Shown here: one piece after another, positions 1 through 37,860 of the stretch
Position numbering within the stretch: the stretch's first letter is position 1
Layout of the letters: each line of letters opens with the position of its first letter
Virus record (IMG/VR): IMGVR_UViG_2541047762_000007
DNA from: a virus
Taxonomy: Duplodnaviria; Heunggongvirae; Uroviricota; Caudoviricetes
Direction: 5' to 3' (one strand)
DNA length: 37,860 nucleotides
Program-made: the position numbers and the translations under genes
The notes under the pieces: model-generated
Databases searched by the model: none
Seen by the model: the letters and a program-made list of their open reading frames with translations, nothing else
Told to the model about the DNA's origin: nothing

Positions 1-933
1 TTATGCCGCCAGCACGCGGTTGCGTCCATCATTTTTCGCCCGATACAAAGCATCATCAACGCGTTTAAACAGTTCATCGATGCTTTCATTTCCTTCGTGA
101 TGCGCCACACCAATGCTGACGGTAAAGCGTGGTAAGCCCGAAATACTCACTTTTGCCACGCTTACGCGGATAGTTTCAGCCAGCGAAAGCGCGGTATCCA
201 GTGGGGTTCTTGGTAGCAATAAGACAAACTCTTCGCCTCCCCAACGAAACACCAAATCGCCTTTGCGAGCGCAACTTTCGAGGGTGCGGGCGAGGGCGCA
301 TAACACCTCATCACCTTTAGAATGCCCATAGAGATCGTTAATGTGTTTAAAACGATCGGTGTCGATGAGCAATAAGCTGTAATCCTGAGCGATGGCGAGG
401 TGCTGCATTTGGCCTGGCTCGGTAATGTGGTAAAACTGTCGCCGATTCAGTAATCCGGTCATCGCGTCATGGTGGGCAGCATGTTCCAGCTGCTCCTCCA
501 GCCGTTTTTGCTCAGTAATATCATGCACAATACATAACATGAGCTTGTCGCCATAAATTTCAATCGGCCCAGCATAGGTCTGCACATGACGAGTCGAACC
601 ATCCGCCAGTTTATGAACAAAATTCAAAGGCTTATGGCCACCGGGTAAATGCGAAATTTCATGCATGATAGGCATGACGCGTCGCCCGAGCATATTTATT
701 TCCCAGGTATGTTTCTGGCACATCGTTTCATGGTTATAGCCATAGAAATTGAGCGCGGCGAGGTTAGCATCGACGATTTGGCCATCTCGTGAGGGGTCAA
801 TCAACAACATTGGTGCAGAGTTAGTCAGAAAAAAGCGCGCATAAAAACCTTGTTTTTTGCGCTGATAATTTGCCGAGCGACTGGCTTTTAAACCCAGCGT
901 TGCCGGTGCTTCGATACCTTCGAAAATAATCAC
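1..933 (-). CDS. PAS-GGDEF diguanylate cyclase (host gene; 5' end may be interrupted by prophage)
   Basis: Translation has the GGDEF active-site motif (RWGGEEF) and a PAS-like N-terminal region. Stop codon at 1..3. First codon is GTG at 931..933, and the frame stays open upstream to 982 with no ATG. Confidence 0.85.
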   Translation of the reverse strand: MIIFEGIEAPATLGLKASRSANYQRKKQGFYARFFLTNSAPMLLIDPSRDGQIVDANLAALNFYGYNHETMCQKHTWEINMLGRRVMPIMHEISHLPGGHKPLNFVHKLADGSTRHVQTYAGPIEIYGDKLMLCIVHDITEQKRLEEQLEHAAHHDAMTGLLNRRQFYHITEPGQMQHLAIAQDYSLLLIDTDRFKHINDLYGHSKGDEVLCALARTLESCARKGDLVFRWGGEEFVLLLPRTPLDTALSLAETIRVSVAKVSISGLPRFTVSIGVAHHEGNESIDELFKRVDDALYRAKNDGRNRVLAA

Positions 934-956
934 CGGTTCTGCTTCTGTCAGCTTTC

Positions 957-1003
957 TGATGCGCCGCGCGATAAATGCACTCTATCTTGTGCGATAAATG
1001 GCA
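957..1003. repeat. Putative prophage right terminus with transposase-binding repeats
   Basis: Sequence from 957 (TGATGCGCCGCGCGATAAATGCAC...) resembles the Mu R1/R2 end as I recall it (TGAAGCGGCGCACGAAAAACGC...CGATAAATGCG) and starts with TG. GCGATAAATG occurs twice, at 968..977 and 991..1000. Confidence 0.45.
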
Positions 1004-1034
1004 TCCACGCGGCGTTTCATTATTTGAAAAAGAA

Positions 1035-1607
1035 TTACATTTCAGGTTGCGTTATGACAGTCCCAACAGGGTGGTAGCGGTAGATCGTTGACAGTCCAAT
1101 ATCATAGATAATTGCCAGCCGCTTTCTGTCATACCCTTTCTGGAGCAATCTTGCGATCTGCTCATGCTGCTCCTTCGTCAGTTTCGGGCGACGTCCTCCA
1201 ACTCTCCCTTGTGCTCGCGCAGCAGCCAGTCCTGCCAGCGTGCGCTCAACTATCAGTTCACGCTCCATTTCTGCCAGTGCACCCATCATATGAAAAAAGA
1301 ACCTTCCCATCGGAGTGCTGGTATCGATTGAATCCGTCAGACTGCGAAAATTGACACCTTTTGCGCGTAGCTCTTCTGTGAGAGCAATGAGGTGTTTCAT
1401 TCTTCTACCCAACCGATCCAGCTTCCAGACCACCAATGTATCCCCTCTTTTAAGGCACTTTAAAGCGCGTTTCAGGCCTGGTCGTTCCGACTTGGTTCCG
1501 CTCATTTTGTCCTCAAAAATCTGTTCACATCCTGCGCACATTAATGCATTGCGTTGCAAATCTGTGTTTTGGTCATTTGTTGACACACGTATGTAGCCAA
1601 TCAGCAT
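1035..1607 (-). CDS. gin: Gin/Pin/Hin-family serine DNA invertase
   Basis: Translation from the ATG at 1607 (MLIGYIRVSTNDQNTDLQRNAL...GRRPKLT...) closely matches my recollection of Mu Gin and e14 Pin. The ORF-track start at 1736 is probably an upstream artefact. Confidence 0.9.
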   Translation of the reverse strand: MLIGYIRVSTNDQNTDLQRNALMCAGCEQIFEDKMSGTKSERPGLKRALKCLKRGDTLVVWKLDRLGRRMKHLIALTEELRAKGVNFRSLTDSIDTSTPMGRFFFHMMGALAEMERELIVERTLAGLAAARAQGRVGGRRPKLTKEQHEQIARLLQKGYDRKRLAIIYDIGLSTIYRYHPVGTVITQPEM

Positions 1608-1673
1608 TAAAAATACTCCCTTTTGAGTGGTTAAAGTACTGAGATAATGTGGGGAGGATTTGAGAGATAAACG

Positions 1674-1889
1674 TTGGTTTAGGAGAAGGCTCGGCGCTAC
1701 CCGTTGGTGTGCCTGTTCCGTGGCCCACCGCCACACCGCCAGCAGGCTGGTTAAAGTGCGACGGGCGCGCCTTTACAAAAGAACAATATCCTGTTCTGGC
1801 CAGAGTCTACCCGACCCTCCGTCTTCCCGATTTACGCGGTGAGTTTATCCGTGGATGGGACGACGGGCGCAAAGTTGATACAGGACGTA
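1674..1889. repeat. Left inverted repeat of invertible tail-fibre segment (gix-like site at 1664..1687)
   Basis: About 216 bp here is the near-identical reverse complement of 3061..3279. Its outer end (gagataaacgTTGGTTTAGGAGAA) resembles the Gin/Hin crossover half-site consensus. Confidence 0.7.
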
Positions 1890-2191
1890 AGTTGCTGTCC
1901 GCACAAGGGGCAACGCTGTTAAGAACAGCAATGCTGGATTATTATAACCAGGACACTACGGGAACCTCGGGGATAGTCGGCATGGGATTCAACAATGAAG
2001 ATTCCATTACAGACCTTCGTGAGGGCAGCTTTAAAATGCCGGACGGGACAACATTCAGCAATCCTGCCATGGCAATGTCAGACAATGGTATGCAGGCTAC
2101 TATTCTGACCTCTATCAGAAGCGGGTATGCGAAGGGTATCACTGTCAGACCCCGTAGCATTGCACTTAATTACATTGTGAGGGCAGTTTAA
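1709..2191 (+). CDS. Alternative tail-fibre C-terminal cassette (Sv'-like), promoterless in current orientation
   Basis: The first ~60 aa are nearly identical to the region of the 2812..4398 fibre that begins ~150 aa from its C-terminus (PVPWPTATPPAGWL...LRLPDLRGEFIRGWD), then diverge. It lies inside the invertible segment on the opposite strand. Confidence 0.7.
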   Translation: MPVPWPTATPPAGWLKCDGRAFTKEQYPVLARVYPTLRLPDLRGEFIRGWDDGRKVDTGRKLLSAQGATLLRTAMLDYYNQDTTGTSGIVGMGFNNEDSITDLREGSFKMPDGTTFSNPAMAMSDNGMQATILTSIRSGYAKGITVRPRSIALNYIVRAV

Positions 2192-2805
2192 TGAGTAACA
2201 CTGCAGTTCTGGATGAAAACGGTATCGCCACTGTAGCGGGCGATATCACTGTATATCACTATGACGAGGAAACCCGGGAATACACCTCATCCTCTGTGGA
2301 GTATCTCGCCCTTGGGGTGGGTACTCCGGCACATTCGTGCGCCGATGCACCGCCGGAAGCAATTTCGGGTTACGTGGTTTGCCGGACTGCCACGCTGAAC
2401 GGGTGGGAGCATGTGCCTGATCACCGCGGCGAGACGGTATACAGCACGGAGAACGGTAACCCCGTTCTGATTACCCAACCGGGTGATTACCCGGCGGACA
2501 CCACCACAAAACAGCCAGCCACGCCATGGGATACCTGGAACGGTGAGGCGTGGGTAACCGATACTGAACGGCAGCGAGCCGCAGAACTGGAGGTTGCCAG
2601 ACAGCAACGCCAGCAACGGGTGAAACAGGCGATGGCGTCCGTCGATCTTATCAACCTCAAACTGCGTGCTGGTCGCAGTCTGAAACCAGAAGAAACGGCA
2701 AAACTGAACGCCGTGCTGGATTATATCGACGAGCTGAACGCACTGGATATCAGCAAGGCACCTGAAATCAGCTGGCCGGAAGCGCCACTGGCGCTTGCCG
2801 GCTGA
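2191..2805 (+). CDS. Tail fibre assembly protein (Tfa/U-like)
   Basis: Position directly after the alternative fibre cassette (TAATG overlap), ~200 aa, composition typical of lambda Tfa / Mu U chaperones. Confidence 0.75.
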   Translation: MSNTAVLDENGIATVAGDITVYHYDEETREYTSSSVEYLALGVGTPAHSCADAPPEAISGYVVCRTATLNGWEHVPDHRGETVYSTENGNPVLITQPGDYPADTTTKQPATPWDTWNGEAWVTDTERQRAAELEVARQQRQQRVKQAMASVDLINLKLRAGRSLKPEETAKLNAVLDYIDELNALDISKAPEISWPEAPLALAG

Positions 2806-2811
2806 ACGGTA

Positions 2812-4398
2812 TCACGCCGCCCTCACGATATAGTTAAATGCGATATTGCGGGGGCGAGCTGATACATAAGCCCACCAGTCATATCTTTGTGCACCTTTAG
2901 AGGATGCATCAAATATCCACTTTTTGCCATTTATGACCCCCAGTTGATTAGAGGTTAAAGCGTCACCAAATCCGTATTGTGTAGAGCCGAGCGAACTGAT
3001 ATCTCCGGTATTATTATCATCAAAACCGGATACGATAGTCCCTTCCTGAAATGAAAGTACCGTACGCCCGGTATCAACCTTGCGACCACCGTCCCATCCA
3101 CGGATAAACTCACCGCGCAAATCGGGAAGACGGAGGGTCGGGTAGACTCTGGCCAGAACAGGATATTGTTCTTTGGTGAACGTAGCTCCGTTGCACTGTA
3201 ACCAGCCTGCTGGCGGTGTGGCGGTGGGCCATGGAACCGGTACACCAACAGGCAATGCAGAGCCTTCCCCCAAACCAAGGTAATTGAGGACATCTTTTAT
3301 ACTGCCCTTAGCGATAATAGCGCGACCAATAGCTGTAAGGGTTGCCAGCGCTGCGCGGTCTGCTCCGGTAAAATAAGGCAACCGATCTGCTGCAGTGGCA
3401 AGTCCTGCCAGAGCAGTGAGCGTGGCATCTGCCGGTTGTTTTCCGTTTGCCAGATCGTATGCAGCCTTGACGGCCTTTGGTGTGGCGGCCAGCGTTTCAG
3501 ACGTGCTGTTGATGGCGCTGCTCAATTGTACGGTGCCTTTTGCCGTCAGCGAGGCAGCAGGCACTCCCGTTATCTGACTCCACGGGTGAGTGTGGCTGAC
3601 GGGCGCCTTGCCGGCTGCAAGGTCGTATGCAGCCTTGACGGCCTTTGGTGTGGCGGCCAGCGTTTCAGACGTGCTGTTGATGGCGCTGCTCAATTGTACG
3701 GTGCCTTTTGCCGTCAGCGAGGCAGCAGGCACTCCCGTTATCTGACTCCACGGGTGAGTGTGGCTGACGGGCGCCTTGCCGGCTGCAAGGTCGTATGCAG
3801 CCTTGACGGCCTTTGGTGTGGCGGCCAGCGTTTCAGACGTGCTGTTGATGGCACTGCTCAGTTGTACGATCCCTTTACGGGTCGTTGTTGCATCCTGGGC
3901 TGTGTATTTTCCCCGGGCCAGATCATACGCGATTTTCACAGCCTTCGGCGTGGCAGCCTCAGTTTCTGATTGACTGTCCGTGGCACTGCTCAGCTGTACG
4001 GTGCCTTTTGCCGTCAGCGAGGCAGCAGGCACTCCCGTTATCTGACTCCACGGGTGAGTGTGACTGACGGGTGCCTTGCCGGCTGCAAGGTCGTATGCAG
4101 CCTTGACGGCTTTTGGTGTGGCGGCCAGCGTTTCAGAGGTGCTGTTGGTGGCACTGCTCAGTTGGGTGAACCCCTTAGCTGTCAGTGTCGCGTCCGGGTG
4201 GTTACGGGAACGTACGTGTTCAGCCAGTGACTGTGCGGCTTCCTCCGTTTTTTTCTTCAGCCATTTCGTCCTGTTTGCCAGTTGCCGGGGGGCTCGATTT
4301 GATATCCCGTCTGCACCACCCAGAACCGGATCTGATGTCTCCAGTTGATAGATATTTTCTTCCCACTTTTCTGTTTCATTCAGGTTTCCCATAATCAA
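2812..4398 (-). CDS. Tail fibre protein with internal tandem repeats
   Basis: 528-aa ORF with repeated fibre motifs (TAKGTVQLSSAxxSTSETLAATPKAVKAAYDLA, SHTHPW). C-terminal part lies inside the invertible segment. Position matches Mu S. Confidence 0.9.
   Translation of the reverse strand: MIMGNLNETEKWEENIYQLETSDPVLGGADGISNRAPRQLANRTKWLKKKTEEAAQSLAEHVRSRNHPDATLTAKGFTQLSSATNSTSETLAATPKAVKAAYDLAAGKAPVSHTHPWSQITGVPAASLTAKGTVQLSSATDSQSETEAATPKAVKIAYDLARGKYTAQDATTTRKGIVQLSSAINSTSETLAATPKAVKAAYDLAAGKAPVSHTHPWSQITGVPAASLTAKGTVQLSSAINSTSETLAATPKAVKAAYDLAAGKAPVSHTHPWSQITGVPAASLTAKGTVQLSSAINSTSETLAATPKAVKAAYDLANGKQPADATLTALAGLATAADRLPYFTGADRAALATLTAIGRAIIAKGSIKDVLNYLGLGEGSALPVGVPVPWPTATPPAGWLQCNGATFTKEQYPVLARVYPTLRLPDLRGEFIRGWDGGRKVDTGRTVLSFQEGTIVSGFDDNNTGDISSLGSTQYGFGDALTSNQLGVINGKKWIFDASSKGAQRYDWWAYVSARPRNIAFNYIVRAA
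3061..3290. repeat. Right inverted repeat of invertible tail-fibre segment (gix-like site at 3265..3290)
   Basis: Reverse complement matches 1674..1889. TTCCCCCAAACCAAGG at 3265..3280 is the inverted partner of the left site. Confidence 0.7.
3440..4200. repeat. 168-bp (56-aa) tandem repeats within tail fibre gene
   Basis: Three near-identical units are in register at ~3455, 3623 and 3791, followed by two more diverged units. The plus-strand shadow ORF 3436..3969 shows the same period. Confidence 0.85.
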
Positions 4399-4973
4399 CT
4401 GCTCCCGTGGTTATAACTGCCATCATGGATGGCAGTATTGTTATAGCGAATGGCCACAGACTGATACTCCAGGCTGGCCAGATGGCAGCGGGCCGGTGCA
4501 AATGCAGCCAGCGTCTGACGCAGCATCGCGGCCTGATCGTTAGTAATGGGCTGTTTCAGAATAACGCGATAAACTGCCCAGGCGGCTGCATCTCCATGAA
4601 CAAACAGTCCGTTATAGCTGCGATTGCCGTCGTAACTGAGACGACCTGTGCCTTCAATCAGATCCACTTCACCAAAGCCAAAACGGCGGATAACTTCCCG
4701 GATTGACCACGGCGTCCCTTTATACCGGTGCAGTTCGATGGCTGCTTTTATAAGCATGCGGCGAACATCGTCCGATTCCGCCAGCTCCCAGCCATCGCCA
4801 GACAGTGAGAACTGCTCGCCCAGCCATGGCAGCGCGGAACTGTCGACGATATCGACGAGAAAGACCATCAGTACGCTCAGGTCGATGTTATCCAGCCGTC
4901 CTGCCAGTCTTCCCAGCGTCCTGAGACTGATATCACCCTCAAGCGGTGGCGGGAGTTGTAATGGCTCAGTCAT
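4395..4973 (-). CDS. Baseplate protein (P2 gpI / Mu gp48-like)
   Basis: Size and position between the baseplate J-like gene and the tail fibre; overlaps its neighbours. Confidence 0.7.
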   Translation of the reverse strand: MTEPLQLPPPLEGDISLRTLGRLAGRLDNIDLSVLMVFLVDIVDSSALPWLGEQFSLSGDGWELAESDDVRRMLIKAAIELHRYKGTPWSIREVIRRFGFGEVDLIEGTGRLSYDGNRSYNGLFVHGDAAAWAVYRVILKQPITNDQAAMLRQTLAAFAPARCHLASLEYQSVAIRYNNTAIHDGSYNHGSS

Positions 4974-6069
4974 CAGACACTCCAGTCATGTTAAGAGTGA
5001 TTGCCGTACAGTTTGCCCATTCGTTTTCTGCCACCACCCGCAGTGCCGGTGTCACCAGTTCAACCTGGTACACCCCGGAAACGGACAATGCACTGATAAT
5101 CTGGCTGGGGACAATATCGCGCCCCAGCGTGGCGGCACGTGATGCCACCCAGTTCTGTATGGCGCTGTTAGCGGCATCTTTTACAGACCTGGCATCCTGA
5201 TCACGATAGATCGTAATCCTGGCTTCAATGGTGTAATCCACCTTCACTGGTGTTTTAGCCCGCACTGTATCAGTGAGTGGCCTGACTTTCTCATCAGAGC
5301 AGAAACTCTCTACCAGCGTGAGAACACCGCCGTCCGGCAGACCGGTACTGAGCAGCGGATACAGATCTACGGTCCCGGGAACCGGGGAAAGCACAGCAAC
5401 ATCGACAATGTTGGGATGGGCCTGCATGGCATGAAAGCGGTATGCGCCACGGCTTCCGGCATTGGTGAATGACTCCGGGGCCAGCCTGATACGCTCCCGG
5501 AGCCTGTCATCGTCTTCCTGTTCTGAACCGCCGGAACTGGCCGTCAGATTGCTCACCAGCAGGTCGACGTTATCAATCTCATCGAGTAACTGACTGACCT
5601 GCGCAGGTTGCCAGCCGTTACCAGCGGTACCGGGTTCGGTACAGGTGGACGTGACATTGACCAGCAGCAATCCGGCCTTCAGTACCACATCTGTATCGGT
5701 GGCAAAAATAACGCTGTCGGAAGCGCTGACGCGGGTGCCTGCCGGGATCAGCACATCAATGGCCAGTGCCTCATCTACGGAGAACTGGAGCGTGGTGGTG
5801 GCAGGCTGCGCGGCAAGACGGTATACACCGACCAGTTCACCGAGGTAATCAATCATCGGCTCACGGGCAAAGGCGACCAGATTCTGCTTTGCTGCCTCCT
5901 GTACCGCAACCCTGACCAGCATTTCGCGATAGGCCCACAGATCAATCAGCAGACGTTCTGCCTGTGCCGGGTACAGCGTTTTGCCGGTATCCGCTTCATA
6001 CTTCGCAATCATTTCTGCCGTGATTTTGTCGGCATCGCGTTCAATAAAATCGGGTTCTGTCAGCGCCAT
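4966..6069 (-). CDS. Baseplate J-like protein (Mu gp47 / P2 gpJ-like)
   Basis: 367 aa, position and composition match baseplate J family; translationally coupled to neighbours. Confidence 0.8.
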   Translation of the reverse strand: MALTEPDFIERDADKITAEMIAKYEADTGKTLYPAQAERLLIDLWAYREMLVRVAVQEAAKQNLVAFAREPMIDYLGELVGVYRLAAQPATTTLQFSVDEALAIDVLIPAGTRVSASDSVIFATDTDVVLKAGLLLVNVTSTCTEPGTAGNGWQPAQVSQLLDEIDNVDLLVSNLTASSGGSEQEDDDRLRERIRLAPESFTNAGSRGAYRFHAMQAHPNIVDVAVLSPVPGTVDLYPLLSTGLPDGGVLTLVESFCSDEKVRPLTDTVRAKTPVKVDYTIEARITIYRDQDARSVKDAANSAIQNWVASRAATLGRDIVPSQIISALSVSGVYQVELVTPALRVVAENEWANCTAITLNMTGVSDD

Positions 6070-6407
6070 AGCAGCTCCTGAGTCCGGGTCTGTCCGTCTG
6101 AGCCTTTCCAGCTCACCCGGAGCGTAAGATGTTCGCCGTCGACGGCGGGTTTAACTGACATAAGCTGGCAGCGGGGCTCCCAGCGCCGGATGGCATCGAC
6201 GGATTCGCGCACCACATGCGGAATGGCCCGGTCTACAGGCCAGTCGATATAAAGATGCAGATTGCTGCCGAACTCCGGGCGATGCGGGTCGCTGCCGCGG
6301 GGAGTCCGCAGGATAATTTGAATCGCCTGCCGGATATCATCCAGCCCCCGGACAATTTCGCCGGGAGCCTGCAGAGTTGGTTGCCAGAATACTGAGGTCG
6401 TTTTCAT
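6060..6407 (-). CDS. Baseplate wedge protein (gpW/gp25-like)
   Basis: 115 aa with gpW/gp25-like features (GSDPHRPEFGS...), located upstream of the J-like gene. Confidence 0.75.
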   Translation of the reverse strand: MKTTSVFWQPTLQAPGEIVRGLDDIRQAIQIILRTPRGSDPHRPEFGSNLHLYIDWPVDRAIPHVVRESVDAIRRWEPRCQLMSVKPAVDGEHLTLRVSWKGSDGQTRTQELLWR

Positions 6408-6532
6408 GGAGGCAGTATTGCCCCCGTGCGGGAACGCTGATATTAAAGGGATTTAAAAAAACGTAAAATGGTTGAGCTTATTGAAAAACAGCCAATATTG
6501 TTAATTAATAATCACCTGAAAACGGAGGTTTT

Positions 6533-6718
6533 ATGAAGAAAAAATTTTTTCAGATGACAAATAAAAGTCATTTCATTAACCCGGAACACATCGTTGAAGC
6601 ATACTTTACAGTTAAAGGTACTTTCGAAATAACACTTTCAACAGGTAAGAAAATTCAACTCGACGAAAGCGAAAGCAAGTATCTGATGGATGTATTTGAT
6701 TTTGAGAAGCCACTCTAA
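6533..6718 (+). CDS. Small AT-rich moron ORF (61 aa), unknown function
   Basis: Antisense to the surrounding baseplate operon. Strong SD (ACGGAGG) 5 nt before the ATG, AT-rich upstream region with -10-like TAAAAT, and an intrinsic terminator immediately downstream. Confidence 0.55.
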   Translation: MKKKFFQMTNKSHFINPEHIVEAYFTVKGTFEITLSTGKKIQLDESESKYLMDVFDFEKPL

Positions 6719-6727
6719 TTGCCAGTG

Positions 6728-6751
6728 AGGCCGCCCGGTGCGGCCTTTTTT
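6728..6751 (+). terminator. Rho-independent terminator of the moron ORF
   Basis: GC hairpin AGGCCGC-CCGGT-GCGGCCT followed by a T-run (6746..6751). Confidence 0.75.
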
Positions 6752-6755
6752 CATA

Positions 6756-7352
6756 TCAATGAGAATGGTGATTAGAGTTAGAGCCATCAGACAGCATACT
6801 GCCCGTGGCATGGGCATTCCCTTTAATCTCGATATTGCCATGGATGGTCGCGGTAACACCTTTACCACCAGAACCCGCCATGCCTCCTTCGTAAATCAGC
6901 TTTCCCCTGACACGCAGCTCTCCGGTAAGTTCGGTTTCCGGTGCGTCAATCGTGGCTTTCTGTGTTTTCAATACCACATCAGCACCACACTCAATGACAA
7001 TATGCTCAATGCCGCCCCGGATGGTCAGAGTGTGCGTCTTCCGGTTGTAGCTGTACTCTGCACCATCAGCAAACCGGGTTCCCCGGATATTTTTGTCACT
7101 GAACGGTGGTTTATCGACGTCTGAATACACCGCGCCCAGAATAACACCATCCTCGCCGTTGGCATCGAGCAGCACCTCAACCTGCTCCCCCACGTCAGGG
7201 AGCCAGTAATCTTTGTTATCCTGGGTATTGCGCTGCAGCACGTTAAGCCAGTTTGTGCGCAGGTTATCGCATTCAGGCAGACGAACGCGGGCCTGAACCC
7301 TGTCGGCATCAACGGCACTGACCGTACCGACCTGACGAGTGACACCAGTCAT
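6756..7352 (-). CDS. Baseplate spike/hub protein (P2 gpV / Mu gp45-like)
   Basis: 198 aa with glycine-rich, His-rich C-terminus typical of gpV spikes; sits between the gpD-like and gpW-like genes. Confidence 0.75.
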   Translation of the reverse strand: MTGVTRQVGTVSAVDADRVQARVRLPECDNLRTNWLNVLQRNTQDNKDYWLPDVGEQVEVLLDANGEDGVILGAVYSDVDKPPFSDKNIRGTRFADGAEYSYNRKTHTLTIRGGIEHIVIECGADVVLKTQKATIDAPETELTGELRVRGKLIYEGGMAGSGGKGVTATIHGNIEIKGNAHATGSMLSDGSNSNHHSH

Positions 7353-8503
7353 TTTTTCTTCTCCTTAATCACCGTCGATGTACTGCCATCCGGGTGATAA
7401 ACCGTGAGTTTCTGAGTTTTTTGTTTTTTCCCTCTTGTGACTGGCCCCCGTGCCACTTCCAGCTCTGTGGTGTAGCCGCTGTTACGGTCAAACGCATGGC
7501 GGGCAGTGGTTATGAGCCATGGCCCGGATAACTGCCCAAAACTCACCAGTTCAATTTTGTTGCCTGCTGTCAGTTGAGGTGTTCCCGTCAGCGTCAGGGA
7601 GCCGTTCTGCTGGTATTCGTTATGTCTGGCCAGTGCTGAATCCGCTTTAATCCGGGCACTGTCCGGGTCGCTGACGCGGCTGTTAACTTTAAGTGAGTCA
7701 GCGCTGGTAACCTTACCACCTTTGAGCTTTTTGTCGCTTTCACGGGTACCACCATCAGCTTCGTAGACGATCAGTTTTTTACTGCTGCTTTTCTGGTGTT
7801 TTACCTTTGCAGATTTATAGACCCGGTTGATGGTGTCACGCAGGGAAAAGCGGGCCACATCCTGCGGTTTTAACTGCCTGACCGGCTCCTGACTGCGCAG
7901 TGTGGCCAGATGAGAAAAAATCAGCTGGTCACTGACCACTTTCACTGCATAACCATACTCGCTGGCCAGCCGGCGCAGAAAACCCACGTCGGTTTCAGCA
8001 TACTGGGTCACCCGGTCGATTCTGATGGACTCAATGCTGCCCACCAGTTTCAGCCGGTGCTTTCTGGCAATCCGCCCCGCAACAGCTGCCAGCGTGGTGT
8101 TCTCAAAACCACGACTGGTTTTAGTCCGCAGGGCACTGTTAACCGAGGTGGCCACCCCACGGATAGAAACAACGGAAGCGGGCGAACTCACTTCGATCTC
8201 GTCTATAGAGAACGTACCGCAGGACAGCAGCTTCTCGCCCTGATAGCCCATTTTCAGCGTCAGCGTGTCACCCTTGCCCGGATACCATTTATCCAGCCAG
8301 CGGCCATCGGTGTCGTCCAGCTCCACCTCAATGGTATCGGACTCATTTTTGATGTTATCGCTCCAGGTCACACGGGTGACATAAGGCGCGATATCAGAGG
8401 TGATGTTTTTCTGCAGATACCACAGAGTGAACACCGGTGTCAGCACATCGCTGACGCCGGTTAACGCTGATGTGACTTGCGCAGTGCTGTTTATCTCAGC
8501 CAT
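7349..8503 (-). CDS. Baseplate hub / late control D-like protein (Mu gp44-like)
   Basis: 384 aa, position downstream of tape measure and upstream of the spike gene. Confidence 0.75.
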   Translation of the reverse strand: MAEINSTAQVTSALTGVSDVLTPVFTLWYLQKNITSDIAPYVTRVTWSDNIKNESDTIEVELDDTDGRWLDKWYPGKGDTLTLKMGYQGEKLLSCGTFSIDEIEVSSPASVVSIRGVATSVNSALRTKTSRGFENTTLAAVAGRIARKHRLKLVGSIESIRIDRVTQYAETDVGFLRRLASEYGYAVKVVSDQLIFSHLATLRSQEPVRQLKPQDVARFSLRDTINRVYKSAKVKHQKSSSKKLIVYEADGGTRESDKKLKGGKVTSADSLKVNSRVSDPDSARIKADSALARHNEYQQNGSLTLTGTPQLTAGNKIELVSFGQLSGPWLITTARHAFDRNSGYTTELEVARGPVTRGKKQKTQKLTVYHPDGSTSTVIKEKKK

Positions 8504-8706
8504 GGGGCAATATCCTCTTCTGTACGGGCTTCTTCAGCCTCAATCACCGGGATCAGTAACAACAGCCCGGAGGGCAGCACCGGCGTGATGGCCACGTGCG
8601 GATTGGCGGCAATAATCCGGGGATAGCCCAGCGGGTCACCGTAGTACTGCCATGCCAGCGAATCCCAGCGCTCTCCGTCACGGGTAACATGTTCAAGAAA
8701 CATCAC
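8491..8706 (-). CDS. Tail protein X-like (LysM-like)
   Basis: 71 aa, pattern resembles P2 gpX (W..YYG.P......ANP). Confidence 0.55.
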   Translation of the reverse strand: MMFLEHVTRDGERWDSLAWQYYGDPLGYPRIIAANPHVAITPVLPSGLLLLIPVIEAEEARTEEDIAPWLR

Positions 8707-9587
8707 ACACTCCTCGTCAGTATTCTGGCGGCCACTGCACTTAATCCCGGAGACATGCGGTTGAATGCTGTGCCGGCGGCGTTAAGCTGCCCGGAAACGG
8801 TATCCAGAGCACCTGCAATATTTCTTTTGTCCACACCACTCAGCGCAGACTGTGCCTGCTGTACATACGTGGCTGCTTCGCTGGCTGTTCTGGCCAGACT
8901 GATGGCATCGGGCATGGATTCAGAGAGTGCGTTAAACGCCGGAACACTTTTCCCCAGAGCCCCGGAGATATTACCCAGTCCGCTCATCAGCCCCGGCACA
9001 CGGGTCAGTGCGACAACGGGGTTATCCTTCATTTTCTGTGTCACCCGAACGGCGCTGATAGTGGTCTGGAGTACAGACTGCGCCTGTTTCGCATAGTTGA
9101 CGCCGTTGCGGATGAACTGCGCCACCCCTGAAGGTGAAGGAATGGCACCGGAGACCGCCCCGACACCCGGGAGCTTCGTGCGTATTGCCGGTGGTTGCAG
9201 AGGATTTTTCGGGTCACCGGTGTATTCCCGGAGAGACACGGTGGCACTGACAGCCAGCACGTTGCCGGTACTGTCAGTCTGCTCGCTGGTTGCAGTCACA
9301 TCGGTAATCACGAACCAGCCGCGATAGTCACCGTTGCCGAAGACCAGCGCCAGTGCCTGATGGGCTTTCATGGCTGTTCGCAGTCTCGCCAGCTCCACAT
9401 CGGGTACACAATAATGCTGATGGAAAACCAGAGTTATCTGGATTTCGTCCAGCCTGTCGCCGACGAATTGCAGGCCAGGCTTCCCCCCGATGCGGGCATG
9501 CTCCGCATAATCGACGCCGAACGTGGCCTCGAAGCCGTCCCAGTAGGTAATCAGCTCAAACTCAATATCACCCAGTACGGCAAACAT
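8703..9587 (-). CDS. Tail protein (Mu N / DNA circulation protein-like position)
   Basis: 294 aa, immediately downstream of the tape measure gene and coupled to it. Confidence 0.55.
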   Translation of the reverse strand: MFAVLGDIEFELITYWDGFEATFGVDYAEHARIGGKPGLQFVGDRLDEIQITLVFHQHYCVPDVELARLRTAMKAHQALALVFGNGDYRGWFVITDVTATSEQTDSTGNVLAVSATVSLREYTGDPKNPLQPPAIRTKLPGVGAVSGAIPSPSGVAQFIRNGVNYAKQAQSVLQTTISAVRVTQKMKDNPVVALTRVPGLMSGLGNISGALGKSVPAFNALSESMPDAISLARTASEAATYVQQAQSALSGVDKRNIAGALDTVSGQLNAAGTAFNRMSPGLSAVAARILTRSV

Positions 9588-12538
9588 CAGCGGTACTCCT
9601 TACGTTGTTTCTGAGCCAGCAGACGCTCCAGCATTTTTTCCAGCTCATGCAGACTCATATTCAGGGCACCAGTCAGTCCTGCAGGCGCTGTGGTTTCCCT
9701 GCCATTGAGGAAAAACTGAGGATTAAAGCTGACCTGGATACCACCAGACGTTCCACCGCCGGTTGCAGCTGCACCACGGCCTGAATATCCGGCAGCCAGG
9801 ATTTCAGGCGAGGGGATACGGGGAACATCCGGTGTCATCTCATTTGCCAGACGTTGCCCTGGTAAAATCGATGCCCGGGTGGAGAGCGGAATAGCGGGCA
9901 TGGAAGACAAACTATTGATTACGGATCCGATCGCATTTTTAGCAGACGACATAAACCCGTTGATATCGGGCAACGGCATACTGAAGCGAACACCTGAAGT
10001 GTTATCCCGTATTTCTGGCCCCTGAATGCTCACGGGCATTTTGGGGAGCAGTTCACTGACCATTCGCTGACCGGCCAGAGCTGCAAGCGGAGTGCTCCGC
10101 TGCAGGCCAATGGCGGCCCCCTGCGCGATATTGTCACCAAAGCCCATAAACACGCGGCTCGGCGAATGAATGCCCAGCTTTTCGCTGAACCAGCCACTGA
10201 TGCTGTCGCCCATTCCGGTTACGCTGGTTTTGAGTGACTCCCATTTGTTTTTGATACCGTTAATCAGACCGTCGACAAGATGGCCACCGAAGTCGGTGAA
10301 CTTTGCCGGCAGCTCAACGCCGAGATATTTCAGCGCAGCTGCAAAGGCTTTATAGAGCAGACCTGCCGGCGACCAGTTAATCAGCAGCTTACCAGTTCCC
10401 ACGATACCGCCGTTAAAGGCTTCCTGAATGTCAGCCCAGCGTTGTTTAAACCAGCTACTGATGCTGTCACCCATTCCGGTTACACTGGATTTGAGCGCCC
10501 CCCATTTGTTTTTGATACCGTTAATCAGACCGTCGATAAGATGGCCACCGAAGTCGGTGAACTTTGCCGGCAGAGCAACGCCGAAATATTTCAGCGCAGC
10601 CGCAAAGGCTTTATAGAGCAGGCCTGCCGGCGACCAGTTAATCAGCAACTTACCAATTCCCACAATGCCGCCGTTAAAGGCTTCCTGAATGTCAGCCCAG
10701 CGCTGTTTAAACCAGCCACTGACTGCCCCCCAGTTGCGGTAGATAAGGTAAGCTGCTGCCGCGACAGCGGTGATAACGAGACCGATGGGATTCATCATCA
10801 GCGCACGTCCAATCCAGAGAACAGCACGTCCGGCGAGCATAATTCCGCGAACCAGCCCCCCGGAGAGCACGCCACTCAGTGTTCTGGCTCCTCTGGCGAC
10901 GGCGCTAAATCCGGTCACCAGCCAGCGGAGCTTACCGCCTTGCCCCAGTGCGAGCGACAGACGAAGCCAGTTGGCCCGAAGTAAAACAGCATTTTTCCAG
11001 ACACTTACAAAGGGGGAAATAAGGAGATTCAGCCCCAGTTTGAGACCAACAGTCGCTATCTTAATCGCAAGGAGCGCACTGATGAGCTTAAAAGCCCCAC
11101 TGACAAATTGCGGGTGAGTCGCTACCCAGTGTTTTGTCCCCTGAATGAGTGGGAGCAAGTCCTGAGTCAGAGAAATAAAAGATGGAGCTAATTGATCGCC
11201 CAGCGTAATTGCCAGATCGCGACTGCTGACCATAAGTGCTTTAGTGGCTTCAAGGGGAGATTTCAGCCGCTGATCATAAGCACTGGCAAGCAAATCGTTA
11301 TCCGCAGCCCTGAGAGCACCGGCGCGGATCTCGCGATATCTGTCCATGTTGGCCAGCATCGGGCGGATAAATGCCATGACCTGCATATCCGCGAACATAT
11401 CACCCAGACCAAAGTTTTTCGCCAGAGCCTGAAGTGCCTCATCTCTTGCCGTATCATTCTTTATTTTCATGGCGGATTTGAAGCCGGCCAGCGCTTCGGG
11501 GCTTTTGGCATTGAGGTAACGTTCTATAACACTCAACATCCCTTCAATCGGAGAGATCCCCGCAGCCTTATAACTCGCAATAGATCCCTGCAAATCAATA
11601 CCCAGATCAGCAAACTGTTTCTGAGTATCGCGGGCAAAAATTTTGGTAAGAAAGTTTTTAAAATTATTGGCTGCCTCGTCGGTGGAACCTGCACCGATTT
11701 TTGCTATCTGGAGACTGGCCCCGATTTCAGCAACAGCCTCTTTTCCACTGGCAATACCCGCCATCATTGGGGCCAGGGACTGCATCCACTTGACCTGATC
11801 CGGGATTTCAAATGACCCCTGGTCACCGGCATAAGCCATAATATTCTGAACGGCACCAAAATCTCTGGCCGCACCTTTCAGGGAGTTTTGCCAGACTGCG
11901 GCCACTTTTGCCCAGTCCTGAGCAGACGTGCGTGTTGCCGTTGCCGCGCGGGCAATATCCGGCATCAGAAAACCGATATCTGACACATTATCAATATTGT
12001 CGCTGATGAGTGAACCCACCGCCTCCTGCAGCTCATCCTGATACTGATTGTATTTAAGCGCCCAGCCTTTTATCTGTCCGGCAAGTGCATCCCGCGTTTT
12101 ATTGTCATATTTTGCGGTGATCGACATATCAATCATTTTGTCCTGAAAAGACATGGACTGCTGAACGGCAGGGGAAACCGTATGATAAACAGTCTGTGCC
12201 ATGCCATACGCTTCAATCCCCTGACCATACAGCGCCATGCGGTTAGCTTTCAGCGCATCACTGGTAGCGGATGCCGCTGACAGACGGCGCTGCTGGCGCT
12301 CAATTTGCTCCATGGTGCGGCTTACCCGCAGCAGCTCGCTGTTGAGATGCTGCATCTGGGAAGAACCCAGTTGACCATAACGTTCTGTTGCACGGGTTAA
12401 AGCGTTCTGACGTTCCTGCAGGCGGCGTGAGGTATCGCTCAGGGAATCAAGCGCACGGCGGGTACCGCTCATTGCAGAACGGAATGTGCTGCCAATCATC
12501 CCGCCGATAACAACGCCGACTGAAAACTGTCCCGACAT
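9587..12538 (-). CDS. Tail tape measure protein
   Basis: 983 aa, helical N-terminus, hydrophobic central segment, located between chaperone and baseplate genes; contains an internal tandem duplication. Confidence 0.9.
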   Translation of the reverse strand: MSGQFSVGVVIGGMIGSTFRSAMSGTRRALDSLSDTSRRLQERQNALTRATERYGQLGSSQMQHLNSELLRVSRTMEQIERQQRRLSAASATSDALKANRMALYGQGIEAYGMAQTVYHTVSPAVQQSMSFQDKMIDMSITAKYDNKTRDALAGQIKGWALKYNQYQDELQEAVGSLISDNIDNVSDIGFLMPDIARAATATRTSAQDWAKVAAVWQNSLKGAARDFGAVQNIMAYAGDQGSFEIPDQVKWMQSLAPMMAGIASGKEAVAEIGASLQIAKIGAGSTDEAANNFKNFLTKIFARDTQKQFADLGIDLQGSIASYKAAGISPIEGMLSVIERYLNAKSPEALAGFKSAMKIKNDTARDEALQALAKNFGLGDMFADMQVMAFIRPMLANMDRYREIRAGALRAADNDLLASAYDQRLKSPLEATKALMVSSRDLAITLGDQLAPSFISLTQDLLPLIQGTKHWVATHPQFVSGAFKLISALLAIKIATVGLKLGLNLLISPFVSVWKNAVLLRANWLRLSLALGQGGKLRWLVTGFSAVARGARTLSGVLSGGLVRGIMLAGRAVLWIGRALMMNPIGLVITAVAAAAYLIYRNWGAVSGWFKQRWADIQEAFNGGIVGIGKLLINWSPAGLLYKAFAAALKYFGVALPAKFTDFGGHLIDGLINGIKNKWGALKSSVTGMGDSISSWFKQRWADIQEAFNGGIVGTGKLLINWSPAGLLYKAFAAALKYLGVELPAKFTDFGGHLVDGLINGIKNKWESLKTSVTGMGDSISGWFSEKLGIHSPSRVFMGFGDNIAQGAAIGLQRSTPLAALAGQRMVSELLPKMPVSIQGPEIRDNTSGVRFSMPLPDINGFMSSAKNAIGSVINSLSSMPAIPLSTRASILPGQRLANEMTPDVPRIPSPEILAAGYSGRGAAATGGGTSGGIQVSFNPQFFLNGRETTAPAGLTGALNMSLHELEKMLERLLAQKQRKEYR
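10190..10715. repeat. 261-bp tandem duplication inside tape measure gene
   Basis: CCAGC(C/T)ACTGA...TGCTGTC recurs at 10190, 10451 and 10712, in frame (87 aa). Two full copies of WFKQRWADIQEAFNGGIVG...SVTGMGDSIS appear in the protein. Confidence 0.85.
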
Positions 12539-12613
12539 AGTGGTTAACCTCCGGGGAAGGTGAAAAGACGTGAGGGGATAACGCAGAACAGCCGCTACTG
12601 GCGGCTGTCTGTA

Positions 12614-12871
12614 CTATGATTTGTCGCCGTACTCGCTTTTGATTTGCTCTTCAGCCTGCTCCAGCCACATCTCCAGATCGTCAGTATCGAGGGCATCAAT
12701 CTCCCCCGGCTGAAACCGGAACCATCTCGCCAGCAGCCCCTGCGCCTGCGTCAGCGCCCTGGTTGCTCTCACCCATCCCCGTGATGAGCTGAAATCGTTT
12801 CTGTAACTGCAGGTAATCAGCCAGATCCATATTGTCGAGATCTTCCGGGAGAAGACCAGTACTGCGGGCAA
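12614..12871 (-). CDS. Putative frameshift extension of tail assembly chaperone (GT-like C-terminal part)
   Basis: Open frame overlapping the 3' part of 12696..13031. Its distal part (EIDALDTDDLEMWLEQAEEQIKSEYGDKS) looks protein-like; its proximal part does not. Confidence 0.4.
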   Translation of the reverse strand: MPAVLVFSRKISTIWIWLITCSYRNDFSSSRGWVRATRALTQAQGLLARWFRFQPGEIDALDTDDLEMWLEQAEEQIKSEYGDKS

Positions 12872-13031
12872 TCAGCGGTTCGTCCCAGTCTGCCGGGTTT
12901 TTGCTGATTTTGCGCACCTGCTTCAGGTCTTTTACCGTCAGGCGTTTCAGTTCAACCTGCTCAATTCTGGTGCCTGCAGCAGTGGTGAAGGGATAAGACA
13001 ATTTAAAAGTATCGGATGGGGTCTGTGACAT
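12696..13031 (-). CDS. Tail assembly chaperone (G-like), candidate frameshift donor
   Basis: 111 aa directly upstream of the tape measure. A second ORF (12614..12871) overlaps in the +1 frame and ends just before the tape measure gene. Confidence 0.55.
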   Translation of the reverse strand: MSQTPSDTFKLSYPFTTAAGTRIEQVELKRLTVKDLKQVRKISKNPADWDEPLIARSTGLLPEDLDNMDLADYLQLQKRFQLITGMGESNQGADAGAGAAGEMVPVSAGGD

Positions 13032-13128
13032 GATTGTGCTCCTGTGTAAGTTCAGGGCAGTATGTCGGGAGAAGCGCGTGACGGATATTAAAGGAGATTA
13101 AGAAGAAGGGGCCGGAGCCCCTGTGATG

Positions 13129-13410
13129 TCAGCAAGTGCGAAACCCCTTGCAGTTACGCAGGAAAGCGATGAGAAGCGTCTTTCCCTCAGATTTGCCGGT
13201 GCCGGAGAACCAGTGGTCGGGAGGCTCCCATGCTTCAATCAAATCCGCCAGTTTGCGGGCCTTTGAACGTGTGCAGTCAATCGGGTCATTGGTTTTACGG
13301 GTATTAAAAAGGGTTTCCACCCCCGGAATATCAAGGAGGGTAAACCACGTACCATTTGACATGCCCAGTGCCGCACATCGTCCTCCTTTATCCGTCAGTT
13401 CAACACTCAC
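13129..13410 (-). CDS. Hypothetical protein between tail tube and chaperone
   Basis: 93-aa ORF tightly packed after the tube gene (GTG start); no recognisable motif. Confidence 0.35.
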   Translation of the reverse strand: MSVELTDKGGRCAALGMSNGTWFTLLDIPGVETLFNTRKTNDPIDCTRSKARKLADLIEAWEPPDHWFSGTGKSEGKTLLIAFLRNCKGFRTC

Positions 13411-13412
13411 CG

Positions 13413-13934
13413 TCAGCCCCCGATATTGATACGGTAGTCAGTCAGTTGATCAACACCGCCGACCCGGAAGATGTTGGCCAGATAGTCCAGTTGCAGCAGC
13501 TCTTCACCATCCAGTACCTGTCTGATATACGTGCAGGTGAAGCTACTGGAGAACTCGGCGTTCTCGTGCTGTTTGAACGTCCCCAGCGGGTTCTTCTTGA
13601 ACATAATCGTCAGGAAGGTGACCAGCGGGATTTCGTCAATCAGCCCCTGCGAGCTGTAGCGCTGGACGCTGGAACGACACTGCAGTGCCAGCGACCTGTA
13701 CGGGTTCGCGGCTGACAGCATCGCATCGCGGTAAAAGCTGTTCCATTTGATTTCGCCTTCCAGTTTGTCAAAACCAGCCGGGAGTTCCACCTTACCCACC
13801 ATCCCCAGCGCCTTGTGTTCCTGCATAATCATGGAGACATCGGGGAGTTTAACTTCCTCAGCCCGTCCCAGCAGGTTAGTACCATCCAGATAGATGTTGG
13901 CATTCGTGATGCGGTTTATCTCAATCTTTGACAT
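13413..13934 (-). CDS. Tail tube protein (Mu M / P2 FII-like)
   Basis: 173 aa immediately downstream of the sheath gene. Confidence 0.8.
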   Translation of the reverse strand: MSKIEINRITNANIYLDGTNLLGRAEEVKLPDVSMIMQEHKALGMVGKVELPAGFDKLEGEIKWNSFYRDAMLSAANPYRSLALQCRSSVQRYSSQGLIDEIPLVTFLTIMFKKNPLGTFKQHENAEFSSSFTCTYIRQVLDGEELLQLDYLANIFRVGGVDQLTDYRINIGG

Positions 13935-15361
13935 CAGTTGCCCCCTTTCAGGGTTAACAGGTATTCCGAGGTGATCTCAGTCTCAAACGTCAGTCGCTCC
14001 AGCGGCGGCGGTGGCGTATATTTGTAGCTCAGCAACAGGTGCCCGGCGGCCAGCTCCGTCTCCGGATTGCGGGCCGGATCAAACCAGCAACGGAAGCCCA
14101 GTACCGCACCATCACCAGTCATTTTGCGACCGTAGGCGTTGACCGACTCCGTCAGTGCATCAATCAGCGCCTGAGTAATCGGCATGTCGATGTACTGCTG
14201 GCTGAAATAACGAATGGACTCGTTGATCACATCACCGGTGCGGCGAACGTTCTCAAAGTTACGCATATGGGTGACCGTTGGCCATGCTGCCGTCCGGTTA
14301 CCCCACAGACGAAGGCCGCTGCCGTAACTGCTGAATACCGTGGTGATCCCCTGTTCGTTAAGCAGGTTCACCTCACTCTGCGGGTCATCAATCATCGCGG
14401 ACAGCTGGCGCTCCACGCCGGTGATCCCCAGAATCTCCTGATTGGAGGATGACCACCAGTAGCCCTTGTCCAGATCGACTCTGGCACGCAGACCTGCTGC
14501 ACGCTGGCTGAGCGGCTCCAGACGCTCTGTGTTTGTCACCGGGTCATATACCTTCACATGCGGATAGCACAGACGGACGCGGTCGGAGCTGGTATTGAAG
14601 TTGATGGTGCCTTCCGGGCCACGACCTGCCAGAGCCTGTGCAAAGGTGGTACCGACAGGCGCATCAATGTAGGTTACCGCGCCCAGCTTCTCTGCCATGG
14701 CGATAAGCTCAACTGCGACACTCTTCTGGGTGCAGAACACCGGCGCAATCAGAATTTTGGCGAAATAGCCGTACAGGTTGAAGCTGTCGTTAAGCAGCTT
14801 CATGCCGGTTCGGTTTCCGGCGCTGTTCACCCCGCCGATGATGTCCGCCGCAGTCACCTTCGACGGGTCCGCGTACTCATAGCTCACCTTCACGCTGCCA
14901 CCGGCCTCAATAGCCTTGCCCAGGTTCGTGAGCACACCCGCCTGCGCATCAACACGGTAGTCCGTGTTCGCCGTGTGGGTGGTGCTGCCTTCACTGTTTT
15001 TCACCACCACATTAGCGACAACCGGATGCGCCAGTCTGGCCTGCCCTGTCGATTTGTCAAAGGTAACCACCTCATCCTCGATCGCCGTTTTATGTTTCGC
15101 CGGGTCGAGGACGTTAATGACCAGAACGGTGCCTGCACTATGGTCATAAATCGCATCCAGCGCCTGCGGAATGGTAAAGCCGGTGAACTGGCTGCCAAAT
15201 GCCGCTGCGTCTTTCTCAGACAGGCACTGTACCAGCGTATTGACATCCCCCATCGGGGCGGTACCAATCAGGCCAATAACGGCAGATTTCACCGTTTTAA
15301 CCGGGCGGGCTCCGTTTTCCACCTCAATGGTTTCGACGCCATGCAGATAGTTAGCTGCCAT
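13934..15361 (-). CDS. Contractile tail sheath protein (Mu L-like)
   Basis: 475 aa, sheath-like composition, followed by the tube gene. Confidence 0.9.
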   Translation of the reverse strand: MAANYLHGVETIEVENGARPVKTVKSAVIGLIGTAPMGDVNTLVQCLSEKDAAAFGSQFTGFTIPQALDAIYDHSAGTVLVINVLDPAKHKTAIEDEVVTFDKSTGQARLAHPVVANVVVKNSEGSTTHTANTDYRVDAQAGVLTNLGKAIEAGGSVKVSYEYADPSKVTAADIIGGVNSAGNRTGMKLLNDSFNLYGYFAKILIAPVFCTQKSVAVELIAMAEKLGAVTYIDAPVGTTFAQALAGRGPEGTINFNTSSDRVRLCYPHVKVYDPVTNTERLEPLSQRAAGLRARVDLDKGYWWSSSNQEILGITGVERQLSAMIDDPQSEVNLLNEQGITTVFSSYGSGLRLWGNRTAAWPTVTHMRNFENVRRTGDVINESIRYFSQQYIDMPITQALIDALTESVNAYGRKMTGDGAVLGFRCWFDPARNPETELAAGHLLLSYKYTPPPPLERLTFETEITSEYLLTLKGGN

Positions 15362-15605
15362 GGGAGTCCTCCGTTTTCACTTCGCTGTCACTGCTGCTTC
15401 TGCGCTTTGGTGACTGCACAGCCGGTGTGACGGCGGGTTTAGTCTCTTCAGATACCGGCGTCAGGTGCTTCAGCGCCACCAGTACCTTCACGTAGTCATG
15501 CTCCTCCGGCAGGGAAACCGTCTTCCCCGGCCAGAGCAGGATTTCGGTTCCGTCCGACAGCGTGACGCCGCTGGCCGGGCCGGAATAGCGGTATTCTTTC
15601 ATCAC
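15351..15605 (-). CDS. Hypothetical protein (Mu gp38-like position)
   Basis: 84-aa ORF coupled between head-completion genes and the sheath gene. Confidence 0.5.
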   Translation of the reverse strand: MMKEYRYSGPASGVTLSDGTEILLWPGKTVSLPEEHDYVKVLVALKHLTPVSEETKPAVTPAVQSPKRRSSSDSEVKTEDSHGS

Positions 15606-16066
15606 TCGCTTTCCTCATAGTTCACTTCGGTTAACAGCGGGCCGGACGGTAAATCGCTGTCTTCGATAAAGACGCTTTCAGTCGCGAAGTCGAGGGCGTA
15701 TTGCCACAGCCCCCTGACTTCACCGATAAACACCTCGCGGGTCAGCCAGATACGGCGGCGGCACCCGGGCGGGGTGTGGCCACCGAGAATGCGGCGGACA
15801 GCATCCAGGACATTAATCGCCCCTTTTTTACCGTTGAGCTGGCGGAAGACCACCGTGACGCAGAGCTGGATAGTCTGAGACTGGATCACCGCACCGGTAT
15901 CATCCGGCCTGTCAAAGCGCGAACCGGCATAGCTCAACAGCAACGCGCCAACCGGATGGTTCAGGCGATATTCAGCCGGTTTCTCCGGGAAGTACTCCAC
16001 CTGCAGTTGCGGCAGCTTCTCGCGTAACCGGGCCAGTACCGCATCAAGGACGGGCAGAACGTTCAT
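15602..16066 (-). CDS. Head-tail joining / completion protein (Mu gp37-like position)
   Basis: 154 aa, coupled in the operon. Confidence 0.55.
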   Translation of the reverse strand: MNVLPVLDAVLARLREKLPQLQVEYFPEKPAEYRLNHPVGALLLSYAGSRFDRPDDTGAVIQSQTIQLCVTVVFRQLNGKKGAINVLDAVRRILGGHTPPGCRRRIWLTREVFIGEVRGLWQYALDFATESVFIEDSDLPSGPLLTEVNYEESE

Positions 16067-16512
16067 CAGTATTTCTCCAGTAAACCGTCACGACCGCCGA
16101 AAGTGGCCGGGCGACTGCGTACACGAAACTCGCCAGGCTCAGGCACATCTTTCTGAGTGGACGGCAGCCCCAGCGTGAGCCTGTTATCACGTAACTCCCT
16201 GAGTTGCCGCAGCGCTTCTTTGTGGTCATCCTTCACCGTATCCGGGAGGTCACCTTCCGGGCGGCGGGCGTAGAGCCGGTAACGGACCAGCGTGATGGCA
16301 ATGTCCCGCAGAACAGTCGGTATCTCTGCCAGTGGCAGGATATAGCGTCCGCGCAGATGGGCATCAATCAGCTCGTCGGCATAGCGGATACAGCTGTCCA
16401 CCACACGGGTATTCACTGTTGCAGGCGAGTCGAAGTCCATCTCTTCACTGGTGAGCTCGATAAGCGTCCGCTCCGGCACCTGCGCAAGCAAATCCTCCAG
16501 GGTGCAGTACAT
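16066..16512 (-). CDS. Head completion protein (Mu gp36-like position)
   Basis: Start reassigned to the ATG at 16512 (MYCTLEDLL...), which abuts the upstream gene's stop; the ORF-track start at 16674 overlaps that gene. Confidence 0.55.
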   Translation of the reverse strand: MYCTLEDLLAQVPERTLIELTSEEMDFDSPATVNTRVVDSCIRYADELIDAHLRGRYILPLAEIPTVLRDIAITLVRYRLYARRPEGDLPDTVKDDHKEALRQLRELRDNRLTLGLPSTQKDVPEPGEFRVRSRPATFGGRDGLLEKY

Positions 16513-16513
16513 G

Positions 16514-16852
16514 TCACACCCCGCGCAGGATACGAATGACGTCGCCTTCACCCCCGGCTTCATCAAGTGCAATACCACAGGATTTACCGTCGCCGGACTG
16601 CGGCACGGCTCTGGCCTGAGCATCTGACTGAACAGCCACACCACGGCTGACAGCGGCCCCGGCCTCGACAGCAATAATGCCCAGAACGCTCACCGGCGTG
16701 CTGTCGCCGGTAACAGCATCCACTTCGGCAACCCCGAGCGCTGCGGCACCGGCTTTACAGGGGGTATTATCTGCCCCGACAAAACGCTGCTGTGCCAGTG
16801 CTGCCCCTGCCGTTACGGTTGTGATCAGAATGACCTGCTGAGTGGTTCCCAT
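16514..16852 (-). CDS. Small head protein (Mu gp35-like position)
   Basis: 112 aa, Gly/Ala-rich, immediately downstream of the major capsid gene. Confidence 0.55.
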   Translation of the reverse strand: MGTTQQVILITTVTAGAALAQQRFVGADNTPCKAGAAALGVAEVDAVTGDSTPVSVLGIIAVEAGAAVSRGVAVQSDAQARAVPQSGDGKSCGIALDEAGGEGDVIRILRGV

Positions 16853-16861
16853 AACGCCTCC

Positions 16862-17815
16862 TTATTTACTGATACCGGTAATGAGATACCCGGCATCGCC
16901 ACCAACCACGGCGACTTTGTAGATATCGGTATAACGGCAGTACTTCACCTTGCCACCGGCTCCGTCGTATTTGTCGGCAACAGGCATCCCCTTACGACGC
17001 AGGGTGTAGCCGAAGGACGGCTCGTTCTCGTCCGCGCTGTCCGCCCCCGGCTGCGGTTTGCCGACATAGTGCAGCATCAGATTGTCTCCCCAGATATCCG
17101 CCGGCACGCTGTTCTTATCCATTGCCGCTTTCATGGACGGCAGGGAGACCGGGGCACCGATGACGATCTCTTCGATCTGAAAGAGGTCCTGCAGGATTTC
17201 TGTGGTGATGCGCTTGCGTTCGTTGGCTCCGATGGCGGCCTGAATCGCCGGGTGGAACTTCAGCAGCGCCATCACGCCGGCCCCCATGGTCATCAGGTTA
17301 GGACGCAGCCCCGTGGCCGTACGGACAGCTTCCATACCGGCTTCAATCACCCTGATGGGGTCCCCCTTACCACCGGCCCAGCGATCACTGGCTGTCAGTT
17401 TTTTGACGTGCCCGGTACGGTAGACCTTTTCATCCTGAGCCAGACGGGCAGCGATAAGTTCACGGCGCAGGTTCACGCCATTCGTGGCGCGACGGATGGC
17501 CTTGCTCTCTTCGTTAAACATGGACTCCGCCTGCTCGCGATAGTCCACCGGCGCAGCCAGATCGTGTTCACCCAGCACCAGGTCCAGCGTGCCTGTTTTT
17601 TCACGGACCAGAACATTGCTGTCCGCCCCGACGGCACGCTCGGTGTCATATTCCACAAAGGCGGTTTTCCCGAAGGTCGGCACACGCACGCCTTCCTTGT
17701 CCGTCAGCACGACGGGGAAAATACGTTCGCCAATGAATGCGGCATTTTTATAGCCTCGGGCGATACTGGTCAGTACCGGATCAACGACACGTTTACCTTT
17801 TAAGTAATCAGACAT
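16862..17815 (-). CDS. Major capsid protein (Mu T-like)
   Basis: 317 aa, position after protease/scaffold gene. Confidence 0.85.
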   Translation of the reverse strand: MSDYLKGKRVVDPVLTSIARGYKNAAFIGERIFPVVLTDKEGVRVPTFGKTAFVEYDTERAVGADSNVLVREKTGTLDLVLGEHDLAAPVDYREQAESMFNEESKAIRRATNGVNLRRELIAARLAQDEKVYRTGHVKKLTASDRWAGGKGDPIRVIEAGMEAVRTATGLRPNLMTMGAGVMALLKFHPAIQAAIGANERKRITTEILQDLFQIEEIVIGAPVSLPSMKAAMDKNSVPADIWGDNLMLHYVGKPQPGADSADENEPSFGYTLRRKGMPVADKYDGAGGKVKYCRYTDIYKVAVVGGDAGYLITGISK

Positions 17816-17829
17816 GCTCTCTCCTTAAA

Positions 17830-18297
17830 TTACAGGCAGCGTGCGACAGCAGCCTCATAGCTGATGCTTTCTTTTTTTGACAGGGCCACTGCTTTCTGAT
17901 GCAGGGCCAGACGCTCAGGATCGGCTTCCGCAAACTCCGCCACATCCACCTTCACCGTGTCGCCGACACGCTCTTTTGTGGCCTGTTCGGCGAAATTCAT
18001 CACCGGCTCCCCGTCGGAGAGCAATGAACGAAAGGCGGTGGCCAGCGGTGTGCGGCTTTCCCCCTCAGCAAACTCCACCGGCTTGTCGCCACCGGCGACG
18101 GCATCCAGCAGGGCAACCACCACGGAGGAGGCGCGGGGAGCCAGACGCCCCTCTGCGACCAGTTTTTCTGCAAAGGCCACATTGTCCTTATGCAGTTGCT
18201 CCTGTCTGACCTGTGCATCACGCGCATCGCGATCAGCAGCCTGCTGCTTCAGGCGGCGGTTCTCCTCCTGAAGGGCTTCAATCTCTTCTTTTGTCAT
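17830..18297 (-). CDS. Nested scaffold protein (Mu Z-like) from internal in-frame start
   Basis: In-frame ATG at 18295..18297 (MTKEEIEALQEENRRLK...) preceded by GAGGA 7 nt upstream; the C-terminal part is highly charged and helical. Confidence 0.5.
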   Translation of the reverse strand: MTKEEIEALQEENRRLKQQAADRDARDAQVRQEQLHKDNVAFAEKLVAEGRLAPRASSVVVALLDAVAGGDKPVEFAEGESRTPLATAFRSLLSDGEPVMNFAEQATKERVGDTVKVDVAEFAEADPERLALHQKAVALSKKESISYEAAVARCL

Positions 18298-18945
18298 CGA
18301 TGATTCCTCGTTACTTGCGGAAGACGGCCCCGGGCCTGTCTCACTGAATTGTGCACCTGCTGCATCCTGCGACAGTGTGTCGCGGTACGCCTCTTCGCGC
18401 AGACTGTTGAGCTGCCATTCCGGCAGGACTTTTTCTGCCTCGTCCAGACTGAAGCGGGCGATCAGAAAATCGCGCAGCTTTCCCCACAGGGAGGCATTCG
18501 TGATGGCCTGCCAGTCGGCGAACTCCACCACACCTTCTTCCTGCTCACTGAAGGACACCTGTTTCAGCCCCTTGACGGAAGGTGGCTGTGCCCCGAGAAA
18601 GCCCACATGGCGAAGGTAGAGCACGCCGGGCTTCGGATTGGACGGTGAATCCGGGAGGTAGAAAGAGGCGGACACTTTTTTGAATCGTCCGTCGGTGACC
18701 ATCTCAGCAAACTGCGGATCCAGCTGGGCAGGCTCTGCCATCAGATCGACACCGCTGAGCGACAGGGTTTTTACCCAGCCCCACGCCGGGTCTTCCGTTC
18801 TGGGATGACCAATCACGAGTGGTGCTTCATGGACGGACGGGTCATAGGCTTTCACGCAGGCGGCAAGATCGTCTGGCGTGAACGGCAGTTTTTTGCCGTG
18901 CATATCGGTATGAGTACCGGCTTTAAAAATGTGAATGGCTGACAT
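17830..18945 (-). CDS. Head maturation protease / scaffold (Mu I-like)
   Basis: 371 aa. N-terminal protease-like domain and charged coiled-coil C-terminus with an internal in-frame start. Confidence 0.8.
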   Translation of the reverse strand: MSAIHIFKAGTHTDMHGKKLPFTPDDLAACVKAYDPSVHEAPLVIGHPRTEDPAWGWVKTLSLSGVDLMAEPAQLDPQFAEMVTDGRFKKVSASFYLPDSPSNPKPGVLYLRHVGFLGAQPPSVKGLKQVSFSEQEEGVVEFADWQAITNASLWGKLRDFLIARFSLDEAEKVLPEWQLNSLREEAYRDTLSQDAAGAQFSETGPGPSSASNEESSMTKEEIEALQEENRRLKQQAADRDARDAQVRQEQLHKDNVAFAEKLVAEGRLAPRASSVVVALLDAVAGGDKPVEFAEGESRTPLATAFRSLLSDGEPVMNFAEQATKERVGDTVKVDVAEFAEADPERLALHQKAVALSKKESISYEAAVARCL

Positions 18946-19160
18946 TTTGCTGTCCCGCGTTATGTTGTCGGAGACAGTTTGTGAGAAATGCAGGCCCGGC
19001 GATTTTAATCTGCTTTAGAAAACATCAGGGGAGAAGGACAGGGAAAGCAATGCGGTGAACCGGAGGCGGTTATAAAACAGAGGCTGTAAAGCCTTTATAA
19101 AGGTAATACAGCCCCTCATTCGCTGGCAATGATTAAATCACCCGCCTGAAGGGAGAAACC
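18946..19160 (-). promoter_or_regulatory. Intergenic region upstream of protease gene; candidate activator-dependent late promoter
   Basis: 215-bp non-coding gap inside an otherwise tightly packed operon, with a -10-like TAAAAT but no good -35. Mu has a C-dependent promoter at the equivalent position. Confidence 0.4.
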
Positions 19161-19619
19161 TCAGCGACGAGCCGCAGATTCAAGATGGCGGATAATGGTA
19201 TCGAGGATGGGGACTACCACTTCAGGCTGTAGCTCTCCATCCCCCGTCACCGGCAGGAACGGGCGGGCCGGAAGTTCAACAGACTCATTACGCCCCGTTT
19301 TACCCCCGAACTGGTGAATGGCACCGTAAACAACGTTGGTCCCCACAACAGCCTGCCGGTCATCATGGTCGGTTGATACTGACCCCATCAGACGCCCGGT
19401 ATCCTGCAGTGTCTGCCCGTCACGCTCTTCCGCTGCCAGCGAGGGGATCCACCCCGGACGCCCCTCATCAAGAAAGTTAAACTGCGTTTCCGCCAGCAGG
19501 GTTCCGGCGATTTTGCGCATCGCGGGCTCCATGTCTGTGGCAGCCAGATCCAGCGCACGGAGGCTCCGGTGCAGGGACTTATCGTTAATGGTGATACTGA
19601 CCAGGTTATCGGAAACCAT
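19161..19619 (-). CDS. Virion morphogenesis protein (Mu G-like)
   Basis: 152 aa, downstream of the F-like gene. Confidence 0.75.
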   Translation of the reverse strand: MVSDNLVSITINDKSLHRSLRALDLAATDMEPAMRKIAGTLLAETQFNFLDEGRPGWIPSLAAEERDGQTLQDTGRLMGSVSTDHDDRQAVVGTNVVYGAIHQFGGKTGRNESVELPARPFLPVTGDGELQPEVVVPILDTIIRHLESAARR

Positions 19620-19621
19620 TG

Positions 19622-20443
19622 TTATCCTCTCAGTTCCTGTTGTGCCAGTGGCTGAAGCGTCCCCTGATAACGGGCAAGGTCAGGACGGTATGCAGCCCCC
19701 GGCGCATAAGACCAGCCGACGTCGGTGGTCACCTTCGTGGTACCGGTATTAAAGGTGGCCACGTTCCGCATTTCGCCGGTTTTCTCTGAGACCAGTTTCA
19801 GTTCCTGGCCCATGGCAGAGCCGGAGCTGATAACCTTCAGGCCACGGGCACGTACATCCGCCGCACTCAGGGCAATCACACTACAGCGGCAGCGCCAGCC
19901 GTTCGGCGGGTAAAATGCCTGCCAGAACGGGTCATCCCAGCGCAGCACCAGACCATGCAGCGCCAGATGGCTCCTGCGGGTATGGCTGTCGTTGATGCCG
20001 GTATACATCCAGTACGGCCTGTCGTCGACGTTTTCCATCTGTTCCGCCCAACGACCGGCGCTGTAGAGTACGGACATATTGGTGCGAAAGATGGTATCGA
20101 GCCGCCACGGACTGCCCTGCTGAATGGTGACCGGCTCACCCGTTACCGGGTCAGTCGTGTCACGTGGTCCCCACCATCCCTTACGCTTCAGCACCGGCTC
20201 CAGCTCCTGCCGGAACCAGCGATCGGTTTTTCCTTCATCGACAGCCTGCTGCAGTGCCCCGCGAATATCTTCCAGGATATCCAGGCGGGTCACTTTAGCA
20301 ACGGTAAAGGCGCGGGCATGGGCCTCCTGCCACATTTCTTCCCAGTCCCAGGTAATCTGATACCCTTTGGACTTCAGGTAGTTGATTGCCCGCTTCGGGG
20401 GAAGCGTCATGCAGTACGCCAGTTCAGCCGTTGTCACGCTCAT
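19622..20443 (-). CDS. Minor head protein (Mu F-like)
   Basis: 273 aa, follows portal gene, Mu F-like features. Confidence 0.8.
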   Translation of the reverse strand: MSVTTAELAYCMTLPPKRAINYLKSKGYQITWDWEEMWQEAHARAFTVAKVTRLDILEDIRGALQQAVDEGKTDRWFRQELEPVLKRKGWWGPRDTTDPVTGEPVTIQQGSPWRLDTIFRTNMSVLYSAGRWAEQMENVDDRPYWMYTGINDSHTRRSHLALHGLVLRWDDPFWQAFYPPNGWRCRCSVIALSAADVRARGLKVISSGSAMGQELKLVSEKTGEMRNVATFNTGTTKVTTDVGWSYAPGAAYRPDLARYQGTLQPLAQQELRG

Positions 20444-21920
20444 GCAGACGCCCCCAGATATTTGTCACAAAGAGAATGCGGGCCAGCCGCTCCTGCAGAT
20501 CGTCCGTGTTCATCTGAGGGTAGAGCTCCGCCAGTTCGCCCAGCAGCTCAGACGGGTTAACCCCATTTTCGACCCGCCTGAACAGAGGTGCCAGGACGGG
20601 TTCCAGCGAGCCATTTAACGCGCCTCCGTTCATCAGAATGTCCAGCGCGTCGTCAAGCTGCTGCTGAGCCTGAATATCAGCATCAATCGCCTCGGCAAAT
20701 GACAGCGGCAGCATGTTATTCTGGCGTTCCGACGGTGGTGTCTCGTCAATATCGCCGTCCTGCAGCTGGTACTCACGCTTGAAGTACTGCGGGGTCAGAC
20801 GCAGACCCGCCCGGGTGAGTTTTTCGTCGCGGGTGGCACGGGTGTCATCAATGGCCTCCTGTTCCCACATGGCCCAGACCGGACACGGCACATCGCCGAA
20901 GTTCAGGGTGACCACCGTTCTGATGACCTGATTCACTGCCGCCTGAATGATGTCCGCATCCGCATCGCGGATATCAGCCGTTACCTCCAGCCCGGCCTGT
21001 GCAGAGGCCTTGTTACTGTTCGCTTCCGTGGTCTGATTCTGACCGAGTAATGCAATGGAGATCTCACTGCGTGACAGTGTGATCAGCTCGCGAAATACCT
21101 CGCTGCTGTCTGCCTTGCCATCCGCTGCCCTGAGCTCAATACTGCTGTCATCGGGGATGGCGGCCACCGCGTCCTCCACCATCTGCTCCATGGAGTCCAG
21201 CAGTTTTTCAATCTCTGCATCATTTGCGCCCCTCGGGTGCTTACCGATCACCCACGGGGAGCCAAACTTTTCGGCAAAGCGGAGCCAGAATTTCATCCCG
21301 CCTTTCTTGAAGGCGACCGGCCAGAAGCACATGGACAGGTCCGGGAAACCGTAAGGATTGTCATACGAGGCATCCTGTGCCGGCACCACGAATTTTGACG
21401 GTGACAGCAGCTCACCCTCCACACCCGCATCACGCGCCCGGAAGCGCAGGCAGTTGTCCGTATCAAACTGAAACCACTCAGGCGGTTTGCCGACAATATC
21501 CGTCACCGCCCACGACCTGACCGAACGGCCCCACATGATTTCGCAGGGCTGATACCCGTAGAGCACGGCATCGCTCATTTCACCGATGATGCGGGACAGA
21601 TCCAGATCGTCGAGCATGTCGCGGATGAAACGGAAGACCCGGGCAGAGGCGTGACCACGCTCCAGTCCACGCTCCAGCGATTTAAGCGCTGCTTTACGTC
21701 TGCGGATACAGCCCCCGACCAGCGGGTCGGTGCGCAGTTCGCGGTAGATACGGATATCCCGTCCCTGAGCCTTGAGAATGGGATCAGGATTGGGCAGATA
21801 CATGCCCAGTCCGTAAAAGTCGATCGCGCGGCTGCGGGAAGCAATCTGCGCGGTCAGTGATTTCTGAGGCTCAGAAAAAGCAACAAATTCATCGGGTGAA
21901 ACCCAGATACCCCTCGCCAT
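20424..21920 (-). CDS. Portal protein (Mu gp29-like)
   Basis: 498 aa, immediately downstream of the large terminase. Confidence 0.85.
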   Translation of the reverse strand: MARGIWVSPDEFVAFSEPQKSLTAQIASRSRAIDFYGLGMYLPNPDPILKAQGRDIRIYRELRTDPLVGGCIRRRKAALKSLERGLERGHASARVFRFIRDMLDDLDLSRIIGEMSDAVLYGYQPCEIMWGRSVRSWAVTDIVGKPPEWFQFDTDNCLRFRARDAGVEGELLSPSKFVVPAQDASYDNPYGFPDLSMCFWPVAFKKGGMKFWLRFAEKFGSPWVIGKHPRGANDAEIEKLLDSMEQMVEDAVAAIPDDSSIELRAADGKADSSEVFRELITLSRSEISIALLGQNQTTEANSNKASAQAGLEVTADIRDADADIIQAAVNQVIRTVVTLNFGDVPCPVWAMWEQEAIDDTRATRDEKLTRAGLRLTPQYFKREYQLQDGDIDETPPSERQNNMLPLSFAEAIDADIQAQQQLDDALDILMNGGALNGSLEPVLAPLFRRVENGVNPSELLGELAELYPQMNTDDLQERLARILFVTNIWGRLHERDNG

Positions 21921-23515
21921 CAGAATCCCTCCAGCATACGGGCCGCCTGACGACGACGGCGTGAGCTTGCCTTCACCGGCCCTTTGTTAATTTCACGGCT
22001 GGCGAAATACGCCAGCGCCAGTGCGATGGCTGAATCCCCGTGGCGTTTACCACCGTCAGCCTTTGCTTTTGAGCGTTGCTCCGGTACGCGGGGGACACCG
22101 TTCACCACCTGAACGGCCCGCAGGTCATCCAGTGTGTCTTCATCCTTTGGTAAGTCCACCAGGTTACCGTCTTCCAGTGCAGCTTTGACCGGAGGCATAT
22201 GCTCCCGGTACCAGCCTTCGGTTGGCATCACCTGCTGAACCCGGCCGGAGCCGTAGCGCTGCATGGCGTATTCAGCCAGATAGGCACCATTACCACGGGC
22301 ATCAAACGCTGCACCCAGCAGACCGGGCAGGCCATCCATCAGATACCAGGTGATTTGCTCCTGCTGTCTGAACGGCACGTTACGCAGCTCCAGTACGAAT
22401 GGCACGCGTCGTACCAGGTTCTTCTCCTGCAGCAGGGGATAGTCCACCGACAAATCACCGCTACGGCCAAAGTCGCGCCCCAGGAAAGAGCGGGCATCAG
22501 TGGGGAGTGCCTCCAGCAATGGTTTCAGATACTCATCAAGCCAGTCCTGCGTCTCGCGGAAGCGAACCTCATCAGACAGCAGTTCATAACCTTCCTTGCA
22601 GGTCAGACGCAATACCGGCGTATCAGCGGACATGCGGGACTCTATCAGGGCACGGGACAGCCAGGCACCGCCACCGTTGGCCGGAATACAGTCAAGCTCT
22701 TCGGATGCGCCGGCACCGTAGAATTTGTACACCGATGCCATCCAGGCCTGCTCGGAGGCCTCCGACCATTCCTTCCCGGTGCGCAGACAGACGCGCCGGA
22801 ACAGCCCCTCAGATACGGCTTCCCGGAAAGTGATGCGATGTATGCTGCCTCCCTGACGTCCGGCACGGATATCCCCGATAAGCGTATTGAACGGATTGTC
22901 GTCACCGTCATGGGTGGAGATAACGCGTACCTTTCCTCCCCAGATAAGCATCGCCAGCGCCGCTTTCAGCAGTTCGTCCAGTTGCTCATGGAACGCCGCT
23001 TCGTCGATAACAATAATACCCTGACGGCCACGCAGGTTAGACGGGCGGCTGGAGAGCGCAACAATACGAAAGCCGGAGTCAGGAAATTTGATGGTGTAAG
23101 TCCTGATGTGTTTGTCGTCGTCGTCCTCTTCCCAGAATCCTTCTTCAATTTCACTGGCCGCATAGTTGAATGCCCGTGCCCACATCGCACACGCCTGAAT
23201 GTATTCGACGGTCATGTCCTGGTTATAAGCGATGTAATACACATTCATCCCGCCTGCTGGCGCAGAAGAGGCGGCGGTCAGTACGTTATCGGATGCCTCA
23301 GCCCATGTAATACCGGTACGACGGCTCTTTTCTATCACCTTAAGCGGAGAGGTGTCTGCCACCCAGCGCTGCTGGTAAGGCAACAGAACGGGAGGGGCAT
23401 CCAGCGCCGAGGTATCAGGCAAAACGGGAGCAAGGTTATTCCTCCCGTCCATGGGACTCATCCCTTTGGGGCCGCCGCCAGCGGCGTTTAAAATCACTCC
23501 GGATGATTTTGTCAT
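21920..23515 (-). CDS. Terminase large subunit
   Basis: 531 aa, acidic patch and nuclease-like C-terminal region; ATGA overlap with the upstream small-subunit gene. Confidence 0.85.
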   Translation of the reverse strand: MTKSSGVILNAAGGGPKGMSPMDGRNNLAPVLPDTSALDAPPVLLPYQQRWVADTSPLKVIEKSRRTGITWAEASDNVLTAASSAPAGGMNVYYIAYNQDMTVEYIQACAMWARAFNYAASEIEEGFWEEDDDDKHIRTYTIKFPDSGFRIVALSSRPSNLRGRQGIIVIDEAAFHEQLDELLKAALAMLIWGGKVRVISTHDGDDNPFNTLIGDIRAGRQGGSIHRITFREAVSEGLFRRVCLRTGKEWSEASEQAWMASVYKFYGAGASEELDCIPANGGGAWLSRALIESRMSADTPVLRLTCKEGYELLSDEVRFRETQDWLDEYLKPLLEALPTDARSFLGRDFGRSGDLSVDYPLLQEKNLVRRVPFVLELRNVPFRQQEQITWYLMDGLPGLLGAAFDARGNGAYLAEYAMQRYGSGRVQQVMPTEGWYREHMPPVKAALEDGNLVDLPKDEDTLDDLRAVQVVNGVPRVPEQRSKAKADGGKRHGDSAIALALAYFASREINKGPVKASSRRRRQAARMLEGF

Positions 23516-24057
23516 GTGGCAATCCCCAGAATCTCGCGACGAAGCGCCTGTACTGCGTCGCTTGACAGTCCCCCCTTACGGGCAATTTTCTCGGCGTTGC
23601 TGGCTGCCTGCTGCGCTCTGGCCCGTACTTCAGACTGGAACTTTTTGAGGTTGACGGACGCGCGGGACAGCGTAGCCACATTCTTCGCCACCTTCGACAG
23701 CAGGGCCACGCGTTCTTTAGGATCGACTTCGCCTTCTTCCGCCTCCTGCAACTGGACAATACTCTCGAACAGCTCGGTCTGAATAAGGGCTATCACAGCC
23801 TCCGAACGCGCATCCTGATCGTCTGCTGCGCCTTCGGTCAGCATGCGGGCCGCTTCTGTTGCCGCACGGATAGCACCATAGCGGCGCTCAATCTTCTGTC
23901 CATAGCGATGGATAGCGGATTTGCTGATGACGTACCCCCGCTCACGCAGCAGGGACTCCAGCTCGTTATACCCGCTGAAGCCGGATTCAGTCAGCGCCCG
24001 TTCAAGCCAGCGGCGCACGTCTTCCGGCAGCTTTTCTATTGTGCTGCGTCTGGCCAT
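23512..24057 (-). CDS. Terminase small subunit-like protein (Mu gp27-like)
   Basis: 181 aa, helical, directly upstream of the large terminase. Confidence 0.7.
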   Translation of the reverse strand: MARRSTIEKLPEDVRRWLERALTESGFSGYNELESLLRERGYVISKSAIHRYGQKIERRYGAIRAATEAARMLTEGAADDQDARSEAVIALIQTELFESIVQLQEAEEGEVDPKERVALLSKVAKNVATLSRASVNLKKFQSEVRARAQQAASNAEKIARKGGLSSDAVQALRREILGIAT

Positions 24058-24368
24058 TATTCACTCCAGTACTTTTCCGGGCGGGCAATACCCGGACCAC
24101 ATTCCACGGTGTATTCCACCAGGTCTACGCCGAGGCGGGTCAGGTCAGCAAACCAGTCGCCAGAAGGTTTTTTCTCCAGATCAACCATTTTACGGTCAGC
24201 CAGATAATCCAGTTCGCGGCGCAGTTCCAGCGGTGTGGTGTCCGGGTAGATGGCACGGGACACATCCAGCAGCAGCGTCTCGCTGGCGGTGTAAGGGCGG
24301 GTCTTGTTCAGGGCAACCAGCAGACTCCAGCGCAGGGATTCGCGGCGTACCCGGGTAATATCGACCAT
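24057..24368 (-). CDS. Hypothetical protein (Mu gp26-like position)
   Basis: 103-aa ORF coupled in the operon. Confidence 0.45.
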   Translation of the reverse strand: MVDITRVRRESLRWSLLVALNKTRPYTASETLLLDVSRAIYPDTTPLELRRELDYLADRKMVDLEKKPSGDWFADLTRLGVDLVEYTVECGPGIARPEKYWSE

Positions 24369-24694
24369 TATTGACCTCCGGTATTGCGGTACTGCTGTAC
24401 CACTTCCAGTTTGTTATAAAGCGCGTCCAGTTTGGCCTCAATGACTGTCTGGCCACGGATATAATCCTCTCGACGGACATAATTCAGCGGTAAATCCGCT
24501 TTAAATCGCATAAATTCTTTTTCCAGCTCGCCCCAGTTGGAGGCGGATTGTTGCAGGGCCTGTTCAAGGGAGGCGAATCGTGCCGCCTGGCGTTCTTCTG
24601 TTTTACTGAACAACCATTTGGCGAGCCCTCCCACAAACCCCATGAAGGTGAGCAGAAAACTCACCACCGTCCAGAATTCAACCTGCAGTGTCAT
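24368..24694 (-). CDS. Membrane-anchored protein (Mu gp25-like; possible lysis accessory)
   Basis: 108 aa, N-terminal transmembrane helix then coiled coil; directly downstream of the spanin gene. Confidence 0.5.
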   Translation of the reverse strand: MTLQVEFWTVVSFLLTFMGFVGGLAKWLFSKTEERQAARFASLEQALQQSASNWGELEKEFMRFKADLPLNYVRREDYIRGQTVIEAKLDALYNKLEVVQQYRNTGGQ

Positions 24695-25341
24695 TTCTGT
24701 AATCCTTCCCGTTCATCCAGTAACGCGTTTATCTGGTTCCGCCAGCGACGACATTGTCCTGCGTTGTCGATGATGTTGGCGAGAACGTCACGCTGGGAGA
24801 CACCCGAATCGCGTAACCGGGTGTCAGTGGTTTCAGGTTGCCCGGTCGCTGTGCCAGAGCGGGTGCCAGCGGCGGCAACTGAGTCTGAATGACCGGTGTC
24901 GACGGATGCGTTGTCATATCCGAGTGCGGCGTTGTACTGGCGCACGAAACCGCGAGTAAACACGCACTCAATGGGATGGCTCTTACCTTTTTCATCAATC
25001 CAGCGCTGTGTGACATCGTTAATTTGCCCCTGTAGTTGTTTATTCCGGCTCTCCAGTTGAGCAATCTGCTCAAGATAACCGGCTTCAGCCCGCTGCCCGG
25101 CGGCCACCTGCTCCTGATACCGTCTGGCCCAGGCCCGCAGCGCAGCATTCTCAAGCGTTGCCTGCTCCGTTTTGTACGCGTCAAATGCTGACTGCAACTG
25201 ACTGAGCGCGGTATCACCGTCACGCTTTGCAGAGTCATGACCACTTCTGTATCCCATGGCATACAGGCCGACCAGAAAGGCATTGATAAGAATGGCCAGC
25301 AGAATGCCGCGCCACGGCAGCTTTTTAACCAGATGCCACAC
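24691..25341 (-). CDS. i-spanin (Rz-like)
   Basis: N-terminal transmembrane segment (ILLAILINAFLVGLYAMGY), then coiled-coil periplasmic domain. Start assigned to the GTG at 25341 with GGAGG upstream; the ORF track extends further. Confidence 0.65.
   Translation of the reverse strand: MWHLVKKLPWRGILLAILINAFLVGLYAMGYRSGHDSAKRDGDTALSQLQSAFDAYKTEQATLENAALRAWARRYQEQVAAGQRAEAGYLEQIAQLESRNKQLQGQINDVTQRWIDEKGKSHPIECVFTRGFVRQYNAALGYDNASVDTGHSDSVAAAGTRSGTATGQPETTDTRLRDSGVSQRDVLANIIDNAGQCRRWRNQINALLDEREGLQK
24729..24995 (-). CDS. o-spanin (Rz1-like lipoprotein) embedded in i-spanin gene
   Basis: Alternate-frame ORF wholly inside the i-spanin gene: MKKVRAIPLSACLLAVSCAS has a lipoprotein signal and lipobox Cys, then a proline-rich mature region. 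Confidence 0.65.
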   Translation of the reverse strand: MKKVRAIPLSACLLAVSCASTTPHSDMTTHPSTPVIQTQLPPLAPALAQRPGNLKPLTPGYAIRVSPSVTFSPTSSTTQDNVVAGGTR

Positions 25342-26065
25342 AACTGCTGCCTCCCCATGTGAGATATCGCGGTGCCAGTTCGCGCAGGATGCGCTGCGGA
25401 TAATGGCGGTTCTCCCGCCAGCTGGCCGCATTGCGTCCGGCATTCACCGTGGCGACATGTCCGAACCAGCGGGTGCTGTCCAGACCTTTCTGTGATGCAA
25501 GCCGCCTGTCCCGTTGTACCCAGCCCAGACCACCGTTATAGCCCGACAGTGTCATGGCCATACGCTCGCAGTCACTGGCGGCGCTGACACGCTGCCACAG
25601 CCAGCGGTCATAGCTGACCAGCGCCCGGATAGCCCATGCCGGATTAAACGGCTCACGACTGCTCAGCATCGGTATCAACTGGCTTATCCAGTCGGCAGTG
25701 GCAGGCATGAACTGCGCCAGTCCCTGAGCGCCAGCCGGCGAGATCGCATCAGGTCGCCAGCCGCTTTCCTGATGCAGTTGCGCGGCGAAATCGGCCACCG
25801 GCGCAGACAGTCCCCATTCAAGCCGGGCATTACGGATCACATCATCGCGATACTGCAGCGCAGCCTGCGGAGGTTGTGCTGCGCATGCCTGGCTGAAAAA
25901 GCCGCCACACCAGAGCAACATTGCGACAAAGAATACCCATGCCATATGAACCAGAAAGGTCCCGGCGCGGACTGACAGGCGTTCGGTTCTGATGAAGACC
26001 CGAAAGGCTTCGAAAGCCAGTTTCAGGGACATGCATACAATCCAGGTGATCTGCGGCCAGTTCAT
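25325..26065 (-). CDS. Endolysin, lytic transglycosylase (SLT) type with N-terminal hydrophobic segment
   Basis: SLT catalytic motif (ESGWRPDAISPAGAQGLAQFMPATA) and an N-terminal hydrophobic stretch (MAWVFFVAMLLWCGGFF). Possible alternative start at 25945. Confidence 0.8.
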   Translation of the reverse strand: MNWPQITWIVCMSLKLAFEAFRVFIRTERLSVRAGTFLVHMAWVFFVAMLLWCGGFFSQACAAQPPQAALQYRDDVIRNARLEWGLSAPVADFAAQLHQESGWRPDAISPAGAQGLAQFMPATADWISQLIPMLSSREPFNPAWAIRALVSYDRWLWQRVSAASDCERMAMTLSGYNGGLGWVQRDRRLASQKGLDSTRWFGHVATVNAGRNAASWRENRHYPQRILRELAPRYLTWGGSSCVASG

Positions 26066-26067
26066 GA

Positions 26068-26418
26068 TTAAAGCCCCATCGCAACAGCCAGGCAGACCGC
26101 TGCAACAATCAGTGCACGGCGGATTAACGCAGCAGAAAACACCAGGTGAAGGCCGGTCTGTACCGGGAAACGCCCTTCAGCCATCAGCCTGTCGTCATGT
26201 TTCAGGTACTGACCGGGACGGGCTTTGGGGAAGAGCGAACGGTCAAGCCAGTAACCCAGCACTGCTGCCAGCGTGATGAGTGCCAGCTTGTAGATCACAA
26301 CAGGCAGCTGCTGTGGTGAGACCAGAGCGATGGTGCCCAGCAACAGCACTGAGGTCAGCAGCCAGCCGCTGAGGCGAGGTTTTTTAACAGGGGGAATGAA
26401 TTTTTTCAGGTTTTTCAT
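26068..26418 (-). CDS. Putative holin (three transmembrane segments)
   Basis: 116 aa from the ATG at 26418 (AAGGAGACACAC upstream), three hydrophobic helices, immediately upstream of endolysin. An in-frame upstream start at 26448/26451 is possible. Confidence 0.6.
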   Translation of the reverse strand: MKNLKKFIPPVKKPRLSGWLLTSVLLLGTIALVSPQQLPVVIYKLALITLAAVLGYWLDRSLFPKARPGQYLKHDDRLMAEGRFPVQTGLHLVFSAALIRRALIVAAVCLAVAMGL

Positions 26419-26548
26419 GTGTGTCTCCTTATCTGGTGGAGACAGCATCACAAATACAGGGCGCGAAGGATTTTAAAGCGCGTTAAGAGAGCCGGGGATA
26501 CGGGATGTGCAGGATAAACGATGAATTATTCACAGAGGAGAATACGAT

Positions 26549-27025
26549 ATGACGCAGACACTGAATCCGGTCATCACTGTCACCGTGTCCGGTCCTGTGG
26601 GCAGCGGTAAAAGTTACATATTGGCGCGGATAGAGGAAGTGGTGAAACAGGAATTCGGAAACAGCGTCATTGTCGATGCTGCTGACGTGGAGAATGAGCG
26701 CCGTATGAATGGCGAAGATCTGACGACCTGGCAGAAGCCACGGGGTGGCACAGTGATCAGGCTAGAGGAATACACGGGACAGGGCCTGTTGTCATACGGC
26801 GAGGAGCGTATCTGTCGGACGAATGAGCTGCTGGATGTTATATGCCCCACGGGCCGGCAACCCTGGATACTGCCCGATGCACTGCATGCCACCATTGCGG
26901 CACTGATGACAGTTTACGATCAGGAGCTGCTCATGAAGGAGTTACGTAAACTCACCGGTCAGCCAACAGAATGTTGTTCGTCTCCGAAGTACGGCAAACA
27001 GGAAAACGCCCCGGATAATCCTTAA
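26549..27025 (+). CDS. Small P-loop (Walker A) protein, unknown function
   Basis: 158 aa with GPVGSGKS Walker A and a possible Walker B (VIVDAAD). Strong SD (AGAGGAG); on the opposite strand to the late operon. Confidence 0.6.
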   Translation: MTQTLNPVITVTVSGPVGSGKSYILARIEEVVKQEFGNSVIVDAADVENERRMNGEDLTTWQKPRGGTVIRLEEYTGQGLLSYGEERICRTNELLDVICPTGRQPWILPDALHATIAALMTVYDQELLMKELRKLTGQPTECCSSPKYGKQENAPDNP

Positions 27026-27044
27026 GATACCTCCTGAACAGAAA

Positions 27045-27060
27045 CAGCCCTGAAGGGCTG
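27045..27060. terminator. Hairpin between convergent genes (likely terminator for 27063..27653)
   Basis: CAGCCC-TGAA-GGGCTG stem-loop; on the minus strand it is followed by TTTCTGTT. Confidence 0.5.
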
Positions 27061-27062
27061 CA

Positions 27063-27653
27063 CTAAAAAAAGAAGTGTATTATTGCCCAAACAGCTATAA
27101 CGATGATTCCCAGCCCAAGAGCCGATTCTAACTTATCTTTGGCAGTCATTTTTACTGTTGTAGCGGGCGCAGGTAAGTCTTGCTGCTGTGGATTTTCTGT
27201 TAGTTGTTTACGAGAAGAAACATCGCCCCTGTTAGTTTGCTTCATGTTGATTACAGATGCGTTATGGGCATTATCAGCAGCAATTGACTGAAGTTTTACA
27301 AAAGTTTTTGAATCTGTTTTAGCCAGAAGTAACCTATTTCCCGTAAACATTGCCTTAAAAGTGATAGTTTTTTTCGTCTTGTCCGCCGCACCAAGCAAAC
27401 CTCCAATGACCAACCCTGCACCACCAAAGATTAATCCACCAAGCAAACCTGCGCCTGCCGCCTTACCTATACGGCTTTCCTCTTCACTATCCGCAAGTTC
27501 AATCGATAAAAGCTCTTCTTTCAGATTTAATACAATATTTTCAGGAAAGCCTTGTTTTGGTTTTTTGGCAAACACGATGGTACCGAACCCCATGCTTGCC
27601 CACCCTTTAGGAAAACTTCCTGCGATAACCTGAATCCCTGCCATGTTCATCAC
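27063..27653 (-). CDS. Glycine-zipper membrane protein, unknown function
   Basis: 196 aa, AT-rich codons, central GxxxG-rich hydrophobic region (AAGAGLLGGLIFGGAGLVIGGLLGAA) and C-terminal transmembrane helix. Confidence 0.55.
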   Translation of the reverse strand: MMNMAGIQVIAGSFPKGWASMGFGTIVFAKKPKQGFPENIVLNLKEELLSIELADSEEESRIGKAAGAGLLGGLIFGGAGLVIGGLLGAADKTKKTITFKAMFTGNRLLLAKTDSKTFVKLQSIAADNAHNASVINMKQTNRGDVSSRKQLTENPQQQDLPAPATTVKMTAKDKLESALGLGIIVIAVWAIIHFFF

Positions 27654-27734
27654 CTTTTACATTAAAATTTCAGAACGCAGCATGATGCCGCCTTTGTCTT
27701 TTTTCTGATCCCATGGTAATTCAGCTGTTATTTT

Positions 27735-28721
27735 CTATTTAAGAATAAAACGGTACTTACTGTCAGGAGTGCTTTGCTGATCAAGTAGCAGTGAACGACA
27801 TGGAGCAGTCAAAACCCGAGCATAACTACCATCAGGGCTTATGTTAATGTAACAAACCTTGCCCTTAACACTATAATTTTCGGGGACGGATGCCTTTGCT
27901 GATACAGTAAATTTAAGGGTATGCCAGCCCGTTTTTTGCTTGTAGCTTGAAACCGAATGGAAATCATCTGAGTACTTATTTAACCCTGGAAACATGCTGC
28001 GCAGTGCGGGGATGGAATCTTCTATTATTTTATCGTTGGTTTTAATGTTAAAAACGCTGGTTTCAGTAGAAGCTACTGCTTTGGCATTTCCCCATTTACC
28101 AGCGAACACAATCATTCCCACGAAAAATATTGCTACAAGAACTAACACTCCCCCCAACACTACTACATGAGGCTTCCGGCTTCTGGTTGGTACAGTTGCG
28201 ACTGATTTTGCACCGCTTTCCGATGGAGGTGATAGAGTTTTACTCTCATCACGAATATTCAGCAGATCATCAAAATAACCAAACACAGCCTGCAACTGCT
28301 CTTTGTCTAGGCCTTTAAGATGGGTTGTACCGAAATGCTTCAGACAGTATCTGTCACGGTCAAGACGATACCCAGGGTCAGTAAGCGCCATTATTTTGCT
28401 GACCAGAAGATTACAGTCCTTCATATTCTGGATCTGTTGTGCATATCTCTGAAGGATCTCAACCGCACCATGATAATCAGCCGCAGTCATTTCATTAACT
28501 GTTTTGGTATTAAGTTTCGTGTGGATCGTCATCCATAGCTCGCGCTTACTTTCCCCCAGATCAACCAATTCATCCATCAATCTGTGTAAATCGCGTTTTT
28601 GCAGCAACGAAATTGGTTGCTGGGCCGAAGGAAGTATGTCAGCAGAATAGTTATGAATGGTAACATCACCGCTGACAACGTTACCCACATCCCCGTTAAC
28701 TGTTTGCTTCTCTTTACTCAT
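27735..28721 (-). CDS. Bitopic membrane protein co-transcribed with repressor (candidate superinfection-exclusion/defence protein)
   Basis: 328 aa, start overlaps repressor stop. Single transmembrane helix (HVVVLGGVLVLVAIFFVGMIVFAGKW) splits an ~185-aa N-terminal domain from an ~120-aa C-terminal domain. N-terminal motif GDVGNVVSGDVTI echoes the repressor C-terminus. Confidence 0.6.
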   Translation of the reverse strand: MSKEKQTVNGDVGNVVSGDVTIHNYSADILPSAQQPISLLQKRDLHRLMDELVDLGESKRELWMTIHTKLNTKTVNEMTAADYHGAVEILQRYAQQIQNMKDCNLLVSKIMALTDPGYRLDRDRYCLKHFGTTHLKGLDKEQLQAVFGYFDDLLNIRDESKTLSPPSESGAKSVATVPTRSRKPHVVVLGGVLVLVAIFFVGMIVFAGKWGNAKAVASTETSVFNIKTNDKIIEDSIPALRSMFPGLNKYSDDFHSVSSYKQKTGWHTLKFTVSAKASVPENYSVKGKVCYINISPDGSYARVLTAPCRSLLLDQQSTPDSKYRFILK

Positions 28722-29179
28722 CTTCTCTTGGTATTTTTGTTCATTATTCCACCTGTTCCTATGGTTACGTTACCTTTGATAACATTCCCCAGAACATCTC
28801 CATGAATAACCTGTTCCGCCCGTTCTCTGGAGGAGCCAGTAGTCAAGGCCGACAAAACTGAACCTTTGACCTGTAATGGTGCCTGCCGGTAGTGCTGCAG
28901 TAACTCCATTTCATCACGTGATAAAGTTATACCTGATGACTCCCCGGTAAGAATGAACTGTACATTGGCCCCAATTCTTGCAAAGGCTGCAAGTAACTCA
29001 CCTCCGGGAACAGCAACCCCTCGTTCATATTTCCCCCACATTTCTCTTGAAACGCCACAAAGGGCTGCTACTTCAGCCTGCTTGAGTGATAACCGCGAAC
29101 GCTCAGCTTTGAACCGCGACGCGCAAAGAGAATCAAAATTCACATAAACCTCATTGACAATGAGAACAATAGTTCTCAT
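28718..29179 (-). CDS. XRE/Cro-C1-type HTH repressor (immunity repressor candidate)
   Basis: HTH segment LSLKQAEVAALCGVSREMWGKYERG; divergent from the early operon. True start may be the GTG at 29143, since operator-like palindromes cover 29150..29179. Confidence 0.75.
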   Translation of the reverse strand: MRTIVLIVNEVYVNFDSLCASRFKAERSRLSLKQAEVAALCGVSREMWGKYERGVAVPGGELLAAFARIGANVQFILTGESSGITLSRDEMELLQHYRQAPLQVKGSVLSALTTGSSRERAEQVIHGDVLGNVIKGNVTIGTGGIMNKNTKRR

Positions 29180-29182
29180 AAT
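29150..29182. promoter_or_regulatory. Operator-like palindromes overlapping early promoter
   Basis: Perfect palindromes CTCATTG-A-CAATGAG (29150..29164) and ATGAGAAC-AATA-GTTCTCAT (29160..29179). Consensus -35 TTGACA at 29154..29159 and CATAAT at 29177..29182 with 17-bp spacing, facing the Ner/Cro-like gene. Confidence 0.6.
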
Positions 29183-29229
29183 CTATCACATATAAAACAA
29201 ACATCATTGCATCAACAAAGGAGACAACA

Positions 29230-29418
29230 ATGACTTCCGAACAAGTTAAAAATCTCTTCCGTCAGCGTGGTATCACGTTTACCCGCTGGGCCGAAGAACA
29301 CGGCTACAGCCGCAATGAGGTCTATCGTGTTCTCAATGGACAGACCAAAGCTCGTTACGGCAAAGCCCATGAAATTGCCGTAAAACTGGGATTAAAACCC
29401 ACGTCAAATGCGGCATAA
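29230..29418 (+). CDS. Ner/Cro-like small DNA-binding early regulator
   Basis: 62-aa basic protein, first gene of the rightward operon, divergent from repressor; SD AAAGGAGA upstream. Confidence 0.65.
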   Translation: MTSEQVKNLFRQRGITFTRWAEEHGYSRNEVYRVLNGQTKARYGKAHEIAVKLGLKPTSNAA

Positions 29419-29470
29419 ATTTTCCACATATGCAACAGGTTATCACATATTGCAAAAATGGAAATGTGAC

Positions 29471-29779
29471 ATGAGTAAAGTAAATATTTCCAGTTCTGGG
29501 AGCCGCATCCTACGTGTACTCAAAGCTCTACGCGGTCATGCTCTGAACGGTGTTTCTAACGGTGAACTGGCATCAGCCCTGGGGGAGTCCCCGGCGAATA
29601 TCAATCGAGCACTTAATACCCTTATTGAAGAGGGACTGGCCATGAAATTAGAGAACGGACGTTTCGCACCGGGAATCCAGTTACTACAGATCGCCATGGC
29701 TCACAGTCACGAGATGGCGCGTGCACAGGATCGTATTAACGAAATCAACCAACGAGTTATTTCAGGTAGTCGTTTGTAA
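29471..29779 (+). CDS. Winged-helix DNA-binding protein (putative regulator)
   Basis: Start taken at ATG 29471 (MSKVNISS...); wHTH-like segment LRVLKALRGHALNGVSNGELASALGESPANINRALNTLIEEGLA. Confidence 0.5.
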   Translation: MSKVNISSSGSRILRVLKALRGHALNGVSNGELASALGESPANINRALNTLIEEGLAMKLENGRFAPGIQLLQIAMAHSHEMARAQDRINEINQRVISGSRL

Positions 29780-29789
29780 GGAGTAATCA

Positions 29790-30704
29790 ATGGGACGCAC
29801 CAAATCACCCGTTAACACTGAACTGAATGTTGAGGTTCCGCTGTCAGATAACATCAATGTCAATTTGAACGCTATGACACAGCATCGCATGGAAATTATG
29901 CAGCAGTTTGGTGATGGACTGCCTTATGAACGTGATCGCATTGTTCACGAAGCACGTTTTTATATGGCGCAGAGTGCTGAATCTATGCTGGAAGCAGGTA
30001 AGCGGCTGATCATCTTAAAAGAAAATGAGCCACACGGTGATTTTACAAACATTTTAGAAAATGAACTCGGACTTGCACCACAAGTTGCTCGCCGCATGAT
30101 GCAAGCCAGTATGAAGTTTTTGGGAGAAGGTGATGAGCCAACAAAACGCTCAACGTTGAGCGTTTTGGGGAAAGCCAAACTGTACGACCTGATGGTTCTG
30201 GATAATGAAGAACTTGATGAATTGGCCGACGGCGGCACAGTTGCCGGCCTGACGCTTGACGACGTTGATCGCATGTCAGTACGTGAATTGCGTCAGGCCC
30301 TGCGCGAAGCGCGCGAAACCAACGCAGCACAACAGCGCGTACTCGCCGACAAAAATGAAAAAATAGATTCACTCTCCACCAGACTGGAGAAGAAATCCCG
30401 TATTCAGCCGCCTGAGCCTGATGAGGAGGTTAAGAAGCTGCGGGCGGAAGTAACAGCATTAGCGGTTGAGGCGGAATCTGCTATCGCCGTCCGACTGTCC
30501 AGCGCTTTTGAGACGCTGTGCGCATATTGTGCTGAAAACATGATTGATACCCCCAGAGACTTCATGGCAGGCCTGGTCTGTCAACTGGAAAGCACAGCGC
30601 GTAGCCTGCGCTCCACATTTGACCTGCCGGACGAGCCAACAGGCAATGCAGCGCCTTCATGGCTGACTGAGCCGACGCCACAGATTAACGGGCTGGAGGC
30701 ATAA
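29790..30704 (+). CDS. Early protein of unknown function
   Basis: 304-aa ORF coupled to the upstream gene and immediately preceding the transposase. Confidence 0.55.
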   Translation: MGRTKSPVNTELNVEVPLSDNINVNLNAMTQHRMEIMQQFGDGLPYERDRIVHEARFYMAQSAESMLEAGKRLIILKENEPHGDFTNILENELGLAPQVARRMMQASMKFLGEGDEPTKRSTLSVLGKAKLYDLMVLDNEELDELADGGTVAGLTLDDVDRMSVRELRQALREARETNAAQQRVLADKNEKIDSLSTRLEKKSRIQPPEPDEEVKKLRAEVTALAVEAESAIAVRLSSAFETLCAYCAENMIDTPRDFMAGLVCQLESTARSLRSTFDLPDEPTGNAAPSWLTEPTPQINGLEA

Positions 30705-30707
30705 CCA

Positions 30708-32477
30708 ATGAATGCTGCCCTGACTGAACGACTGGTTTATGTCGCCCGCGCGGCACGTGACGCGGGGCATGGTAAACGCGGTGCAATATACGACGCTGCC
30801 TGTGCTGAACTTGGCATGTCCCGCGCCACTCTGCTGCGCAGGCTGAAGGAGGTCTCTGTGACTGATAAACGCAAAAAACGCGCCGATGCCGGGCGCAGCG
30901 CCCTGACCCGCGACGAAGCCGCGCTGATATCTGCCACACTGCGTGAGGCCACCCGCAAGAACGGTAAGCGTCTCTATTCCATCGCGGATGCAGTGGAAAC
31001 CCTGCGGGCTAACGGCTTTATCTCCGCAGGCAGAACAGATGAAACCACCGGTGAGTTTTTCCCGTTGTCCGAAGATGCCATCAGCCGAGCCCTGCGTAAC
31101 TATGGCCTGCACCCGGAACAACTGGATGCCCCTGCACCACATACTGAAGTGGCCAGTCTGCATCCCAATCATGTCTGGCAGATTGATGCCTCGCTCTGCA
31201 CGCTTTACTACCTGAGTAATGGACACAAAGGACTGCAGGTGATGGACAGCGCGAAGTTCTACAAGAACAAGCCCGCTAACCTTGCCCGTATCGCCAGTGA
31301 CCGCGTGTGGAGTTACGAGATTACCGACCATGCCAGCGGCTGGATTTACGTTGAGTATGTGACGGGTGCGGAATCCGGTGAGAACCTGTGTTCTGTGCTT
31401 ATCAACGCCATGCAGGAGCGTGGCGGCGCAGACGTGCTGCACGGCGTGCCAAAAATACTCTATCTCGACCCCGGCTCGGCAAACACCGCGGGTATGACGA
31501 AAAACATGTGCCGCTCACTGGGCATTGACCTGATAGCGCACAAGCCGCATAACGCCCGCGCCACCGGACAGGTGGAAAAGGCGCGTGACATTATCGAACG
31601 CAAGCTGGAGCCGGGTCTGAAGTTCCGGCCGGTTCACAGTCTGGAAGAACTCAACGCGCTGGCCGCGAAATGGCGCAGCCACTTTAACGCCACGGCTGTT
31701 CACAGCCGCCACGGTAAAACCCGCACGGATATCTGGCTGAAGATTACTACTGAGCAGCTGAAAAAAGCGCCTTCCGTTGAGGTATGTCGTGAACTGGCTG
31801 TGGCGGCACCAGAACTCCGCAAAGTCACGCCAAAACTTCGTGTCTCGTTCCGGGGCACTGAATTTGACGTATCAACGGTACCGGGCGTACTGGTCGGTGA
31901 AAAACTGATGATTACCCGTAACCCGTGGCGCAGCGATGTGGCACAGGTGGTTCTGACCGGTGAGGACGGCCACGAGACGTTCTTCCTGGTCGAAGAGGTC
32001 AGAAAGAACGAGTTTGGCTTTGCTGAAGGCGCGGCGGTATTTGGCGAAAGTTACAAAGCCCTGCCGGAAACACCGGCGCAGACGGCGGCAAAAGAAACTG
32101 AAGCGCTGGTCACCGGTACAGACAACGCCACAGATGCAGCTGCCGCACGCAAGGCGAAGGCGCTGCCGTTCGGCGGGCGGCTTGACCCGTATAAACATAT
32201 TGATGACGCCACACTTCCGGCCTATATGCCGAAGCGCGGTCAGGCCTCTGACGTACGCGGGCCGCGCACTGAACAACGTCCCATGACTCATGTGGAGGCC
32301 GCGAAAGCCCTGCGCGATAAGTTCAGCGCCGACGGCCTTACCTGGACGCCGGAACATTACCGCCAGTTAACGGCACAGTACCCGGACGGCGTACCGGAAG
32401 CCGCACTGGATGAAGTCATGGCCACGCTGACCACGCCGGCACGCAGCAGTGTTATCAGCATTGTTAACGGCAACTGA
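30708..32477 (+). CDS. DDE transposase (Mu A-like)
   Basis: 589 aa with N-terminal HTH-like region and an integrase-type catalytic core (HVWQIDAS, LYLDPGSANTA, ATGQVEKA); followed by a MuB-like ATPase. Confidence 0.8.
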   Translation: MNAALTERLVYVARAARDAGHGKRGAIYDAACAELGMSRATLLRRLKEVSVTDKRKKRADAGRSALTRDEAALISATLREATRKNGKRLYSIADAVETLRANGFISAGRTDETTGEFFPLSEDAISRALRNYGLHPEQLDAPAPHTEVASLHPNHVWQIDASLCTLYYLSNGHKGLQVMDSAKFYKNKPANLARIASDRVWSYEITDHASGWIYVEYVTGAESGENLCSVLINAMQERGGADVLHGVPKILYLDPGSANTAGMTKNMCRSLGIDLIAHKPHNARATGQVEKARDIIERKLEPGLKFRPVHSLEELNALAAKWRSHFNATAVHSRHGKTRTDIWLKITTEQLKKAPSVEVCRELAVAAPELRKVTPKLRVSFRGTEFDVSTVPGVLVGEKLMITRNPWRSDVAQVVLTGEDGHETFFLVEEVRKNEFGFAEGAAVFGESYKALPETPAQTAAKETEALVTGTDNATDAAAARKAKALPFGGRLDPYKHIDDATLPAYMPKRGQASDVRGPRTEQRPMTHVEAAKALRDKFSADGLTWTPEHYRQLTAQYPDGVPEAALDEVMATLTTPARSSVISIVNGN

Positions 32478-32487
32478 GGAGGAAAAC

Positions 32488-33654
32488 ATGCTGGTACTGA
32501 AGCAGCAACTGAAAGAGGCCCGTATCTCACAGGCGGTGGTGGCGAGAGCTGTCGATGTTTCTGAGGCCACGCTGGCCCAGATTGTGAATCATAACGCGTG
32601 GCCCCGCACCCGCCCCGGAGAAGTGCGCCGGCGTCTTGCGTCCTGGCTGGAAAGTCAGGGGATTGATACAACGAAGAGTTTTGATGCTGTACAGGTCGCG
32701 GCCACGCCCCGTACAGCGGGTACCACAGACAAAACGAGCCTCAGTGAGGAAGAGAATATGTTACTCAAAAAACAGGTGTTATTTCCAGCAACCAAAAAAG
32801 CGTTTGGTCTTTTCCGTGACCCGTTCGCCGATGAAGCCATGCAGGGTTCTGATGATGTGTTCACCACCCCGGACATCCGCTATGTGCGTGAGGCGCTGTA
32901 CCAGACAGCCCGTCATGGTGGATTTATGGCCGTCATCGGTGAGTCCGGTGCGGGCAAATCCACGCTGCGCCGCGACCTGACTGAACGTATCAACCGCGAG
33001 AATGCGCCGGTAATTGTTATCGAGCCATACGTCATCGCCATGGAAGACAACGATGTGAAAGGAAAAACCCTGAAGGCTGCAGCGATTGCCGAAGCCATTA
33101 TCAGTACCATCGCACCACTGGAAAGCATCAGACGCAGTCAGGACGCCCGCTTTCGCCAGTTGCATCGCGTCCTGAAAGACAGCAGCCAGGCGGGGTTCAG
33201 CCACGTTCTGGTGATTGAGGAGGCCCACAGTCTGCCCGTTCCGACACTGAAACACCTCAAACGCTTTTTTGAGCTGGAGTCCGGTTTCAAAAAGCTGCTG
33301 TCCATTGTGCTGATTGGCCAGCCGGAACTGGCGACAAAACTGTCTGAACGCAATATGGAAGTCCGTGAAGTCGTTCAGCGCTGTGAGGTGGTCGAACTTC
33401 TGCCTCTGGACAATAACCTTGAAGAATTTCTGACGTTCAAACTGCAACGGGCCGGTAAACAACTGACGGACATTATGGACGCCAGCGCAGTGGATGCCAT
33501 ACGTGCCCGCCTGAGCAATCCGGGAAGTCATCGTAAAAATATGGTCAGCCTGCTGTATCCGCTGGCCGTCAGTAACCTGGTAATAGCCGCCATGAATCTG
33601 GCCGCTGAAATCGGGGTTCCACAGGTCAACGCTGACGTTGTCAAAGGGGTTTAA
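32488..33654 (+). CDS. Transposition ATPase (Mu B-like AAA+)
   Basis: Walker A GESGAGKST, Walker B-like VLVIEEAH, N-terminal HTH-like region. Start taken at ATG 32488 after GAGGAGG. Confidence 0.8.
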   Translation: MLVLKQQLKEARISQAVVARAVDVSEATLAQIVNHNAWPRTRPGEVRRRLASWLESQGIDTTKSFDAVQVAATPRTAGTTDKTSLSEEENMLLKKQVLFPATKKAFGLFRDPFADEAMQGSDDVFTTPDIRYVREALYQTARHGGFMAVIGESGAGKSTLRRDLTERINRENAPVIVIEPYVIAMEDNDVKGKTLKAAAIAEAIISTIAPLESIRRSQDARFRQLHRVLKDSSQAGFSHVLVIEEAHSLPVPTLKHLKRFFELESGFKKLLSIVLIGQPELATKLSERNMEVREVVQRCEVVELLPLDNNLEEFLTFKLQRAGKQLTDIMDASAVDAIRARLSNPGSHRKNMVSLLYPLAVSNLVIAAMNLAAEIGVPQVNADVVKGV

Positions 33655-33656
33655 TA

Positions 33657-33926
33657 ATGAAATCCACCGCAGGTATCAACCAGCAAATCAGCAAAGTGCA
33701 GTCAGCCATTATGGCGCTTAAGGCGACGAACACGGATGTACAAAGCATCACCATCAGGGGGAACAAACCTGTCATCCGCGTTTCCCGGAGTGCGCATTGC
33801 ATGCGCATGCTTGAGCAGGGAAAGGCCTGTTATCTGTATACCGGACATGACCACAGGGGATATTTCCGTCAGGGCGTTTTCGAACTGCACGGCTGTCGCG
33901 TCGTGTGGCCGGAATCTTTGTGGTAA
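33657..33926 (+). CDS. Hypothetical early protein (Kil-like position)
   Basis: 89-aa ORF between B and gam. Confidence 0.45.
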   Translation: MKSTAGINQQISKVQSAIMALKATNTDVQSITIRGNKPVIRVSRSAHCMRMLEQGKACYLYTGHDHRGYFRQGVFELHGCRVVWPESLW

Positions 33927-33953
33927 TCAGCACAACCGGAGAAATCATAAAAT

Positions 33954-34484
33954 ATGGCAAAAAGTACAAAAGGGGCAAAACGTATCAAGTCCGCAGCGGC
34001 ACTCTGGGTACCGGGGACACGCGAAGAGGTCATTGAGGGCATCAGACTGCTCGGTGACGCACAACGTGAACTGGTCAGGGCTGAAACAGAAATGAATGAC
34101 GCCATTGGCGATATCACCGCACGTTATGCCCCGCTCACCGAGAGCCTGAAAAAACGCATGGCCGAACTGCAGTCCGGTATTCAGACATGGTGTGAGGCAC
34201 ACCGTGATGAACTGACCGGCAACGGGAAGGTGAAGTTCGCTAACCTCACCACCGGCGAGGTGCAGTGGCGAAACCGTCCGCCATCAGTCAGTATCCGTGG
34301 GGCGGATAATGTTATTGAATTACTGAGACGTCTGGGGCTTGAGCGCTTTATTCGTGTAAAAGAGGAAATAAATAAAGACGCTATCCTGAATGAAAAAGAG
34401 GCCGTGAAAAATATTCCCGGTATTTCCATTAAAAGCGACATTGAGGATTTTTCAATAATTCCTTTTGAGCAGGATGTGCAGTAA
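33954..34484 (+). CDS. gam: Host-nuclease inhibitor Gam (Mu Gam-like)
   Basis: Translation closely matches Mu Gam as I recall it (AKRIKSAAA...EMNDAI...WCEA.RDELT..GKVK.ANL.TG.V.WR.RPPSVSIRG...GIEDFSIIPFEQ). Confidence 0.9.
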   Translation: MAKSTKGAKRIKSAAALWVPGTREEVIEGIRLLGDAQRELVRAETEMNDAIGDITARYAPLTESLKKRMAELQSGIQTWCEAHRDELTGNGKVKFANLTTGEVQWRNRPPSVSIRGADNVIELLRRLGLERFIRVKEEINKDAILNEKEAVKNIPGISIKSDIEDFSIIPFEQDVQ

Positions 34485-34526
34485 ACACACCACGTTAATT
34501 ATTTAATAAAAACATTTTCTTTTTTA

Positions 34527-34563
34527 TTCCGGCGTCAGCGCCGTGGGCTTCTGCACGCCGGAA
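34527..34563 (+). promoter_or_regulatory. Stem-loop downstream of gam, preceded by an AT-rich tract
   Basis: 9-bp stem TTCCGGCGT/ACGCCGGAA with a 19-nt loop, preceded by a T-rich/AT-rich tract (34490..34526) and followed by the SD of the next ORF. Confidence 0.4.
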
Positions 34564-34581
34564 ACAGAGGAGAATTAAATT

Positions 34582-34776
34582 ATGATATTTAAATGTATTC
34601 AGTGCGAGAGGGATATAACAGCCCTGCGTTTTCACAGCGCCATCGCCGTGATGTCCGGTAAATACCACATCCCTGCGGTACGCGTCACCCTGGTCTGCCC
34701 GTACTGCAGCCAGCATTTTTCGGCAGATGTGCCCGTCATGGAATTCTCCCGCCCTGACAGGGAGGACGCGCAATGA
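34582..34776 (+). CDS. Small zinc-ribbon-like protein
   Basis: 64 aa with CxxC (CIQC) and CPYC pairs; SD GAGGAG upstream. Confidence 0.5.
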   Translation: MIFKCIQCERDITALRFHSAIAVMSGKYHIPAVRVTLVCPYCSQHFSADVPVMEFSRPDREDAQ

Positions 34777-35045
34777 TTACCCCACAGGAAGCACGACAGC
34801 GCACCCGAACTCTTGTTGAACACTATGTCAACGAGTGTGAATGCCGCGACCTCACCGATGTGAAGCACGTCCTGACGGCGCTAATCAGCATGGCCACGCA
34901 GGCCATTGTGGCAACCAACGGAAAGGAGGCTGCCCTGCAGGTACTGATGAACACACTCACCCACACGGCAGAGCACGAGGTGCCGTACCGGGTGGAAACC
35001 ACTGCAGAAGGCGGCCTGAACATCACCGTCGACCGGAAACACTGA
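34773..35045 (+). CDS. Hypothetical early protein
   Basis: 90-aa ORF with ATGA overlap to the upstream gene. Confidence 0.45.
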   Translation: MITPQEARQRTRTLVEHYVNECECRDLTDVKHVLTALISMATQAIVATNGKEAALQVLMNTLTHTAEHEVPYRVETTAEGGLNITVDRKH

Positions 35046-35054
35046 GGGCGCGGC

Positions 35055-35357
35055 ATGACACGGAACACCGAACTCACCCGCACCGCCCTCTACCGTCTGG
35101 CCCTGCAGCGTTTCGGGCCGGACGCACAGGCCCTGAAACTGACAGAAGAGGCCGCTGAACTGGCGGCCAGTGCCGCCCGCAACCTGAACGGACAGGGCAG
35201 CGAAAGTGACCTCGCGGCAGAGCTGGCAGACGTGGAAATCATGACAGAGCAGCTGCGCCTTCAGGGAATGGACCGGCTGATTGACTTCCACAAACGGAAA
35301 AAACTGGAACGCCTTGCCGCACGGCTGGGCGTCTCATACACCGGAGAAATCATATGA
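35055..35357 (+). CDS. MazG-like nucleotide pyrophosphohydrolase domain protein (tentative)
   Basis: 100 aa with EEAAEL and ELADVE motifs in the spacing typical of small MazG-like proteins. Confidence 0.45.
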   Translation: MTRNTELTRTALYRLALQRFGPDAQALKLTEEAAELAASAARNLNGQGSESDLAAELADVEIMTEQLRLQGMDRLIDFHKRKKLERLAARLGVSYTGEII

Positions 35358-35737
35358 ACCGCACCGAACAGACGCCACAACTGACGCCGGAAGATGCTGC
35401 ACAGCGTATTCGGGTACTGGAAGACGAAAACGAATACCTGCGCAAGAGATTTGAAGAGGTGGACCTGTACTTCGGGCGCAATCTGGTCGTCATGAAAGCT
35501 GCAGTGATTGAGTGGCGGGCCACCGGTGATGCCAGGAACGGCATGGCGTGGATTTACAACACCCTGTGTGGGCCGGGCGAACTGCCGCCGCAAGAGGAGA
35601 AAGAGGCACAGGAATACTTCAACAGGGAAACTGAAGTTATCGACAGAAAACTGGCTGCCCTGTACCACTGGTTCAGGAAATACCACAGGACACACGCCGC
35701 ACCTGACCAGACCACCACAGGAGGTACCAGTGACTGA
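35354..35737 (+). CDS. Hypothetical early protein
   Basis: 127-aa ORF, ATGA-coupled to the upstream gene. Confidence 0.45.
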   Translation: MNRTEQTPQLTPEDAAQRIRVLEDENEYLRKRFEEVDLYFGRNLVVMKAAVIEWRATGDARNGMAWIYNTLCGPGELPPQEEKEAQEYFNRETEVIDRKLAALYHWFRKYHRTHAAPDQTTTGGTSD

Positions 35738-35945
35738 CACCATTATGGAAATTGTGGTATGGGCTTTCCTGCTTACTGGTATAGCCGTGTGCATCTGCGC
35801 CGGATTCGCCCTGGTTGCCCTGCTGACCCACGTGGTGACGCAGTGGTTATGGGAAAAGCTTAAAGCAGCATACAGCCTGAAAGAGCTGTCCGACGCTGTT
35901 CGGGCATGGGAACAGCAAAAAAATACCGGAGATACTGAACAATGA
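35730..35945 (+). CDS. Small membrane protein (one TM)
   Basis: GTG start after AGGAGG; hydrophobic segment VVWAFLLTGIAVCICAGFALVALL. Confidence 0.4.
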   Translation: MTDTIMEIVVWAFLLTGIAVCICAGFALVALLTHVVTQWLWEKLKAAYSLKELSDAVRAWEQQKNTGDTEQ

Positions 35946-36625
35946 CAGACCAGGATAAGCACATTGAGAAACTGAAAAAGTTGCTGGCGCTGGCAGCATC
36001 CGGCAACCCGCATGAGGCTGCTCTGGCACTGCGCCGCGCCCGTAAACTGATGGATGTTCACGGCATCACACATTCCGACATCGCCATGAGTGATATTGAT
36101 GAAACCATCAGTCACTACTGGCCGACAGGCAGCCTCCGTCCGCCGCGCTACATGCTGGGCCTGATGAACATCATCCGCGAGGCATTTGGTGTTAACTCCA
36201 TCATTCACCCCGGCACATATCCGGGTGTGGGGTTCTACGGCAACCGGGAACGGGCCGCACTGGCCGCGTACACCTGGGAAGTGCTGGCCCGTCAGCTGAA
36301 AAAGGCGCGTCAGCAGTATATCAGTGCACAGAACAAAAGAATAAAAACCGCCACCCGCACCAGCCGTGGAGACCAGTTTGCTGAAGGCTGGGTGCTGGCC
36401 GTTATCAGTGAAATACAGTCCTTCGCCCTGACCGATGACGAACGTGAACTGATGCAGCAGTGGCTGGAACATAAATACCCGCAGACGCAAACCACCAGGG
36501 CGCGTAAACCGGGAAGAAGTCGCAATGGCGACGCCTCTCGCTATGCGGGGTTTCGAGAAGGGCAGAACGTCAGACTGCACCGACCGGTCAGTGGGCGGGA
36601 ACAGCAGAAACTGGAGGCCAGATGA
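35942..36625 (+). CDS. Hypothetical protein (DUF2786-like N-terminus, from recollection)
   Basis: 227 aa; N-terminal KHIEKLKKLLALAASGNPHEAALALRRARKLM. Confidence 0.5.
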   Translation: MTDQDKHIEKLKKLLALAASGNPHEAALALRRARKLMDVHGITHSDIAMSDIDETISHYWPTGSLRPPRYMLGLMNIIREAFGVNSIIHPGTYPGVGFYGNRERAALAAYTWEVLARQLKKARQQYISAQNKRIKTATRTSRGDQFAEGWVLAVISEIQSFALTDDERELMQQWLEHKYPQTQTTRARKPGRSRNGDASRYAGFREGQNVRLHRPVSGREQQKLEAR

Positions 36626-36852
36626 TTACGTTATCAGGTAACAGCCGGAAATTAAAAGCCTGCCGAATATCTGCCAGATACCTTTTTGCCCGCGCCTTTT
36701 TTAAGAACGTCAGGCCGGGGATCACAATTGGTGTTATTGCCGGACGCGAACAGGTTGAAAAATACATGTCAGGTGCATGGTGGAATAAAGACCCTGTCAT
36801 TGCTGCCCGTAATATTCATATCAGTTGGGGGGATATTCAGAATGATGACTGA
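36622..36852 (+). CDS. Hypothetical small protein
   Basis: 76-aa ORF with ATGA overlap to the upstream gene. Confidence 0.35.
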   Translation: MITLSGNSRKLKACRISARYLFARAFFKNVRPGITIGVIAGREQVEKYMSGAWWNKDPVIAARNIHISWGDIQNDD

Positions 36853-37057
36853 ATCTGTTGTATGTGCCCTGTTCTGGTATTGTTTTGTCGGTTGGTGTAC
36901 TGCTGAACTGCACCGCCGTTCAGGGTTTTATTCACGTTACAGTGGTGCCGGTTACTGGATTAGCTGGTCGGTGATGTTCCTGTGCTGGCCTGTGGTACTT
37001 CCTTTATATGTCGATTATATCGGTGATGCAGGCAGAAGGAGCAACGATGATGACTAA
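36842..37057 (+). CDS. Small membrane protein (two hydrophobic segments)
   Basis: ATG after a G-rich SD; hydrophobic segments VVCALFWYCFVGW and WISWSVMFLCWPVVLPLY. Confidence 0.4.
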   Translation: MMTESVVCALFWYCFVGWCTAELHRRSGFYSRYSGAGYWISWSVMFLCWPVVLPLYVDYIGDAGRRSNDDD

Positions 37058-37499
37058 ACAACGTCTTATCCAGCTCATTCATATTGCCCGTAATGAACTG
37101 GGTATGGATGAAGACACCTACCGCCAGATGTTACAGGGGCTGACCGGTAAAGCCTCAACCAAAGGAATGGATACCACACAACTAAACTGCGTGCTGGAAT
37201 CCATGAAAAGGAAAGGCTTTCGCGTTAGGCCTGCAGGAAAAGCCAGCTCCGGTTTACCGCTGGATAACCATCCGCAGTCCAGGAAAATCCGTGCGCTATG
37301 GCTTGAAATGGCTGCTGCCGGCATTGTTCGTGACCGTTCAGAAAATGCATTAGCGCGGTGGATCAAGCGGGAAACGGGCATCAGCGCCCTGCGCTGGCTC
37401 AATACTGAACAGGCAAGCAGTGTTATTGAGAAACTGAAGAAGTGGCAGCGCAGAGCTGCGGGAGTAAAACATGAGCGACCTGAATCAGTTTCGAAGTAA
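37047..37499 (+). CDS. gemA: GemA-like protein (Mu gp16 family)
   Basis: Start at ATG 37047 after AAGGAG; pattern TKQRLIQLIHIARNELGMDEDTYRQML...TGK.S matches the GemA family; immediately precedes the Mor-like gene as in Mu. Confidence 0.65.
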   Translation: MMTKQRLIQLIHIARNELGMDEDTYRQMLQGLTGKASTKGMDTTQLNCVLESMKRKGFRVRPAGKASSGLPLDNHPQSRKIRALWLEMAAAGIVRDRSENALARWIKRETGISALRWLNTEQASSVIEKLKKWQRRAAGVKHERPESVSK

Positions 37500-37860
37500 A
37501 GGGCCGGAACTCCTGGTGGAACTGGCACAGCATACCTCTGAGACCGTTCGCGAGATTATTGATATTGAGCCCGCAATTGCCGACCAGATTGGTCAGGCCG
37601 TCGCGAACCGCATGATGCAGGTCTGGGGCGGGCAAAACGTTTATTTCCCGATGGGCATGGTATGGAAGGTCAGTCAGCGCGACCGGGAAATCTTCAGGGA
37701 GTTTAACGGACGTAACCACCATGAACTGGCCCGCAAATTTGGTGTTTCGCTTCAGTGGGTCTACAGCGTGGTTAAGCGGGTAAGAAAAGAAGAACTGGAT
37801 CGGATGCAGGGCAAGCTATTTGCTGATGAACCCGATGTAGATACGGAGAAAAAAGAGTAA
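37471..37860 (+). CDS. mor: Mor/C-family transcriptional activator (likely Mor)
   Basis: C-terminal pattern VYFPMG..W..SQRDREIFREFNGRNHHELARKFGVS..WVYSVVKR matches the Mu Mor/C family. Stop codon is at the last three bases of the window. Confidence 0.8.
   Translation: MSDLNQFRSKGPELLVELAQHTSETVREIIDIEPAIADQIGQAVANRMMQVWGGQNVYFPMGMVWKVSQRDREIFREFNGRNHHELARKFGVSLQWVYSVVKRVRKEELDRMQGKLFADEPDVDTEKKE

Follow-up and report, generated by a model that had tools for sequence, protein, structure and literature searches.

Bacteriophage Mu duplicates 5 bp of its target when it inserts, and the invertase genes of Mu-type phages are weakly expressed. Among the described transposable phages closest to the element reported here, BcepMu and phiE255 carry 23-bp imperfect direct repeats at both ends that are likely transposase sites (PMC2920897), and relatives of BcepMu combine TG...CA ends with an rve transposase (PMC2628397). 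The bacterial gene concerned is dgcM (ydaM). Together with PdeR and MlrA, DgcM forms the switch that turns on csgD, and deletion of dgcM strongly reduces both curli and cellulose (PMC3715855, PMC5635695), which places DgcM among the few cyclases with a strong and specific effect on the E. coli biofilm matrix, exerted via MlrA and CsgD. The gene is RpoS dependent and its product is described in the literature as having two PAS domains (PMC5635695), its 74-nt leader is targeted by OmrA/B and Hfq (PMC6443205), and the isolated GGDEF domain is catalytically active and binds MlrA (PMC3715855). In Shigella, dgcM is a pseudogene with a stop at codon 177, and its C-terminal part is translated without a canonical ribosome-binding site (PMC11327459).

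We analyzed a stretch of 37,860 nt (the window; IMG/VR record IMGVR_UViG_2541047762_000007, Caudoviricetes) in which part of dgcM is joined to a prophage. Our results lead us to propose that a BcepMu-type phage transposed into dgcM, that the paired repeats at its end are transposase sites, and that dgcM has likely lost its function as a consequence, a joint reading to which we assign a probability of roughly 0.85. The features that define the boundary are as follows.

1..956, minus strand: 3' fragment of dgcM (ydaM), 100% identical to prophage-free alleles
1..933, minus strand: residual GGDEF open reading frame, from GTG (V101) to the native stop, 310 aa, with the second PAS and the GGDEF domain (ORF list, Pfam)
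951..956, no strand: GCTTTC, near copy of the 6-bp target-site duplication, its partner at the other junction lying outside the window (far flank in contig L032 compared with the intact locus L001)
957..37860, no strand: body of the prophage, 37,066 bp in full, the last 162 nt with the other terminus lying past the window (overlap with L032)

When window positions 1-1700 were compared by megablast with 5,426 complete E. coli genomes, prophage-free strains matched positions 1-956 at 100% identity, and the match ended exactly at 956. The intact allele reads ...CAGCTTTC|GCAAAACAAG and the window ...CAGCTTTC|TGATGCGCCGCG, or, over a longer stretch, ...CAGCTTTC|GCAAAACAAGCC in strain 118UI (L001) and ...CAGCTTTC|TGATGCGCCGCGCGATAAATG in the window. 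Because the two sequences part after 956, position 957 is the first phage base and begins the TG tip, precisely where an earlier note on this DNA had placed a phage end. On the minus strand, positions 1-956 are the 3' 956 nt of E. coli dgcM, nt 278-1233 of a 1,233-nt gene; position 956 is dgcM nt 278, and codon R93 is cut behind its first base. In strain 118UI the intact gene encodes 410 aa and is flanked by smrA and ynaN/zntB, and Pfam places PAS_4 at residues 140-244 and GGDEF at 253-406, with residues 1-139 returning no Pfam match even at E=10. The GGDEF gene that the earlier note had recognized, listed at 1..933 on the minus strand, is therefore dgcM, carrying PAS_4 and GGDEF matches, and its GTG at 933 is internal codon V101 of native DgcM, the native start lying 300 nt further upstream. 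The note had also described this GTG as the only start in a frame that stays open into the phage end, which is the case: the in-frame stop is a TAG at 982-984, and no ATG, GTG, or TTG lies between it and GTG-933. Since the intact gene continues for 277 nt beyond the break, dgcM is interrupted at R93 and not abutted by the phage, in keeping with the truncation by transposition that the note had considered possible. Its proposal had depended on there being no intact homologue that starts at the same GTG with the same upstream sequence, and the uninterrupted alleles of related genomes, 100% identical over 1-956, indeed start 300 nt upstream and diverge from the window at the junction.

The end of the window is the stop codon of the Mor-family gene, which is still within the phage, and the far junction was found in contig L032 (Logan assembly SRR784026) through an exact look-up of a rare 100-aa early protein. 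This contig is 100% identical to the window where the two overlap, over the final 7,006 nt of the window, runs for 162 nt more to the phage terminus ...CTCAAGTCTAATCA, and then continues with GCTTTCGCAAAACAAGCC..., its gene order being Mor, a 104-aa open reading frame, and zntB. In coordinates of the intact locus, the far flank opens at 3451 with GCTTTCGCAAAAC and the near flank closes at 3456, and the far flank is identical to the intact locus at 1,535/1,535 positions, covering the 5' part of dgcM, ynaN, and zntB. The 6-bp duplication GCTTTC and the contiguous flanks therefore identify a simple insertion of a 37,066-bp prophage. The earlier note had expected a target duplication at the other prophage end; the duplication is there, with a length of 6 bp and not the predicted 5 bp. 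The detached 5' part of dgcM encodes a 104-aa stub consisting of DgcM residues 1-95 followed by IRLEINDRE. On the near side, scaffold KE699937.1 (GCA_000457735.1, 2.48 Mb) is identical to the window at all 8,892 of 8,892 overlapping bases and then continues into smrA. Orthology to dgcM at the smrA-dgcM-zntB locus is apparent from both sides, with smrA downstream (L030) and ynaN/zntB past the far junction. A complete 410-aa dgcM reading frame attached to its promoter and leader is no longer present: the promoter, the leader, codons 1-92, and the initial base of codon 93 lie 37,066 bp away from the remainder of the gene.

The scaffold was retrieved by an exact-protein look-up with the ATG-start version of the tail-fibre protein (window 2812-4392, minus strand), which matched one record, and the TTG-start version gave no record in the same look-up. 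The far junction was read in the Logan assembly and not in the NCBI scaffold itself, and L032 is linked to the window by the perfect overlap of 7,006 nt and by being the sole dgcM-flanked far end found. Exact-pattern scans of IMG/VR returned neither the near junction nor the predicted far junction, a look-up of the truncated DgcM protein returned other dgcM lesions only, and look-ups of Mor (13,802 blocks) and of the transposase (34 blocks) brought up numerous insertions elsewhere, this one not being among them.

The features that bear on the identity of the element and on its end are the following.

957..1034, no strand: non-coding prophage terminal region at the tail-fibre/invertase end ("right" in the BcepMu convention), with a 5'-TG tip (homology break, end alignment)
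968..977, plus strand: terminal repeat copy 1 (GCGATAAATG), putative transposase-binding site (motif search, end alignment)
991..1000, plus strand: second copy of the terminal repeat (GCGATAAATG), spaced 23 nt from the first (motif search, end alignment)
1035..1607, minus strand: Gin-like serine invertase, read toward the phage end and the dgcM fragment (Pfam Resolvase and HTH_7; 76% to Mu Gin)
1671..3281, no strand: invertible tail-fibre segment bounded by 229-nt inverted repeats at 1671-1899 and 3053-3281 (86% complementary)
30708..32477, plus strand: DDE transposase of rve/Tn552 type, 589 aa (Pfam rve only, 1.1e-8; homology to BcepMu gp09)
32488..33654, plus strand: AAA+ transposition ATPase, ExeA-like, a MuB analogue (Pfam AAA_22, 3.4e-20; ExeA family in relatives)
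37471..37860, plus strand: activator of the Mor family, with no further gene between it and the far (left) end (Pfam Mor; position of BcepMu gp01)

Judged by its genes and ends, the prophage is a BcepMu-type transposable phage and not a MuA-type Mu. The transposase is 68.3% identical to BcepMu gp09 over residues 1-577 (98% of its length) and 69.2% identical to that of phiE255, it has no BLASTP similarity to MuA (E 0.87), and Mu was not among its tblastn matches in 50,697 phage records. The ATPase gene adjoins the transposase gene in the same position as BcepMu gp08. The genes for Mor, GemA, Gam, the ATPase, and the transposase follow one another outward to one end, and the repressor, holin/SLT, terminase, portal, Mu-like head, and P2-like tail genes run in the opposite direction to the other end, an order that is collinear with BcepMu (NC_005882, compared via the annotation of a relative in strain SCU-101) and not with Mu. 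Early genes lie on the plus strand of the window and late genes on the minus strand, in place of the all-rightward layout with a left-end repressor that is seen in Mu. The invertible segment, which is comparable to the G segment of Mu, carries alternative fibre C termini and assembly genes, and its ...PVGVPVPWPTATPPAGW... fibre stretches occur in duplicate, one on each strand. The target duplication is 6 bp long in all four of the four insertions for which both junctions were read, namely, GCTTTC here, AAAAAT in SCU-101, ACGTGA in HN68, and GCTTTT in A31, where the insertion splits rlmI; no figure for the duplication length of BcepMu was found in the accessible papers. The far end of the same phage is joined to about 25 host sites in other E. 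coli assemblies, including putA, pntA/ydgH, rtcB, chbG, thiD, rlmI, a type VI secretion locus, and other prophages, and ends that adjoin so many unrelated host sites are the signature of a transposable phage.

The organization of the termini agrees with this assignment. The motif GCGATAAATG occurs at 968-977 and 991-1000, 23 nt apart, and nowhere else on either strand of the 37.9-kb window, against a chance expectation of 0.03 and with 0/100 shuffles giving two matches; the earlier note had pointed out this pair. The near end opens with TGATGCG, and its tip TGATGCGCCGCGCG adjoins different host DNA in strains SCU-101, HN68, and A31, while the far end always closes with ...TCTAATCA at about 25 loci with different flanks, which gives the element the TG...CA termini of BcepMu-type phages. 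The alignment of the two prophage ends that the note had suggested proved informative beyond this element: both ends here and both BcepMu ends, four termini in all, align in register, each starting with TGA(T/A), and all four carry G(C/A)GATA(A/T)(A/T)T at offsets 12-21 and 35-44. Because they are kept in register at both ends and in BcepMu, the paired GCGATAAATG motifs probably represent the inner and outer transposase-binding sites of the phage end. In a comparison of window positions 957-1010 with the right end of Mu (L044), 16 of the first 21 nt were alike and the second repeat resembled Mu CACGATAAATGCG, a likeness at the tip that exists despite the lack of BLASTP similarity between the two transposases. 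The minus-strand RNA of 957-1019 is predicted to form a strong hairpin across both terminal repeats (-39.8 kcal/mol for a 131-nt stretch, z = -3.05) that is not followed by a U tract.

Three other accounts of the junction have to be weighed against transposition of a BcepMu-type phage into dgcM. GTG-933 is the first start that the ORF tool reports beyond the stop, and gene callers annotate the same 310-aa product, from which one might suppose that the phage abuts a naturally short GGDEF gene and interrupts nothing; however, 5,372/5,391 complete genomes with a match have a single place that accounts for 80% or more of the 644-bp stretch across the site, the dgcM annotated at this site is a 410-aa protein, and the missing 277 nt and the duplication are present at the other end of the prophage. 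We consider this the least probable account of all, as the intact alleles and the far junction rule it out for practical purposes. A secondary rearrangement beside the prophage, such as a deletion or an inversion, or an assembly chimera might be suspected from the window, which by itself contains a single junction, but two junctions were read in two independent assemblies, and the flanks are 100% identical to the intact locus and contiguous there except for the 6-bp duplication, which makes such an event very improbable. Just as improbable is a prophage of the classical Mu/D108 type, with MuA as its transposase and duplications of 5 bp. The TG tip, where 16 of the first 21 nt agree with the Mu R end, the Gin-like invertase (76%) beside that end, the adjoining invertible fibre segment, and homologues of Mor, GemA, and Gam would all suit it, yet the transposase shows the rve domain only and fails to match MuA (E 0.87), Mu is absent from the tblastn matches in 50,697 phage records, the duplication is 6 bp in 4/4 cases, early and late genes diverge in the manner of BcepMu, and the tail module is P2-like. 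The earlier note had called the terminus Mu R-end-like, and because of the 16/21 tip nucleotides, the adjacent Gin homologue, and the invertible segment this is a fair description of the end, whereas the phage behind it is of BcepMu type without similarity to MuA.

The most probable course of events can be outlined as follows. A BcepMu-type myophage lysogenized an E. coli strain by DDE transposition into dgcM, its rve/Tn552-like transposase and AAA+ partner linking the TG...CA ends to the target GCTTTC (dgcM nt 278-283), which was cut with a 6-bp stagger. Phage DNA of 37,066 bp now separates codon R93 from the remaining gene; codons 1-95, which encode the 104-aa stub, are 37 kb off at the Mor end with the 74-nt leader and the sigma-S promoter, and the remaining 956 nt lie directly downstream of the phage invertase gene, without a promoter of their own or a good ribosome-binding site. 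The outcome would be a dgcM loss-of-function allele and a lysogen with little curli or cellulose. Shine-Dalgarno pairing before GTG-933 amounts to -1.9 kcal/mol compared with -4.1 for the native start, and the sole promoter-like match is at chance level. Because the promoter, the leader, and codons 1-95 lie 37 kb from the rest, and because the phage-derived frame offers no start codon and GTG-933 has a weak Shine-Dalgarno sequence, the most likely consequence would be loss of DgcM function and hence of curli and cellulose activation, little of either being expected since DgcM activates MlrA to switch on csgD. Two further candidates were rejected: a phage-DgcM fusion protein, since the phage-derived frame has no start codon and the invertase gene is in another frame, and an intrinsic terminator between the invertase gene and the dgcM remainder (dgcM'), since the strong hairpin located there has no U tract. 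No terminator-like site was found between the invertase stop and dgcM'. Given an active GGDEF domain, the missing terminator, and the Shigella product, residual or altered DgcM activity is possible.

The alternative to inactivation that deserves most attention is that read-through from the invertase gene, with a start at GTG-933 or at another internal codon, yields a deregulated DgcM lacking residues 1-100. We regard such a product as unlikely, and equally unlikely is the consequence it might have, namely, that loss of the N-terminal region, which contacts PdeR and masks the GGDEF-MlrA contact, leaves MlrA and csgD active without control by the sigma-S and c-di-GMP trigger. A truncated, deregulated DgcM is conceivable because the path for read-through is open, because the N-terminal domain masks the GGDEF-MlrA contact, and because a C-terminal product is known from Shigella. 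The invertase gene and dgcM' share a strand and are separated by 101 nt in which there is no terminator-like site and the phage-end hairpin lacks a U tract; moreover, the N-terminal domain of YdaM is dispensable for cyclase activity, inhibits GGDEF-MlrA binding, and contacts YciR-EAL (PMC3715855), and the split Shigella dgcM still gave a C-terminal product (PMC11327459). The pairing of only -1.9 kcal/mol at GTG-933 speaks against it, as does the deletion endpoint, which falls inside the N-terminal domain and not at a domain border and makes folding uncertain. The low expression of Mu-type invertase genes would limit any read-through as well. Somewhat more doubtful still is the idea that the insertion has created a natural "uncaged" DgcM, expressed by read-through from a constitutive invertase gene and free of both PdeR and its own N-terminal domain, which would make curli and cellulose phage dependent. 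Between inactivation and deregulation, inactivation appears more likely.

Damage to dgcM upstream of codon 101 is not confined to this insertion. The identical 310-aa residual reading frame was present in 109 blocks of the assembly collection, and six contigs examined (L004-L009) revealed a C277T nonsense mutation at R93, single-nucleotide deletions (nt 241 and nt 271), a larger deletion of 167 nt, and an IS element inserted around nt 262. These lesions indicate that dgcM is repeatedly broken in nature; their clustering is no evidence of a hotspot, because the 310-aa look-up detects only lesions upstream of codon 101. Like the Shigella flexneri pseudogene, the E. coli lesions split the GGDEF part from the N terminus, and the present case differs from the others in that the interruption is a 37-kb prophage that is also a possible source of outward transcription. 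Large interruptions are rare among complete genomes: in only 19/5,391 genomes with a match does no single place cover 80% of the 644-bp stretch.

In strains SCU-101 (NZ_CP048920; L002 position 4261, L003 positions 6974 and 44044) and C 237-04 (NZ_CP109921; L043), a related prophage with the same ends and the same orientation lies 27 nt upstream of the ATG of an intact dgcM, inside the 74-nt leader and with the 6-bp duplication AAAAAT. That insertion cuts the dgcM reading frame from its sigma-S promoter and leaves the phage invertase gene upstream. It represents a second independent event, at a distance of 305 bp from the insertion in the window. The chance of a second event within 305 bp is about 2% in a rough calculation that takes some 170 independent insertions to be distributed evenly along 5 Mb. 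On the same improbable reading that has DgcM uncaged, two insertions in this region would fit recurrent phage rewiring of the dgcM switch or a regional target preference better than pure chance.

The insertion described here is a clean and ordinary case of insertional mutagenesis by a phage, in which an element of known type has entered a well-studied gene, and it leaves the current understanding of dgcM and of these phage systems unchanged. Because the effect of DgcM on the biofilm matrix is strong, the insertion predicts the loss of the rdar/curli morphotype in a natural isolate, and phage transposition may thereby join point mutations and IS elements in the recurrent natural loss of the dgcM switch. 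A BcepMu-type phage that leaves 6-bp duplications and has hit many genes should also be of help in annotating pseudogenes and prophage borders. Among the 5,426 complete E. coli genomes, 624 (11.5%) contain the Mor-side end of this phage family, in 683 places and up to 3 copies per genome, none of them on plasmids.

Several observations concern the variability of this phage group. In the tail-fibre gene, a unit of 168 nt (56 aa) is repeated 2.6 times in tandem at positions 3448-3876, the copies being 97% identical, which made the protein distinctive enough for the look-up to single out the scaffold. The stretch at 26549-28721, between the repressor and the lysis genes, contains open reading frames of 158, 196, and 328 aa, the last of which, the single one of the three that was scanned, has no Pfam match. 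Relatives (L022-L029, L041, and L042) carry other cargo between the repressor and lysis genes, including a Dam-type methylase and a CI-type repressor, and the stretch looks like a variable immunity/accessory module. An IS21-family element (rve and IstB) occupies positions 12539-14340 of L029, within the early region of a relative's prophage, and the flanks in L013 and L019 place the phage inside another prophage.

Set beside the described systems, the prophage is closest in kind to BcepMu (Bcepmuvirus) and phiE255. It shares with them a transposase of rve/Tn552 type at 68-69% identity and its ExeA-like AAA+ partner, Mor and GemA at the left end, early genes that run leftward from a central control region, a succession of lysis, Mu-like head, and then P2-like tail genes, and TG...CA termini, each bearing a pair of repeat copies at a spacing of 23 nt and in matching register (PMC2628397, PMC2920897). 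It differs from BcepMu in its host, which is E. coli, in an immunity/accessory region that is unlike that of BcepMu, and in its right-end cargo, where a Gin-like invertase and an invertible fibre segment take the place of the acyltransferase of BcepMu.

At the level of individual phages, the nearest one on deposit is Escherichia phage PhiKM (PQ738613), from uropathogenic E. coli, which has 98.7% nucleotide identity over 89% of window 957-24000 and a transposase 98% identical to the one here; PhiKM and the dgcM prophage belong to essentially one phage species. The deposited PhiKM record, at 34.7 kb, has no match to the first ~1.2 kb of the prophage, its match starting from window position ~3146, and the insertion in dgcM is particular to the present strain. 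Apart from PhiKM, the deposited isolates that are closely related are limited to Phi06_2974 B and Klebsiella phage KP12.

With Mu (Muvirus) the phage has in common the habit of a transposable temperate myophage with near-random insertion and TG...CA ends, a Gin homologue (76%) and an invertible fibre segment beside the right end, homologues of Mor, GemA, and Gam, and an R-end-like tip. In contrast to Mu, it has no MuA-type transposase, it makes a 6-bp and not a 5-bp duplication, its early region is inverted relative to the late genes, its tail is P2-like, and com/mom are absent. Membership in Mu proper is thus ruled out, while the likeness to Mu in lifestyle remains, and the phage is a mosaic in which a BcepMu-type core is combined with an invertase like the Gin of Mu.

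Follow-up and report, generated by a model that had tools for sequence, protein, structure and literature searches.

Phage Mu reads its early and late genes in one direction, and the DNA considered here, a stretch of 37,860 nucleotides that we call the window, raises the question of how the two arms of a Mu-like phage come to point away from each other and whether they belong to one element at all. In Mu (NC_000929) all genes lie on one strand except c, gp15 and the G(-) copies, as a preliminary description had stated in calling its early and late genes co-directional with only the repressor opposed. That description had the late genes of the window running leftward from about 26.4 kb to the Gin end and the early genes running rightward from 29.2 kb to Mor. 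Both statements hold: the late genes (lysis, Mu-type head, P2-type contractile tail, invertible fibre segment, Gin-like invertase) occupy the minus strand throughout 957-26418, and the early genes (Cro/Ner-position HTH, rve transposase, AAA+ ATPase, Gam, GemA, Mor) the plus strand throughout 29230-37860. The arms are separated by a variable low-GC block and by the repressor, which is read in the direction of the late genes. Relative to Mu, the whole repressor-to-Mor block is inverted, and two outward-facing transcription units therefore diverge from an internal immunity region.

The left end of the window and the late arm hold the following features.

1-956, minus strand: 3' 956 bp of host dgcM, a diguanylate cyclase gene (GGDEF and PAS domains)
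957-1000, no strand assigned: late-side (Gin-side) terminus, with a 5'-TG start and two GCGATAAATG repeats
1035-1607, minus strand: Gin-like serine DNA invertase (Pfam Resolvase and HTH_7; 76% identical to Mu Gin)
1671-3281, no strand assigned: invertible tail-fibre segment, with 229-nt inverted repeats (1671-1899 and 3053-3281; 86% complementary)
1709-2191, plus strand: alternative fibre C-terminus, inside the segment, for which a Collar domain is reported
2191-2805, plus strand: tail-fibre assembly gene, inside the segment, for which a Caudo_TAP domain is reported
2812-4398, minus strand: P2 H-like tail fibre (Phage_fiber_2, Collar; N-terminus 49% identical to BcepMu gp52)
4395-15361, minus strand: P2-type contractile tail and baseplate module (31-76% identical to BcepMu gp39-gp51)
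9587-12538, minus strand: tape measure
13934-15361, minus strand: P2-type sheath (Phage_sheath_1)
15351-24057, minus strand: Mu-type head and packaging module (Phage_Mu_Gp27, Portal_Mu, Phage_Mu_F, Phage_tail_S, Phage_Mu_Gp36, Gp37)
16862-17815, minus strand: capsid
17830-18945, minus strand: protease (PHROG head maturation protease)
20424-21920, minus strand: Mu portal
21920-23515, minus strand: TerL
23512-24057, minus strand: TerS, Mu gp27-type
24057-26418, minus strand: lysis cassette (Holin_2-3 and SLT domains; collinear with BcepMu gp21-gp26)
25325-26065, minus strand: SLT transglycosylase (endolysin; SLT domain)
26068-26418, minus strand: holin (Holin_2-3)

The lysis cassette also holds an Rz-like lipoprotein and membrane proteins. 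The head module, 44-67% identical to BcepMu gp27-gp38, comprises TerS (gp27), TerL, portal, F, G, protease/scaffold, major capsid, a decoration protein and, as minus-strand head-tail proteins, a Mu gp36 homologue and a Gp37-family protein (Pfam PF09646). The tail genes I, J, W, V, D, X, U, tape measure, E chaperone, tube and sheath were recognised by the Pfam families Tail_P2_I, Baseplate_J, GPW_gp25, Phage_base_V, Phage_GPD, Phage_tail_X, Phage_P2_GpU, PhageMin_Tail, Phage_TAC_7, Phage_tube and Phage_sheath_1. A Pfam scan of the late arm found no integrase or second transposase. The early arm reads as follows.

29230-30704, plus strand: first early genes (45%, 33% and 41% identical to BcepMu gp16, gp12 and gp10)
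29230-29418, plus strand: Cro-type HTH protein of 62 aa in the Cro/Ner position (the gp16 match, 45%)
29408-29779, plus strand: IclR-type winged HTH protein (the gp12 match, 33%)
29790-30704, plus strand: DUF3102 protein (the gp10 match, 41%)
30708-32477, plus strand: DDE transposase with an rve catalytic core, of BcepMu gp9 type and not MuA type (Pfam rve only)
32449-33654, plus strand: ExeA-like AAA+ transposition ATPase (AAA_22; PHROG 'DNA transposition protein'; 59% identical to BcepMu gp8)
33657-37057, plus strand: remaining early genes (Gam, small unknowns, DUF2786/DUF7168 protein)
33954-34484, plus strand: Gam (Phage_Mu_Gam; 62% identical to Mu Gam)
35942-36625, plus strand: DUF2786/DUF7168 protein
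37008-37499, plus strand: GemA (Pfam GemA; 45% identical to BcepMu gp2)
37471-37860, plus strand: Mor/C-family activator (Pfam Mor; 54% identical to BcepMu gp1)

Over 581 aa the transposase shares 68% identity with BcepMu gp9; it has no match in Mu, and the AAA+ ATPase is the predicted functional counterpart of MuB. The first early gene had been called Ner-like, a name that fits its position; its product is a Cro-type HTH with no tblastn match in the Mu genome (E<=1e-3).

The likeness to BcepMu, suggested in the preliminary description, is confirmed by the BcepMu genome (NC_005882), which is equally divergent, with genes 1-16 (Mor to HTH gp16) read one way and genes 17 (repressor) through 52 (tail fibre) the other. 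Matches to BcepMu were found for 36 of the 54 window proteins, in one unbroken collinear mirror order that preserves the arm orientations, and all blastn HSPs (15/15) lie on one strand in monotonic order, although just 30% of the element aligns at the DNA level, with 68% identity. Common to the window phage, BcepMu and phiE255 are the divergent arms, a repressor on the strand of the late genes, the rve transposase (68%), the ExeA-like ATPase (59%), the DUF3102 protein, GemA and Mor at the outer end, the SLT lysis cassette, the Mu-type head, the P2-type tail and TG termini with similar repeats. Pseudomonas phage B3 and B3-like phages have a transposase 57% identical to that of the window. B3-type phages are siphoviruses, in contrast to the window phage with its P2-type sheath and tube. 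BcepMu (Summer et al., 2004, J Mol Biol 340:49, as cited in PMC5977238) lacks the Gam, Gin invertase and invertible fibre segment of the window phage, its lack of a G region being on record (PMC2628397), and carries, unlike the window phage, an acyltransferase at its late end and HU/SSB-like early genes. The inverted early operon has already been described for B3/BcepMu-type phages, together with BcepMu-type functional clusters (PMC5977238; PMC2920897), the B3-like operon being inverted relative to Mu (PMC5977238).

Mu and the window phage are both transposable temperate myoviruses of about 37 kb with homologous Gam, GemA, Mor, TerL, portal, F and G, a Gin invertase with an invertible fibre segment, a G/I intergenic gap near the genome centre and four late gene blocks. 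The window might represent a divergent, Muvirus-like branch of the Mu lineage itself that transposes by Mu chemistry and runs the three-step early-middle-late cascade of Mu, as the identities of Gin (76%), Gam (62%), TerL (49%) and F (47%) to Mu proteins and the presence of GemA, Mor and a Mu-type portal would suggest. We regard this as very unlikely. Only 9 of the 54 window proteins match Mu, MuA, MuB, c, Ner, C, Com/Mom and the Mu tail genes being unmatched, and the transposase has an rve core only. Where Mu has MuA/MuB, a Mu-type tail, C with a middle operon and com/mom, the window has rve/ExeA-type proteins, a P2-type tail and, among the window proteins scanned against Pfam, a single Mor/C-family gene. 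Relatives of the window phage have a 6-bp target duplication, against 5 bp in Mu. Just 3.2% of the DNA aligns to Mu, where the early and late matches are co-directional, and the HSPs for the two arms fall on opposite strands.

Whether the two arms form one element is decided at the boundaries. Window positions 1-956 match nearly all E. coli genomes, and sequence from 957 onwards occurs at many different loci. The left boundary is exactly at 957, where the element begins with 5'-TG (TGATGCGCCGCGCGATAAATG...) and interrupts dgcM at about codon 92; an intact dgcM (L089) aligns from window base 1. The GCGATAAATG repeats, at 968-977 and 991-1000, are 23 bp apart, the end sequence is identical in L003, L005, L006 and L008, and the BcepMu late-side end (TGAAGCGCGGCGCGATATTTC) is closely similar. 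The predicted target duplication is GCTTTC at 951-956. At the other side, the final base of the window is the end of the Mor stop codon. The preliminary description had placed the terminus nearest the transposase beyond the window; in four relatives a terminus (...CAAGTCTAATCA) indeed lies 161-163 bp further on, but it comes directly after Mor, about 5.5 kb from the transposase gene. The two ends are inverted copies of one motif and resemble the BcepMu termini end for end. For the window's copy, whose Mor-side terminus and second duplication copy fall outside the window, completeness would follow from these relatives.

That description had also allowed for two adjacent elements. On such a reading, a P2/Mu-hybrid prophage (957 to about 27000) would lie beside an independent Tn552-like transposon or second Mu-like remnant (about 28700 to 37860), as the different ancestry of the arms, P2-type tail against rve/Tn552-type transposase, and the low-GC, highly variable block between them might suggest. 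It fails because the complete Gin-to-Mor unit splits a single host gene (emrA, cbrA, gspL and a yccM-like gene) with one 6-bp duplication (GGTCGT, ATGCGT, AGAACG, CCCAGG) in four independent E. coli insertions; in these four relatives it is a single element, not two. Moreover, the ends carry the same motif in inverted orientation, the late arm has no integrase or transposase of its own, the sole late activator sits in the early arm, and the PhiKM, KP12 and BcepMu records hold both arms. We consider two elements extremely unlikely. Of 5426 complete E. coli genomes, about 640 contain the prophage, which occurs at many different loci. The relatives supply the 6-bp duplication and the second terminus and show both single-element behaviour and random insertion.

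The closest of these, PhiKM (PQ738613) and the prophages of many E. coli genomes, M9682-C1, CE0011b and MS20655 among them, are 95-99% identical over most of the element and share genes, divergent layout and termini with the window. M9682-C1 also has the same immunity block and fibre-segment orientation; CE0011b carries the fibre segment in the opposite orientation. The window differs from this group in a 299-bp insertion between gpV and gpW (6457-6755), the segment at 35.3-35.8 kb and the dgcM insertion site, and its immunity/moron block (27013-29178) differs from those of PhiKM and MS20655. Klebsiella phage KP12 clone KP12_2 (OM835952) is collinear from invertase to Mor at 84-89% identity, with the same late boxes (see below); its fibre and invertible region differ, as do a number of small early genes and the immunity block, which in KP12 includes a Dam methylase. 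The KP12 record is filed under Vequintavirinae, a misfit with its content. The divergent arrangement is no chance pattern of open reading frames: BcepMu, PhiKM, KP12 and four E. coli prophages repeat it gene for gene. Of the informative loci in other species that carry this transposase family, 64 of 68 are divergent as well, the other four (L040, L042, L046, L070) being collinear. That the early block of a canonical, collinear Mu-type prophage was turned round in this one strain, or by mis-assembly, is extremely improbable: a simple repressor-to-Mor inversion would turn the Mu layout into that of the window, and the four collinear loci exist, but the divergent layout recurs in four complete E. 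coli genomes that were assembled independently and in the other records just named, the Mor-side terminus follows Mor immediately in relatives, and the putative breakpoints have no inverted repeats or IS elements. We are highly confident in the following reading: E. coli dgcM is interrupted by one BcepMu-type transposable myovirus prophage, about 37.07 kb long, and 957-37860 covers it except for the final ~160 bp.

The region from which the arms of this prophage diverge holds the following.

26549-27025, plus strand: truncated gene (phrog_3787), 158 aa here against 242 aa in PhiKM
27044-28721, minus strand: two membrane-protein morons downstream of the repressor (GC 42-44%)
27063-27653, minus strand: membrane-protein moron of 196 aa
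27735-28721, minus strand: membrane-protein moron of 328 aa
28718-29179, minus strand: cI-type HTH repressor (HTH_31 and HTH_3; 38.5% identical to BcepMu gp17)
29154-29182, plus strand: early promoter candidate, TTGACA-17-CATAAT

The phrog_3787 gene is cut at the edge of the variable block, homology to PhiKM stopping at 27013. Neither moron has a Pfam or PADLOC family, and a terminator-like site (27044-27061) follows them. The true start of the repressor is possibly a GTG near 29143. A perfect palindrome (ATGAGAAC-AATA-GTTCTCAT, 29160-29179), the only operator-like one found, lies within the early-promoter spacer and is a candidate operator.

As a by-product of the analysis, a conserved box, TAA-N5-TTTAAWATC, was found upstream of four late gene blocks.

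26469-26485, minus strand: late box 1 (TAACGCGCTTTAAAATC), upstream of the holin
19001-19017, minus strand: late box 2 (TAAAGCAGATTAAAATC), upstream of protease/scaffold
13084-13100, minus strand: late box 3 (TAATCTCCTTTAATATC), upstream of tail chaperone and tape measure
6439-6455, minus strand: late box 4 (TAAATCCCTTTAATATC), upstream of gpW, J, I and H

Boxes 2 and 3 each have a terminator-like hairpin ahead of them, at 19078-19110 and 13107-13122 respectively. All four copies lie on the late strand in intergenic gaps, against 0.08 expected, a statistic inflated by deriving the pattern from the sequences in which it was then counted. The box precedes the holin in 25 of 47 species loci and in none of 47 control stretches; it was not found upstream of the holin in Pseudomonas loci. 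In BcepMu it stands upstream of the holin and protease genes, and in alignments box 2 keeps its position in KP12 and BcepMu. The four boxes are probably Mor-dependent late promoters.

Taken together, these features suggest how the prophage may work. In the lysogen, the repressor would sit on the palindrome within the early promoter and be transcribed together with the two morons, the transcript ending at the terminator-like site ahead of the lysis genes. Derepression would open the rightward operon, from the Cro-position HTH through the transposase, its ExeA-like partner and Gam to GemA and Mor. The transposase is predicted to bind the repeated G(C/A)GATAAATG motifs at the TG...CA termini and to drive replicative transposition. 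Mor would act in trans on the four leftward promoters serving the lysis/packaging, head, tail and baseplate/fibre blocks, probably alone, because no second Mor/C gene was found among the proteins scanned, and the Gin-like invertase would flip the 1.6-kb fibre segment and thereby switch host range. The prophage itself is ordinary and already catalogued, PhiKM being filed under the NCBI genus Bcepmuvirus, and its divergent arms are a feature already known in its relatives.

The genes of this element lie in two arms that point away from each other. The preliminary description placed the late genes leftward to the invertase end and the early genes rightward from about 29.2 kb, and an ORF map combined with domain scans upholds this nearly to the base. 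The features are, by coordinates and strand:

1-956: host dgcM, 3' part (GGDEF/PAS)
1035-1607, minus: Gin-like invertase
2812-4398, minus: tail fibre
Minus, P2-type tail: sheath, tube, E, tape measure, U, X, D, V, W, J, I
Minus, late series after the holin: SLT endolysin, Mu gp27-type TerS, TerL, Mu portal, F and G homologues, protease, capsid, Mu gp36 homologue, Gp37-family protein
26068-26418, minus: holin, first of an unbroken late series ending at the invertase
26549-27025, plus: truncated gene between the arms
Minus, between the arms: two membrane-protein genes, where the GC of the inter-arm region falls to 42-44%
28718-29179, minus: HTH repressor, between the arms
From 29230, plus: early series opening with a 62-aa HTH protein, an IclR-type HTH protein and a DUF3102 protein
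30708-32477, plus: rve transposase, then the AAA_22 ATPase, Gam and small unknowns
Plus, end of the early series: DUF2786 protein, GemA, then Mor (37471-37860)

Pfam matches couple Mu-type head genes to P2-type contractile tail genes, and the products show 31-76% identity to gp27-gp51 of phage BcepMu. Scanning the window against Rfam and for tRNAs returned no match.

The suggested likeness to BcepMu-type transposable phages is confirmed by the BcepMu annotation, which has the matching divergent layout, and by collinear protein and DNA matches. We use BcepMu-like in the sense of Summer et al. (2004), and take the features of BcepMu from its GenBank record and citing papers. BcepMu genes 1-16 run in one direction (Mor and GemA at one end, further on the ATPase, the transposase and gp10, and finally the HTH protein gp16), while gene 17 (the repressor) to gene 52 run in the other and cover lysis, the Mu-type head and the P2-type tail; matching functional clusters are described in BcepMu and phiE255 (PMC2920897). 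Products of 36 of the 54 window ORFs match BcepMu in strict mirror-image order, those of the late arm on one strand and those of the early arm on the other. The two phages share the divergent arms, a repressor co-directional with the late genes and Mor at the outer end. The transposase, a DDE enzyme of the Tn552/IS1604 type orthologous to BcepMu gp9 and with rve as its only Pfam domain, is 68.3% identical to BcepMu gp9 over 581/589 aa, and the ExeA-like AAA+ partner (AAA_22) encoded directly 3' of it is 58.7% identical to gp8. Against B3-like Pseudomonas phages the transposase reaches 57% identity, and the search matched no Mu sequence; these phages carry a siphovirus tail module, whereas the tail genes of the window include a sheath and a tube of P2 type.

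At the nucleotide level, 15 blastn HSPs to BcepMu lie on one strand in monotonic order and cover 30.2% of the element, with identity averaging 67.9%. Across the whole element this fails to reach similarity of at least 70%, the ICTV nucleotide criterion for a genus being about 70% identity over the genome. The DNA similarity is far below that threshold, so 'BcepMu-like' is justified by architecture and protein homology and not as membership of one genus in the strict sense. The window phage also differs in gene content: it encodes a Mu-like Gam (62% identical to that of Mu), which BcepMu lacks, and a Gin invertase with a 1.6-kb invertible fibre segment, both absent from BcepMu, which has an acyltransferase instead (BcepMu record; PMC2628397).

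Closer relatives are already deposited: by megablast, Escherichia phage PhiKM (PQ738613), placed under Bcepmuvirus at NCBI, is 95-99% identical to the window, and the Klebsiella phage KP12 record (OM835952) 84-89%. The latter, a BcepMu-type sequence, stands taxonomically under Vequintavirinae as 'clone KP12_2' and probably represents a prophage, co-purified or induced, and not part of phage KP12. In the PhiKM record the Mor-side terminus adjoins 343 bp of host DNA (20234-20576; annotation: ABC transporter permease), and the Gin and invertible region is missing; both would be as expected from host-flank packaging or a permuted assembly.

In Mu the early, middle and late genes are co-directional and the repressor alone is opposed, as the preliminary description stated for the early and late ones (the annotated exceptions are c, gp15 and the G(-) copies); the window departs from this in the orientation of its arms. 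Nine window products match Mu (Gin, a fibre fragment, G, F, portal, TerL, Gam, GemA and Mor), and all nine counterparts lie on one Mu strand; in the DNA alignment the few Mu HSPs of one window arm fall on the strand opposite to those of the other. Judged from the collinearity with BcepMu and from these opposed strands, the layout is that of BcepMu and corresponds to the Mu layout with the whole block from the repressor to Mor inverted. A search for a MuA-type transposase and MuB gave no tblastn match in Mu for the window transposase or ATPase (E<=1e-3), and the Pfam scan that covered these two proteins showed no Mu-specific domains. Common to Mu and the window are Gin (76% identical) and the invertible fibre segment. 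The target duplication is 5 bp in Mu and 6 bp in four relatives of the window phage, a length that fits Tn552-type transposases.

The late-side end of the element begins with 5'-TG at 957, reads TGATGCGCCGCGCGATAAATG... and carries two GCGATAAATG repeats 23 bp apart; it resembles the corresponding BcepMu end, TGAAGCGCGGCGCGATATTTC. The Mor stop codon closes the window, and in relatives the Mor-side terminus, ...CATTTATCTCAAGTCTAATCA, follows 161-163 bp further on, so the transposase-side terminus does lie beyond the window, as had been proposed. With the Mor side read from relatives, the two ends form inverted TG...CA termini with common G(C/A)GATAAATG motifs, and each is similar to its BcepMu counterpart. 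Gene content, layout, homology and one terminus are read from the window itself, whose copy shows one junction; it is in relatives that the other terminus, the duplication of 6 bp and random insertion at many loci are observed. From 957 onward, the sequence turns up at many unrelated places in E. coli chromosomes.

Could the opposed arms belong to two adjacent elements, the outcome that the preliminary description named as its refutation? Four complete E. coli genomes each have the entire unit from invertase to Mor lodged within a single host gene, and the sites differ: MS20655 (a yccM-like gene), CE0011b (emrA), O78 strain 3 (cbrA) and M9682-C1 (gspL). All four insertions are flanked by 6-bp direct repeats (GGTCGT, ATGCGT, AGAACG and CCCAGG). 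Four independent insertions with single 6-bp duplications rule out two elements and uphold one prophage. A strain-specific inversion or mis-assembly is ruled out by the conservation of the layout in BcepMu and in loci of other species.

For the window copy we predict GCTTTC (951-956) as the target duplication and, at its far end, 161-163 bp of phage DNA ending ...CAAGTCTAATCA, followed by GCTTTC and the 5' ~277 bp of dgcM. This gene, for a diguanylate cyclase in curli and biofilm control, is broken at about codon 92. In strain C 237-04 a phage of the same type has inserted independently, about 30 bp upstream of dgcM, which is intact in that strain.

Of 5426 complete E. coli genomes, 640 gave a match to an early-arm probe; 97 genomes carry the immunity block seen in the window. 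Scanning the transposase family with one genome per species yielded 80 loci in Enterobacterales, Burkholderiales, Neisseriales, Pseudomonadales and others. In 64 of them the late genes are upstream and on the other strand; they are downstream on the same strand, as in Mu, in four (L040, L042, L046 and L070), and out of reach in the remaining 12. The divergent layout is thus the usual but not the sole state in this family. The four collinear loci have Mor, then holin, TerS and TerL on one strand, and both layouts therefore occur within one transposase lineage. A search for the terminus motif in these four relatives found no match.

Facing the early operon is a candidate sigma-70-like promoter (TTGACA-17-CATAAT, 29154-29182; 11/12 positions). 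Within its spacer, at 29160-29179, lies a perfect palindrome of 8-4-8 form, ATGAGAACAATAGTTCTCAT, where the neighbouring repressor could plausibly bind as its operator. A search for further repressor operators found this palindrome in single copy even at three mismatches. The repressor transcript would run on through the two membrane-protein genes and end at a terminator-like hairpin (27044-27061), which would insulate the lysis genes. These genes belong to a replaceable low-GC (42-44%) block, 27013-29178, that comprises the repressor allele and the two membrane proteins (phrog_10002, 328 aa, one TM helix; phrog_12025, 196 aa) and cuts short the neighbouring phrog_3787 gene. Other strains have at this block a nucleoid-associated protein, a 401-aa protein and a Dam methylase. 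The membrane proteins, which had no Pfam or PADLOC match, are possible exclusion or lysogenic-conversion genes; for anti-phage defence, PADLOC returned only weak HTH or marginal matches in the variable block.

The window has four copies of the box TAA-N5-TTTAAWATC where 0.08 would be expected, a contrast inflated by deriving the pattern from those same four sites. All four are intergenic and on the late strand:

26469-26485, minus: late box upstream of the holin
19001-19017, minus: late box upstream of the protease
13084-13100, minus: late box upstream of the E chaperone
6439-6455, minus: late box upstream of gpW

The box recurs at matching places in KP12 and, in BcepMu, upstream of the holin and protease; it precedes the holin in 25 of 47 species loci and in none of 47 control stretches. 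Two of the boxes follow terminator-like hairpins, and the third and fourth have ATACTGCC in common about 20 nt downstream.

One such hairpin plus late box occupies the G/I gap in both the window and BcepMu. The hairpin lies 3' of gene G (19078-19110; 18727-18757 in BcepMu), with the loop region TTTATAAAGG kept in BcepMu and a different stem sequence there. It sits at the genome position of the Mu strong gyrase site: the gap is at 48.8% of the window element and central also in BcepMu; in Mu, the gyrase cut site is annotated at 48.7%. We dropped the idea of a Mu-like strong gyrase site here, as the central placement follows trivially from inversion of the block in place.

The regulation that we infer for the element centres on Mor, the sole Mor/C-family gene found among the proteins scanned. 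The four boxes are candidate Mor-dependent late promoters. Mu reportedly has four C-dependent late promoters (Margolin et al. 1989), and the parallel suggests a direct early-to-late cascade. We tentatively propose, at somewhat less than even chances, a BcepMu-type two-step cascade that dispenses with a Mu-style middle operon, its single Mor/C-family protein directly activating the four box promoters. Mor, whose gene forms the outward-facing end of the early operon, would then act on promoters 11-31 kb away. In one relative a simple scan showed nothing terminator-like from Mor to the terminus, and early transcripts may therefore extend into the host DNA. If the cascade is true, the four rare collinear loci would be natural tests of whether the inversion alters regulation or host read-out.

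Among relatives, the invertible fibre segment (1671-3281, bounded by 229-nt inverted repeats) is found in both orientations. It has one tail-fibre assembly gene only (2191-2805, plus), on the strand opposite the fibre gene, so that in the present orientation the expressed fibre has no cognate chaperone gene downstream. A 299-bp insertion between gpV and gpW (6457-6755), relative to PhiKM and M9682-C1, contains a bidirectional terminator (6727-6747) and an antisense 61-aa ORF (6533-6718, plus) with a LytTR DNA-binding fragment, also annotated in CE0011b. The tape measure (9587-12538) has 983 aa in the window, CE0011b, O78 strain 3 and M9682-C1 and 821 aa in MS20655 and KP12; the difference is an internally repeated stretch around 10050-11070 and implies tail-length variants.

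The observation of divergent arms is real and was correctly read; the architecture is already known, and the prophage is very common and already deposited. Divergent early and late genes are known from the literature as the hallmark of transposable phages of the BcepMu and B3 types, and near-identical prophages in about one in nine complete E. coli genomes, together with the deposited phage records, leave little discovery value. For annotation, the element should be named BcepMu-type and not Mu-type, with precise boundaries at 957 on one side and about 160 bp past the window on the other, and a 6-bp duplication. Inactivation of dgcM, a curli and biofilm regulator, could be a phenotype of the strain. 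For work on the regulation of transposable phages or on prophage-encoded exclusion, the conserved late box and the membrane-protein morons beside the immunity region offer modest leads.

What the first reader, a model, noticed from the sequence alone, without database searches (positions are those of the whole stretch)
1664..3290. Gin-controlled invertible tail-fibre segment is asymmetric: only one variant has a chaperone
Inverted repeats of ~216 bp (1674..1889 and 3061..3279), with gix-like sites at their outer ends, flank a ~1.6-kb segment next to the invertase. In the current orientation the fibre is fused to the 2812..3264 C-terminus, and no assembly chaperone follows on the expressed strand. 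The alternative C-terminus (1709..2191) carries a Tfa-like gene (2191..2805). In Mu, each orientation has its own Sv/U pair, so this differs.
Basis: partly seen in the sequence, partly recalled or inferred. Interest (0 to 1): 0.65.

Follow-up and report, generated by a model that had tools for sequence, protein, structure and literature searches.

The report
Invertible tail-fibre switch with one chaperone
A working DNA-flipping switch in an E. coli prophage swaps the tip of the tail fibre between two versions but carries only one fibre-assembly chaperone gene; this layout is the normal design of a large, already described family of such switches, although how the single chaperone serves the second tip is still unknown.

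Summary
A Gin-like serine invertase (1035-1607, 76% identical to Mu Gin) sits beside a 1,603-bp segment. The segment is bounded by 229-nt inverted repeats with gix-like sites at their outer ends (1662-1687, 3265-3290). It holds two collar-type fibre tips (B 1709-2191; C 2812-3264, now fused) and a single tfa (2191-2805), which is antisense to the fibre operon in this orientation. No second tfa exists anywhere in the window.

Inversion is real. My in-silico flipped junction matches about 241 complete E. coli genomes, and the present junction about 303. Two pairs of sister isolates differ only by an exact inversion at these sites.

The asymmetry is not peculiar to this locus. In 35 of 35 related all-collar arrays (2-9 cassettes) there is exactly one tfa, always in the pivot block. 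A second tfa appears only when the other cassette has a different fold (e14/P2-like loci).

Tfa proteins at least 85% identical follow unrelated tips, and the same tip occurs both with and without an adjacent tfa. This points to one class-level chaperone. How the C orientation obtains it, or whether it needs it, is unresolved.

Verdict: a minimal two-cassette member of a known kind (Mu G / p15B Min family), of moderate interest.

The parts
1035..1607 (-). Gin/Din-family serine DNA invertase, 190 aa (MLIGYIRVSTNDQ...)
   Evidence: Resolvase domain E = 1.2e-50 and HTH_7. 76% identical to Mu Gin over 181 aa. RefSeq annotates the same 573-nt gene as a recombinase.
1608..1661 (.). Spacer between the invertase gene and the crossover site, presumably holding the invertase promoter. 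Also contains a candidate extended -10 element (TGAGATAAT, 1640-1648, + strand) that would read into B-tfa.
   Evidence: Read from the sequence. Inference only: the consensus promoter scan found nothing here, and the motif is confined to this invertase subclass.
1662..1687 (.). Invertase-proximal gix-like crossover site, central TT at 1674-1675
   Evidence: The core TTCYCCYAAACCAACGTTT is conserved in 65 distinct upstream regions. It is the inversion end point in both sister-genome pairs.
1671..1899 (.). Left arm of the inverted repeat; encodes the conserved collar part of tip B
   Evidence: 229 nt, 86% complementary to the right arm.
1709..2191 (+). Tip cassette B, currently unfused. Its reading frame is open from 1664. 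Position 'B*': always directly followed by tfa.
   Evidence: Collar PF07484, E = 3.9e-15. Becomes the C-terminus of a 545-aa fibre after inversion. Seen fused in strain MS1737.
2191..2805 (+). The only tail-fibre assembly (Tfa) gene, 204 aa; antisense to the fibre operon in this orientation
   Evidence: PF02413, E = 5.6e-27. 55-61% identical to HK97, HK106 and P2-like Tfa proteins. Unique in the window.
2812..3264 (-). Tip cassette C, currently fused to the fibre (variable part about 2812-3052). Position 'R1': convergent with tfa, stop codons 6 bp apart.
   Evidence: Collar domain. Matches the phiTE short tail fibre 9cuy (E = 1.1e-15) and the T4 gp37 tip 2xgf (E = 7.5e-13), including the terminal NIAFNYIVR motif.
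3053..3281 (.). Right arm of the inverted repeat
3265..3290 (.). Fibre-proximal gix-like crossover site, central AA at 3277-3278, inside codons ...LGLGEG...
   Evidence: It is the inversion end point between MS1737 and MS1494.
3291..4398 (-). Constant N-terminal part of the fibre gene (whole ORF 2812-4398, 528 aa), with tandem 56-aa repeats
   Evidence: Five Phage_fiber_2 repeats. Direct-repeat family D1 at 3449-4198.
4395..4973 (-). P2 gpI-like baseplate wedge gene immediately upstream of the fibre (operon context)
   Evidence: Tail_P2_I, E = 1.2e-24.

Best explanation
SHOWN. This is an active Gin/Din-family site-specific inversion switch at the end of a transposable (Mu-like) myovirus prophage. 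The invertase recombines two inverted 26-bp gix-like sites and flips 1,603 bp. This exchanges the last ~150-160 residues of the tail fibre between tips B and C. Both tips are collar-type (T4 gp37 / lambda Stf-like) receptor-binding modules. They share the collar-coding 5' part, which is why the repeats are 229 nt long, and they share the terminal ...NYIVRA motif. The block [B > tfa > < C] contains no internal crossover site. B is therefore always followed by tfa, and C can never be co-transcribed with tfa from the fibre operon. The locus is the minimal two-cassette form of the collar-cassette arrays found in P1/p15B-like plasmids and in P2-like and Mu-like prophages, which carry 2-9 cassettes and one tfa in the pivot block.

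INFERRED (my commitment). The single Tfa is a class-level chaperone for all collar-type tips. It probably acts through the conserved collar and C-terminal elements, not the variable receptor-binding part. A second copy is therefore dispensable, and C is a functional tip. In the present orientation tfa would have to be transcribed from the invertase side. A candidate extended -10 element (TGAGATAAT, 1640-1648) reads through site 1 and B into tfa. That last step is the weakest.
For: Inversion: the synthetic flipped junction matches about 241 complete E. coli records in a single piece at 99.5% identity, and the present junction about 303. U13A and U14A are identical over 8,822 nt apart from an exact inversion; MS1737 and MS1494 are identical over 8,244 nt apart from an exact inversion. 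Both inversions end at the predicted sites (annotation).

Architecture: in 35 of 35 all-collar arrays there is exactly one full tfa, always between the forward and reverse cassettes.

One Tfa per fold class: 16 loci carry a second, divergent tfa, and none of the 16 maps shows a collar cassette on that side. In the one locus examined, L030, the other cassette is Gp53-like_C with its own 146-aa PF02413 protein.

Generalist Tfa: Tfa proteins are 56-100% identical along their whole length. In 79 pairs, Tfa proteins at least 85% identical sit behind tips whose variable regions are less than 40% identical.

Tips are interchangeable between positions: 6 of 19 distinct R1 variable regions have a twin at least 95% identical that is directly followed by tfa elsewhere, and 6 of 19 have such a twin in other positions.

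R1 tips look functional: 39 of 44 are full length, there are 27 distinct proteins, and dN/dS of the variable region is about 0.10.

Collar tips normally come with a Tfa: in non-invertible phages (HK97, HK106, pro483, Kp4845-2, 500465-1/-2, 683R1) the homologous tip is immediately followed by the homologous tfa.

Literature: PMC9659904 reports that gp37/Stf-type tips are always followed by a gp38/Tfa gene, and that lambda Tfa can substitute for T4 gp38.
Against: There is no evidence that tfa is expressed when it points away from the fibre operon. The consensus scan found no sigma-70 promoter in 900-4600 on the + strand. The candidate extended -10 element is my reading of the sequence, it overlaps the likely invertase promoter, and it is not conserved in the other invertase subclasses.

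If one Tfa must serve every tip, a position that is inverted in about half of the states (10 co-directional, 9 antisense) is a poor design.

The dN/dS pairs are not independent. Purifying selection on R1 tips could also be imported from other positions, because cassettes are exchanged between arrays.

The correlation between tip identity and Tfa identity is not zero (r = 0.66 for B*, 0.57 for R1), so some co-adaptation cannot be excluded.
Confidence: 0.5

Rival explanations
1. Tip C, and R1 or other unpaired cassettes in general, folds without the phage Tfa. It would fold on its own, with host chaperones, or with a Tfa from a co-resident prophage. The resident Tfa would then work essentially for tip B, possibly staying on the fibre as an accessory adhesin as reported for Mu.
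For: C can never be co-transcribed with tfa, yet R1 tips are intact and constrained. No promoter for tfa was found in this orientation. From memory: a T4 gene 37 mutation that bypasses gp38 is known, and T4 gp12 (collar domain) needs gp57A but not gp38. PMC13280938 raises 'chaperone not essential' as one option for xenorhabdicin fibres.
Against: Tips nearly identical to R1 tips are directly paired with tfa in other loci. The closest non-invertible relatives of the variable region of C all have a tfa downstream. If collar tips did not need Tfa, some arrays should have lost it. In fact 35 of 35 keep exactly one.
Confidence: 0.25
2. The C orientation yields unassembled or poorly assembled fibres, i.e. 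a non-infective or 'off' state. Cassette C would persist because its crossover site is needed for any inversion and because cassettes are continually exchanged with arrays in which they can be used.
For: Topology forbids co-expression of tfa with R1 (reasoning in the report). Collar tips normally come with a Tfa. Cassettes move between positions and arrays. The two-cassette E. coli prophages are 96-99% identical, so they are too recent to show decay. In the Enterobacter phage FRphi only one of three locked isoforms was infective on the tested host (PMC13418256), although that result may simply reflect host range.
Against: In a two-cassette array the whole switch would then halve infective yield with no benefit. 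R1 variable regions show the strongest constraint of all positions (dN/dS 0.10 against 0.17-0.19), and 39 of 44 are intact.
Confidence: 0.2
3. There is no programmed inversion. The repeats would merely be two paralogous collar domains, and the orientation would be fixed.
For: None beyond the fact that the repeats are coding sequence.
Against: Both orientations occur in hundreds of genomes. Sister isolates differ only by an exact inversion that ends in the gix-like sites.
Confidence: 0.01

Closest known systems
Phage Mu G segment with Gin (and the P1 C segment with Cin)
   Same: The invertase is 76% identical to Gin. The 26-bp sites resemble gix. The switch lies at the prophage end, downstream of the baseplate and fibre operon, with the invertase reading away from it. 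A constant fibre N-terminus lies outside the segment and alternative C-termini inside it.
   Different: Mu has two convergent chaperone genes (U and U'), one per variant; this locus has one. The tips and the Tfa show no detectable similarity to Mu S/S'/U/U'. Here the repeats are 229 nt because both tips share a collar module, whereas from memory the Mu G repeats are only about 34 bp (not tested). No com/mom module follows the invertase.
Min multiple-inversion region of plasmid p15B and related P1-like phage-plasmids
   Same: The same collar-type cassettes, each starting with a crossover site, and the same Tfa family (55-72% identical). A single tfa sits in the pivot block. From memory of Sandmeier et al. 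1990-92: six crossover sites, six alternative 3' ends, a 3.5-kb invertible region and a truncated psi-min beside min. This fits the loci that carry an invertase fragment next to the invertase.
   Different: Those arrays have 3-9 cassettes and at least three sites, giving many isomers. The window has two cassettes, two sites and two states, and sits in a transposable prophage rather than a P1-like plasmid. I could not read the original papers, so whether they discuss the single tfa is unknown.
Pin P-segment of e14 and P2-like prophage switches (example: L030)
   Same: A Din-family invertase, and a collar-type tip followed by a 200-aa TfaE-like chaperone 58% identical to the window Tfa.
   Different: The second cassette there has a different fold (Gp53-like_C) and brings its own 146-aa Tfa, so that switch is symmetric in chaperones.
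T4 gp37-gp38 and lambda Stf-Tfa receptor-binding modules
   Same: The cassette matches the gp37 tip in its collar and in the terminal NIAFNYIVR motif. The Tfa is PF02413. In non-invertible phages tip and tfa are adjacent (PMC9659904). Cross-complementation (lambda Tfa for gp38) supports a chaperone that is not tip-specific.
   Different: Those are fixed one-tip, one-chaperone modules with no inversion.
Tail-fibre shufflon of Enterobacter phage FRphi (PMC13418256) and the three-repeat P2-like prophage of EPEC (PMC4272514)
   Same: Gin-type inversion with three C-termini in four states. The 50/25/25% isoform ratio is what the topology of the three-cassette relatives of this prophage (L004, L005, L011, L012) predicts.
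   Different: They have three cassettes. Neither paper mentions the chaperone question. I did not have the FRphi sequence to compare.

Membership tests
Din-family (Gin/Cin/Pin/Hin/Min) invertase switch | Small serine recombinase with a resolvase catalytic domain and a C-terminal HTH | tested here: met
   PF00239 E = 1.2e-50 and PF02796 E = 1.7e-12. 76% identical to Mu Gin. The YIRVSTNDQ motif is present.
Din-family (Gin/Cin/Pin/Hin/Min) invertase switch | Two inverted 26-bp crossover sites with a gix/hix-like half-site and identical central dinucleotides | tested here: met
   Sites at 1662-1687 and 3265-3290. Inner half-sites match Mu gix at 9 of 12 positions; central dinucleotide AA/TT.
Din-family (Gin/Cin/Pin/Hin/Min) invertase switch | The segment is actually found in both orientations with precise end points | tested here: met
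   About 241 records in the flipped orientation and about 303 in the present one. Exact inversions between U13A/U14A and between MS1737/MS1494.
Din-family (Gin/Cin/Pin/Hin/Min) invertase switch | Fis-dependent recombinational enhancer in the 5' part of the invertase gene | tested here: inconclusive
   The first 228 nt are 78% identical to the Mu gin 5' region, where (from memory) the enhancer lies. Fis sites were not mapped.
Mu G / P1 C segment architecture | Each orientation has its own variable fibre part plus its own Tfa (Sv-U and S'v-U') | tested here: not met
   Only one tfa in the window. Mu layout taken.
Mu G / P1 C segment architecture | Variable parts and chaperones homologous to Mu S/S'/U/U' | tested here: not met
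   No significant blastp matches; only the Phage_fiber_2 repeats in the constant part are shared.
Collar-cassette (Min-type) arrays | Alternative C-termini are collar-type cassettes, each preceded by a crossover site and ending in ...NYIVRA | tested here: met
Collar-cassette (Min-type) arrays | A single tfa in the pivot block between forward and reverse cassettes | tested here: met
   The window map is INV< c> TFA> FIB-c<, the same as in 35 of 35 survey arrays.
Collar-cassette (Min-type) arrays | Three or more crossover sites giving multiple inversions | tested here: not met
   The window has two cassettes and two sites. Close relatives have three.
Caudo_TAP tail-fibre assembly proteins | PF02413 domain, with the gene directly after a fibre tip | tested here: met
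   E = 5.6e-27, residues 79-199. TAATG overlap with tip B. Chaperone activity itself cannot be tested with these tools.
T4 gp37 / lambda Stf receptor-binding tips | Collar domain at the start of the tip and a conserved C-terminal strand (NIAFNYIVR) returning to it | tested here: met
   Sequence matches to 2xgf at both ends of the cassette and to 9cuy over the whole cassette. The fold itself was not modelled.
Transposable (Mu-like) phages | DDE transposase plus AAA+ partner, Mu-type portal, and many different insertion sites | tested here: met
   rve, AAA_22 and Portal_Mu. The same prophage lies next to yebS, flgA, aroA, an FCD-domain gene and an NAD(P)H oxidoreductase gene in different genomes.

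The most novel reading that the evidence does not exclude
The single tfa in the pivot block is a shared chaperone that is transcribed in both orientations. The late fibre operon would read it from one side, and a promoter beside the invertase would read it from the other, through the unfused cassettes. If so, collar-cassette arrays of any size need only one chaperone gene, which would be a general design rule for these switches that has not been described. A related unexcluded reading is that gp37/Stf-type tips in the R1 position fold without any Tfa.
Probability: 0.3. Interest if true: 0.55.

Novelty: new member of a known kind. Interest (0 to 1): 0.4.

Why it matters
Host-range engineering of phages, tailocins and phage-derived delivery particles relies on swapping fibre tips. 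A recurring practical problem is whether each new tip needs its own chaperone. These natural arrays suggest that one Tfa can serve many unrelated collar-type tips. The two-cassette E. coli prophage, for which sister isolates in each orientation are available, is a simple system to test that. It also shows that hundreds of complete E. coli genomes record an arbitrary snapshot of a flipping locus, which affects annotation: orphan 'phage tail protein' genes, pseudogene calls and contig breaks.

Tried and rejected
1. A second or degenerate tfa. A profile of 87 Tfa sequences run with --max over all six frames of the window found only 2191-2805.

2. A hidden chaperone on the expressed strand. The 109-aa antisense ORF 2287-2616 is not conserved; the median longest stop-free antisense stretch in 45 tfa genes is about 61 aa.

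3. A sigma-70 promoter for tfa in this orientation. The consensus scan found none. Alignment of 65 regions between invertase and crossover site showed no array-facing motif shared by the subclasses.

4. Homology of the tips and Tfa to Mu S/S'/U/U'. None was found.

5. A solved structure related to the Tfa by sequence. None was found.

6. R1 tips as a special chaperone-independent class. Rejected, because near-identical tips occur directly upstream of tfa in other loci.

7. The scan of species-representative genomes gave only five loci, most ending at the array, so the survey rests on IMG/VR prophage contigs.

8. The Sandmeier 1992 paper on p15B Min was not available, so statements about p15B rest on memory plus the plasmid search.

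9. Structure prediction was not run. Monomer models of an intertwined trimer and its chaperone would not settle the question.
Full report
WHAT IS THERE. The left end of the window holds a host GGDEF gene (1-933, -). It is followed by the end of a prophage whose late genes all run on the minus strand: P2 gpD/V/W/J/I-like baseplate genes, then a 528-aa fibre gene (2812-4398), and finally a 190-aa serine recombinase (1035-1607).
- Between fibre and recombinase, on the plus strand, lie an orphan collar-domain ORF (1709-2191) and a PF02413 tail-fibre assembly gene (2191-2805). The start of that gene overlaps the stop of the orphan ORF (TAATG).
- The repeat finder reports inverted arms at 1671-1899 and 3053-3281, 229 nt and 86% complementary.
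- At their outer ends lie two 26-bp sites, 1662-1687 and 3265-3290. They read TTCTCCTAAACC AA CGTTTATCTCTC and TTCCCCCAAACC AA GGTAATTGAGGA in the same relative sense. Mu gix reads TTCCTGTAAACC GA GGTTTTGGATAA.
- The recombinase is 76% identical to Mu Gin.

DOES IT INVERT? I built the flipped sequence in silico and searched its invertase-proximal junction against 5,426 complete E. coli genomes.
- About 241 records contain the flipped junction in one piece at 99.5% identity. About 303 contain the junction as it is in the window.
- Urinary isolates U13A and U14A are identical over 8,822 nt except for a block that is an exact reverse complement.
- Chicken isolates MS1737 and MS1494 carry the same two-cassette layout as the window at the same insertion site. 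They are identical over 8,244 nt except for an exact inversion whose ends fall in the two predicted sites.
- RefSeq annotates a 587-aa fibre followed by a co-directional tfa in MS1737, and a 570-aa fibre with tfa on the other strand in MS1494.
- Inverting 1675-3277 in the window yields an intact 545-aa fibre ending in tip B, with tfa directly behind it.
- PMC4272514 reports PCR-confirmed flipping in a Mu prophage and in P2-like prophages of other E. coli strains.

IS THERE REALLY ONLY ONE CHAPERONE? Yes.
- A profile built from 87 Tfa sequences, run without filters on every reading frame of the 37.86-kb window, finds only 2191-2805. A cassette profile finds only B and C.
- The 109-aa ORF antisense to tfa is not conserved in 45 diverged tfa genes.
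- Mu, in contrast, has S-U and S'-U'.

WHAT THE PARTS ARE.
- The tips are not Mu-like. Cassette C matches the short tail fibre of phage phiTE (9cuy, E = 1.1e-15; paper identified). It also matches the T4 gp37 tip (2xgf, E = 7.5e-13), at the collar and again at the terminal NIAFNYIVR.
- The Tfa is 55-61% identical to the Tfa of HK97, HK106, P2-like phages and Klebsiella prophages. In all of those the homologous tip is directly followed by tfa.
- The closest phage relatives of the variable part of C alone (36-40% identity: mEp043, mEp213, 500465-2, 683R1) are fibre tips. For 500465-2 and 683R1, one search places a tfa immediately downstream.
- PMC9659904 describes this gp37/Stf family as always followed by a gp38/Tfa gene, and recalls that lambda Tfa can replace T4 gp38.
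- The prophage is a transposable phage. It has an rve transposase, an AAA_22 partner and a Mu-type portal, and it is inserted at many different chromosomal sites in different strains.

HOW UNUSUAL IS THE ASYMMETRY? I fetched 80 viral contigs and 5 genome contigs encoding invertases 70-100% identical to this one. I mapped cassettes, tfa genes and invertases on them with iterated profiles.
- Thirty-five loci are arrays made only of collar cassettes with cassettes on both sides of tfa. They hold 2-9 cassettes and exactly one full tfa.
- In 35 of 35 the tfa lies at the pivot between forward-pointing and reverse-pointing cassettes.
- Where the fused cassette is visible, tfa is co-directional with the fibre in 10 loci and antisense in 9.
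- Sixteen loci carry a second, divergent tfa, and none of their maps shows a collar cassette on that side. In the one locus I examined, L030 (a P2-like prophage), the other cassette is a Gp53-like_C tip with its own 146-aa PF02413 protein. This is the e14 / P2-like layout.
- Four loci are complex (two arrays, or a broken tfa).
- The multi-cassette arrays occur in about 95-100-kb non-mobilizable E. coli plasmids. From memory of the p15B literature, this identifies them as Min-type regions of P1-like phage-plasmids.
- So the window is the smallest member of a widespread and long-sequenced family, and one chaperone per array is the norm.

TOPOLOGY. Crossover sites lie only at the 5' ends of cassettes, so the block [B* > tfa > < R1] cannot be split.
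- B* (cassette B here) always has tfa behind it.
- R1 (cassette C here) can never have tfa co-directional when it is fused.
- Any further cassettes can be in either situation.
- In three-cassette relatives this gives four states, with the extra tip fused in two of them. That matches the 50/25/25% isoform ratio measured for phage FRphi (PMC13418256).

IS R1 A REAL TIP, AND IS TFA TIP-SPECIFIC?
- R1 cassettes are intact in 39 of 44 cases, with 27 distinct proteins. All positions end in ...FNYIVRA(A).
- Pairwise dN/dS of the variable region is about 0.10 for R1, 0.19 for B* and 0.17 for other positions. The pairs are not independent.
- R1 tips are not a special class. Six of 19 distinct R1 variable regions have a twin at least 95% identical in the B* position of another locus, and six have such a twin in other positions.
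- The Tfa proteins form one family, 56-100% identical over both halves.
- In 79 pairs, Tfa proteins at least 85% identical follow tips whose variable regions are less than 40% identical.
- Together with the 'second tfa only with a second fold' pattern, this argues that Tfa recognises what collar tips share, not what distinguishes them. That explains why one copy suffices in terms of specificity.

WHAT REMAINS UNEXPLAINED. In the window's orientation tfa is antisense to the fibre operon.
- The consensus scan finds no plus-strand promoter.
- I see an extended -10-like TGAGATAAT at 1640-1648 that would read through site 1 and B into tfa. It overlaps the probable invertase promoter and is not conserved in other invertase subclasses, so it is only a lead.
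- Three readings remain. (a) Shared Tfa expressed independently of orientation (0.5 including the class-level chaperone claim). (b) C folds without the phage Tfa (0.25). (c) The C state is defective, and C is maintained by exchange with other arrays (0.2).
- PMC13280938 poses the same alternative, common chaperone or chaperone not essential, for xenorhabdicin fibres.

VERDICT. Its value is as a clean, naturally bistable system for asking whether one Tfa serves many collar-type tips. Interest 0.4.

Noticed in passing
window 940-1034: The prophage end maps to about 956/957 (TGATGCGCC...), because matches in genomes with other insertion sites start there. Two copies of GCGATAAATG lie 23 bp apart (968-977 and 991-1000); they are possibly transposase end-binding sites.
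   Followed up: partly
window 29790-33654 versus 1035-28721: The early and transposition genes (DUF3102, rve transposase 30708-32477, AAA_22 ATPase 32449-33654) are on the + strand and diverge from the late genes on the - strand. This differs from the single-direction order of Mu and, from memory, resembles BcepMu-type transposable phages.
   Followed up: partly
window 3449-4198: The constant part of the fibre contains tandem 168-nt (56-aa) repeats. Fibre length differs between otherwise near-identical prophages (528, 570 and 630 aa with C-type tips; 587 aa with tip B in MS1737), probably mostly through repeat copy-number changes; copy numbers were not counted.
   Followed up: no
L004 and L005 (E. 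coli U13A/U14A, ST131-type three-cassette prophage), 5383-6955: RefSeq annotates the fibre gene here as several partial pseudogenes, so the copy of this prophage in these strains may carry a disrupted fibre even though its segment still inverts.
   Followed up: no
L007-L009, L014, L021-L024, L027 and others: Many draft contigs end at or just outside the invertase and array, as expected if mixed orientations break short-read assemblies. This biases any survey of these loci towards complete genomes.
   Followed up: no
L025, L073-L090 (e.g. L086 7705-7881): A truncated invertase fragment (59-102 aa) lies just beyond the 84%-identical invertases on the opposite strand in most of these loci (same strand in L078). 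From memory, this resembles the psi-min remnant described beside min in p15B.
   Followed up: no
L052 (3483-7561), L088 (1-3585): These are the only loci with two full tfa genes among collar cassettes. They look like two pivot blocks in tandem (L052) or an array with a second fibre constant part inside it (L088).
   Followed up: no
window 2695-2714 (- strand): A weak terminator-like hairpin about 100 nt past the stop codon of tip C, inside antisense tfa. Four such sites were found in the region, exactly the number expected by chance, so it is probably meaningless. It would be worth checking if convergent transcription across tfa is ever tested.
   Followed up: no

Follow-up and report, generated by a model that had tools for sequence, protein, structure and literature searches.

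The closest described relatives of the fiber tips analyzed here are found in phage T4. According to PMC6957217, the collar D10 of gp37 is formed by residues 811-881 and 1010-1026, with D11 inserted into D10, and PMC12724248 assigns residues 811-860 and 1016-1026 (the last 11 residues) to a trimeric collar. The gp37 crystal structure was solved without a chaperone, and the C-terminal residues are part of the collar in it (PMC6957217, PMC12724248). The listed helpers of gp37 are gp38 and gp57A, not a Tfa (PMC3004832, PMC6957217), and for gp12 the same list names gp57A as the sole folding helper (PMC3004832). The N-domains of Tfa proteins bind the distal part of the fiber, according to the summary in PMC9608196 of the Mu structure (North et al. 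2019).

Other phages exchange fiber C-termini by DNA inversion, as in the Din family of segments (Mu G/Gin, P1 C/Cin, e14 P/Pin and p15B Min), where a serine invertase adjoins the segment that is swapped. Mu and P1 have one tfa per alternative tip, and the lambda Tfa can stand in for T4 gp38. The e14 element also has one tfa per alternative tip (PMC12529663).

Organization of the invertible segment

We analyzed a 37,860-nucleotide stretch of Caudoviricetes DNA (IMG/VR record IMGVR_UViG_2541047762_000007), hereafter called the window, which contains a fiber locus that resembles the Din-family segments. Its features are listed below, with the expressed fiber C-terminus called Sv and the silent one Sv'.

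1035..1607, minus strand: serine DNA invertase of the Pin/Min/Cin/Gin type (Pfam Resolvase, E 8e-51; HTH_7, E 1e-12)
1671..1899, plus strand: left arm of a 229-nt inverted repeat, encoding the Sv' collar N-half (Pfam Collar PF07484 match)
1674..1689, unstranded: left crossover core TTGGTTTAGGAGAAGG, a single mismatch relative to the P-segment repeat TTGGTTTGGGAGAAGG of e14 (PMC12529663)
1682..2191, plus strand: Sv', silent alternative fiber C-terminus (N-half ~1682-1912, insertion ~1913-2146, closing tail)
2150..2188, plus strand: Sv' tail PRSIALNYIVRAV, probable collar closing segment (alignments, AF2 model)
2191..2805, plus strand: tfa (Pfam Caudo_TAP PF02413, E 6e-27, 94.9 bits against a cutoff of 22.1)
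2812..4398, minus strand: expressed tail-fiber gene, shaft plus Sv collar cassette (Pfam Phage_fiber_2 in five stretches, and Collar)
2815..2853, minus strand: Sv tail PRNIAFNYIVRAA, probable collar closing segment (gp37/gp12/phiTE alignment)
2857..3039, minus strand: Sv variable insertion, presumed receptor-binding excursion (unalignable to Sv')
3040..3270, minus strand: Sv collar N-half (translation, Pfam Collar; within the right repeat arm 3053-3281)
3263..3278, unstranded: right crossover core CCTTCCCCCAAACCAA, one mismatch from the e14 repeat CCTTCTCCCAAACCAA

The invertase gene adjoins the invertible segment, as it does in e14, Mu and P1, and the inverted crossover cores lie at the segment borders, inside the fiber reading frame. 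A repeat search gave 86% complementarity between the arms at 1671-1899 and 3053-3281. Genes for tail protein I and baseplate J are located upstream of the expressed fiber gene. When we inverted 1671-3281 in silico, Sv' was fused in frame to the fiber shaft, and both states occur naturally: among 5426 complete E. coli genomes, the junction of the window was found in 137 and the inverted junction in 239. E. coli 83972 is 100% identical to the window at the junction. In L087, an annotated example of the flipped state, the sequence switches partner exactly at the left crossover core.

The tfa gene is co-oriented with Sv', overlaps the Sv' stop codon (TAATG) and converges on the expressed fiber gene across a 6-nt gap. 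The Sv' tail codons GTG AGG GCA double as a GAGG Shine-Dalgarno sequence, 9 nt before the tfa start. A search of the whole window with a Tfa HMM found no second tfa, 2191-2805 being the sole match, and its product is 56% identical to Tfas of two relatives, L088 and L090, whose genes lie directly behind Sv-type tips or occur together with them. A consensus scan of the plus strand from 900 to 3400 found no sigma-70-like promoter for tfa, and an alignment across relatives of the spacer between invertase and cassette contained nothing convincing as one. In the state seen in the window, the sole tfa is antisense to the fiber operon, and 137 complete E. coli genomes are in that state.

The shared C-terminal tail

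The first-pass annotation of this locus had observed that the two fiber C-termini converge on almost the same last ~13 residues, and our alignments bear this out, with 10 of 13 residues identical after an unalignable middle. The expressed fiber ORF (2812-4398, minus strand) has the C-terminus PRNIAFNYIVRAA (more fully ...SARPRNIAFNYIVRAA, with tail codons at 2815-2853 and the stop codon at 2812-2814), and the silent cassette ORF (1682-2191, plus strand) has the C-terminus PRSIALNYIVRAV (more fully, for 1682/1709-2191, ...TVRPRSIALNYIVRAV, with tail codons at 2150-2188 and the stop codon at 2189-2191). The interval 2152-2850, within which the annotation had placed its observation, spans the tfa gene and the tails on either side of it, although it falls 2-3 nt short of the full length of each tail. 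The three substitutions are conservative (N/S, F/L and A/V), and the arginine preceding the 13-residue tail is also common to Sv and Sv'. In a BLASTP comparison of the two cassettes, the first ~75 residues are near-identical, the next ~75-85 are gapped and essentially unalignable, and RPR[NS]IA[FL]NYIVRA then follows. At the DNA level the tails are identical at 28 of 39 nt, and different codons are used at 6 of the 10 identical residues, which indicates that the likeness is held at the protein level and does not reflect a recent DNA copy.

The tail motif is also present in homologs, as a comparison called for by the annotation revealed. Used alone as a query, the Sv collar N-half recovered 9627 proteins, and in a set of 152 proteins retrieved with only the N-half as query, 111 have the motif P.N[IV]AFNY[IV]V plus three residues as their C-terminal end; the proteins among the 152 with other ends are mostly truncated or multi-collar. 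The motif also recurs internally: multi-collar proteins, like the phiTE short fiber, have a copy behind every collar N-half. Over 53 homologous tips, mean identity is 70% in the N-half, 20% in the insert and 87% in the tail, and the amino acid values for six cassettes of L090 are 90%, 22% and 95%, respectively. The tails of the L090 cassettes are 81% identical in nucleotides versus 95% in amino acids, with AGA or AGG and otherwise varied codons. Conservation of the tail is independent of tfa proximity: the match to the consensus is 13.3/14 in 24 tips without a tfa within 4 kb and 13.0/14 in tips with a tfa nearby.

The collar fold and rival explanations of the tail

Both cassettes consist of a conserved N-half and a conserved closing segment, separated by a hypervariable insertion, and the Pfam Collar family PF07484 matches the N-half of each (54.8 and 56.0 bits, cutoff 24). 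In a phmmer search against the PDB, the Sv tail aligned to the extreme C-terminus of T4 gp37, VKNIAFNYIVRLA (2xgf 230-242, which is gp37 1014-1026), and to T4 gp12 512-524, RPWNISLNYIIK; these gp37 and gp12 alignments of the tail alone are short, at 11-13 residues. The Sv tail also aligned to the phiTE STF sequence RPKNIAVMYIIK, and the phiTE short fiber entry 9CUY matches by sequence, with only residues 3-92 modeled and the collar outside them. As in a discontinuous domain, an N-I-A/S-x-N-Y-I-V/I-R/K segment returns after the inserted receptor-binding region.

AF2 monomer models of both cassettes have high confidence in the N-half, which collapses in the insert and recovers at the terminal β-strand, for an overall pLDDT that is low (63 and 53). 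The tail is strand 156-160 in the Sv model; in the Sv' model the N-half has a pLDDT of 81-93, the insertion is below 50 and the tail strand, 163-167, is at ~79. The top Foldseek hit in the PDB was gp37 (2xgf; E 3e-6, probability 1.00), followed by the gp12 entries 5iv5 and 1ocy, for a monomer model (pLDDT 63, TM 0.37) that is confident only in the N-half and tail.

We consider it highly probable that each alternative fiber end is one complete collar domain, in which the tail is the closing strand that packs with the N-half. The chain would build the N-terminal ~75 residues of the collar first (GVPVPWP...LPDLRGEFIRGWD...), then depart as a hypervariable excursion of ~60-85 residues bearing receptor specificity, and come back. 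The last ~13 residues (RPRN-IAFNYIV-RAA) would re-enter as a β-strand that completes the collar and closes the loop that carries the variable tip, a proposed topology that is the one solved for T4 gp37 and T4 gp12. On this model, conservation of the tail would reflect its need to pack, within a trimeric collar, against an N-half that is conserved to the same degree, and we infer the same packing and trimer role for the tail in the fiber protein of the window. The shared tail is therefore real but ordinary, an element of a known kind, namely the strand with which an already described collar fold ends. Against this collar reading stand the low overall confidence of the monomer models, the shortness of the gp37 and gp12 tail alignments and the conservation of nearly all tail positions, including the charged R-P-R and R. 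A simple core strand would not require so much conservation, and an additional partner, such as a neighboring subunit or Tfa, could be involved.

The earlier suggestion that the tail is a trimerization element points in the right direction, because the tail probably belongs to a trimeric collar module, but it is not a free-standing tag on two domains. Nor is it a separate docking peptide attached to different domains, as had also been proposed; the T4 gp37/gp12 alignment and the published gp37 limits make it the second segment of a discontinuous domain. Burial in the fold core, which the annotation had named as an outcome that would speak against a docking or trimerization element, arguably describes the tail, in the sense that it is integral to the fold.

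Two other origins of the likeness find little room in these data. A DNA-level cause, whether a tract of recombination or gene conversion or a signal such as the tfa ribosome-binding site, has in its favor the GAGG within the Sv' tail codons, the TAATG stop overlap and the location of the cassette N-half within the 229-nt inverted repeat. However, the tails lie outside that repeat and far from the crossover cores at 1674-1689 and 3263-3278, Sv retains the motif with no tfa behind it, only 28/39 nt are shared with six synonymous differences among the ten identical residues, and the L090 cassettes again agree less in nucleotides than in amino acids. We rejected a DNA-level cause, which is very unlikely given the synonymous differences and the position of the tails. 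Chance resemblance of two C-termini has nothing in its favor except their short length of 13 residues, and against it stand the 10 identities, the shared preceding arginine and the motif at the end of 111/152 proteins retrieved with a query that lacked it; this family-wide conservation refutes chance, whose probability we regard as negligible.

A more serious rival sees the tail first of all as a linear motif onto which the Tfa chaperone docks, which would let one Tfa grasp any tip, with any structural role in the fiber being secondary. Fiber folding is thought to begin C-terminally, and tip-specific chaperones have been proposed to gather C-terminal ends (PMC3004832); this idea also agrees with the binding of Tfa N-domains to the distal fiber in the summary cited above (PMC9608196), with the presence of a single tfa beside two, three or seven collar cassettes (the window, L001 and L090, respectively), with a Tfa N-domain that does not co-vary with the insert and with conservation on both faces of the tail strand. 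Yet the motif is kept equally well in the 24 tips without a tfa within 4 kb, occurs internally in multi-collar proteins and is found both in T4 gp12, listed with gp57A only (PMC3004832), and in T4 gp37, for which gp38 and gp57A, and not a Tfa, are listed. The gp37 residues, moreover, belong to the collar in a crystal structure solved without a chaperone, and a search of the PDB by sequence found no structure of a Tfa-collar complex. Because the tail is equally conserved with or without a nearby tfa, completion of the fold is a sufficient explanation that does not call for Tfa docking; we judge docking as the main function of the tail to be improbable.

Two further identities were considered and rejected. 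A C-terminal intramolecular chaperone of the Peptidase_S74 type is a self-cleaving domain of ~100-150 residues, as in T5 pb1 and K1F endosialidase, whereas the conserved stretch after the insert is just 13 residues long and Pfam shows no domain of that type. Tips of the Mu S/U type were set aside, since in a search by sequence neither the cassettes nor the Tfa of the window had a detectable match to any PDB chain of the Mu Tfa-fiber complex. A search of NCBIfam gave nothing useful for the tips or Tfa.

Tfa and comparison with described systems

Within the Tfa family of the window, the N-domain tracks the collar and shows no co-variation with the insert. Conservation is higher in the N-domain (44%) than in the C-domain (36%), which reverses the order in the general description of Tfa proteins. 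The Mu Tfa-fiber complex (5YVQ) contains a two-domain Tfa with a Caudo_TAP C-terminal region, like the Tfa of the window, and the N-domain of the latter is expected to bind the distal fiber. Since the collar scaffold is common to all cassettes, one collar-tracking Tfa could plausibly serve each of them. The earlier proposal that one Tfa serves both variants gains indirect support from comparisons, namely from the tracking of the collar by the N-domain and from the seven collar cassettes that accompany one tfa in the P1-like relative L090. If one Tfa does serve both, the likely reason lies in the entire collar scaffold that they share, not in the 13 residues by themselves. That the single Tfa is a generic chaperone, reading the invariant collar (N-half and tail) and not the insert and so serving two, three or seven tips, is a tentative proposal that we hold to be possible rather than probable. 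If it were true, the tfa in its antisense state would need an unrecognized promoter on the invertase side, or Sv would fold without Tfa, and the layout would differ from that of Mu, P1 and e14, where each tip has its own chaperone. Only this part of the analysis, one tfa common to several cassettes and antisense in the state of 137 genomes, raises a new testable question, that of chaperone specificity and expression.

The collar reading accounts for a pattern repeated across annotated "phage tail protein" fragments, thousands of them, which have the same start, an unrelated middle and the same last 13 residues. As the crossover site is just upstream of the collar N-half, inversion exchanges N-half, insert and tail together as one self-contained domain, and the swap unit of fiber inversion switches would be one whole collar domain with an exchangeable insert. 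For fiber engineering, this suggests that chimeras be joined outside the collar, or that the insert alone be exchanged with the N-half and tail kept together.

Among solved structures, T4 gp37 (2XGF) resembles the window tips in its N-half, which is 40-50% alike with a PxGW...PDxRG pattern, in its NIAFNYIVR-x-A end and in a receptor-binding part that is an out-and-back insertion between collar segments. Its insert is a ~130-residue iron-binding needle, in contrast to inserts of 61 and ~80 residues without HxH motifs in the window; its listed helpers are gp38 and gp57A, where the window has a Tfa-family gene; and T4 lacks the inversion switch that the window has. T4 gp12 (1OCY, 1H6W/5LYE and 5IV5) likewise has its receptor-binding head inserted between a collar N-half and a terminal RPWNISLNYIIK strand, but it is far more distant (E 0.02-0.1), its head is zinc-binding and knitted, and it is folded with gp57A only. 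Compared with other inversion switches, the window has a single tfa, which lies between two cassettes and is antisense to the fiber operon in one state, whereas e14, Mu, P1 and the Mu-like relative L088 have one tfa per alternative tip. The P1-like relative L090 has seven collar cassettes in a Min-like array and, like the window, one tfa.

Two fibre ends with a common tail

The feature examined here lies at the left end of the window, in and around an invertible segment. The crossover cores were compared with the e14 P-segment repeat sequences of PMC12529663.

Features of the invertible segment and its surroundings (positions in the window)
1-933, minus: host PAS-GGDEF gene at the left end of the window, which the tail module abuts
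1035-1607, minus: serine invertase (Resolvase and HTH_7)
1671-1899 and 3053-3281: arms of a 229-nt inverted repeat (86% complementarity) bounding the invertible segment
1674-1689: left crossover core TTGGTTTAGGAGAAGG, one mismatch relative to the e14 P-segment repeats
3263-3278: right crossover core CCTTCCCCCAAACCAA, one mismatch relative to the e14 P-segment repeats
1682-2191, plus: silent fibre 3' end (Sv'), inside the segment
2191-2805, plus: Tfa gene, overlapping the Sv' stop (TAATG), its end 6 nt from the fibre stop
2812-4398, minus: expressed fibre gene, its 3' end (Sv) inside the segment
Beyond the segment, minus: tail protein I and baseplate J, prophage tail genes alongside the fibre gene

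Within the fibre shaft, Phage_fiber_2 repeats form a tandem array with a 168-nt unit (3448-3876; 2.6 copies, 97% identity), and fibre ORF length varies when the same module is found in different strains. The tail module occupies other chromosomal sites in other strains, beside yebS, grxD and barA. The prophage itself appears to be a Mu-like or transposable one: its region 29787-33654 carries an rve-family transposase (30705-32477) and an AAA+ MuB-like gene (32431-33654).

The expressed and silent fibres end in ...SARPRNIAFNYIVRAA and ...TVRPRSIALNYIVRAV, respectively. When the two cassettes were aligned by BLASTP, about 75 near-identical residues were followed by 75-85 unalignable residues and then by the common tail, in which 10 of 13 residues are identical, confirming the first-pass annotation's observation that both C-termini close on the same short sequence. 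The tail DNA is identical at 28 of 39 positions, different codons are used at 6 of the 10 conserved residues, and both tails fall beyond the inverted-repeat arms; the resemblance is thus genuine, and it is the protein sequence that is kept. Within 2177-2193, the codons GTG AGG GCA of the Sv' tail also provide the Shine-Dalgarno sequence GAGG, some 9 nt ahead of the tfa start codon (ATG). Together with the TAATG stop/start overlap, this suggests that tfa translation may be coupled to Sv' in the inverted state.

The tail as part of the collar domain

To avoid circularity, we left the tail out and used the 77-residue N-half alone as a query against 1.84 billion representative proteins. This search gave 9627 matches, 152 of which were examined. 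The motif P-x-N-[IV]-A-F-N-Y-[IV]-V plus three residues forms the C-terminal end of 111 of these 152 proteins, so that the tail is present in homologous fibres, and close variants occur in two more. Seventeen proteins are truncated soon after the N-half, and eleven remaining ones, several of which look frameshifted, carry no motif. Nine multi-collar or very long proteins were set aside; in two of these, P0128 and P0198, the motif recurs internally, and P0198 has it (as PRNIAVMWCI or a similar sequence) behind all three of its collar repeats. In a column-wise profile, the N-half is 80-100% conserved, the insert near zero and RPRNIAFNYIVRAA 90-100%.

In a PDB sequence search, the N-half aligned to gp37, the tip of the T4 long fibre (2XGF), and PRNIAFNYIVRAA matched, as a separate short stretch, the extreme gp37 C-terminus VKNIAFNYIVRLA. 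The same search found RPWNISLNYIIK at the end of T4 gp12 and, inside the phiTE short fibre (residues 292-303 of 554), RPKNIAVMYIIK. Two papers state the domain limits of gp37 derived from its crystal structure. In one, collar D10 comprises residues 811-881 and 1010-1026, with needle D11 as 'an insertion into domain D10' (PMC6957217); in the other, the parts that 'constitute the trimeric collar domain' are residues 811-860 and 1016-1026 (PMC12724248). The final 11 residues of gp37 read exactly NIAFNYIVRLA, so these limits identify the tail as the second of two segments of a discontinuous collar domain, the one that closes it, and the 'variable domain' as an insertion between them.

When each cassette was modelled as a monomer with AlphaFold2, pLDDT was about 80-93 in the N-half, below 50 in the insert and about 77-79 again in a terminal beta-strand (Sv residues 156-160, Sv' residues 163-167), the pattern expected for an insertion-in-collar topology. 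A Foldseek search of the PDB with the Sv model returned 2XGF at the top (E 3e-6) and gp12 entries next, a predicted fold match that is supportive rather than decisive because the models are weak overall. The first-pass interpretation is partly supported: as a trimerisation element, the tail is placed by the gp37 limits structurally within the trimeric collar, but it is not a separate tag. Its conservation is what this known fold would lead one to expect.

Tfa and its fibre tips

The tail had also been proposed as a chaperone-docking element. We fetched 80 loci from other Enterobacterales, containing 100 tail-bearing collar tips, 98 of them with enough downstream sequence. A Tfa gene lies immediately downstream of 56 of the 98; 7 (E. 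coli, Sodalis, Xenorhabdus, Photorhabdus) share the window's arrangement of one convergent Tfa, and 35 have no adjacent Tfa. The tail is equally conserved across all of these classes (identity to consensus: Tfa downstream = 13.0/14; Tfa elsewhere in the locus = 13.6/14; Tfa absent within about 4 kb = 13.3/14). For gp12, which bears the motif, gp57A is the only folding helper listed (PMC3004832). As the tail is conserved regardless of Tfa, in gp12 and at internal sites, docking is unnecessary to explain its conservation; it may be an additional, unproven role.

Whether a single Tfa might serve both variants was addressed with 53 non-redundant tip-Tfa pairs from loci L001-L084. Mean pairwise identity was 70% for the collar N-half, 20% for the insert and 87% for the tail of the tips, and 44% and 36% for the N- and C-domains of Tfa, an order opposite to the usual description of a variable N-domain and conserved C-domain. 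The Spearman correlation of Tfa N-domain similarity was 0.52 (partial 0.50) with collar N-half similarity but 0.18 (partial 0.11) with insert similarity, so the Tfa N-domain tracks the former and not the latter. Inserts only 10-34% identical to that of Sv' occur in tips whose Tfa has 56-63% N-domain identity to the Tfa of the window. Three cassettes share one tfa in E. coli strain N21 (L001:2164-3745), and six silent cassettes plus an expressed one share a single tfa, 56% identical to the window's, in the P1/p15B-like element L090 (2357-6462). In both arrays the N-half and tail are common and the insert differs (L090: N-half 90%, insert 22%, tail 95% amino-acid versus 81% nucleotide identity). 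These data lend indirect support to one Tfa serving both variants, and would suit a Tfa that recognises the scaffold shared by all cassettes, whether or not it touches the tail; shared ancestry of linked genes could contribute to the correlation.

A Tfa gene lies directly behind Sv-type tips in the Enterobacter locus L004 (46% identical to the window's overall, 56% in the N-domain) and in the Mu-like E. coli prophage L088 (56% identical), so Sv, judging from these sequences, is probably the client of a Tfa, and the one in the window is of the right kind. Opposite the Sv-type collar tip, L004 (5483-5896, minus) and L088 (4776-5174, minus) carry Gp53-like_C tips of unrelated fold, with no tfa in L004 and their own short tfa in L088; the collar scaffold therefore need not be common to cassette pairs.

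In the window's orientation, the sole tfa of the segment and of the whole window runs antisense to the fibre operon. Neither a consensus scan of the plus strand (900-3400) nor spacer alignment with relatives revealed a consensus promoter for it. After inversion in silico, the fibre frame continues through Sv', which forms its end, and tfa comes next. In a set of 5426 complete E. coli genomes both junctions are frequent: 137 genomes have the window's arrangement and 239 the inverted one. At its junction the window matches strain 83972 with 100% identity. In the antisense state, Sv might fold without Tfa, Tfa might come from an unrecognised promoter or another prophage, or phage yield might be poor.

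Relation to known fibre systems

Three L090 inserts contain HxH motifs (SHSHY, GSHYHN and EDHAHG; cassettes 3987-4418, 4459-4887 and 5504-5971) that recall the histidines with which T4 gp37 and gp12 bind metal; neither insert of the window contains an HxH motif. Homology of the inversion regions of Mu, P1, e14 and p15B with the fibre genes of T4, P2 and lambda was reportedly described in the early 1990s (Sandmeier et al. 1992; Haggard-Ljungquist et al. 1992). By the comparisons made here, the element belongs both to the tail-collar fibre tips (T4 gp37, gp12) and to the Din-invertase fibre switches (Mu, P1, e14, p15B), and its single shared tfa is its only departure from the textbook layout.

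Follow-up and report, generated by a model that had tools for sequence, protein, structure and literature searches.

Variable Pf2 repeat number and a conserved HxH linker cassette in the tail-fibre shaft of a Mu-like Escherichia coli prophage

Introduction

The shafts of phage tail fibres are commonly regarded as inert spacers. In the trimeric proteins T4 gp37, P2 gpV, and the R1/R2 pyocin fibre shaft, a His-x-His (HxH) motif forms an octahedral site in which six His residues hold Fe (His6; PMC6116203; PMC12609058). The Shaft domain of the R1/R2 pyocin fibre contains a buried Fe(II) site (His561/563 and His562/564), and for its HxH the suggested roles are those of a folding reference point and of balancing stiffness (PMC6116203). 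Sites of the gp37 type have also been predicted in fibres of Bas63 and of Burkholderia and Alteromonas phages. A literature search for HxH motifs in fibres returned needle- or spike-type cases only.

The Pf2 repeat (Pfam PF03406, Phage_fiber_2, "phage tail fibre repeat") occurs in lambda Stf, E. coli StfR, and EHEC prophage collagen-like fibres, in each case following an N-terminal anchor and preceding a distal domain. P2 gpH has two Pf2 units with a short linker between them; Mu gpS has a single unit (residues 111-150). The literature on Pf2 (PMC3368898, 2012; PMC8078820, 2021) gives neither a structure nor a function, and the literature search found neither a Pf2 structure nor the present HxH cassette described.

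The fibre analysed here is encoded in a stretch of 37,860 nucleotides (IMG/VR record IMGVR_UViG_2541047762_000007), hereafter the window. Its repeats occupy the same place as those of the other Pf2 fibres and have the same core as P2 gpH and Mu gpS, but the units are more numerous and occur partly in a long form with an HxH cassette that P2 gpH and Mu gpS lack.

The tail-fibre gene and its prophage

Portal_Mu, rve transposase, and AAA ATPase genes in the window, together with relatives at different chromosomal sites, identify the element by its gene content and placement as a transposable, Mu-like E. coli prophage. Sheath and tape-measure genes are also present. The phage/host junction lies at approximately 956/957, adjoining a GGDEF/PAS gene, and close relatives were inserted at yebS, aroA, and a DUF2207 gene. 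The tail genes were 97.7% identical to those of phage PhiKM.

The fibre gene and its parts outside the repeats are as follows:

2812..4392, minus strand: tail-fibre gene, 526 aa, ATG at 4392, stop codon at 2812-2814 (open reading frame, Pfam, PHROG, orthologues)
4195..4392, minus strand: N-terminal 66 aa (MGNLNETEKWEE...), presumed baseplate-attachment part, invariant among 26 orthologues
3282..3426, minus strand: conserved joint ATLTALAGLATAADRLPYFTG...DVLN, from the repeats to the crossover site, also in P2 gpH (translation, P2 gpH comparison)
2815..3259, minus strand: expressed C-terminal cassette, Collar plus a small distal domain ending NIAFNYIVRAA, without HxH (Pfam, PDB matches)

In the open-reading-frame list the frame extends to a TTG at 4398. 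The preliminary description of this DNA had placed the repeats in the shaft of a tail fibre, and both points were borne out. Tail_P2_I and Baseplate_J genes lie upstream, the N-terminal part being directly downstream of them; a Caudo_TAP assembly gene, a second collar cassette, and a serine invertase lie downstream (Pfam, PHROG). A Collar domain (PF07484, Phage Tail Collar domain) occupies residues 383-430, the PHROG matches of the fibre were tail-fibre families, and orthologues with 97% identity are annotated as phage tail protein. The repeats follow the N-terminal 66 aa and precede the collar/C-terminal domain. The N-terminus of Mu gp49 docks to the baseplate wedge (PMC11915804), and a baseplate-attachment role of the first 66 residues is presumed by analogy.

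The fibre matched PF03406 in five stretches with 312.1 bits against a cut-off of 22 (E = 2.9e-95). With a score above the gathering cut-off and tandem units of ~40 aa in a tail-fibre protein, it is an ordinary member of this known repeat family. The match to PF12789 (PTR, phage tail repeat like) reached 24.2 bits, below the cut-off of 27, and its best stretch, residues 205-221, was the HxH linker; many homologues bear a precomputed PF12789 label. The remaining parts of the fibre are shared with different phages: the joint ATLTALAGLATAADR..PYFTG and Pf2 cores with P2 gpH, one Pf2 core with Mu gpS, and the collar with T4 gp37 and with the short tail fibre of PDB entry 9cuy. Against the PDB, the C-terminal cassette matched 9cuy_c (E = 1.6e-14) and T4 gp37 (2xgf, E = 7e-13). 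On these alignments the protein has the composition of a typical mosaic enterobacterial tail fibre.

Anatomy of the repeat array

Cut at its repeat boundaries, the array comprises five tandem units at window positions 3427-4194 on the minus strand:

4027..4194, minus strand: unit A, long, 56 aa, with SHTHPW, HxH codons 4054-4062 (unit alignment)
3895..4026, minus strand: unit B, short, 44 aa, without HxH, the most diverged unit (unit alignment)
3727..3894, minus strand: unit C, long, 56 aa, with SHTHPW, HxH codons 3754-3762 (unit alignment)
3559..3726, minus strand: unit D, long, 56 aa, with SHTHPW, HxH codons 3586-3594 (unit alignment)
3427..3558, minus strand: unit E, terminal short, 44 aa, ending GKQPAD, without HxH (unit alignment)
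3455..3852, minus strand: recent duplication with a 230-bp exact copy (repeat comparison, Tandem Repeats Finder)

Tandem Repeats Finder reported a 168-bp period at 3448-3876 (2.6 copies, 97% matches, 0 indels, score 816). A direct-repeat search of the window found copies of a 282-nt repeat at 3449, 3617, and 3917, spaced 168 and 300 nt apart. The longest exact direct repeat was 230 bp (3623-3852 = 3455-3684), well above chance. This period and exact repeat agree with the near-identical 168-bp tandem repeats of the preliminary description, which had placed the array correctly and whose quoted peptide, PVSHTHPWSQITGVPAASLTAKGTVQLSSA, is found in the fibre translation. It had counted five units of 56 aa; that figure stands for the three near-identical long units (A, C, and D), while the other two are 44 aa long and have no HxH.

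Each Pf2 unit consists of a core of ~34 aa (KG-x-VQLSSA...AATPKAVKAAYDLA-GK) followed by one of two linkers: a short linker of 10 aa, giving the 44-aa unit, or a long linker of 22 aa, giving the 56-aa unit. The long linker adds the cassette AP-x-S-H-T-H-P-W-x-Q-I-T-G-V-P, so that a long unit is a short unit plus ~12 residues; in effect APxSHTHPWxQITGV stands in place of YTA. Both SHTHPWSQITGVP and APVSHTHPWSQITGVP were present in all three long units and absent from the two short units. SHTHPW was found at fibre residues 110-115, 210-215, and 266-271, with the paired His at 111/113, 211/213, and 267/269. The long units shared 87.5-92% nucleotide identity and 51 of 56 residues at the protein level. 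Over the core, unit B was 62-76% identical to the other units in nucleotides; in the PDB search it was the unit that aligned with residues 111-150 of Mu gpS.

An antisense open reading frame at 3436-3969 (plus strand, 177 aa) had marginal PHROG matches (E ~5e-4, function unassigned) and was taken as a by-product of the Ala-rich repeat.

Natural variation in unit number

The fibre gene matched 800 of 5,426 complete E. coli genomes, at a median of five places per genome because the repeat is widespread in fibre genes; near-full-length matches were found in 123 genomes. Layouts were coded by unit type as L (long), S (short), and s (terminal short). Orthologues with ~97% identity on complete E. 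coli chromosomes spanned 1581, 1413 (-168), and 1281 (-300) bp, all of them intact open reading frames, and their layouts were LSLLs (526 aa, five units), LSLs (470 aa, four units), and LLs (426 aa, three units). Fibres in the protein database that share both the N-terminus (MGNLNETEKWEE) and the C-terminal cassettes contained 5-11 units, and several of the variant unit counts came from contigs larger than 4.9 Mb. Altogether, the database fibres and three loci formed 19 orders of long and short units, with 3-11 units and 2-8 HxH inserts, always in frame. Every one of the 19 layouts began with L and ended with Ls. Unit lengths in close relatives were only 44 aa (n = 288) and 56 aa (n = 530).

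Copy-number polymorphism is therefore real across strains, as the preliminary description had anticipated in proposing that such repeats allow it and that unit number be compared across related prophages. Among E. coli fibres with the same termini that comparison gave the full range of 3-11 units.

The same comparison bears on whether the five-unit array of the window might be an assembly artefact, a collapsed or expanded repeat whose true unit number differs. The 230-bp exact repeat with its 168-bp period exceeds many short reads, the closest complete genome (99.0% identical over the flanks) has one unit fewer, and an identical genome was not found in the complete-genome set. Against these points, the window reading frame is intact and in frame, and the same LSLLs layout at 526 aa was found on an independent E. 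coli chromosome (locus L003). Since many other unit numbers occur in chromosome-size contigs, five units are an ordinary allele, and an artefact at this locus is very improbable.

Chimeric units were found in loci L002 and L003, for example a B-type core with a long linker, and the five units of the window and those of L003 had been reached by different routes. These units point to in-register unequal recombination between near-identical units, a mechanism that we infer from the sequences, with the 230-bp exact duplication (3455..3852) as a likely substrate. Because neighbouring units are almost identical in DNA (230 bp exact), units would be gained, lost, and reshuffled in frame: unequal homologous recombination or replication slippage would add, remove, or reorder whole units, and natural alleles with 3-11 units and 2-8 HxH cassettes, that is, a polymorphism in fibre length, would be the outcome.

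A putative inversion switch at the fibre C-terminus

Beyond the shaft, the window contains inverted repeats of 229 nt (1671-1899 and 3053-3281, 86% identity) and the following features:

1671..1692, plus strand: left crossover-like site ACGTTGGTTTAGGAGAAGGCTC, outer edge of the 229-nt inverted repeat (inverted-repeat alignment, pattern scan)
3260..3281, minus strand: right crossover-like site ACCTTGGTTTGGGGGAAGGCTC, in the fibre gene at residues YLGLGEGS (inverted-repeat alignment, pattern scan)
1709..2191, plus strand: silent alternative C-terminal cassette, Collar, ending LNYIVRAV, without HxH (Pfam, translation)
2191..2805, plus strand: tail-fibre assembly protein (Caudo_TAP), convergent with the fibre gene, same orientation as the silent cassette (Pfam, PHROG)
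1035..1610, minus strand: serine DNA invertase (Resolvase plus HTH_7), phrog_125 E = 7e-95 (Pfam, PHROG)

The 22-nt crossover-like site had two matches in the window versus 0 expected by chance. As in Gin/Cin/Hin-type switches, a serine recombinase is adjacent, and the alternative cassettes lie between inverted crossover sites, of which one falls within the fibre gene. The silent cassette was 95% identical to the C-terminus of orthologue P0078, where it is fused to the same fibre, and LLLLs fibres measured 538 or 555 aa depending on the cassette. Since the shared shaft is followed by one cassette in some orthologues and by the other cassette in others, both orientations occur in nature. These two configurations in different genomes suggest that the fibre C-terminus is under a Gin-like inversion switch. 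The locus resembles the Mu G, P1 C, and e14 P segments (Gin/Cin/Pin) in its serine invertase, inverted repeats in the fibre gene, alternative cassettes, and assembly gene; unlike them, it has a single assembly gene, which runs in the direction of the silent cassette. The sequence of Mu gix was absent from the window. A third cassette is present in relatives and missing from the window.

The switch bears on a further reading of the repeats, in which Pf2 units are ligand-binding modules, for example making weak lectin-like contacts with O-antigen or capsule, and copy number tunes avidity rather than length. The repeats are exposed at the surface and have a high content of Ser, Thr, and Asn, and the family extends over many kinds of fibre, among them lambdoid side fibres and P1-like and P2-like fibres. 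However, the units are highly conserved across fibres with different C-terminal receptor-binding cassettes, showing the pattern of a structural shaft and not of a specificity determinant, and specificity switching is assigned to the invertible C-terminus. A ligand-binding role is thus judged highly unlikely.

Conservation of the HxH linker cassette

A core-linker-core fragment searched against 1.84 billion cluster representatives gave 2,439 matches at E < 1e-3. Linkers were surveyed in the best 150 of the 2,439 (representatives of 50%-identity clusters), in which Pf2 cores were located by HMM. Among these 150, HxH occurred in 0 of 114 linkers of 10 aa, in 59 of 61 linkers of 22 aa, and in 16 of 22 linkers of 19 aa (AN-x-S-H-S-H-xxx-D-L-P); both exceptions in the 22-aa class and those in the 19-aa class were unrelated sequences.

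Sites were also anchored independently of His, by the downstream pattern W.[QDNHE][IV]..[VI]P only. Of the 43 distinct sites anchored in this way on W..I..VP in the best 150 of the 2,439 matches, 42 had H-x-H at positions -4 to -2, and the proteins containing anchored sites had 301 HxH versus 23 expected from their His content. The residue between the paired His varied (T, S, N, K, I), as did the flanking residues; because of this variation the His pair is seen to be under constraint in two otherwise dissimilar linker types. Units B and E, like P2 gpH and Mu gpS, do without the cassette, so it is dispensable for the Pf2 fold. As judged from this survey, the HxH insert is a discrete, optional, and widely conserved linker cassette between the Pf2 cores of fibre shafts.

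The pair might also be conserved for reasons unrelated to metal. The cassette might be a metal-free structural spacer that adds ~12 residues or a hinge between Pf2 units, the His and Trp packing or hydrogen-bonding at the trimer axis or serving as a pH-sensitive joint. Its optional nature, the short linkers present in the same proteins, and the cassette-free P2 gpH and Mu gpS would fit such a spacer, as would the downstream W, I, and P, whose conservation is similar in strength to that of the His pair. What speaks for metal instead is that His-x-His spacing is kept in both the 22-aa HTHxW..I..VP and the 19-aa HSHxxxDLP linkers while neighbouring residues vary, and that the identical spacing makes His6 metal sites in solved trimeric fibres and spikes (PMC6116203). 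A metal-free spacer therefore appears rather unlikely, though it is the strongest of the alternatives, and the cassette probably binds metal, by analogy with those sites. Two observations weigh against a metal site: a proline directly follows the second His (H-T-H-P-W), which is atypical for the regular beta-strand context of the gp37 needle, and Pf2 fibres such as P2 gpH and Mu gpS function with no cassette.

Comparison with metal-binding fibres

The preliminary description had likened SHTHPW to metal-coordinating HxH motifs of fibre needles. The likeness to a metal motif was upheld in that both His are conserved in a recurrent cassette and HxH is an established His6 motif, and metal binding by this fibre would follow by analogy. 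The needle was the wrong address, because the motifs are proximal to the collar, in single-pass linkers: all of them are N-terminal to the Collar (residues 383-430), and residues 431-526 and the alternative cassette are without HxH.

The T4 gp37 needle (PDB 2XGF) and the fibre both repeat [S/A]-H-x-H along a trimeric fibre, which for the present protein is presumed, and their collars are homologous (E = 7e-13). In gp37, however, the HxH motifs are distal to the collar, in a needle where the chain turns back on itself (PMC12609058), whereas those of the fibre are proximal to it, in single-pass linkers between helical repeats, and the part after the collar is short and without HxH. The alignment to 2xgf covered only fibre residues 377-442 and 514-526 (the collar and the last 13 residues), and linker-only PDB searches gave no gp37 match. 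The fibre thus shares repeated HxH with gp37-type needles, but neither the position distal to the collar nor homology in the HxH region.

The R-pyocin fibre is more alike in that its HxH lies in the shaft, not the tip, of a P2/Mu-type contractile-tail fibre; sheath, Baseplate_J, and Tail_P2_I genes are present here. The pyocin fibre has one HxH site, compared with three in the window fibre and 2-8 in relatives, and its metal is proven, whereas that of the present fibre is proposed by analogy. No pyocin fibre chain was among the PDB matches at E up to 10, and no sequence similarity to the Shaft domain was detected. The closer functional analogue of the HxH shaft would accordingly be the iron site of the R-pyocin shaft and not the gp37 needle.

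PDB sequence and profile searches were run with the whole protein, a two-unit fragment, a 27-sequence profile of the HxH linker, and a 12-sequence profile of the core. No chain in these searches covered the HxH linker, and only Mu gpS residues 110-150 matched a Pf2 core. A likeness of the HxH linker to Bxb1 gp4 (9d93_La; SSHTHSIANVTGL, SAHDHVAADVTDL) was too weak (E = 0.13), and one to the T4 gp12 shaft repeats (E = 0.67) was lost with the core profile. An AlphaFold2 monomer of the full fibre, built with 26 orthologues, had a mean pLDDT of 32 and a pTM of 0.19 and was unusable as a model; a helix recurring over TPKAVKAAYDL in it is at most suggestive.

A model for the Pf2 shaft

Taken jointly, the array is on balance best explained as the Pf2 shaft of a trimeric fibre of a Mu-like prophage, its length varied by recombination and its HxH cassettes acting as putative metal sites. 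Three copies of each cassette would meet on the three-fold axis of the fibre trimer, and the six His of the three chains would coordinate one metal ion (Fe2+ or Zn2+). Each His6 site could then hold the chains in register and act as a stiffening clasp from one helical Pf2 unit to the next, the role put forward for HxH sites of the R-pyocin shaft and the T4 gp37 needle. The window fibre would hold three such sites and natural alleles 2-8. The resulting fibre-length polymorphism would be layered over the separate, invertase-driven switch of the C-terminal receptor-binding cassette.

A more specific form of this model is put forward tentatively, with somewhat less confidence than doubt. In it the insert S-H-x-H-x-W-x-x-I-x-x-V-P (12-15 residues), whose fold is absent from solved structures, would be a portable, self-contained metal clasp that can be placed between any two Pf2 units, so that recombination would determine how long the shaft is and how many His6 sites (2-8) it has, tuning stiffness and reach apart from receptor specificity.

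The modestly new element is the recognition of HxH as part of an optional shaft linker cassette; apart from that cassette, the finding is the expected biology of a mosaic enterobacterial tail fibre. The alleles form a natural series with the same anchor and the same tips, differing in units (3-11) and HxH cassettes (2-8), with which possible effects of fibre length and of putative metal clasps on adsorption through O-antigen or capsule could be examined. The Pf2 array is also a possible modular scaffold for engineered fibres.

The repeats are a likely site of short-read misassembly in general. They also break automatic annotation: intact alleles were found labelled as pseudogene fragments.

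Invertible switch of the fibre C-terminus

[quoted passage not shown]
1035-1610, minus strand: serine invertase
1671-1899 and 3053-3281: inverted repeats, 229 nt
1671-1692 (plus strand) and 3260-3281 (minus strand): crossover-like sites, 22 nt
1709-2191, plus strand: silent alternative Collar cassette
2191-2805, plus strand: tail-fibre assembly gene

In the other genomes compared, orthologous fibres were terminated by either the expressed or the silent cassette, depending on the genome; thus, both orientations of the switch exist.

The silent cassette and the sole assembly gene (2191-2805) had the same orientation. The assembly gene was convergent with the expressed fibre gene (2812-4392), and therefore no assembly gene lies downstream of the fibre in the present orientation. 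This arrangement was also found in all three relatives compared from E. coli chromosomes (loci L001, L002, and L003).

In each of these loci, a third C-terminal cassette of about 430 bp, labelled "phage tail protein," separated the alternative cassette from the invertase:
L001, 5057-5485: third cassette
L002, 4925-5353: third cassette
L003, 5225-5659: third cassette

The window did not contain this third cassette, suggesting either that it was deleted between crossover sites or that the relatives have a multi-inversion system.

Prophage junction and gene layout

The prophage/host junction was placed at approximately 956/957 of the window, adjoining one gene:
1-933, minus strand: PAS-GGDEF diguanylate cyclase gene

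Insertion neighbours of the relatives were yebS, aroA, or a DUF2207 gene, a variety consistent with transposition-type integration. Late genes on the minus strand were divergent from the transposase/ATPase genes (plus strand, 29790-33654), an orientation that phage Mu itself does not have.

Repeat array and HxH linker

The array of repeat units in the fibre shaft contained an open reading frame on the opposite strand:
3436-3969, plus strand: antisense ORF, 177 aa

Its PHROG matches were marginal only (E about 5e-4) and fell in families of unknown function; most likely, the Ala-rich repeat produces this ORF incidentally. Homology-based annotation appears to be confused by repeat-number alleles: the intact fibre ORFs of L001 (2501-3913, 470 aa) and L002 (2501-3781, 426 aa) were cut into "incomplete" pseudogene fragments by RefSeq.

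The HxH linker cassette, the SHTHPW-containing insert of the long (56-aa) repeat units, was resembled by SSHTHSIANVTGL and SAHDHVAADVTDL in chain La of PDB 9d93 (mycobacteriophage Bxb1 gp4, tail collar fibre), with a profile match between gp4 and the linker that was not significant (E = 0.13). If these residues are resolved in 9d93, the look of the cassette could be shown there. Among the best 150 of 2,439 matches in a search of cluster representatives (P0121-P0270), linkers of some relatives carried two tandem HxH modules (e.g., HPYAATSHAHVAADITDFSHSHVAADLPSASTSV), and other relatives had one HxH module followed by an insert of about 30 aa (ANASHTHAIADLTDF...VPADLP). These linkers suggest that the HxH module is itself a multipliable unit.

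Follow-up and report, generated by a model that had tools for sequence, protein, structure and literature searches.

The DNA analysed here, a stretch of 37,860 nt referred to below as the window, is a Mu-like transposable prophage with an rve-family transposase gene (30708-32477) and an HTH repressor-like gene (28718-29179), and its contractile-tail module lies on the minus strand. The closest deposited phage is Escherichia phage PhiKM (99% identity), whose record classes it under Bcepmuvirus. Within the baseplate block (Table 1), the genes for the spike gpV and the wedge gpW are separated by a gap of 348 nt, 6408..6755, which contains a plus-strand ORF of 61 codons at 6533..6718. The ORF list and the Pfam matches of the neighbours agree with the preliminary description, made from the sequence, which had placed a 61-aa ORF on the opposite strand between the spike and wedge genes. 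Its statement that the composition of this ORF contrasts sharply with that of the flanks also stands. The GC content of the gap is 0.32-0.35 versus 0.52-0.63 in the flanks (approximately 0.33 versus 0.57 overall), no other 400-nt block of the window has a lower one, and the coding sequence itself has a GC content of 0.33 and a GC3 of 0.35.

Table 1. Baseplate genes and features of the gpV-gpW (V-W) gap, in window coordinates.
Feature	Position	Strand	Basis or remark
gpU-like gene	8703-9587	-	baseplate block
tail protein X-like gene (LysM)	8491-8706	-	baseplate block
hub gpD-like gene	7349-8503	-	baseplate block
spike gpV, baseplate spike with His-rich tip	6756..7352	-	PF04717 and PF18715 (Phage_spike); phrog_9992
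gpW/gp25, baseplate wedge/sheath initiator	6060..6407	-	PF04965, E=4.8e-12; phrog_43
gpJ	4966-6069	-	baseplate block
gpI	4395-4973	-	baseplate block
native V-W spacer	6408..6460	-	kept in empty sites; 52-nt match in ~600 E. coli genomes; alignment
AT-rich insert, 294 bp	6461..6754		filled/empty alignment; absent from empty-site relatives
best candidate promoter, weak	6472-6501	+	TTGAGC 6472-6477, 18-nt spacer, TATTGT 6496-6501; 8/12, lenient scan
Shine-Dalgarno GGAGG	6524-6528	+	read from sequence; 4 nt ahead of ATG
intrinsic terminator GAGGCCGC-CCGGT-GCGGCCTT followed by T-run	6727-6751	+	terminator scan, folding
imported recombination patch: cassette and diverged flanks	~6410..6790		binned identity to empty-site prophage AR_0085
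gpV 3' end, travelling with the cassette (...DGSNSNHHSH*)	6756..6790	-	nearer filled than empty relatives

Two other regions of the prophage may be recorded here. A second block of low GC content (0.41-0.44) occupies 27063-28721 on the minus strand, together with 28718-29179. It holds two ORFs of 196 and 328 aa that follow immediately downstream of the HTH_31 repressor-like gene, on the same strand. No match was found for either in Pfam or PADLOC; they may be lysogeny-expressed cargo. Near the start of the window, a gene for a Gin-type serine invertase (1035-1736, minus strand) adjoins a tail-collar fragment and a tail-fibre assembly gene (plus strand, 1709-2805), which face the tail-fibre gene at 2812-4398 on the minus strand. 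The region 1035-4398 looks like an invertible host-range switch of the Mu G-segment type.

The 61-codon ORF is part of a compact cassette. Its Shine-Dalgarno (SD) element had been called strong; GGAGG is invariant in four contexts, and ACGGAGGTTTTATG is conserved in every context. The terminator behind the ORF has a stem of 8 bp (6 of them G-C), a loop of 5 nt and a run of six T, folds with -14.3 kcal/mol and is found on the plus strand only. Its z-score against shuffled sequences is just -1.5, yet it is conserved in all four contexts, with an invariant stem and a variable loop. The claim of a promoter of its own is not supported. A strict consensus scan gave no sigma-70 site at 9/12 or better, the best candidates of the lenient scan reach 8/12, and the candidate -10 element is not conserved in other copies of the cassette. 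A -35-like GTTGA element is invariant in the four contexts, and approximately 75 nt upstream of the ORF, including GTTGAAAC...AAAAGCCCC, are conserved between contexts. A search of 6300-6900 against Rfam with permissive filters found no RNA family.

We considered a toxin-antitoxin pair and rejected it because the ORF list contains no partner ORF inside the cassette. Minus-strand ORFs of 76 aa (GTG start, 6638-6868) and 33 aa run over the cassette, and some annotation pipelines call an antisense ORF of 59 aa (3106-3285 in locus L013), in the same place as the 76-aa one; the 59-aa ORF covers the gpV stop and the terminator and runs into the 3' end of the 61-aa gene. All three were treated as spurious, since they overlap the conserved plus-strand coding sequence and terminator; for the ORF at 6638-6868 this is probably correct.

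To compare related prophages, as the preliminary description had proposed, we used a set of 5426 complete E. coli genomes, 636 of which carry this baseplate segment. The gap is filled in one of these (CE0011b, NZ_CP119008) and unfilled in the other 635. In the empty sites that were inspected gpV and gpW lie 54 bp apart, a distance that corresponds to 6408-6460 of the window, and the empty-site relatives span 1307 bp where the window has 1601, and 707 bp where it has 1001. An even sample down the ranking gave 54 sites of exactly the empty span, one filled site and five that match gpW and the spacer alone; two of these five were inspected and contained a different type of gpV in one case and IS2 in the other, with no other cargo. 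Thus every inspected site that spans the gap is either empty or holds this single cassette, and the gap is for this reason not a general cargo hot spot, a reading that we had entertained and rejected. On the late transcript a hairpin, GGAGGCAGTATTGCCCCC, encoded within the native spacer at 6409-6426, directly adjoins the gpW start codon. The hairpin is conserved in empty-site relatives, where its sequence is GGGGGCAGTATTGCCCCC; the window has a single G-to-A change that keeps the pairing as G-U. The hairpin may govern gpW translation.

The insert begins immediately after the gpV stop codon. When the window is compared in bins with the empty-site prophage AR_0085, both sides are fully identical (100%), and identity drops only at approximately 6410-6460 and 6750-6799, with bin values of 96-98% for 6350-6449 and of 80% for 6750-6799. 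Because an empty-site relative is completely identical on both sides, the segment of about 6410-6790 is a patch of recent import. In its last eight codons gpV reads ...DGSNSNHHSH* in the window versus ...DGENSSHHSH* in the empty allele, and the gpV end of the window resembles those of other cassette-bearing phages. The simplest reading of these alignments is that homologous recombination brought in a patch of about 380 bp, the donor being a related phage already in possession of the cassette; one crossover would sit in the conserved V-W spacer and the other within the final ~35 nt of gpV. Neither transposon-type ends nor a target-site duplication was found around the insert, where there are only A-run/T-run pseudo-inverted repeats, and a transposon-type insertion was rejected.

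The segment 6461-6754 is therefore well supported as a genuine, well-documented and fairly ordinary moron. It is inserted between genes that are adjacent, with a 54-bp spacer, in close relatives, its base composition deviates, it brings an SD and a terminator of its own, 635 of the 636 related prophages lack it, and it occurs in non-phage elements. The preliminary description had read the locus in this way and had deduced an independent acquisition, which the empty sites, one of them with identical flanks, now document. Conservation of the ORF as a structural gene across related phages, which it had named as the observation that would speak against a moron, was not seen.

The encoded protein is identical to WP_021530178.1, named "LytTR DNA-binding domain-containing" by PGAP. 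This exact protein is recorded in 81 blocks of the assembly collection, and all ten loci shown have it in the V-W gap. In phages whose gpV is of a different kind, with 170 aa, this gap holds proteins of 85-89% identity, and one of 68% identity adjoins gpV and gpD on a viral contig. A copy of 82% identity is found outside phages, in an element beside copCD-yebY, between a VapE-like primase gene and a resolvase gene. This island copy (locus L007) has its SD, its terminator and ~75 nt of upstream sequence in common with the phage cassette; what is more, it carries a truncated gpV tail, LSNGTNSNHHSH*, with a stop in front. Since the gpV tail is still attached, the island copy came from the V-W gap of a phage. 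The element itself (L007, 2953-12186; also L008-L010) is an integrative element beside copC-copD-yebY. Apart from the 61-aa gene with the truncated gpV tail it contains genes for an IclR-like HTH protein, the VapE-like primase, the resolvase, a Zn-ribbon protein and a PP2C phosphatase/Ser-Thr kinase pair, and is perhaps a satellite-like or defence island which took the cassette from a phage.

More distant homologues (43-66% identity, ~60 aa) are carried by conjugative plasmids of the IncC (Providencia), IncI (E. marmotae) and IncF (E. coli) groups, in accessory regions near replication and partition genes and outside the leading regions. Terminator-like hairpins of different sequence lie downstream of the IncC (L023) and IncF (L025) homologues. 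On the Providencia IncC plasmid (L023, 5998-9073) the homologue, which is 66% identical, is followed by a hypothetical gene of 67 aa; it adjoins an AIPR-family (abortive-infection-type) gene and a recombinase gene, downstream of a Tn3 transposase gene. The family is rare. When 1.84 billion representatives were searched exhaustively with a profile, only three or four true relatives emerged, tblastn against the INPHARED phages gave no homologue, and scanning species-representative genomes with N-terminal peptide patterns gave nothing. The 61-aa protein had no match in PADLOC or NCBIfam and, among PHROGs, weak matches to unannotated families only. The 61-codon ORF is a real gene under purifying selection: pairwise dN/dS of diverged copies is 0.08-0.25 at dS of 0.4-0.8, seventeen columns of the family alignment are invariant, and the copies in phages, island and plasmids, whose identity ranges from 98% down to 40%, have kept their length, start, SD and stop.

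The PGAP name rests on a marginal match to half of a domain. The Pfam LytTR model (PF04397) scores 23.1 bits against a gathering score of 22.6, and of the 98 profile positions only 46-95 are matched, which make up the C-terminal half of the domain. A complete LytTR domain has about 100 aa and ten strands; the protein has 61 aa, and its model shows five strands and one helix. The LytTR signature FhRhHRS, which holds the DNA-contacting R/N/S residues (PMC4227749), aligns with FQMTNKS, where only K11 is invariant, and distant members have VKKGYY in its place. As the complete domain and the signature motif are both missing, the protein should not be filed as a LytTR DNA-binding protein, and the name overstates what it is. 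The family is neutral to acidic (net charge 0 to -4, pI 5.0-6.7), with a mostly basic first half and an acidic second half. Its last seven residues, FDFxxP[L/F] (residues 55-61, window 6697-6715), are strictly conserved from 98% to 40% identity. A membrane superinfection-exclusion protein was also considered and rejected because there is no hydrophobic segment, the maximum Kyte-Doolittle value over 15 residues being below 1.

What remains is a relationship at the level of the fold. The LytTR fold arose by internal duplication of a minimal unit, represented by the monomer of RemA, a protein that forms octameric DNA-wrapping rings (PMC8481266). SwrD, of the FlbD family, shares the subunit fold of the RemA monomer, in which beta1-2 are followed by a 3-10 turn, beta3-5 and an alpha-helix. 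Its rings are hexameric and have a pore built by a conserved Asn15-xxx-Leu/Ile19, plus His18 in Borrelia; SwrD lacks DNA-binding motifs and, in B. subtilis, uses charge-complementary halves for the subunit contacts (PMC13232269). AlphaFold models of the 61-aa proteins, of moderate confidence (pLDDT 69-71), consist of two beta-strands, a short helical turn, three more beta-strands and a C-terminal helix. Their best matches in a viral structure library are small uncharacterised phage proteins and, in addition, one protein annotated as LytTR and one as flagellar; Foldseek against the PDB gave nothing significant (chemokine-like matches at E ~0.3-1). Among PDB sequences the sole noteworthy match is to the C-terminal half of the LytTR domain 3d6w (E=0.03-0.06). 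Seven of nine family members match LytTR at E≤1 and seven match FlbD, all with weak scores.

We compared the profile of the 61-aa family by hhalign with that of 25 real FlbD proteins, all carrying PF06289. The alignment covers 52 columns, near full length (P=3.6e-4, probability 37%), and places the invariant N16 and I20 of the family on the invariant N15 and near-invariant I19 of FlbD, H19 at the position of Borrelia SwrD His18, and ITLSTGKK on ITLTNGKK. The SwrD pore motif in the beta2-beta3 turn is thus present as N-x-x-H-I. On the other hand, the FlbD model of Pfam (PF06289) scores 13 bits against a gathering score of 24.7 (E=0.0076 for the best family member), the invariant Pro-Asp-Thr of the FlbD beta3/beta4 loop is absent from a loop that varies (TVKGT, PVSGR, SVDGK, ENDGT, EATDT), and the genes, instead of being in flagellar operons, are found in the baseplate gap of phages, in an island between primase and resolvase genes and in accessory regions of plasmids. 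For these three reasons we regard the protein as a fold relative of FlbD/SwrD and not as a member. RemA (DUF370) has an Arg-bearing helical insertion between beta3 and beta4 that the family lacks. Homology to the C-terminal half of LytTR and to FlbD is thus suggested by weak but repeated similarity, and the assignment of the 61-aa product as a stand-alone LytTR half-unit of the SwrD(FlbD)/RemA kind is supported, albeit weakly, by profiles and models.

In our judgement the balance tips slightly towards a joint explanation, a recently acquired moron that encodes a SwrD/RemA-type half-unit acting as a homo-oligomeric accessory factor, the last part being our best guess for the protein. According to this explanation the prophage recently gained, by homologous patch recombination with a cassette-bearing relative, a unit made up of SD, ORF and unidirectional terminator, with a weak promoter at most, which lies right after the gpV stop and antisense to the late operon. 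Its product is neither a baseplate part nor a full LytTR transcription factor; it would be a copy of the half-unit that was duplicated into the LytTR fold. Head-to-tail homo-oligomers, dimers or rings, could form through the N16-x-x-H19-I20 turn and the complementary basic and acidic halves, whose opposite charges would suit a ring. As an accessory factor of the lysogenic-conversion type, the protein would bind a host or phage protein, with contacts made by the variable beta3/beta4 loop, the invariant C-terminal FDFxxP[L/F] peptide, or both. The antisense position and the one-direction terminator would permit expression while the late operon is silent, and the onset of late transcription would bring transcriptional interference on the gene. 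Expression from the prophage is what we infer here.

The main rival is a small DNA-binding regulator of the RemA or LytTR type, whose homodimer or ring would restore a LytTR- or RemA-like DNA-binding surface and change how host or prophage genes are transcribed in the lysogen. The Pfam score just over the gathering threshold and the match to 3d6w argue for such a protein, as do the alignment of the invariant K11 with an Arg/Asn of FhRhHRS that contacts DNA in AgrA, the precedent of RemA, a half-unit able to bind DNA as a ring, and the Lys-rich N-terminus (MKKK) kept in most members. The half-domain match, the degenerate signature, the low net charge and pI and the missing Arg-bearing insertion argue against it, however, and the second contact region of the C-terminal half, VSR in typical LytTR domains, is acidic here (LDESE); we consider this regulator unlikely, though deserving of attention. 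Similar doubt applies to an expression confined to infection, from a phage-specific or weak promoter, of an early or mid-cycle anti-defence or host-takeover factor. The empty sigma-70 scan, the conserved ~75 nt upstream and the occurrence of the family in several kinds of mobile element, including conjugative plasmids, all of which enter new hosts, would fit. But an antisense gene in a strongly transcribed late operon would suffer interference and antisense RNA late on, the plasmid copies lie outside the leading regions, near replication and partition genes, and there is no match to known anti-defence families.

Two further readings have little in their favour. That the ORF arose by chance, or is a decaying, functionless remnant in imported AT-rich DNA, might be thought from its very short length, the rarity of the family and the missing functional annotation; the dN/dS values, the invariant columns, the preserved gene boundaries and SD and the recurrence of fold-level signals make it very improbable. 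A baseplate structural or assembly component, e.g. a spike-tip or chaperone protein, is suggested by the position between spike and wedge genes and by nothing else. The gene runs on the opposite strand, occurs in non-phage elements and is missing from 635 of 636 related prophages, one with identical flanks, and from the deposited phage PhiKM; this presence/absence pattern refutes such a role, to which we give almost no credence.

The preferred reading, a homo-oligomeric accessory factor, can be extended to a more daring one, which we would call a long shot: an Enterobacterales-restricted mobile-element family of SwrD/RemA-like rings that display 6-8 copies of FDFxxP[L/F]-COOH as a multivalent decoy or hub. 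This peptide looks similar to the C-terminal tip of SSB, DFDDDIPF, and one possibility is that the ring mimics the SSB tip and sequesters SSB-client proteins; another is that it engages the flagellar stator, as proposed for SwrD. If such a decoy ring existed, the lysogen would gain a conversion phenotype, e.g. phage exclusion or altered motility.

The locus shows the acquisition of a moron caught nearly in the act, the filled and empty prophages being identical outside the patch of ~380 bp, which brought a few codons of the neighbouring spike gene along. Because the scar of the spike gene is still on the cassette in the non-phage island, the direction of that transfer is given as well. The filled and empty prophages form a natural near-isogenic pair for probing one small accessory gene. 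An over-specific database name is corrected, and the group of LytTR half-units (RemA, SwrD) would, on profile and model similarity, be extended to enterobacterial mobile elements. This is a textbook-style moron of unusually well-resolved acquisition that encodes a small, rare, uncharacterised family of plausible structural class. The view of phage genome evolution is unchanged by it, and specialists will hardly be surprised; its practical value therefore hinges on finding a phenotype.

The moron concept was defined for lambdoid phages, and among contractile-tail phages fun(Z), tin and old of P2, AT-rich and non-essential, are analogous. With phage morons the cassette shares its position as an extra gene between neighbours of the relatives, its AT-richness, its own terminator, its place in a tail-gene cluster and its dispensability for the phage. 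It differs in that it is antisense to the operon, has no convincing promoter and can be traced to a homologous-recombination patch of ~380 bp. From LytTR proteins (PF04397; AgrA, ComE, 3d6w) the 61-aa protein differs in being an acidic half domain with a degenerate FhRhHRS and no receiver or sensor partner domain. It differs from RemA by the missing Arg-rich helical insertion between beta3 and beta4 and by its acidic to neutral charge, and no match between the two was found at the sequence level. Neither SwrD nor RemA is known from Enterobacterales, the hosts of the 61-aa gene; SwrD/FlbD belongs to the flagellar operons of Bacillota and spirochaetes. Compared with SwrD/FlbD, the 61-aa protein falls short of the Pfam gathering score, has no P-D-T loop, lies outside flagellar operons and ends in the short, strictly conserved FDFxxP[L/F], whereas SwrD/FlbD has a disordered charged tail. 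The two share a length of ~60 aa, a single domain of predicted beta-beta-turn-beta-beta-beta-alpha topology, the N-x-x-(H)-I/L turn, ITLxxGKK, one basic and one acidic half, and the lack of DNA-binding motifs.

Follow-up and report, generated by a model that had tools for sequence, protein, structure and literature searches.

The tail tape measure gene of a BcepMu-like prophage of Escherichia coli carries two in-frame tandem copies of a 261-bp segment. This two-copy form is the majority allele among E. coli carriers of the gene (about 70%); alleles with one or three copies occur as well. The explanation that accounts best for the data as a whole, and which we consider probable, combines a single old duplication, unequal recombination between its two products, the resulting copy-number alleles, and a unit that would lengthen the phage tail.

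The tape measure gene and its genetic context

The window, i.e., the whole stretch of 37,860 nt analysed (IMGVR_UViG_2541047762_000007), contains on its minus strand an open reading frame of 983 aa (positions 9587..12538). The deduced protein matches PF10145 (74 bits vs. a cutoff of 33.2, aa 159–340), TIGR01760 "tape_meas_TP901" (58.2 bits vs. a cutoff of 28.8, aa 120–493), phrog_28 (E = 5e-136), and phrog_5690, and the PF10145, TIGR01760 and phrog_28 matches identify it, at the level of sequence similarity, as a tape measure protein with the TP901 family core. PGAP labels the corresponding gene of a 99.7% identical locus (L007) "phage tail tape measure protein". Directly upstream of the repeat array, a hydrophobic, membrane-segment-like region of 137 aa (aa 470–606; 10721..11131, minus strand) can be read from the sequence. 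A GIHSPS motif just downstream of the array (10157..10174, minus strand) is invariant in all aligned alleles. The protein has a second length-variable segment of 71 aa (aa 823–893; 9860..10072, minus strand), which is absent from the related loci L005 and L006, and the edges of which resemble each other (see below).

The minus-strand gene order is that expected around a tape measure gene, with sheath, tube and gpE-like chaperone genes before it and baseplate genes after it. A tail sheath gene (13934..15361; phrog_23 and PGAP name) and a tail tube gene (13413..13934; PGAP name), both on the minus strand, indicate a contractile tail. They are followed on the same strand by the gene of a gpE-like tail assembly chaperone (12696..13031; phrog_166, PGAP "phage tail assembly protein"), which is overlapped by a GpE family ORF in the PGAP annotation, then by the tape measure gene and by a tail protein gene (8703..9587, minus strand) and a gpD-like gene (7349..8503, minus strand). 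A Mu-type (DDE) transposase is encoded at 30708..32477 (phrog_310, E = 3e-147). In a comparison of the tape measure gene only, the closest phage is Escherichia phage PhiKM, classified as Bcepmuvirus, with 96.4% nucleotide identity, and a prophage of E. coli TUM13754 carries a version of the gene with 99.7% identity. Transposase, contractile-tail genes and the similarity of the tape measure gene to those of PhiKM and TUM13754 together mark the element as a BcepMu-like (Bcepmuvirus) transposable myophage prophage of E. coli.

The 261-bp array

Tandem Repeats Finder delimited an array at 10188..10722 (period of 261, 2.0 copies, 93% matches, 0% indels, score of 944), in which the 261-bp unit is present 2.05 times, in frame with the tape measure gene. 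A preliminary description had reported that 87 aa of a tape measure gene are duplicated in tandem and in frame (261 bp) at 10190–10715; the array indeed lies within the 983-aa ORF with the PF10145 match, and the position was right to within a few bases. The strand had been absent from that description, and the minus-strand orientation of the gene is the sole correction to the observation.

Unit A (aa 607–693; 10460..10720, minus strand) and unit B (aa 694–780; 10199..10459, minus strand) have 79 of their 87 residues and 243 of their 261 bases in common, i.e., B shows 18 nt and 8 aa differences from A. With a probability of about 3e-110 for at least 243 matches in 261 positions at a fixed offset, the repeat is not explicable by chance. 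Both full copies were thus correctly recognized in the preliminary description. The stretch that had been taken for the beginning of a third copy encodes SGWF directly after the array (10187..10198, minus strand). It reflects 13 nt, TCAGTGGCTGGTT, that are the same at the array start and immediately past the array, and represents boundary homology with the array start and not a decayed third unit. In a BLOSUM62 self-comparison of the protein at offsets of 5–500, no internal short period of the 87-aa unit (e.g., 3 × 29 aa or 11 aa) rose above shuffles, and only the offsets 87 (score of 132) and 71 (score of 47) exceeded the shuffle maximum of 39, the latter owing to the similar edges of the 71-aa segment.

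Copy number among E. coli genomes

The tape measure gene was found in 634–636 of 5426 complete E. coli genomes. Copy number was assessed in two even-step samples of 60 carrier genomes each, supplemented by counts of matches with ≥80% coverage. In samples 1 and 2, respectively, the two-unit form was present in 41 and 42 of the 60 genomes, the three-unit form in 11 and 10, a single unit in a closely related allele in 1 and 2, and a single unit in a divergent allele in 4 and 5, with 3 and 1 genomes being partial or unclear. Both samples give approximate shares of 70% for two copies (983 aa), 17% for three copies (1070 aa), and 10% for one copy (896 or about 821 aa). A single place covering ≥80% of the query, which corresponds to the one- and two-unit forms, was found in 512 of 634 records; the remaining 122 mostly showed the three-unit pattern. 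The best matches, dozens among the matches listed, aligned to the full 2952 bp of the query as one BLAST piece of identical length, and the two-copy 2952-bp gene is estimated to occur in about 440 complete genomes overall. A mosaic junction at the array end, suspected from BLAST rows stopping at query position 2351, was rejected, as the C-terminus is conserved in the protein alignment; the rows stop there because the pieces are joined differently when a third unit is present.

Among individual alleles, those with one unit and 896 aa are represented by the loci L002, L009 and L010, and those with three units and 1070 aa by L003, L004 and L011, all from closed genomes. Strains whose closed genomes have the 896-aa allele include NZ_CP180393, NZ_CP103972 and NZ_AP026794, and the 1070-aa allele is present in NZ_CP159118 and NZ_CP051738. 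Two units and 983 aa are found in the window, in L007 (PGAP coordinates only), and in L008 of an ST131 strain. The proteins of L005 and L006, with 821/825 aa, have one unit and also lack the 71-aa segment. The reading frames of all translated example alleles are open. The same lengths of 896, 983 and 1070 aa recur in the 120 best protein clusters at 90% identity, besides fragments and a few near-variants (894–995 aa, and one of 1084 aa); one cluster of 983-aa proteins comprises 1995 member sequences, and no four-unit protein was present among these 120 clusters. Some of the 896-aa database proteins originate from assemblies of short reads and might owe their length to a collapsed repeat, yet three closed genomes have the 896-aa allele. 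A comparison of tape measure length with close relatives, as suggested in the preliminary description, therefore yields 896, 983 and 1070 aa for one, two and three units, 983 aa being the commonest. The same repeat architecture in all homologues, which that description had named as a possible counter-finding, was largely encountered in the form of the two-copy majority, but not in all homologues.

Age of the duplication

Units A and B differ at 6.9% of their bases, with dS = 0.178, dN = 0.044, and dN/dS = 0.245 (Nei-Gojobori), and both copies are kept under purifying selection. Outside the array, other E. coli alleles are at dS values of 0.02–0.03 from the window, and the one-unit L005 lineage is at 0.26. 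The synonymous divergence of A from B is thus 6–8 times that between alleles. While A and B are 18 nt apart, the lone unit of L005 or L006 is 23–34 nt away from either of them, indicating that the duplication occurred after that split. Taken together, these distances indicate that the 87-aa module was tandemly duplicated once, long before the present E. coli alleles diversified. In the one-unit relatives L005 and L006, (S/G/D)WF is found at both edges of the lone unit. Such a short direct repeat is a plausible microhomology for the original event, which probably proceeded via the (S/G)WF-coding homology flanking the lone unit in one-copy relatives.

The preliminary description had regarded the duplication as a recent event. 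A recent, strain-specific duplication, marking a fresh rearrangement in this prophage, might be suggested by the fact that the copies are still 93% identical and free of indels, and copy number does vary within the family. However, the same A|B layout with the same diagnostic substitutions occurs in about 70% of the complete-genome carriers as well as in the 1995-member protein cluster, and synonymous divergence between the copies exceeds that between alleles several-fold, which renders a recent origin very improbable. Nor is the duplication a private or unusual event, as the wording of that description might be understood, with about 70% of some 635 complete-genome carriers having two copies. 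The possibility that the second copy is an assembly artefact, likewise raised in the preliminary description, is not far-fetched in principle: the repeat breaks short-read assemblies, as illustrated by the PhiKM record, which has a 100-N sequencing gap at exactly the repeat, and it misleads automatic annotation into false pseudogene calls, PGAP breaking an open 1070-aa three-copy gene into two "pseudogene" pieces. Against this stand the 18 positions at which the two copies differ and the presence of the same 2952-bp gene in hundreds of independently closed genomes, one of them 99.7% identical; these genomes exclude an artefact for practical purposes, and we assign it a negligible probability.

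Unequal recombination between the units

Eight residues distinguish A from B and allow the composition of each array to be read. Two-unit alleles read A|B, three-unit alleles read A | (B-start, A-rest) | B, and the one-unit alleles are assorted chimeras with an A-type start and a B-type end. Such chimeric units are the reciprocal products expected of a misaligned exchange, in which B of one copy pairs with A of another. The crossover points differ. In the middle unit of three-unit alleles, the switch from B-type to A-type is located at about nt 65–73 in L004 and at nt 6–18 in L011. In L002, the lone unit is A-type at first and turns B-type between nt 75 and 93, and that of L009 is identical to it; in L010, which has an ST131-type background, the A-to-B switch occurs much earlier. 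The L002 and L009 genomes are from Korea and Hong Kong.

When full-length proteins were clustered by their flanks alone, one-, two- and three-unit alleles were interleaved in at least three flank lineages. From the differing crossover points and this interleaving we conclude that, as far as can be reconstructed from the sequences, a unit was gained independently at least twice and lost independently at least twice. Instead of independent unequal crossovers, exchange between prophages, whether co-resident or incoming, may account for part of the interleaving by moving arrays between backgrounds. In the mechanism we favor, the two 93% identical 261-bp copies serve as substrates for unequal homologous recombination, by which the predominant two-unit form (983 aa) repeatedly gives rise to alleles with three units (1070 aa) or one (896 aa). 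The term "recombination-prone", applied to the region in the preliminary description, proved to be appropriate in view of the one-, two- and three-copy alleles in complete genomes and the chimeric units with differing crossovers.

Predicted effect on tail length

That the length of the tape measure protein sets the length of the tail has been reported for lambda gpH, based on in-frame deletions and duplications (Katsura & Hendrix 1984), and for T4 gp29 in a contractile tail (Abuladze 1994), both as cited in PMC5099701 and PMC13585406. Those were laboratory constructs of tape measure proteins unrelated to the one discussed here, whereas the alleles of the window gene represent a natural polymorphism with a predicted effect on the tail. 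In the light of the findings on lambda, T4 and TP901-1, the longer tail predicted in the preliminary description is a reasonable expectation. In phage Mu, the tube lumen is occupied by a trimer of the tape measure protein, held at its C-terminus by the hub and spike, and a protein of about 690 aa goes along with 30 rings with a rise of about 35 Å (PMC11915804), which corresponds to about 1.5 Å per aa. Phage KS10, with a tape measure protein of 811 aa and a tail of about 140 nm, gives about 1.7 Å per residue (PMC2628397). If the protein encoded in the window likewise spans the tube lumen in an extended form and determines how many tube and sheath rings are assembled, one more unit would, by analogy, make the tail about 13–15 nm or 3–4 rings longer. 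The calibration with Mu and KS10 would predict tails of about 136–155 nm for the 896-aa, 149–170 nm for the 983-aa, and 163–185 nm for the 1070-aa protein. A search for solved structures related to the tape measure protein did not reveal a match at E ≤ 0.01. An AlphaFold2 single-sequence model of aa 596–800 is almost all helix, with a pLDDT of 49.7, which is too weak for a claim on conformation.

According to the main alternative, the units are real and variable and yet do not act as a ruler. Since the array directly follows the 137-aa hydrophobic region, it may lie in a membrane-active portion of the protein, whose length would not be related one-to-one to tail length; in such a membrane-inserting or channel-forming distal part, copy number would tune DNA delivery or be nearly neutral, leaving the tail unchanged. 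The richness of the unit in glycine (14 of 87 residues) and aromatic residues (12 of 87) is compatible with such a role, as is the observation that the most C-terminal repeats of TP901-1 play a part in plaque formation and internalisation (PMC5099701). However, the Mu tape measure protein fills the tube lumen, and the purifying selection acting on both copies makes strict neutrality unlikely. We consider a function unrelated to tail length unlikely. A more far-reaching proposal holds that the one-, two- and three-unit alleles are a maintained tail-length polymorphism rather than neutral churn, with steps of about 13 nm generated at appreciable frequency by RecA-type unequal exchange in lysogens and selected by how deep the surface layer of the host is (O-antigen or capsule), and that the module is a general "expansion cassette" of contractile tails. 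This proposal is speculative and, in our opinion, quite unlikely to hold in full. The reading we prefer is the more modest one of old duplication, unequal exchange and a tail-lengthening unit, in which copy-number variation would be, by analogy with the systems discussed below, an ordinary way for phages to vary the length of their tails.

Comparison with known tape measure proteins

In-frame tandem units that vary in number are already known from tape measure proteins (PMC3271669, PMC5099701), and the array of the window works alike. In TP901-1, deletions in the repeat region and the preceding hydrophobic region shorten the tail proportionally, and duplications scale as well (PMC5099701); the authors proposed that the repeats ease natural duplication and deletion (Mahony 2016, PMC5099701; also Pedersen 2000). 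The protein encoded in the window shares with that of TP901-1 the family core (TIGR01760, PF10145) and the layout of core, hydrophobic region, tandem repeats and C-terminal domain. However, TP901-1 is a siphophage whose 29 units of 11 or 18 aa show a Trp/Phe periodicity, whereas the window has a unit of 87 aa, present in 1–3 copies and without detectable internal periodicity, in a contractile-tailed Mu-like phage. The tape measure proteins of mycobacteriophages and other phages contain 11-aa units in variable number, which have been used to rebuild histories of duplication and loss (Belcaid, Bergeron & Poisson 2011, PMC3271669). Unit number likewise varies among the close relatives of the window gene (1, 2 and 3 units), and the same logic of reading history applies, but the unit comprises 87 instead of 11 aa, its sequence is unrelated, and the record consists of A/B chimeric units spread over hundreds of prophages from one host species. 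Because no short period was found, i.e., neither units of 11 or 18 aa nor a fixed Trp/Phe spacing, the array falls outside the class of 11/18-aa aromatic repeats.

BcepMu, phiE255 and KS10, as well as Mu with its tape measure protein gp42, represent the same phage type and gene order as the window. The BcepMu and phiE255 proteins align to aa 1–816 of the window protein with 34–36% identity, about 754–778 codons facing 816 query residues, which is consistent with a single unit in each. Mu gp42, a protein of about 690 aa, did not appear in the matches to the window tape measure protein.

Neither Pfam nor NCBIfam provided a model for the 87-aa unit, sub-threshold noise being the only signal. A search with unit A against 1.84 billion representative proteins retrieved 564 proteins at E ≤ 1e-3. 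The best 150 of these 564 matches include 97 proteins of at least 600 aa, in which whole modules or parts of modules were counted: 56 proteins have one copy, 29 have two, 10 have three, and 2 have four. Module spacings in these 97 proteins cluster at about 42–45, 74–76 and 87 aa. At least two near-complete units are present in 21 of the 97 proteins, and in 5 of these 21, namely that of the window and those of four other lineages, the units of the protein are each other's nearest relatives, indicating lineage-specific duplications elsewhere too. Across a wide superfamily of tape measure proteins, the module has hence been amplified time and again, and the window is one instance of this.

In a targeted literature search, we found no description of the 87-aa module or of its one-, two- and three-copy polymorphism in E. 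coli prophages; for PhiKM, the search returned only unrelated names with the prefix phiKM. A 2026 survey characterised myovirus tape measure proteins as mostly lacking tandem repeats (PMC13585406), so that a contractile-tailed phage with a polymorphic repeat of this size is somewhat atypical, yet the case involves no new principle, and the understanding of how tail length is determined is unchanged by it. The alleles described here form a natural series of one, two and three modules of equal length in otherwise near-identical tape measure genes. They occur in an inducible, Mu-like, contractile-tailed phage that is frequent as a prophage in clinical E. coli, ST131 among them, and, given the scarcity of repeats in myovirus tape measure proteins, the series lends itself well to testing the ruler model in a myophage.

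The tape measure module and its mosaic context

The 87-aa unit repeated in the tape measure protein is a widespread tape-measure module: unit A (window positions 10460..10720) gave 564 matches among representative proteins. A search of Pfam and NCBIfam with the unit returned no family. In some of the matching proteins, e.g. P0144 and P0122, parts of the unit, namely sub-units of approximately 43 aa and 75 aa, have been amplified separately.

The gene that carries the array is itself a mosaic. Of the 94 differences between the window and the ST131-type two-unit allele (L008), 60 fall within one 400-nt stretch (window positions ~10739..11138, gene nt 1401–1800), located directly upstream of the array. 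The allele type represented by L006, which has one unit, is strongly divergent over aa 100–470, yet about 95% identical beyond aa 470. The protein also shows another, older change in length: a 71-aa segment at aa 823–893 (window positions 9860..10072) is, according to protein alignment, present in the window and in the 896-, 983- and 1070-aa alleles (one, two and three units, respectively), and is missing from the one-unit 821- and 825-aa alleles (L006 and L005). The two edges of the segment are alike (PLAALAGQRM... and ...ASILPGQRL), and self-comparison at an offset of 71 scored 47, as compared to a shuffle maximum of 39.

Routine pipelines are defeated by the tape measure repeat. In the record of the Bcepmuvirus PhiKM (PQ738613, positions 4914..5240), a sequencing gap of 100 N falls exactly in the array, and the annotation splits the tape measure gene into two CDS. 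The three-unit gene of NZ_CP146591 (1501..4713) is open and codes for 1070 aa; PGAP calls it as two partial pseudogenes.

Tail-fibre region and probable left prophage end

A second in-frame tandem repeat of the window (3448..3876; period 168 bp or 56 aa, 2.6 copies, 97% identity) is located in the tail-fibre gene, an ORF on the minus strand (2812..4398) matching tail-fibre PHROGs. Inverted repeats of 229 nt at 1671..1899 and 3053..3281, which are 86% complementary and separated by 1153 nt, enclose three elements: the 3' portion of the tail-fibre gene, an alternative fibre end in opposite orientation, and a fibre-assembly gene; the ORFs listed with this region are 1035..1736 (–), 1709..2191 (+) and 2191..2805 (+). 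As judged from the PGAP names at the TUM13754 locus, an E. coli prophage locus near-identical to the window, a recombinase gene adjoins the inverted repeats. Together, the inverted-repeat region, the fibre genes and the recombinase look like an invertible host-range cassette of the type of the Mu G segment.

At the TUM13754 locus, host sequence on the recombinase side of the prophage begins directly with php, coding for a phosphotriesterase-related protein, and continues with yhfU and yhfT. The leftmost ORF of the window (1..933, minus strand) therefore is probably host php, and the prophage probably ends near position 950–1030.

Follow-up and report, generated by a model that had tools for sequence, protein, structure and literature searches.

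Between the tail tube and tape measure genes of a BcepMu-like contractile-tailed E. coli prophage lie two overlapping open reading frames, which raises the question of how the second is translated and, if by frameshifting from the first, where and in which direction the ribosome changes frame. The prophage was analysed as a stretch of 37,860 nucleotides (IMG/VR record IMGVR_UViG_2541047762_000007), hereafter the window. Frameshifting in the tail assembly chaperone gene is characteristic of tailed phages, but annotations record it almost exclusively at −1 heptamers. We think it likely that a conserved +1 slip at UUU_C here makes a predicted 138-amino-acid G-T fusion. The genes of the region are as follows.

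13934..15361, minus strand: tail sheath gene (PF04984 and PF17482 matches)
13413..13934, minus strand: tail tube gene (PF04985 Phage_tube, E = 2.9e-53)
13129..13410, minus strand: conserved ORF of 93 amino acids (phrog_1239, E = 4.6e-48)
12696..13031, minus strand: gene G, tail assembly chaperone of 111 amino acids, frame 0 (PF10109, phrog_166)
12871..12614, minus strand: second ORF, in the +1 (= −2) frame, its codons starting one base later than those of G
9587..12538, minus strand: tape measure gene of 983 amino acids, directly downstream (PF10145, E = 2e-20; phrog_28, phrog_5690)

The layout proposed in a first-pass annotation, an ORF upstream of the tape measure gene overlapped by a second ORF as in the G/GT arrangement, was borne out by coordinates and domain matches, two overlapping ORFs being found between the tube and tape measure genes. 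G matches PF10109 Phage_TAC_7 ('Phage tail assembly chaperone proteins, E, or 41 or 14') over residues 8–81 (E = 3.5e-22; 78.7 bits, cut-off 25) and phrog_166 'tail protein' (E = 3e-33), and PGAP names it 'phage tail assembly protein'. Its 3' end reads GCC GGG GGA GAT TGA on the coding strand, with the TGA at 12698..12696; the second ORF ends at a TAG (12616..12614), 75 nt upstream of the tape measure ATG (12538). The same annotation had placed the extension in the +1 (= −2) frame rather than the usual −1 frame, and the phase of the second ORF confirms this, the −1 frame carrying stops within the overlap. It had also judged the +1 tail protein-like: the last 52 residues of the second ORF match phrog_8286 (E = 7.9e-34), and the same arrangement recurs in 211 related loci. 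The closest phage record is Escherichia phage PhiKM (genus Bcepmuvirus), with 99.7% identity over the chaperone stretch, where its annotation gives 'tail protein E' alone. Of 5426 complete E. coli genomes, 637 contain the same 500 bases; with hundreds of independent assemblies in agreement, the stretch does not reflect the sequencing error that the first-pass annotation had named as a possible refutation. PGAP annotation of the records listed for the full-length match gives 'phage tail assembly protein' alone at this stretch.

Several other features of the region were recorded. The 93-amino-acid ORF (13129..13410) between the tube and chaperone genes has a weak, below-threshold match to DUF7739; it was found in PhiKM and KP12 and is missing at the matching position in BcepMu and P2. 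A terminator-like hairpin (AGGGGCTCCGGCCCCT, then TCTTCTTAAT) lies at 13122..13107 (minus strand) between this ORF and G. A second, GC-rich hairpin stands right behind the stop of the second ORF at 12608..12588 (minus strand; ACAGCCGC-CAGTA-GCGGCTGT, then TTCTGCGTT). Across the window clade its stem is kept and its loop varies, and some relatives read GCAGCC-loop-GGCTGC, then TTTCTTTCTT. Lying between the chaperone and tape measure genes, this second hairpin may act as a leaky terminator or as a stabilising element; a terminator scan did not flag it. The tape measure gene contains a 261-bp tandem duplication (10188..10722, minus strand; 2.0 copies, 93% identical) that repeats an 87-amino-acid block (SWFKQRWADIQEAFNGG...), which would mean a longer tail than in single-copy relatives if tail length scales with tape measure length.

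The part of the second ORF that would be appended to G, termed T, comprises the following.

12614..12790, minus strand: +1 segment after the proposed slip, 58 codons and the TAG, translation SSSRGWVRATRALTQAQGLLARWFRFQPGEIDALDTDDLEMWLEQAEEQIKSEYGDKS (phrog_8286)
12635..12733, minus strand: conserved T core (GLLARWFRFQPGEIDALDTDDLEMWLEQAEEQI), related to the P2 E' extension, PF06528

Within the +1 segment, variation is purely synonymous from QGLL onward. T of the window scores below the cut-off of 23 against PF06528 (Phage_P2_GpE; E = 0.01, 15.8 bits), the Neisseria homologue matches the same family with E = 2.5e-9 (36.9 bits), and a match was obtained for 13 of 18 diverse T segments. Alignment of the +1-type T profile with P2 E' by hhalign gave a probability of 91.6% (E = 8e-7). 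On these profile comparisons, T is homologous to the E' extension of P2. PGAP names the stand-alone ORF copy 'GpE family phage tail protein' (52 amino acids). No NCBIfam model matched GT or T, and a sequence search of solved structures found none.

To locate the change of frame, related loci were compared at two depths. Eighty relatives were taken from IMG/VR and 58 unique versions of the region aligned; codon tables were built from 56 of these, leaving out one that is cut short (L022) and one with an indel (L079). The sample was then widened by a one-genome-per-species scan, annotated phage records and three IMG/VR scans seeded with Neisseria and Pseudomonas homologues, giving 229 loci from Enterobacterales, Burkholderia, Ralstonia, Pseudomonas and Neisseria/Kingella that were typed with G-domain and T-extension HMMs. 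Of these, 211 have T in the +1 frame and 15 have it in the −1 frame; in 2 others, each a single-indel case, T is in frame with G. The +1 loci share one element.

12789..12797, minus strand: proposed +1 shift site CGA_UUU_CAG; TTT_C in 211/211 +1 loci

Within the window this comprises CGA (12797..12795), UUU encoding Phe80 (12794..12792) and the following C (12791). Each +1 locus has exactly one zero-frame TTT_C in the overlap (211/211, a count that overstates independence, since the loci are phylogenetically related and represent perhaps 8–10 deep lineages). The TTT is always the last G-domain residue, a position matched partly by construction, the typing queries having ended at Phe80. Aligned across the window and BcepMu clades, Phe80 is the last invariant residue of G, in the context CGA TTT CAG in the window and TCC TTT CGC in BcepMu. 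TTT_C occurs in 26 different 9-mer contexts, including CGA_TTT_CAG/CAA/CAT/CTG, TCC/GCC/ACC/ACG/TGG/CAC/TCT_TTT_CGC/CGT, GTG_TTT_CGG and GCA_TTT_CAA, and the residue after Phe varies (Gln, Arg, His or Leu), yet the first base of its codon is always C. As a control, codon usage was tabulated for 16 conserved degenerate residues within the last 66 codons of the G domain in 80 unique sequences. Phe80 is TTT in 80/80 and is the sole one of the 16 with no synonymous variation. TTT accounts for just 18% of the Phe codons of the GC-rich Burkholderia loci.

Stops in the two frames confine the shift to the interval from 3 codons before to 6 codons after TTT. In the Pseudomonas Komp_PAO1_1 clade and Ralstonia phage YO107_2 the T frame opens just 3 codons before TTC, and in the Neisseria/Kingella relatives the frame-0 stop comes just 6–8 codons after TTT. 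Provided that its position is conserved, the shift site must therefore lie within about 10 codons centred on TTT_C, as far as reading frames can tell. Codon variation points the same way. In the BcepMu clade the +1 codon after TTC is GCA, GCC, GCG or GCT, all Ala, with GTC in two members, while frame 0 there encodes S, L, R, G, C or D; selection on the +1 frame thus begins at the site. A Trp a few codons past the site is invariant in the +1 frame. The +1 ORF is conserved as protein with no conserved start of its own, as in the G/GT class.

The sequence around UUU_C was also inspected. The codon before UUU is CGA, a rare Arg codon, in all Enterobacterales and Ralstonia members, and another conserved Arg of G is CGA in 1/80 only. 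This invariance suggests that CGA is part of the slip signal, perhaps through a flanking-codon effect. The codons that would occupy the A site after UUU are CAG, CAA, CAT, CGC, CGT, CGG, CGA and CTG, most of which are common codons. Folding of 111–117 nt downstream gave no significant RNA structure in the window or in BcepMu (z = −0.98 and −0.84), and no Shine-Dalgarno-like sequence was found upstream of UUU_C. Low efficiency is therefore to be expected, which would suit a G:GT ratio of tens to one. An E. coli variant present on 914 contigs (L023, L024, P0011) has CAG changed to TAG at codon 91, 10 codons after Phe80, so that G is 90 amino acids long; the last 21 residues of G thus appear dispensable.

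tRNA-Phe pairs with both UUU and UUC, better with UUC, which favours a +1 move from UUU; moving by −2 instead would place it on GAU or CCU, with no pairing. Under the proposed mechanism, most ribosomes would read G through to the TGA at 12698..12696 and yield the 111-amino-acid protein, and a minority would shift +1 at CGA_UUU_CAG. The P-site tRNA-Phe would move from UUU (12794..12792) to the overlapping UUC (12793..12791), its better-matched codon; direct uptake of tRNA-Phe on UUC would be an equivalent route. Translation would then resume at AGC (12790) in the +1 frame and run to the TAG at 12616..12614. The predicted GT consists of G residues 1–80 followed by the +1 segment, 138 amino acids in all (...LQLQKRF-SSSRGWVRA...GLLARWFRFQPGEIDALD...). 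If lambda G/GT and P2 E/E+E' are a guide, the N-terminal domain common to both products would coat the tape measure protein and the rare T extension would recruit the tube protein, with slip efficiency setting the G:GT ratio. We infer from these comparisons that the fusion is produced, that the move is +1 rather than −2, how efficient it is and what it does in assembly.

Precedent for the tetramer comes from two sources. Influenza PA-X is produced by a shift at UCC_UUU_CGU, which contains UUU_C, and the same paper predicted a class of +1 signals made up of UUU_C with restricted flanking codons (PMC3498833). A 2025 preprint on frameshifting in an E. coli cell-free system (bioRxiv 10.1101/2025.10.02.679949) also lists TTT_C among the tetramers frequent at the +1 sites of highest efficiency.

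Four other accounts of the second ORF were weighed against a slip at UUU_C. The one that survives best, although we consider it unlikely, places a +1 slip of tRNA-Gly in the window clade on GGG_A (12779..12776, with GGG at 12779..12777; ACG GGG ATG), five codons past TTT. Conservation of the +1 frame in that clade (Gly-Trp-[AV]-Arg-Ala-Thr) begins exactly there, the four +1 codons between TTC and Gly-Trp being variable (S/R, K/S/N, S/L and L/R/Q/P), and GGG can be followed by any of the four bases (A/C/T/G), a variation that is silent in the +1 frame. However, GGG is replaced by GGC or GGT in the Brenneria relatives (L114, L116) and by AGC in BcepMu, making re-pairing impossible. A slip on GGG_A also leaves the nucleotide-level invariance of CGA_TTT_C unexplained, and the Burkholderia, Pseudomonas and Neisseria clades bracket the shift around TTT_C.

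It is very unlikely that the +1 ORF is instead a separate small gene with its own start, which in the window would be the GTG at 12772..12770 after GGGGA. Gene callers and PGAP sometimes call it alone, as a protein of 52 amino acids (phrog_8286, WP_001202894.1), and many relatives have an ATG in the +1 frame at 'CTG ATG CAG'. Neither start is conserved, the two positions reading ATG/ACG/ATT/ACA/AAA and GCA/GTG/GTA among relatives: that of the GTG is GCA in 33/56 unique sequences, and that of the ATG is ACG in the window itself and ATT, ACA or AAA elsewhere. Moreover, +1 conservation begins upstream of both candidates, and the Komp and Ralstonia clades, whose T frame opens 3 codons before TTC, have no start codon there. 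The homologous P2 E' has no independent start either and is annotated as a −1 fusion.

Slightly less probable again is a slip on the G-run close to the end of G, which the first-pass annotation had put forward as a possible slip site, pointing to a −2 shift reported for Mu.

12703..12707, minus strand: G-run GGGGG, read in the +1 frame as part of the Pro-Gly-Glu in the T core

A +1 slip of tRNA-Gly or a Mu-like −2 slip at GCC GGG GGA would give a product with the junction ...VSAG(G)EIDALD.... The run is present as described (GGGGG at 12707..12703) and permits re-pairing either way (GGG to GGG for +1, GGA to GGG for −2), the Mu −2 shift does use a G-run, and database proteins P0003–P0005 and P0007 have exactly this junction. 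Its role as a slip site did not hold up. In 30/56 unique close relatives frame 0 is closed before the run, by a TAG in 'GAG GTG GTT TAG' lying 21 nt before the position of the window TGA; altogether, the frame-0 stops of close relatives are spread over four positions. Read in the +1 frame, the run falls in CCG GGG GAG, with CCT or CCA and GAA as synonymous variants. Upstream of it, codon changes among the 56 unique relatives alter the protein in frame 0 but are silent in the +1 frame (for example AGA/AGG, TTC/TTT, CGG/AGA/AGG/CGC, GGG/GGC/GGA/GGT and CTG/CTA/CTC/TTG), and every variable codon is synonymous in +1 from 'CAG GGN CTN CTG GCG AGR TGG TTY MGN TTY CAR CCN GGG GAR' onward. The conserved protein (QGLLARWFRFQPGEIDALD...) therefore starts well upstream of the G-run; purifying selection on the +1 frame extends at least 13 codons upstream of it, and a fusion made at the run would lack half of the PF06528-like core (LLARWFRFQP). 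By comparison, UUU_C lies 88 bases upstream of the run. The Mu-like −2 idea fares no better: the family has no conserved G-run for −2 re-pairing, the run of the window being absent from the Burkholderia and Neisseria clades, and the conserved UUU_C permits +1 but not −2 re-pairing.

Apparent G-T fusions already exist as database proteins (P0001–P0010, P0012, P0016 and P0019), most of them from single short contigs. We rejected these as evidence for the junction: they join at different homopolymers (GGG, AAAAA, GGGGG), as expected of indel errors, some carry further frame errors, and they would mislead if used to place the slip. The in-frame fusions of L079 and L119 are likewise uninformative, being single cases with an indel. 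GCA_GGG_G (~12745) was also considered as a slip site and set aside, as its fourth G varies (GGGC/GGGT/GGGA) and +1 selection extends further upstream.

Finally, RNA polymerase slippage on a T-run or a sequencing or assembly artefact has a negligible chance of being right: one relative has six Ts (TTT TTT CGT, L194) and two have TCT TTT, but nearly all loci have only three, to our knowledge too short a run for transcriptional slippage, and the identical arrangement in hundreds of independent assemblies speaks against an artefact.

A +1 slip at UUU_C was then compared with known systems. The closest is P2, in which both parts are homologous, G belonging to PF10109 and T being related to the E' extension of PF06528 (hhalign, 91.6%). 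The gene order sheath, tube, chaperone, tape measure is shared, and the slip falls in both at the Phe codon ending the G domain. The P2 site is GGT TTT TTG, at about the same point of the protein, and no stimulatory RNA structure has been reported for E/E+E'. The two differ in signal and direction, with a −1 heptamer (T_TTT_TTG) in P2 and a +1 tetramer (UUU_C in CGA_TTT_CAG) in the window, and in the overlap from slip to G stop, which is 6 codons in P2 and 31 in the window. More generally, the canonical −1 heptamer X_XXY_YYZ of the Xu, Hendrix and Duda (2004) class is absent here, with TTT_C in its place.

Mu gp41/gpGT is alike in that Mu is also a transposable myophage, its G part falls in the same Pfam family and its extension is read in the matching frame (+1 = −2). 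The Mu slip, reported as −2 with an efficiency of ~2.2%, takes place on a G-run (CGG_GGG_CGA) 8 codons before the stop, whereas UUU_C is unable to re-pair after a −2 move. At the Phe corresponding to Phe80, Mu has TTC rather than TTT, and no similarity was detected between window-type T and the Mu extension. With lambda gpG/gpGT the window pair shares its position in the tail operon and, by inference, its function; this is a likeness of position, with no sequence similarity claimed, and the lambda shift is in the opposite direction (−1, at G_GGA_AAG).

Outside phage tails, the nearest parallel is influenza A PA-X, for which a P-site tRNA-Phe slip from UUU to UUC has likewise been proposed, and zero-frame UUU followed by C stands where the frames change in 211/211 of our loci. 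BcepMu has UCC_UUU_CGC. [quoted passage not shown] Among bacterial genes, prfB (RF2; CUU_UGA) is similar as a +1 P-site slip on a tetramer of the XYY_Y type. [quoted passage not shown]

The relatives also bear on annotation and on the history of the signal. BcepMu G is 31% identical to G of the window and the layout is the same: gp41 corresponds to G, and the +1 frame holds the ORF annotated as 'gp42', with the homologous ...LKIQPSEIAELDMDD.... The BcepMu GenBank record (L004, NC_005882) assigns G/T-type slippage at 3464..3969 to gp42 and gp43. Homology indicates that the pair is instead gp41 (G) and gp42 (the +1-frame T), leaving gp43 as an apparent chance ORF of GC-rich DNA. In the 15 loci whose T is in the −1 frame (Pasteurellaceae type; L137 and L209–L222, including Pasteurella phage AFS-2018a), the overlap includes CAA AAG GGA AAG and has no Phe/TTT_C. 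This sequence contains G_GGA_AAG, which we take to be the slippery heptamer of lambda G/GT. The approach thus recovers canonical signals where they are present, and the direction of frameshifting has therefore changed within the family.

The best reading of the locus is that it uses the known chaperone-frameshift trick of phages in an unannotated and widespread +1 variant. The G-T fusion is missing from every annotated record examined, and our literature search found neither a +1 nor a UUU_C chaperone frameshift reported for BcepMu-like phages, although an earlier mention is possible. We lean, with less assurance than for the slip itself, towards a broader proposal: stimulator-free UUU_C would be a dedicated, anciently conserved +1 chaperone signal in a large group of beta- and gamma-proteobacterial myophages, the family would have switched repeatedly between −1 (T_TTT_TTG, G_GGA_AAG) and +1 at nearly the same point of the gene, and CGA would be part of the signal in Enterobacterales.

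Members of the family occur in BcepMu-like phages of Burkholderia, Pseudomonas, Ralstonia and Neisseria as well as in 12% of complete E. coli genomes. A simple rule would allow their fusion products to be annotated, a zero-frame TTT_C at the last conserved Phe of PF10109 followed by a PF06528-like +1 ORF. A very short natural +1 signal in 26 codon contexts would offer a convenient bacterial system for studying the effects of neighbouring codons on +1 slippage. If the broader proposal is true, UUU_C would, after prfB, be among the most widespread natural bacterial +1 frameshifts and would match, in bacteria, the PA-X site of influenza, in a protein family within which the direction of programmed frameshifting changes.
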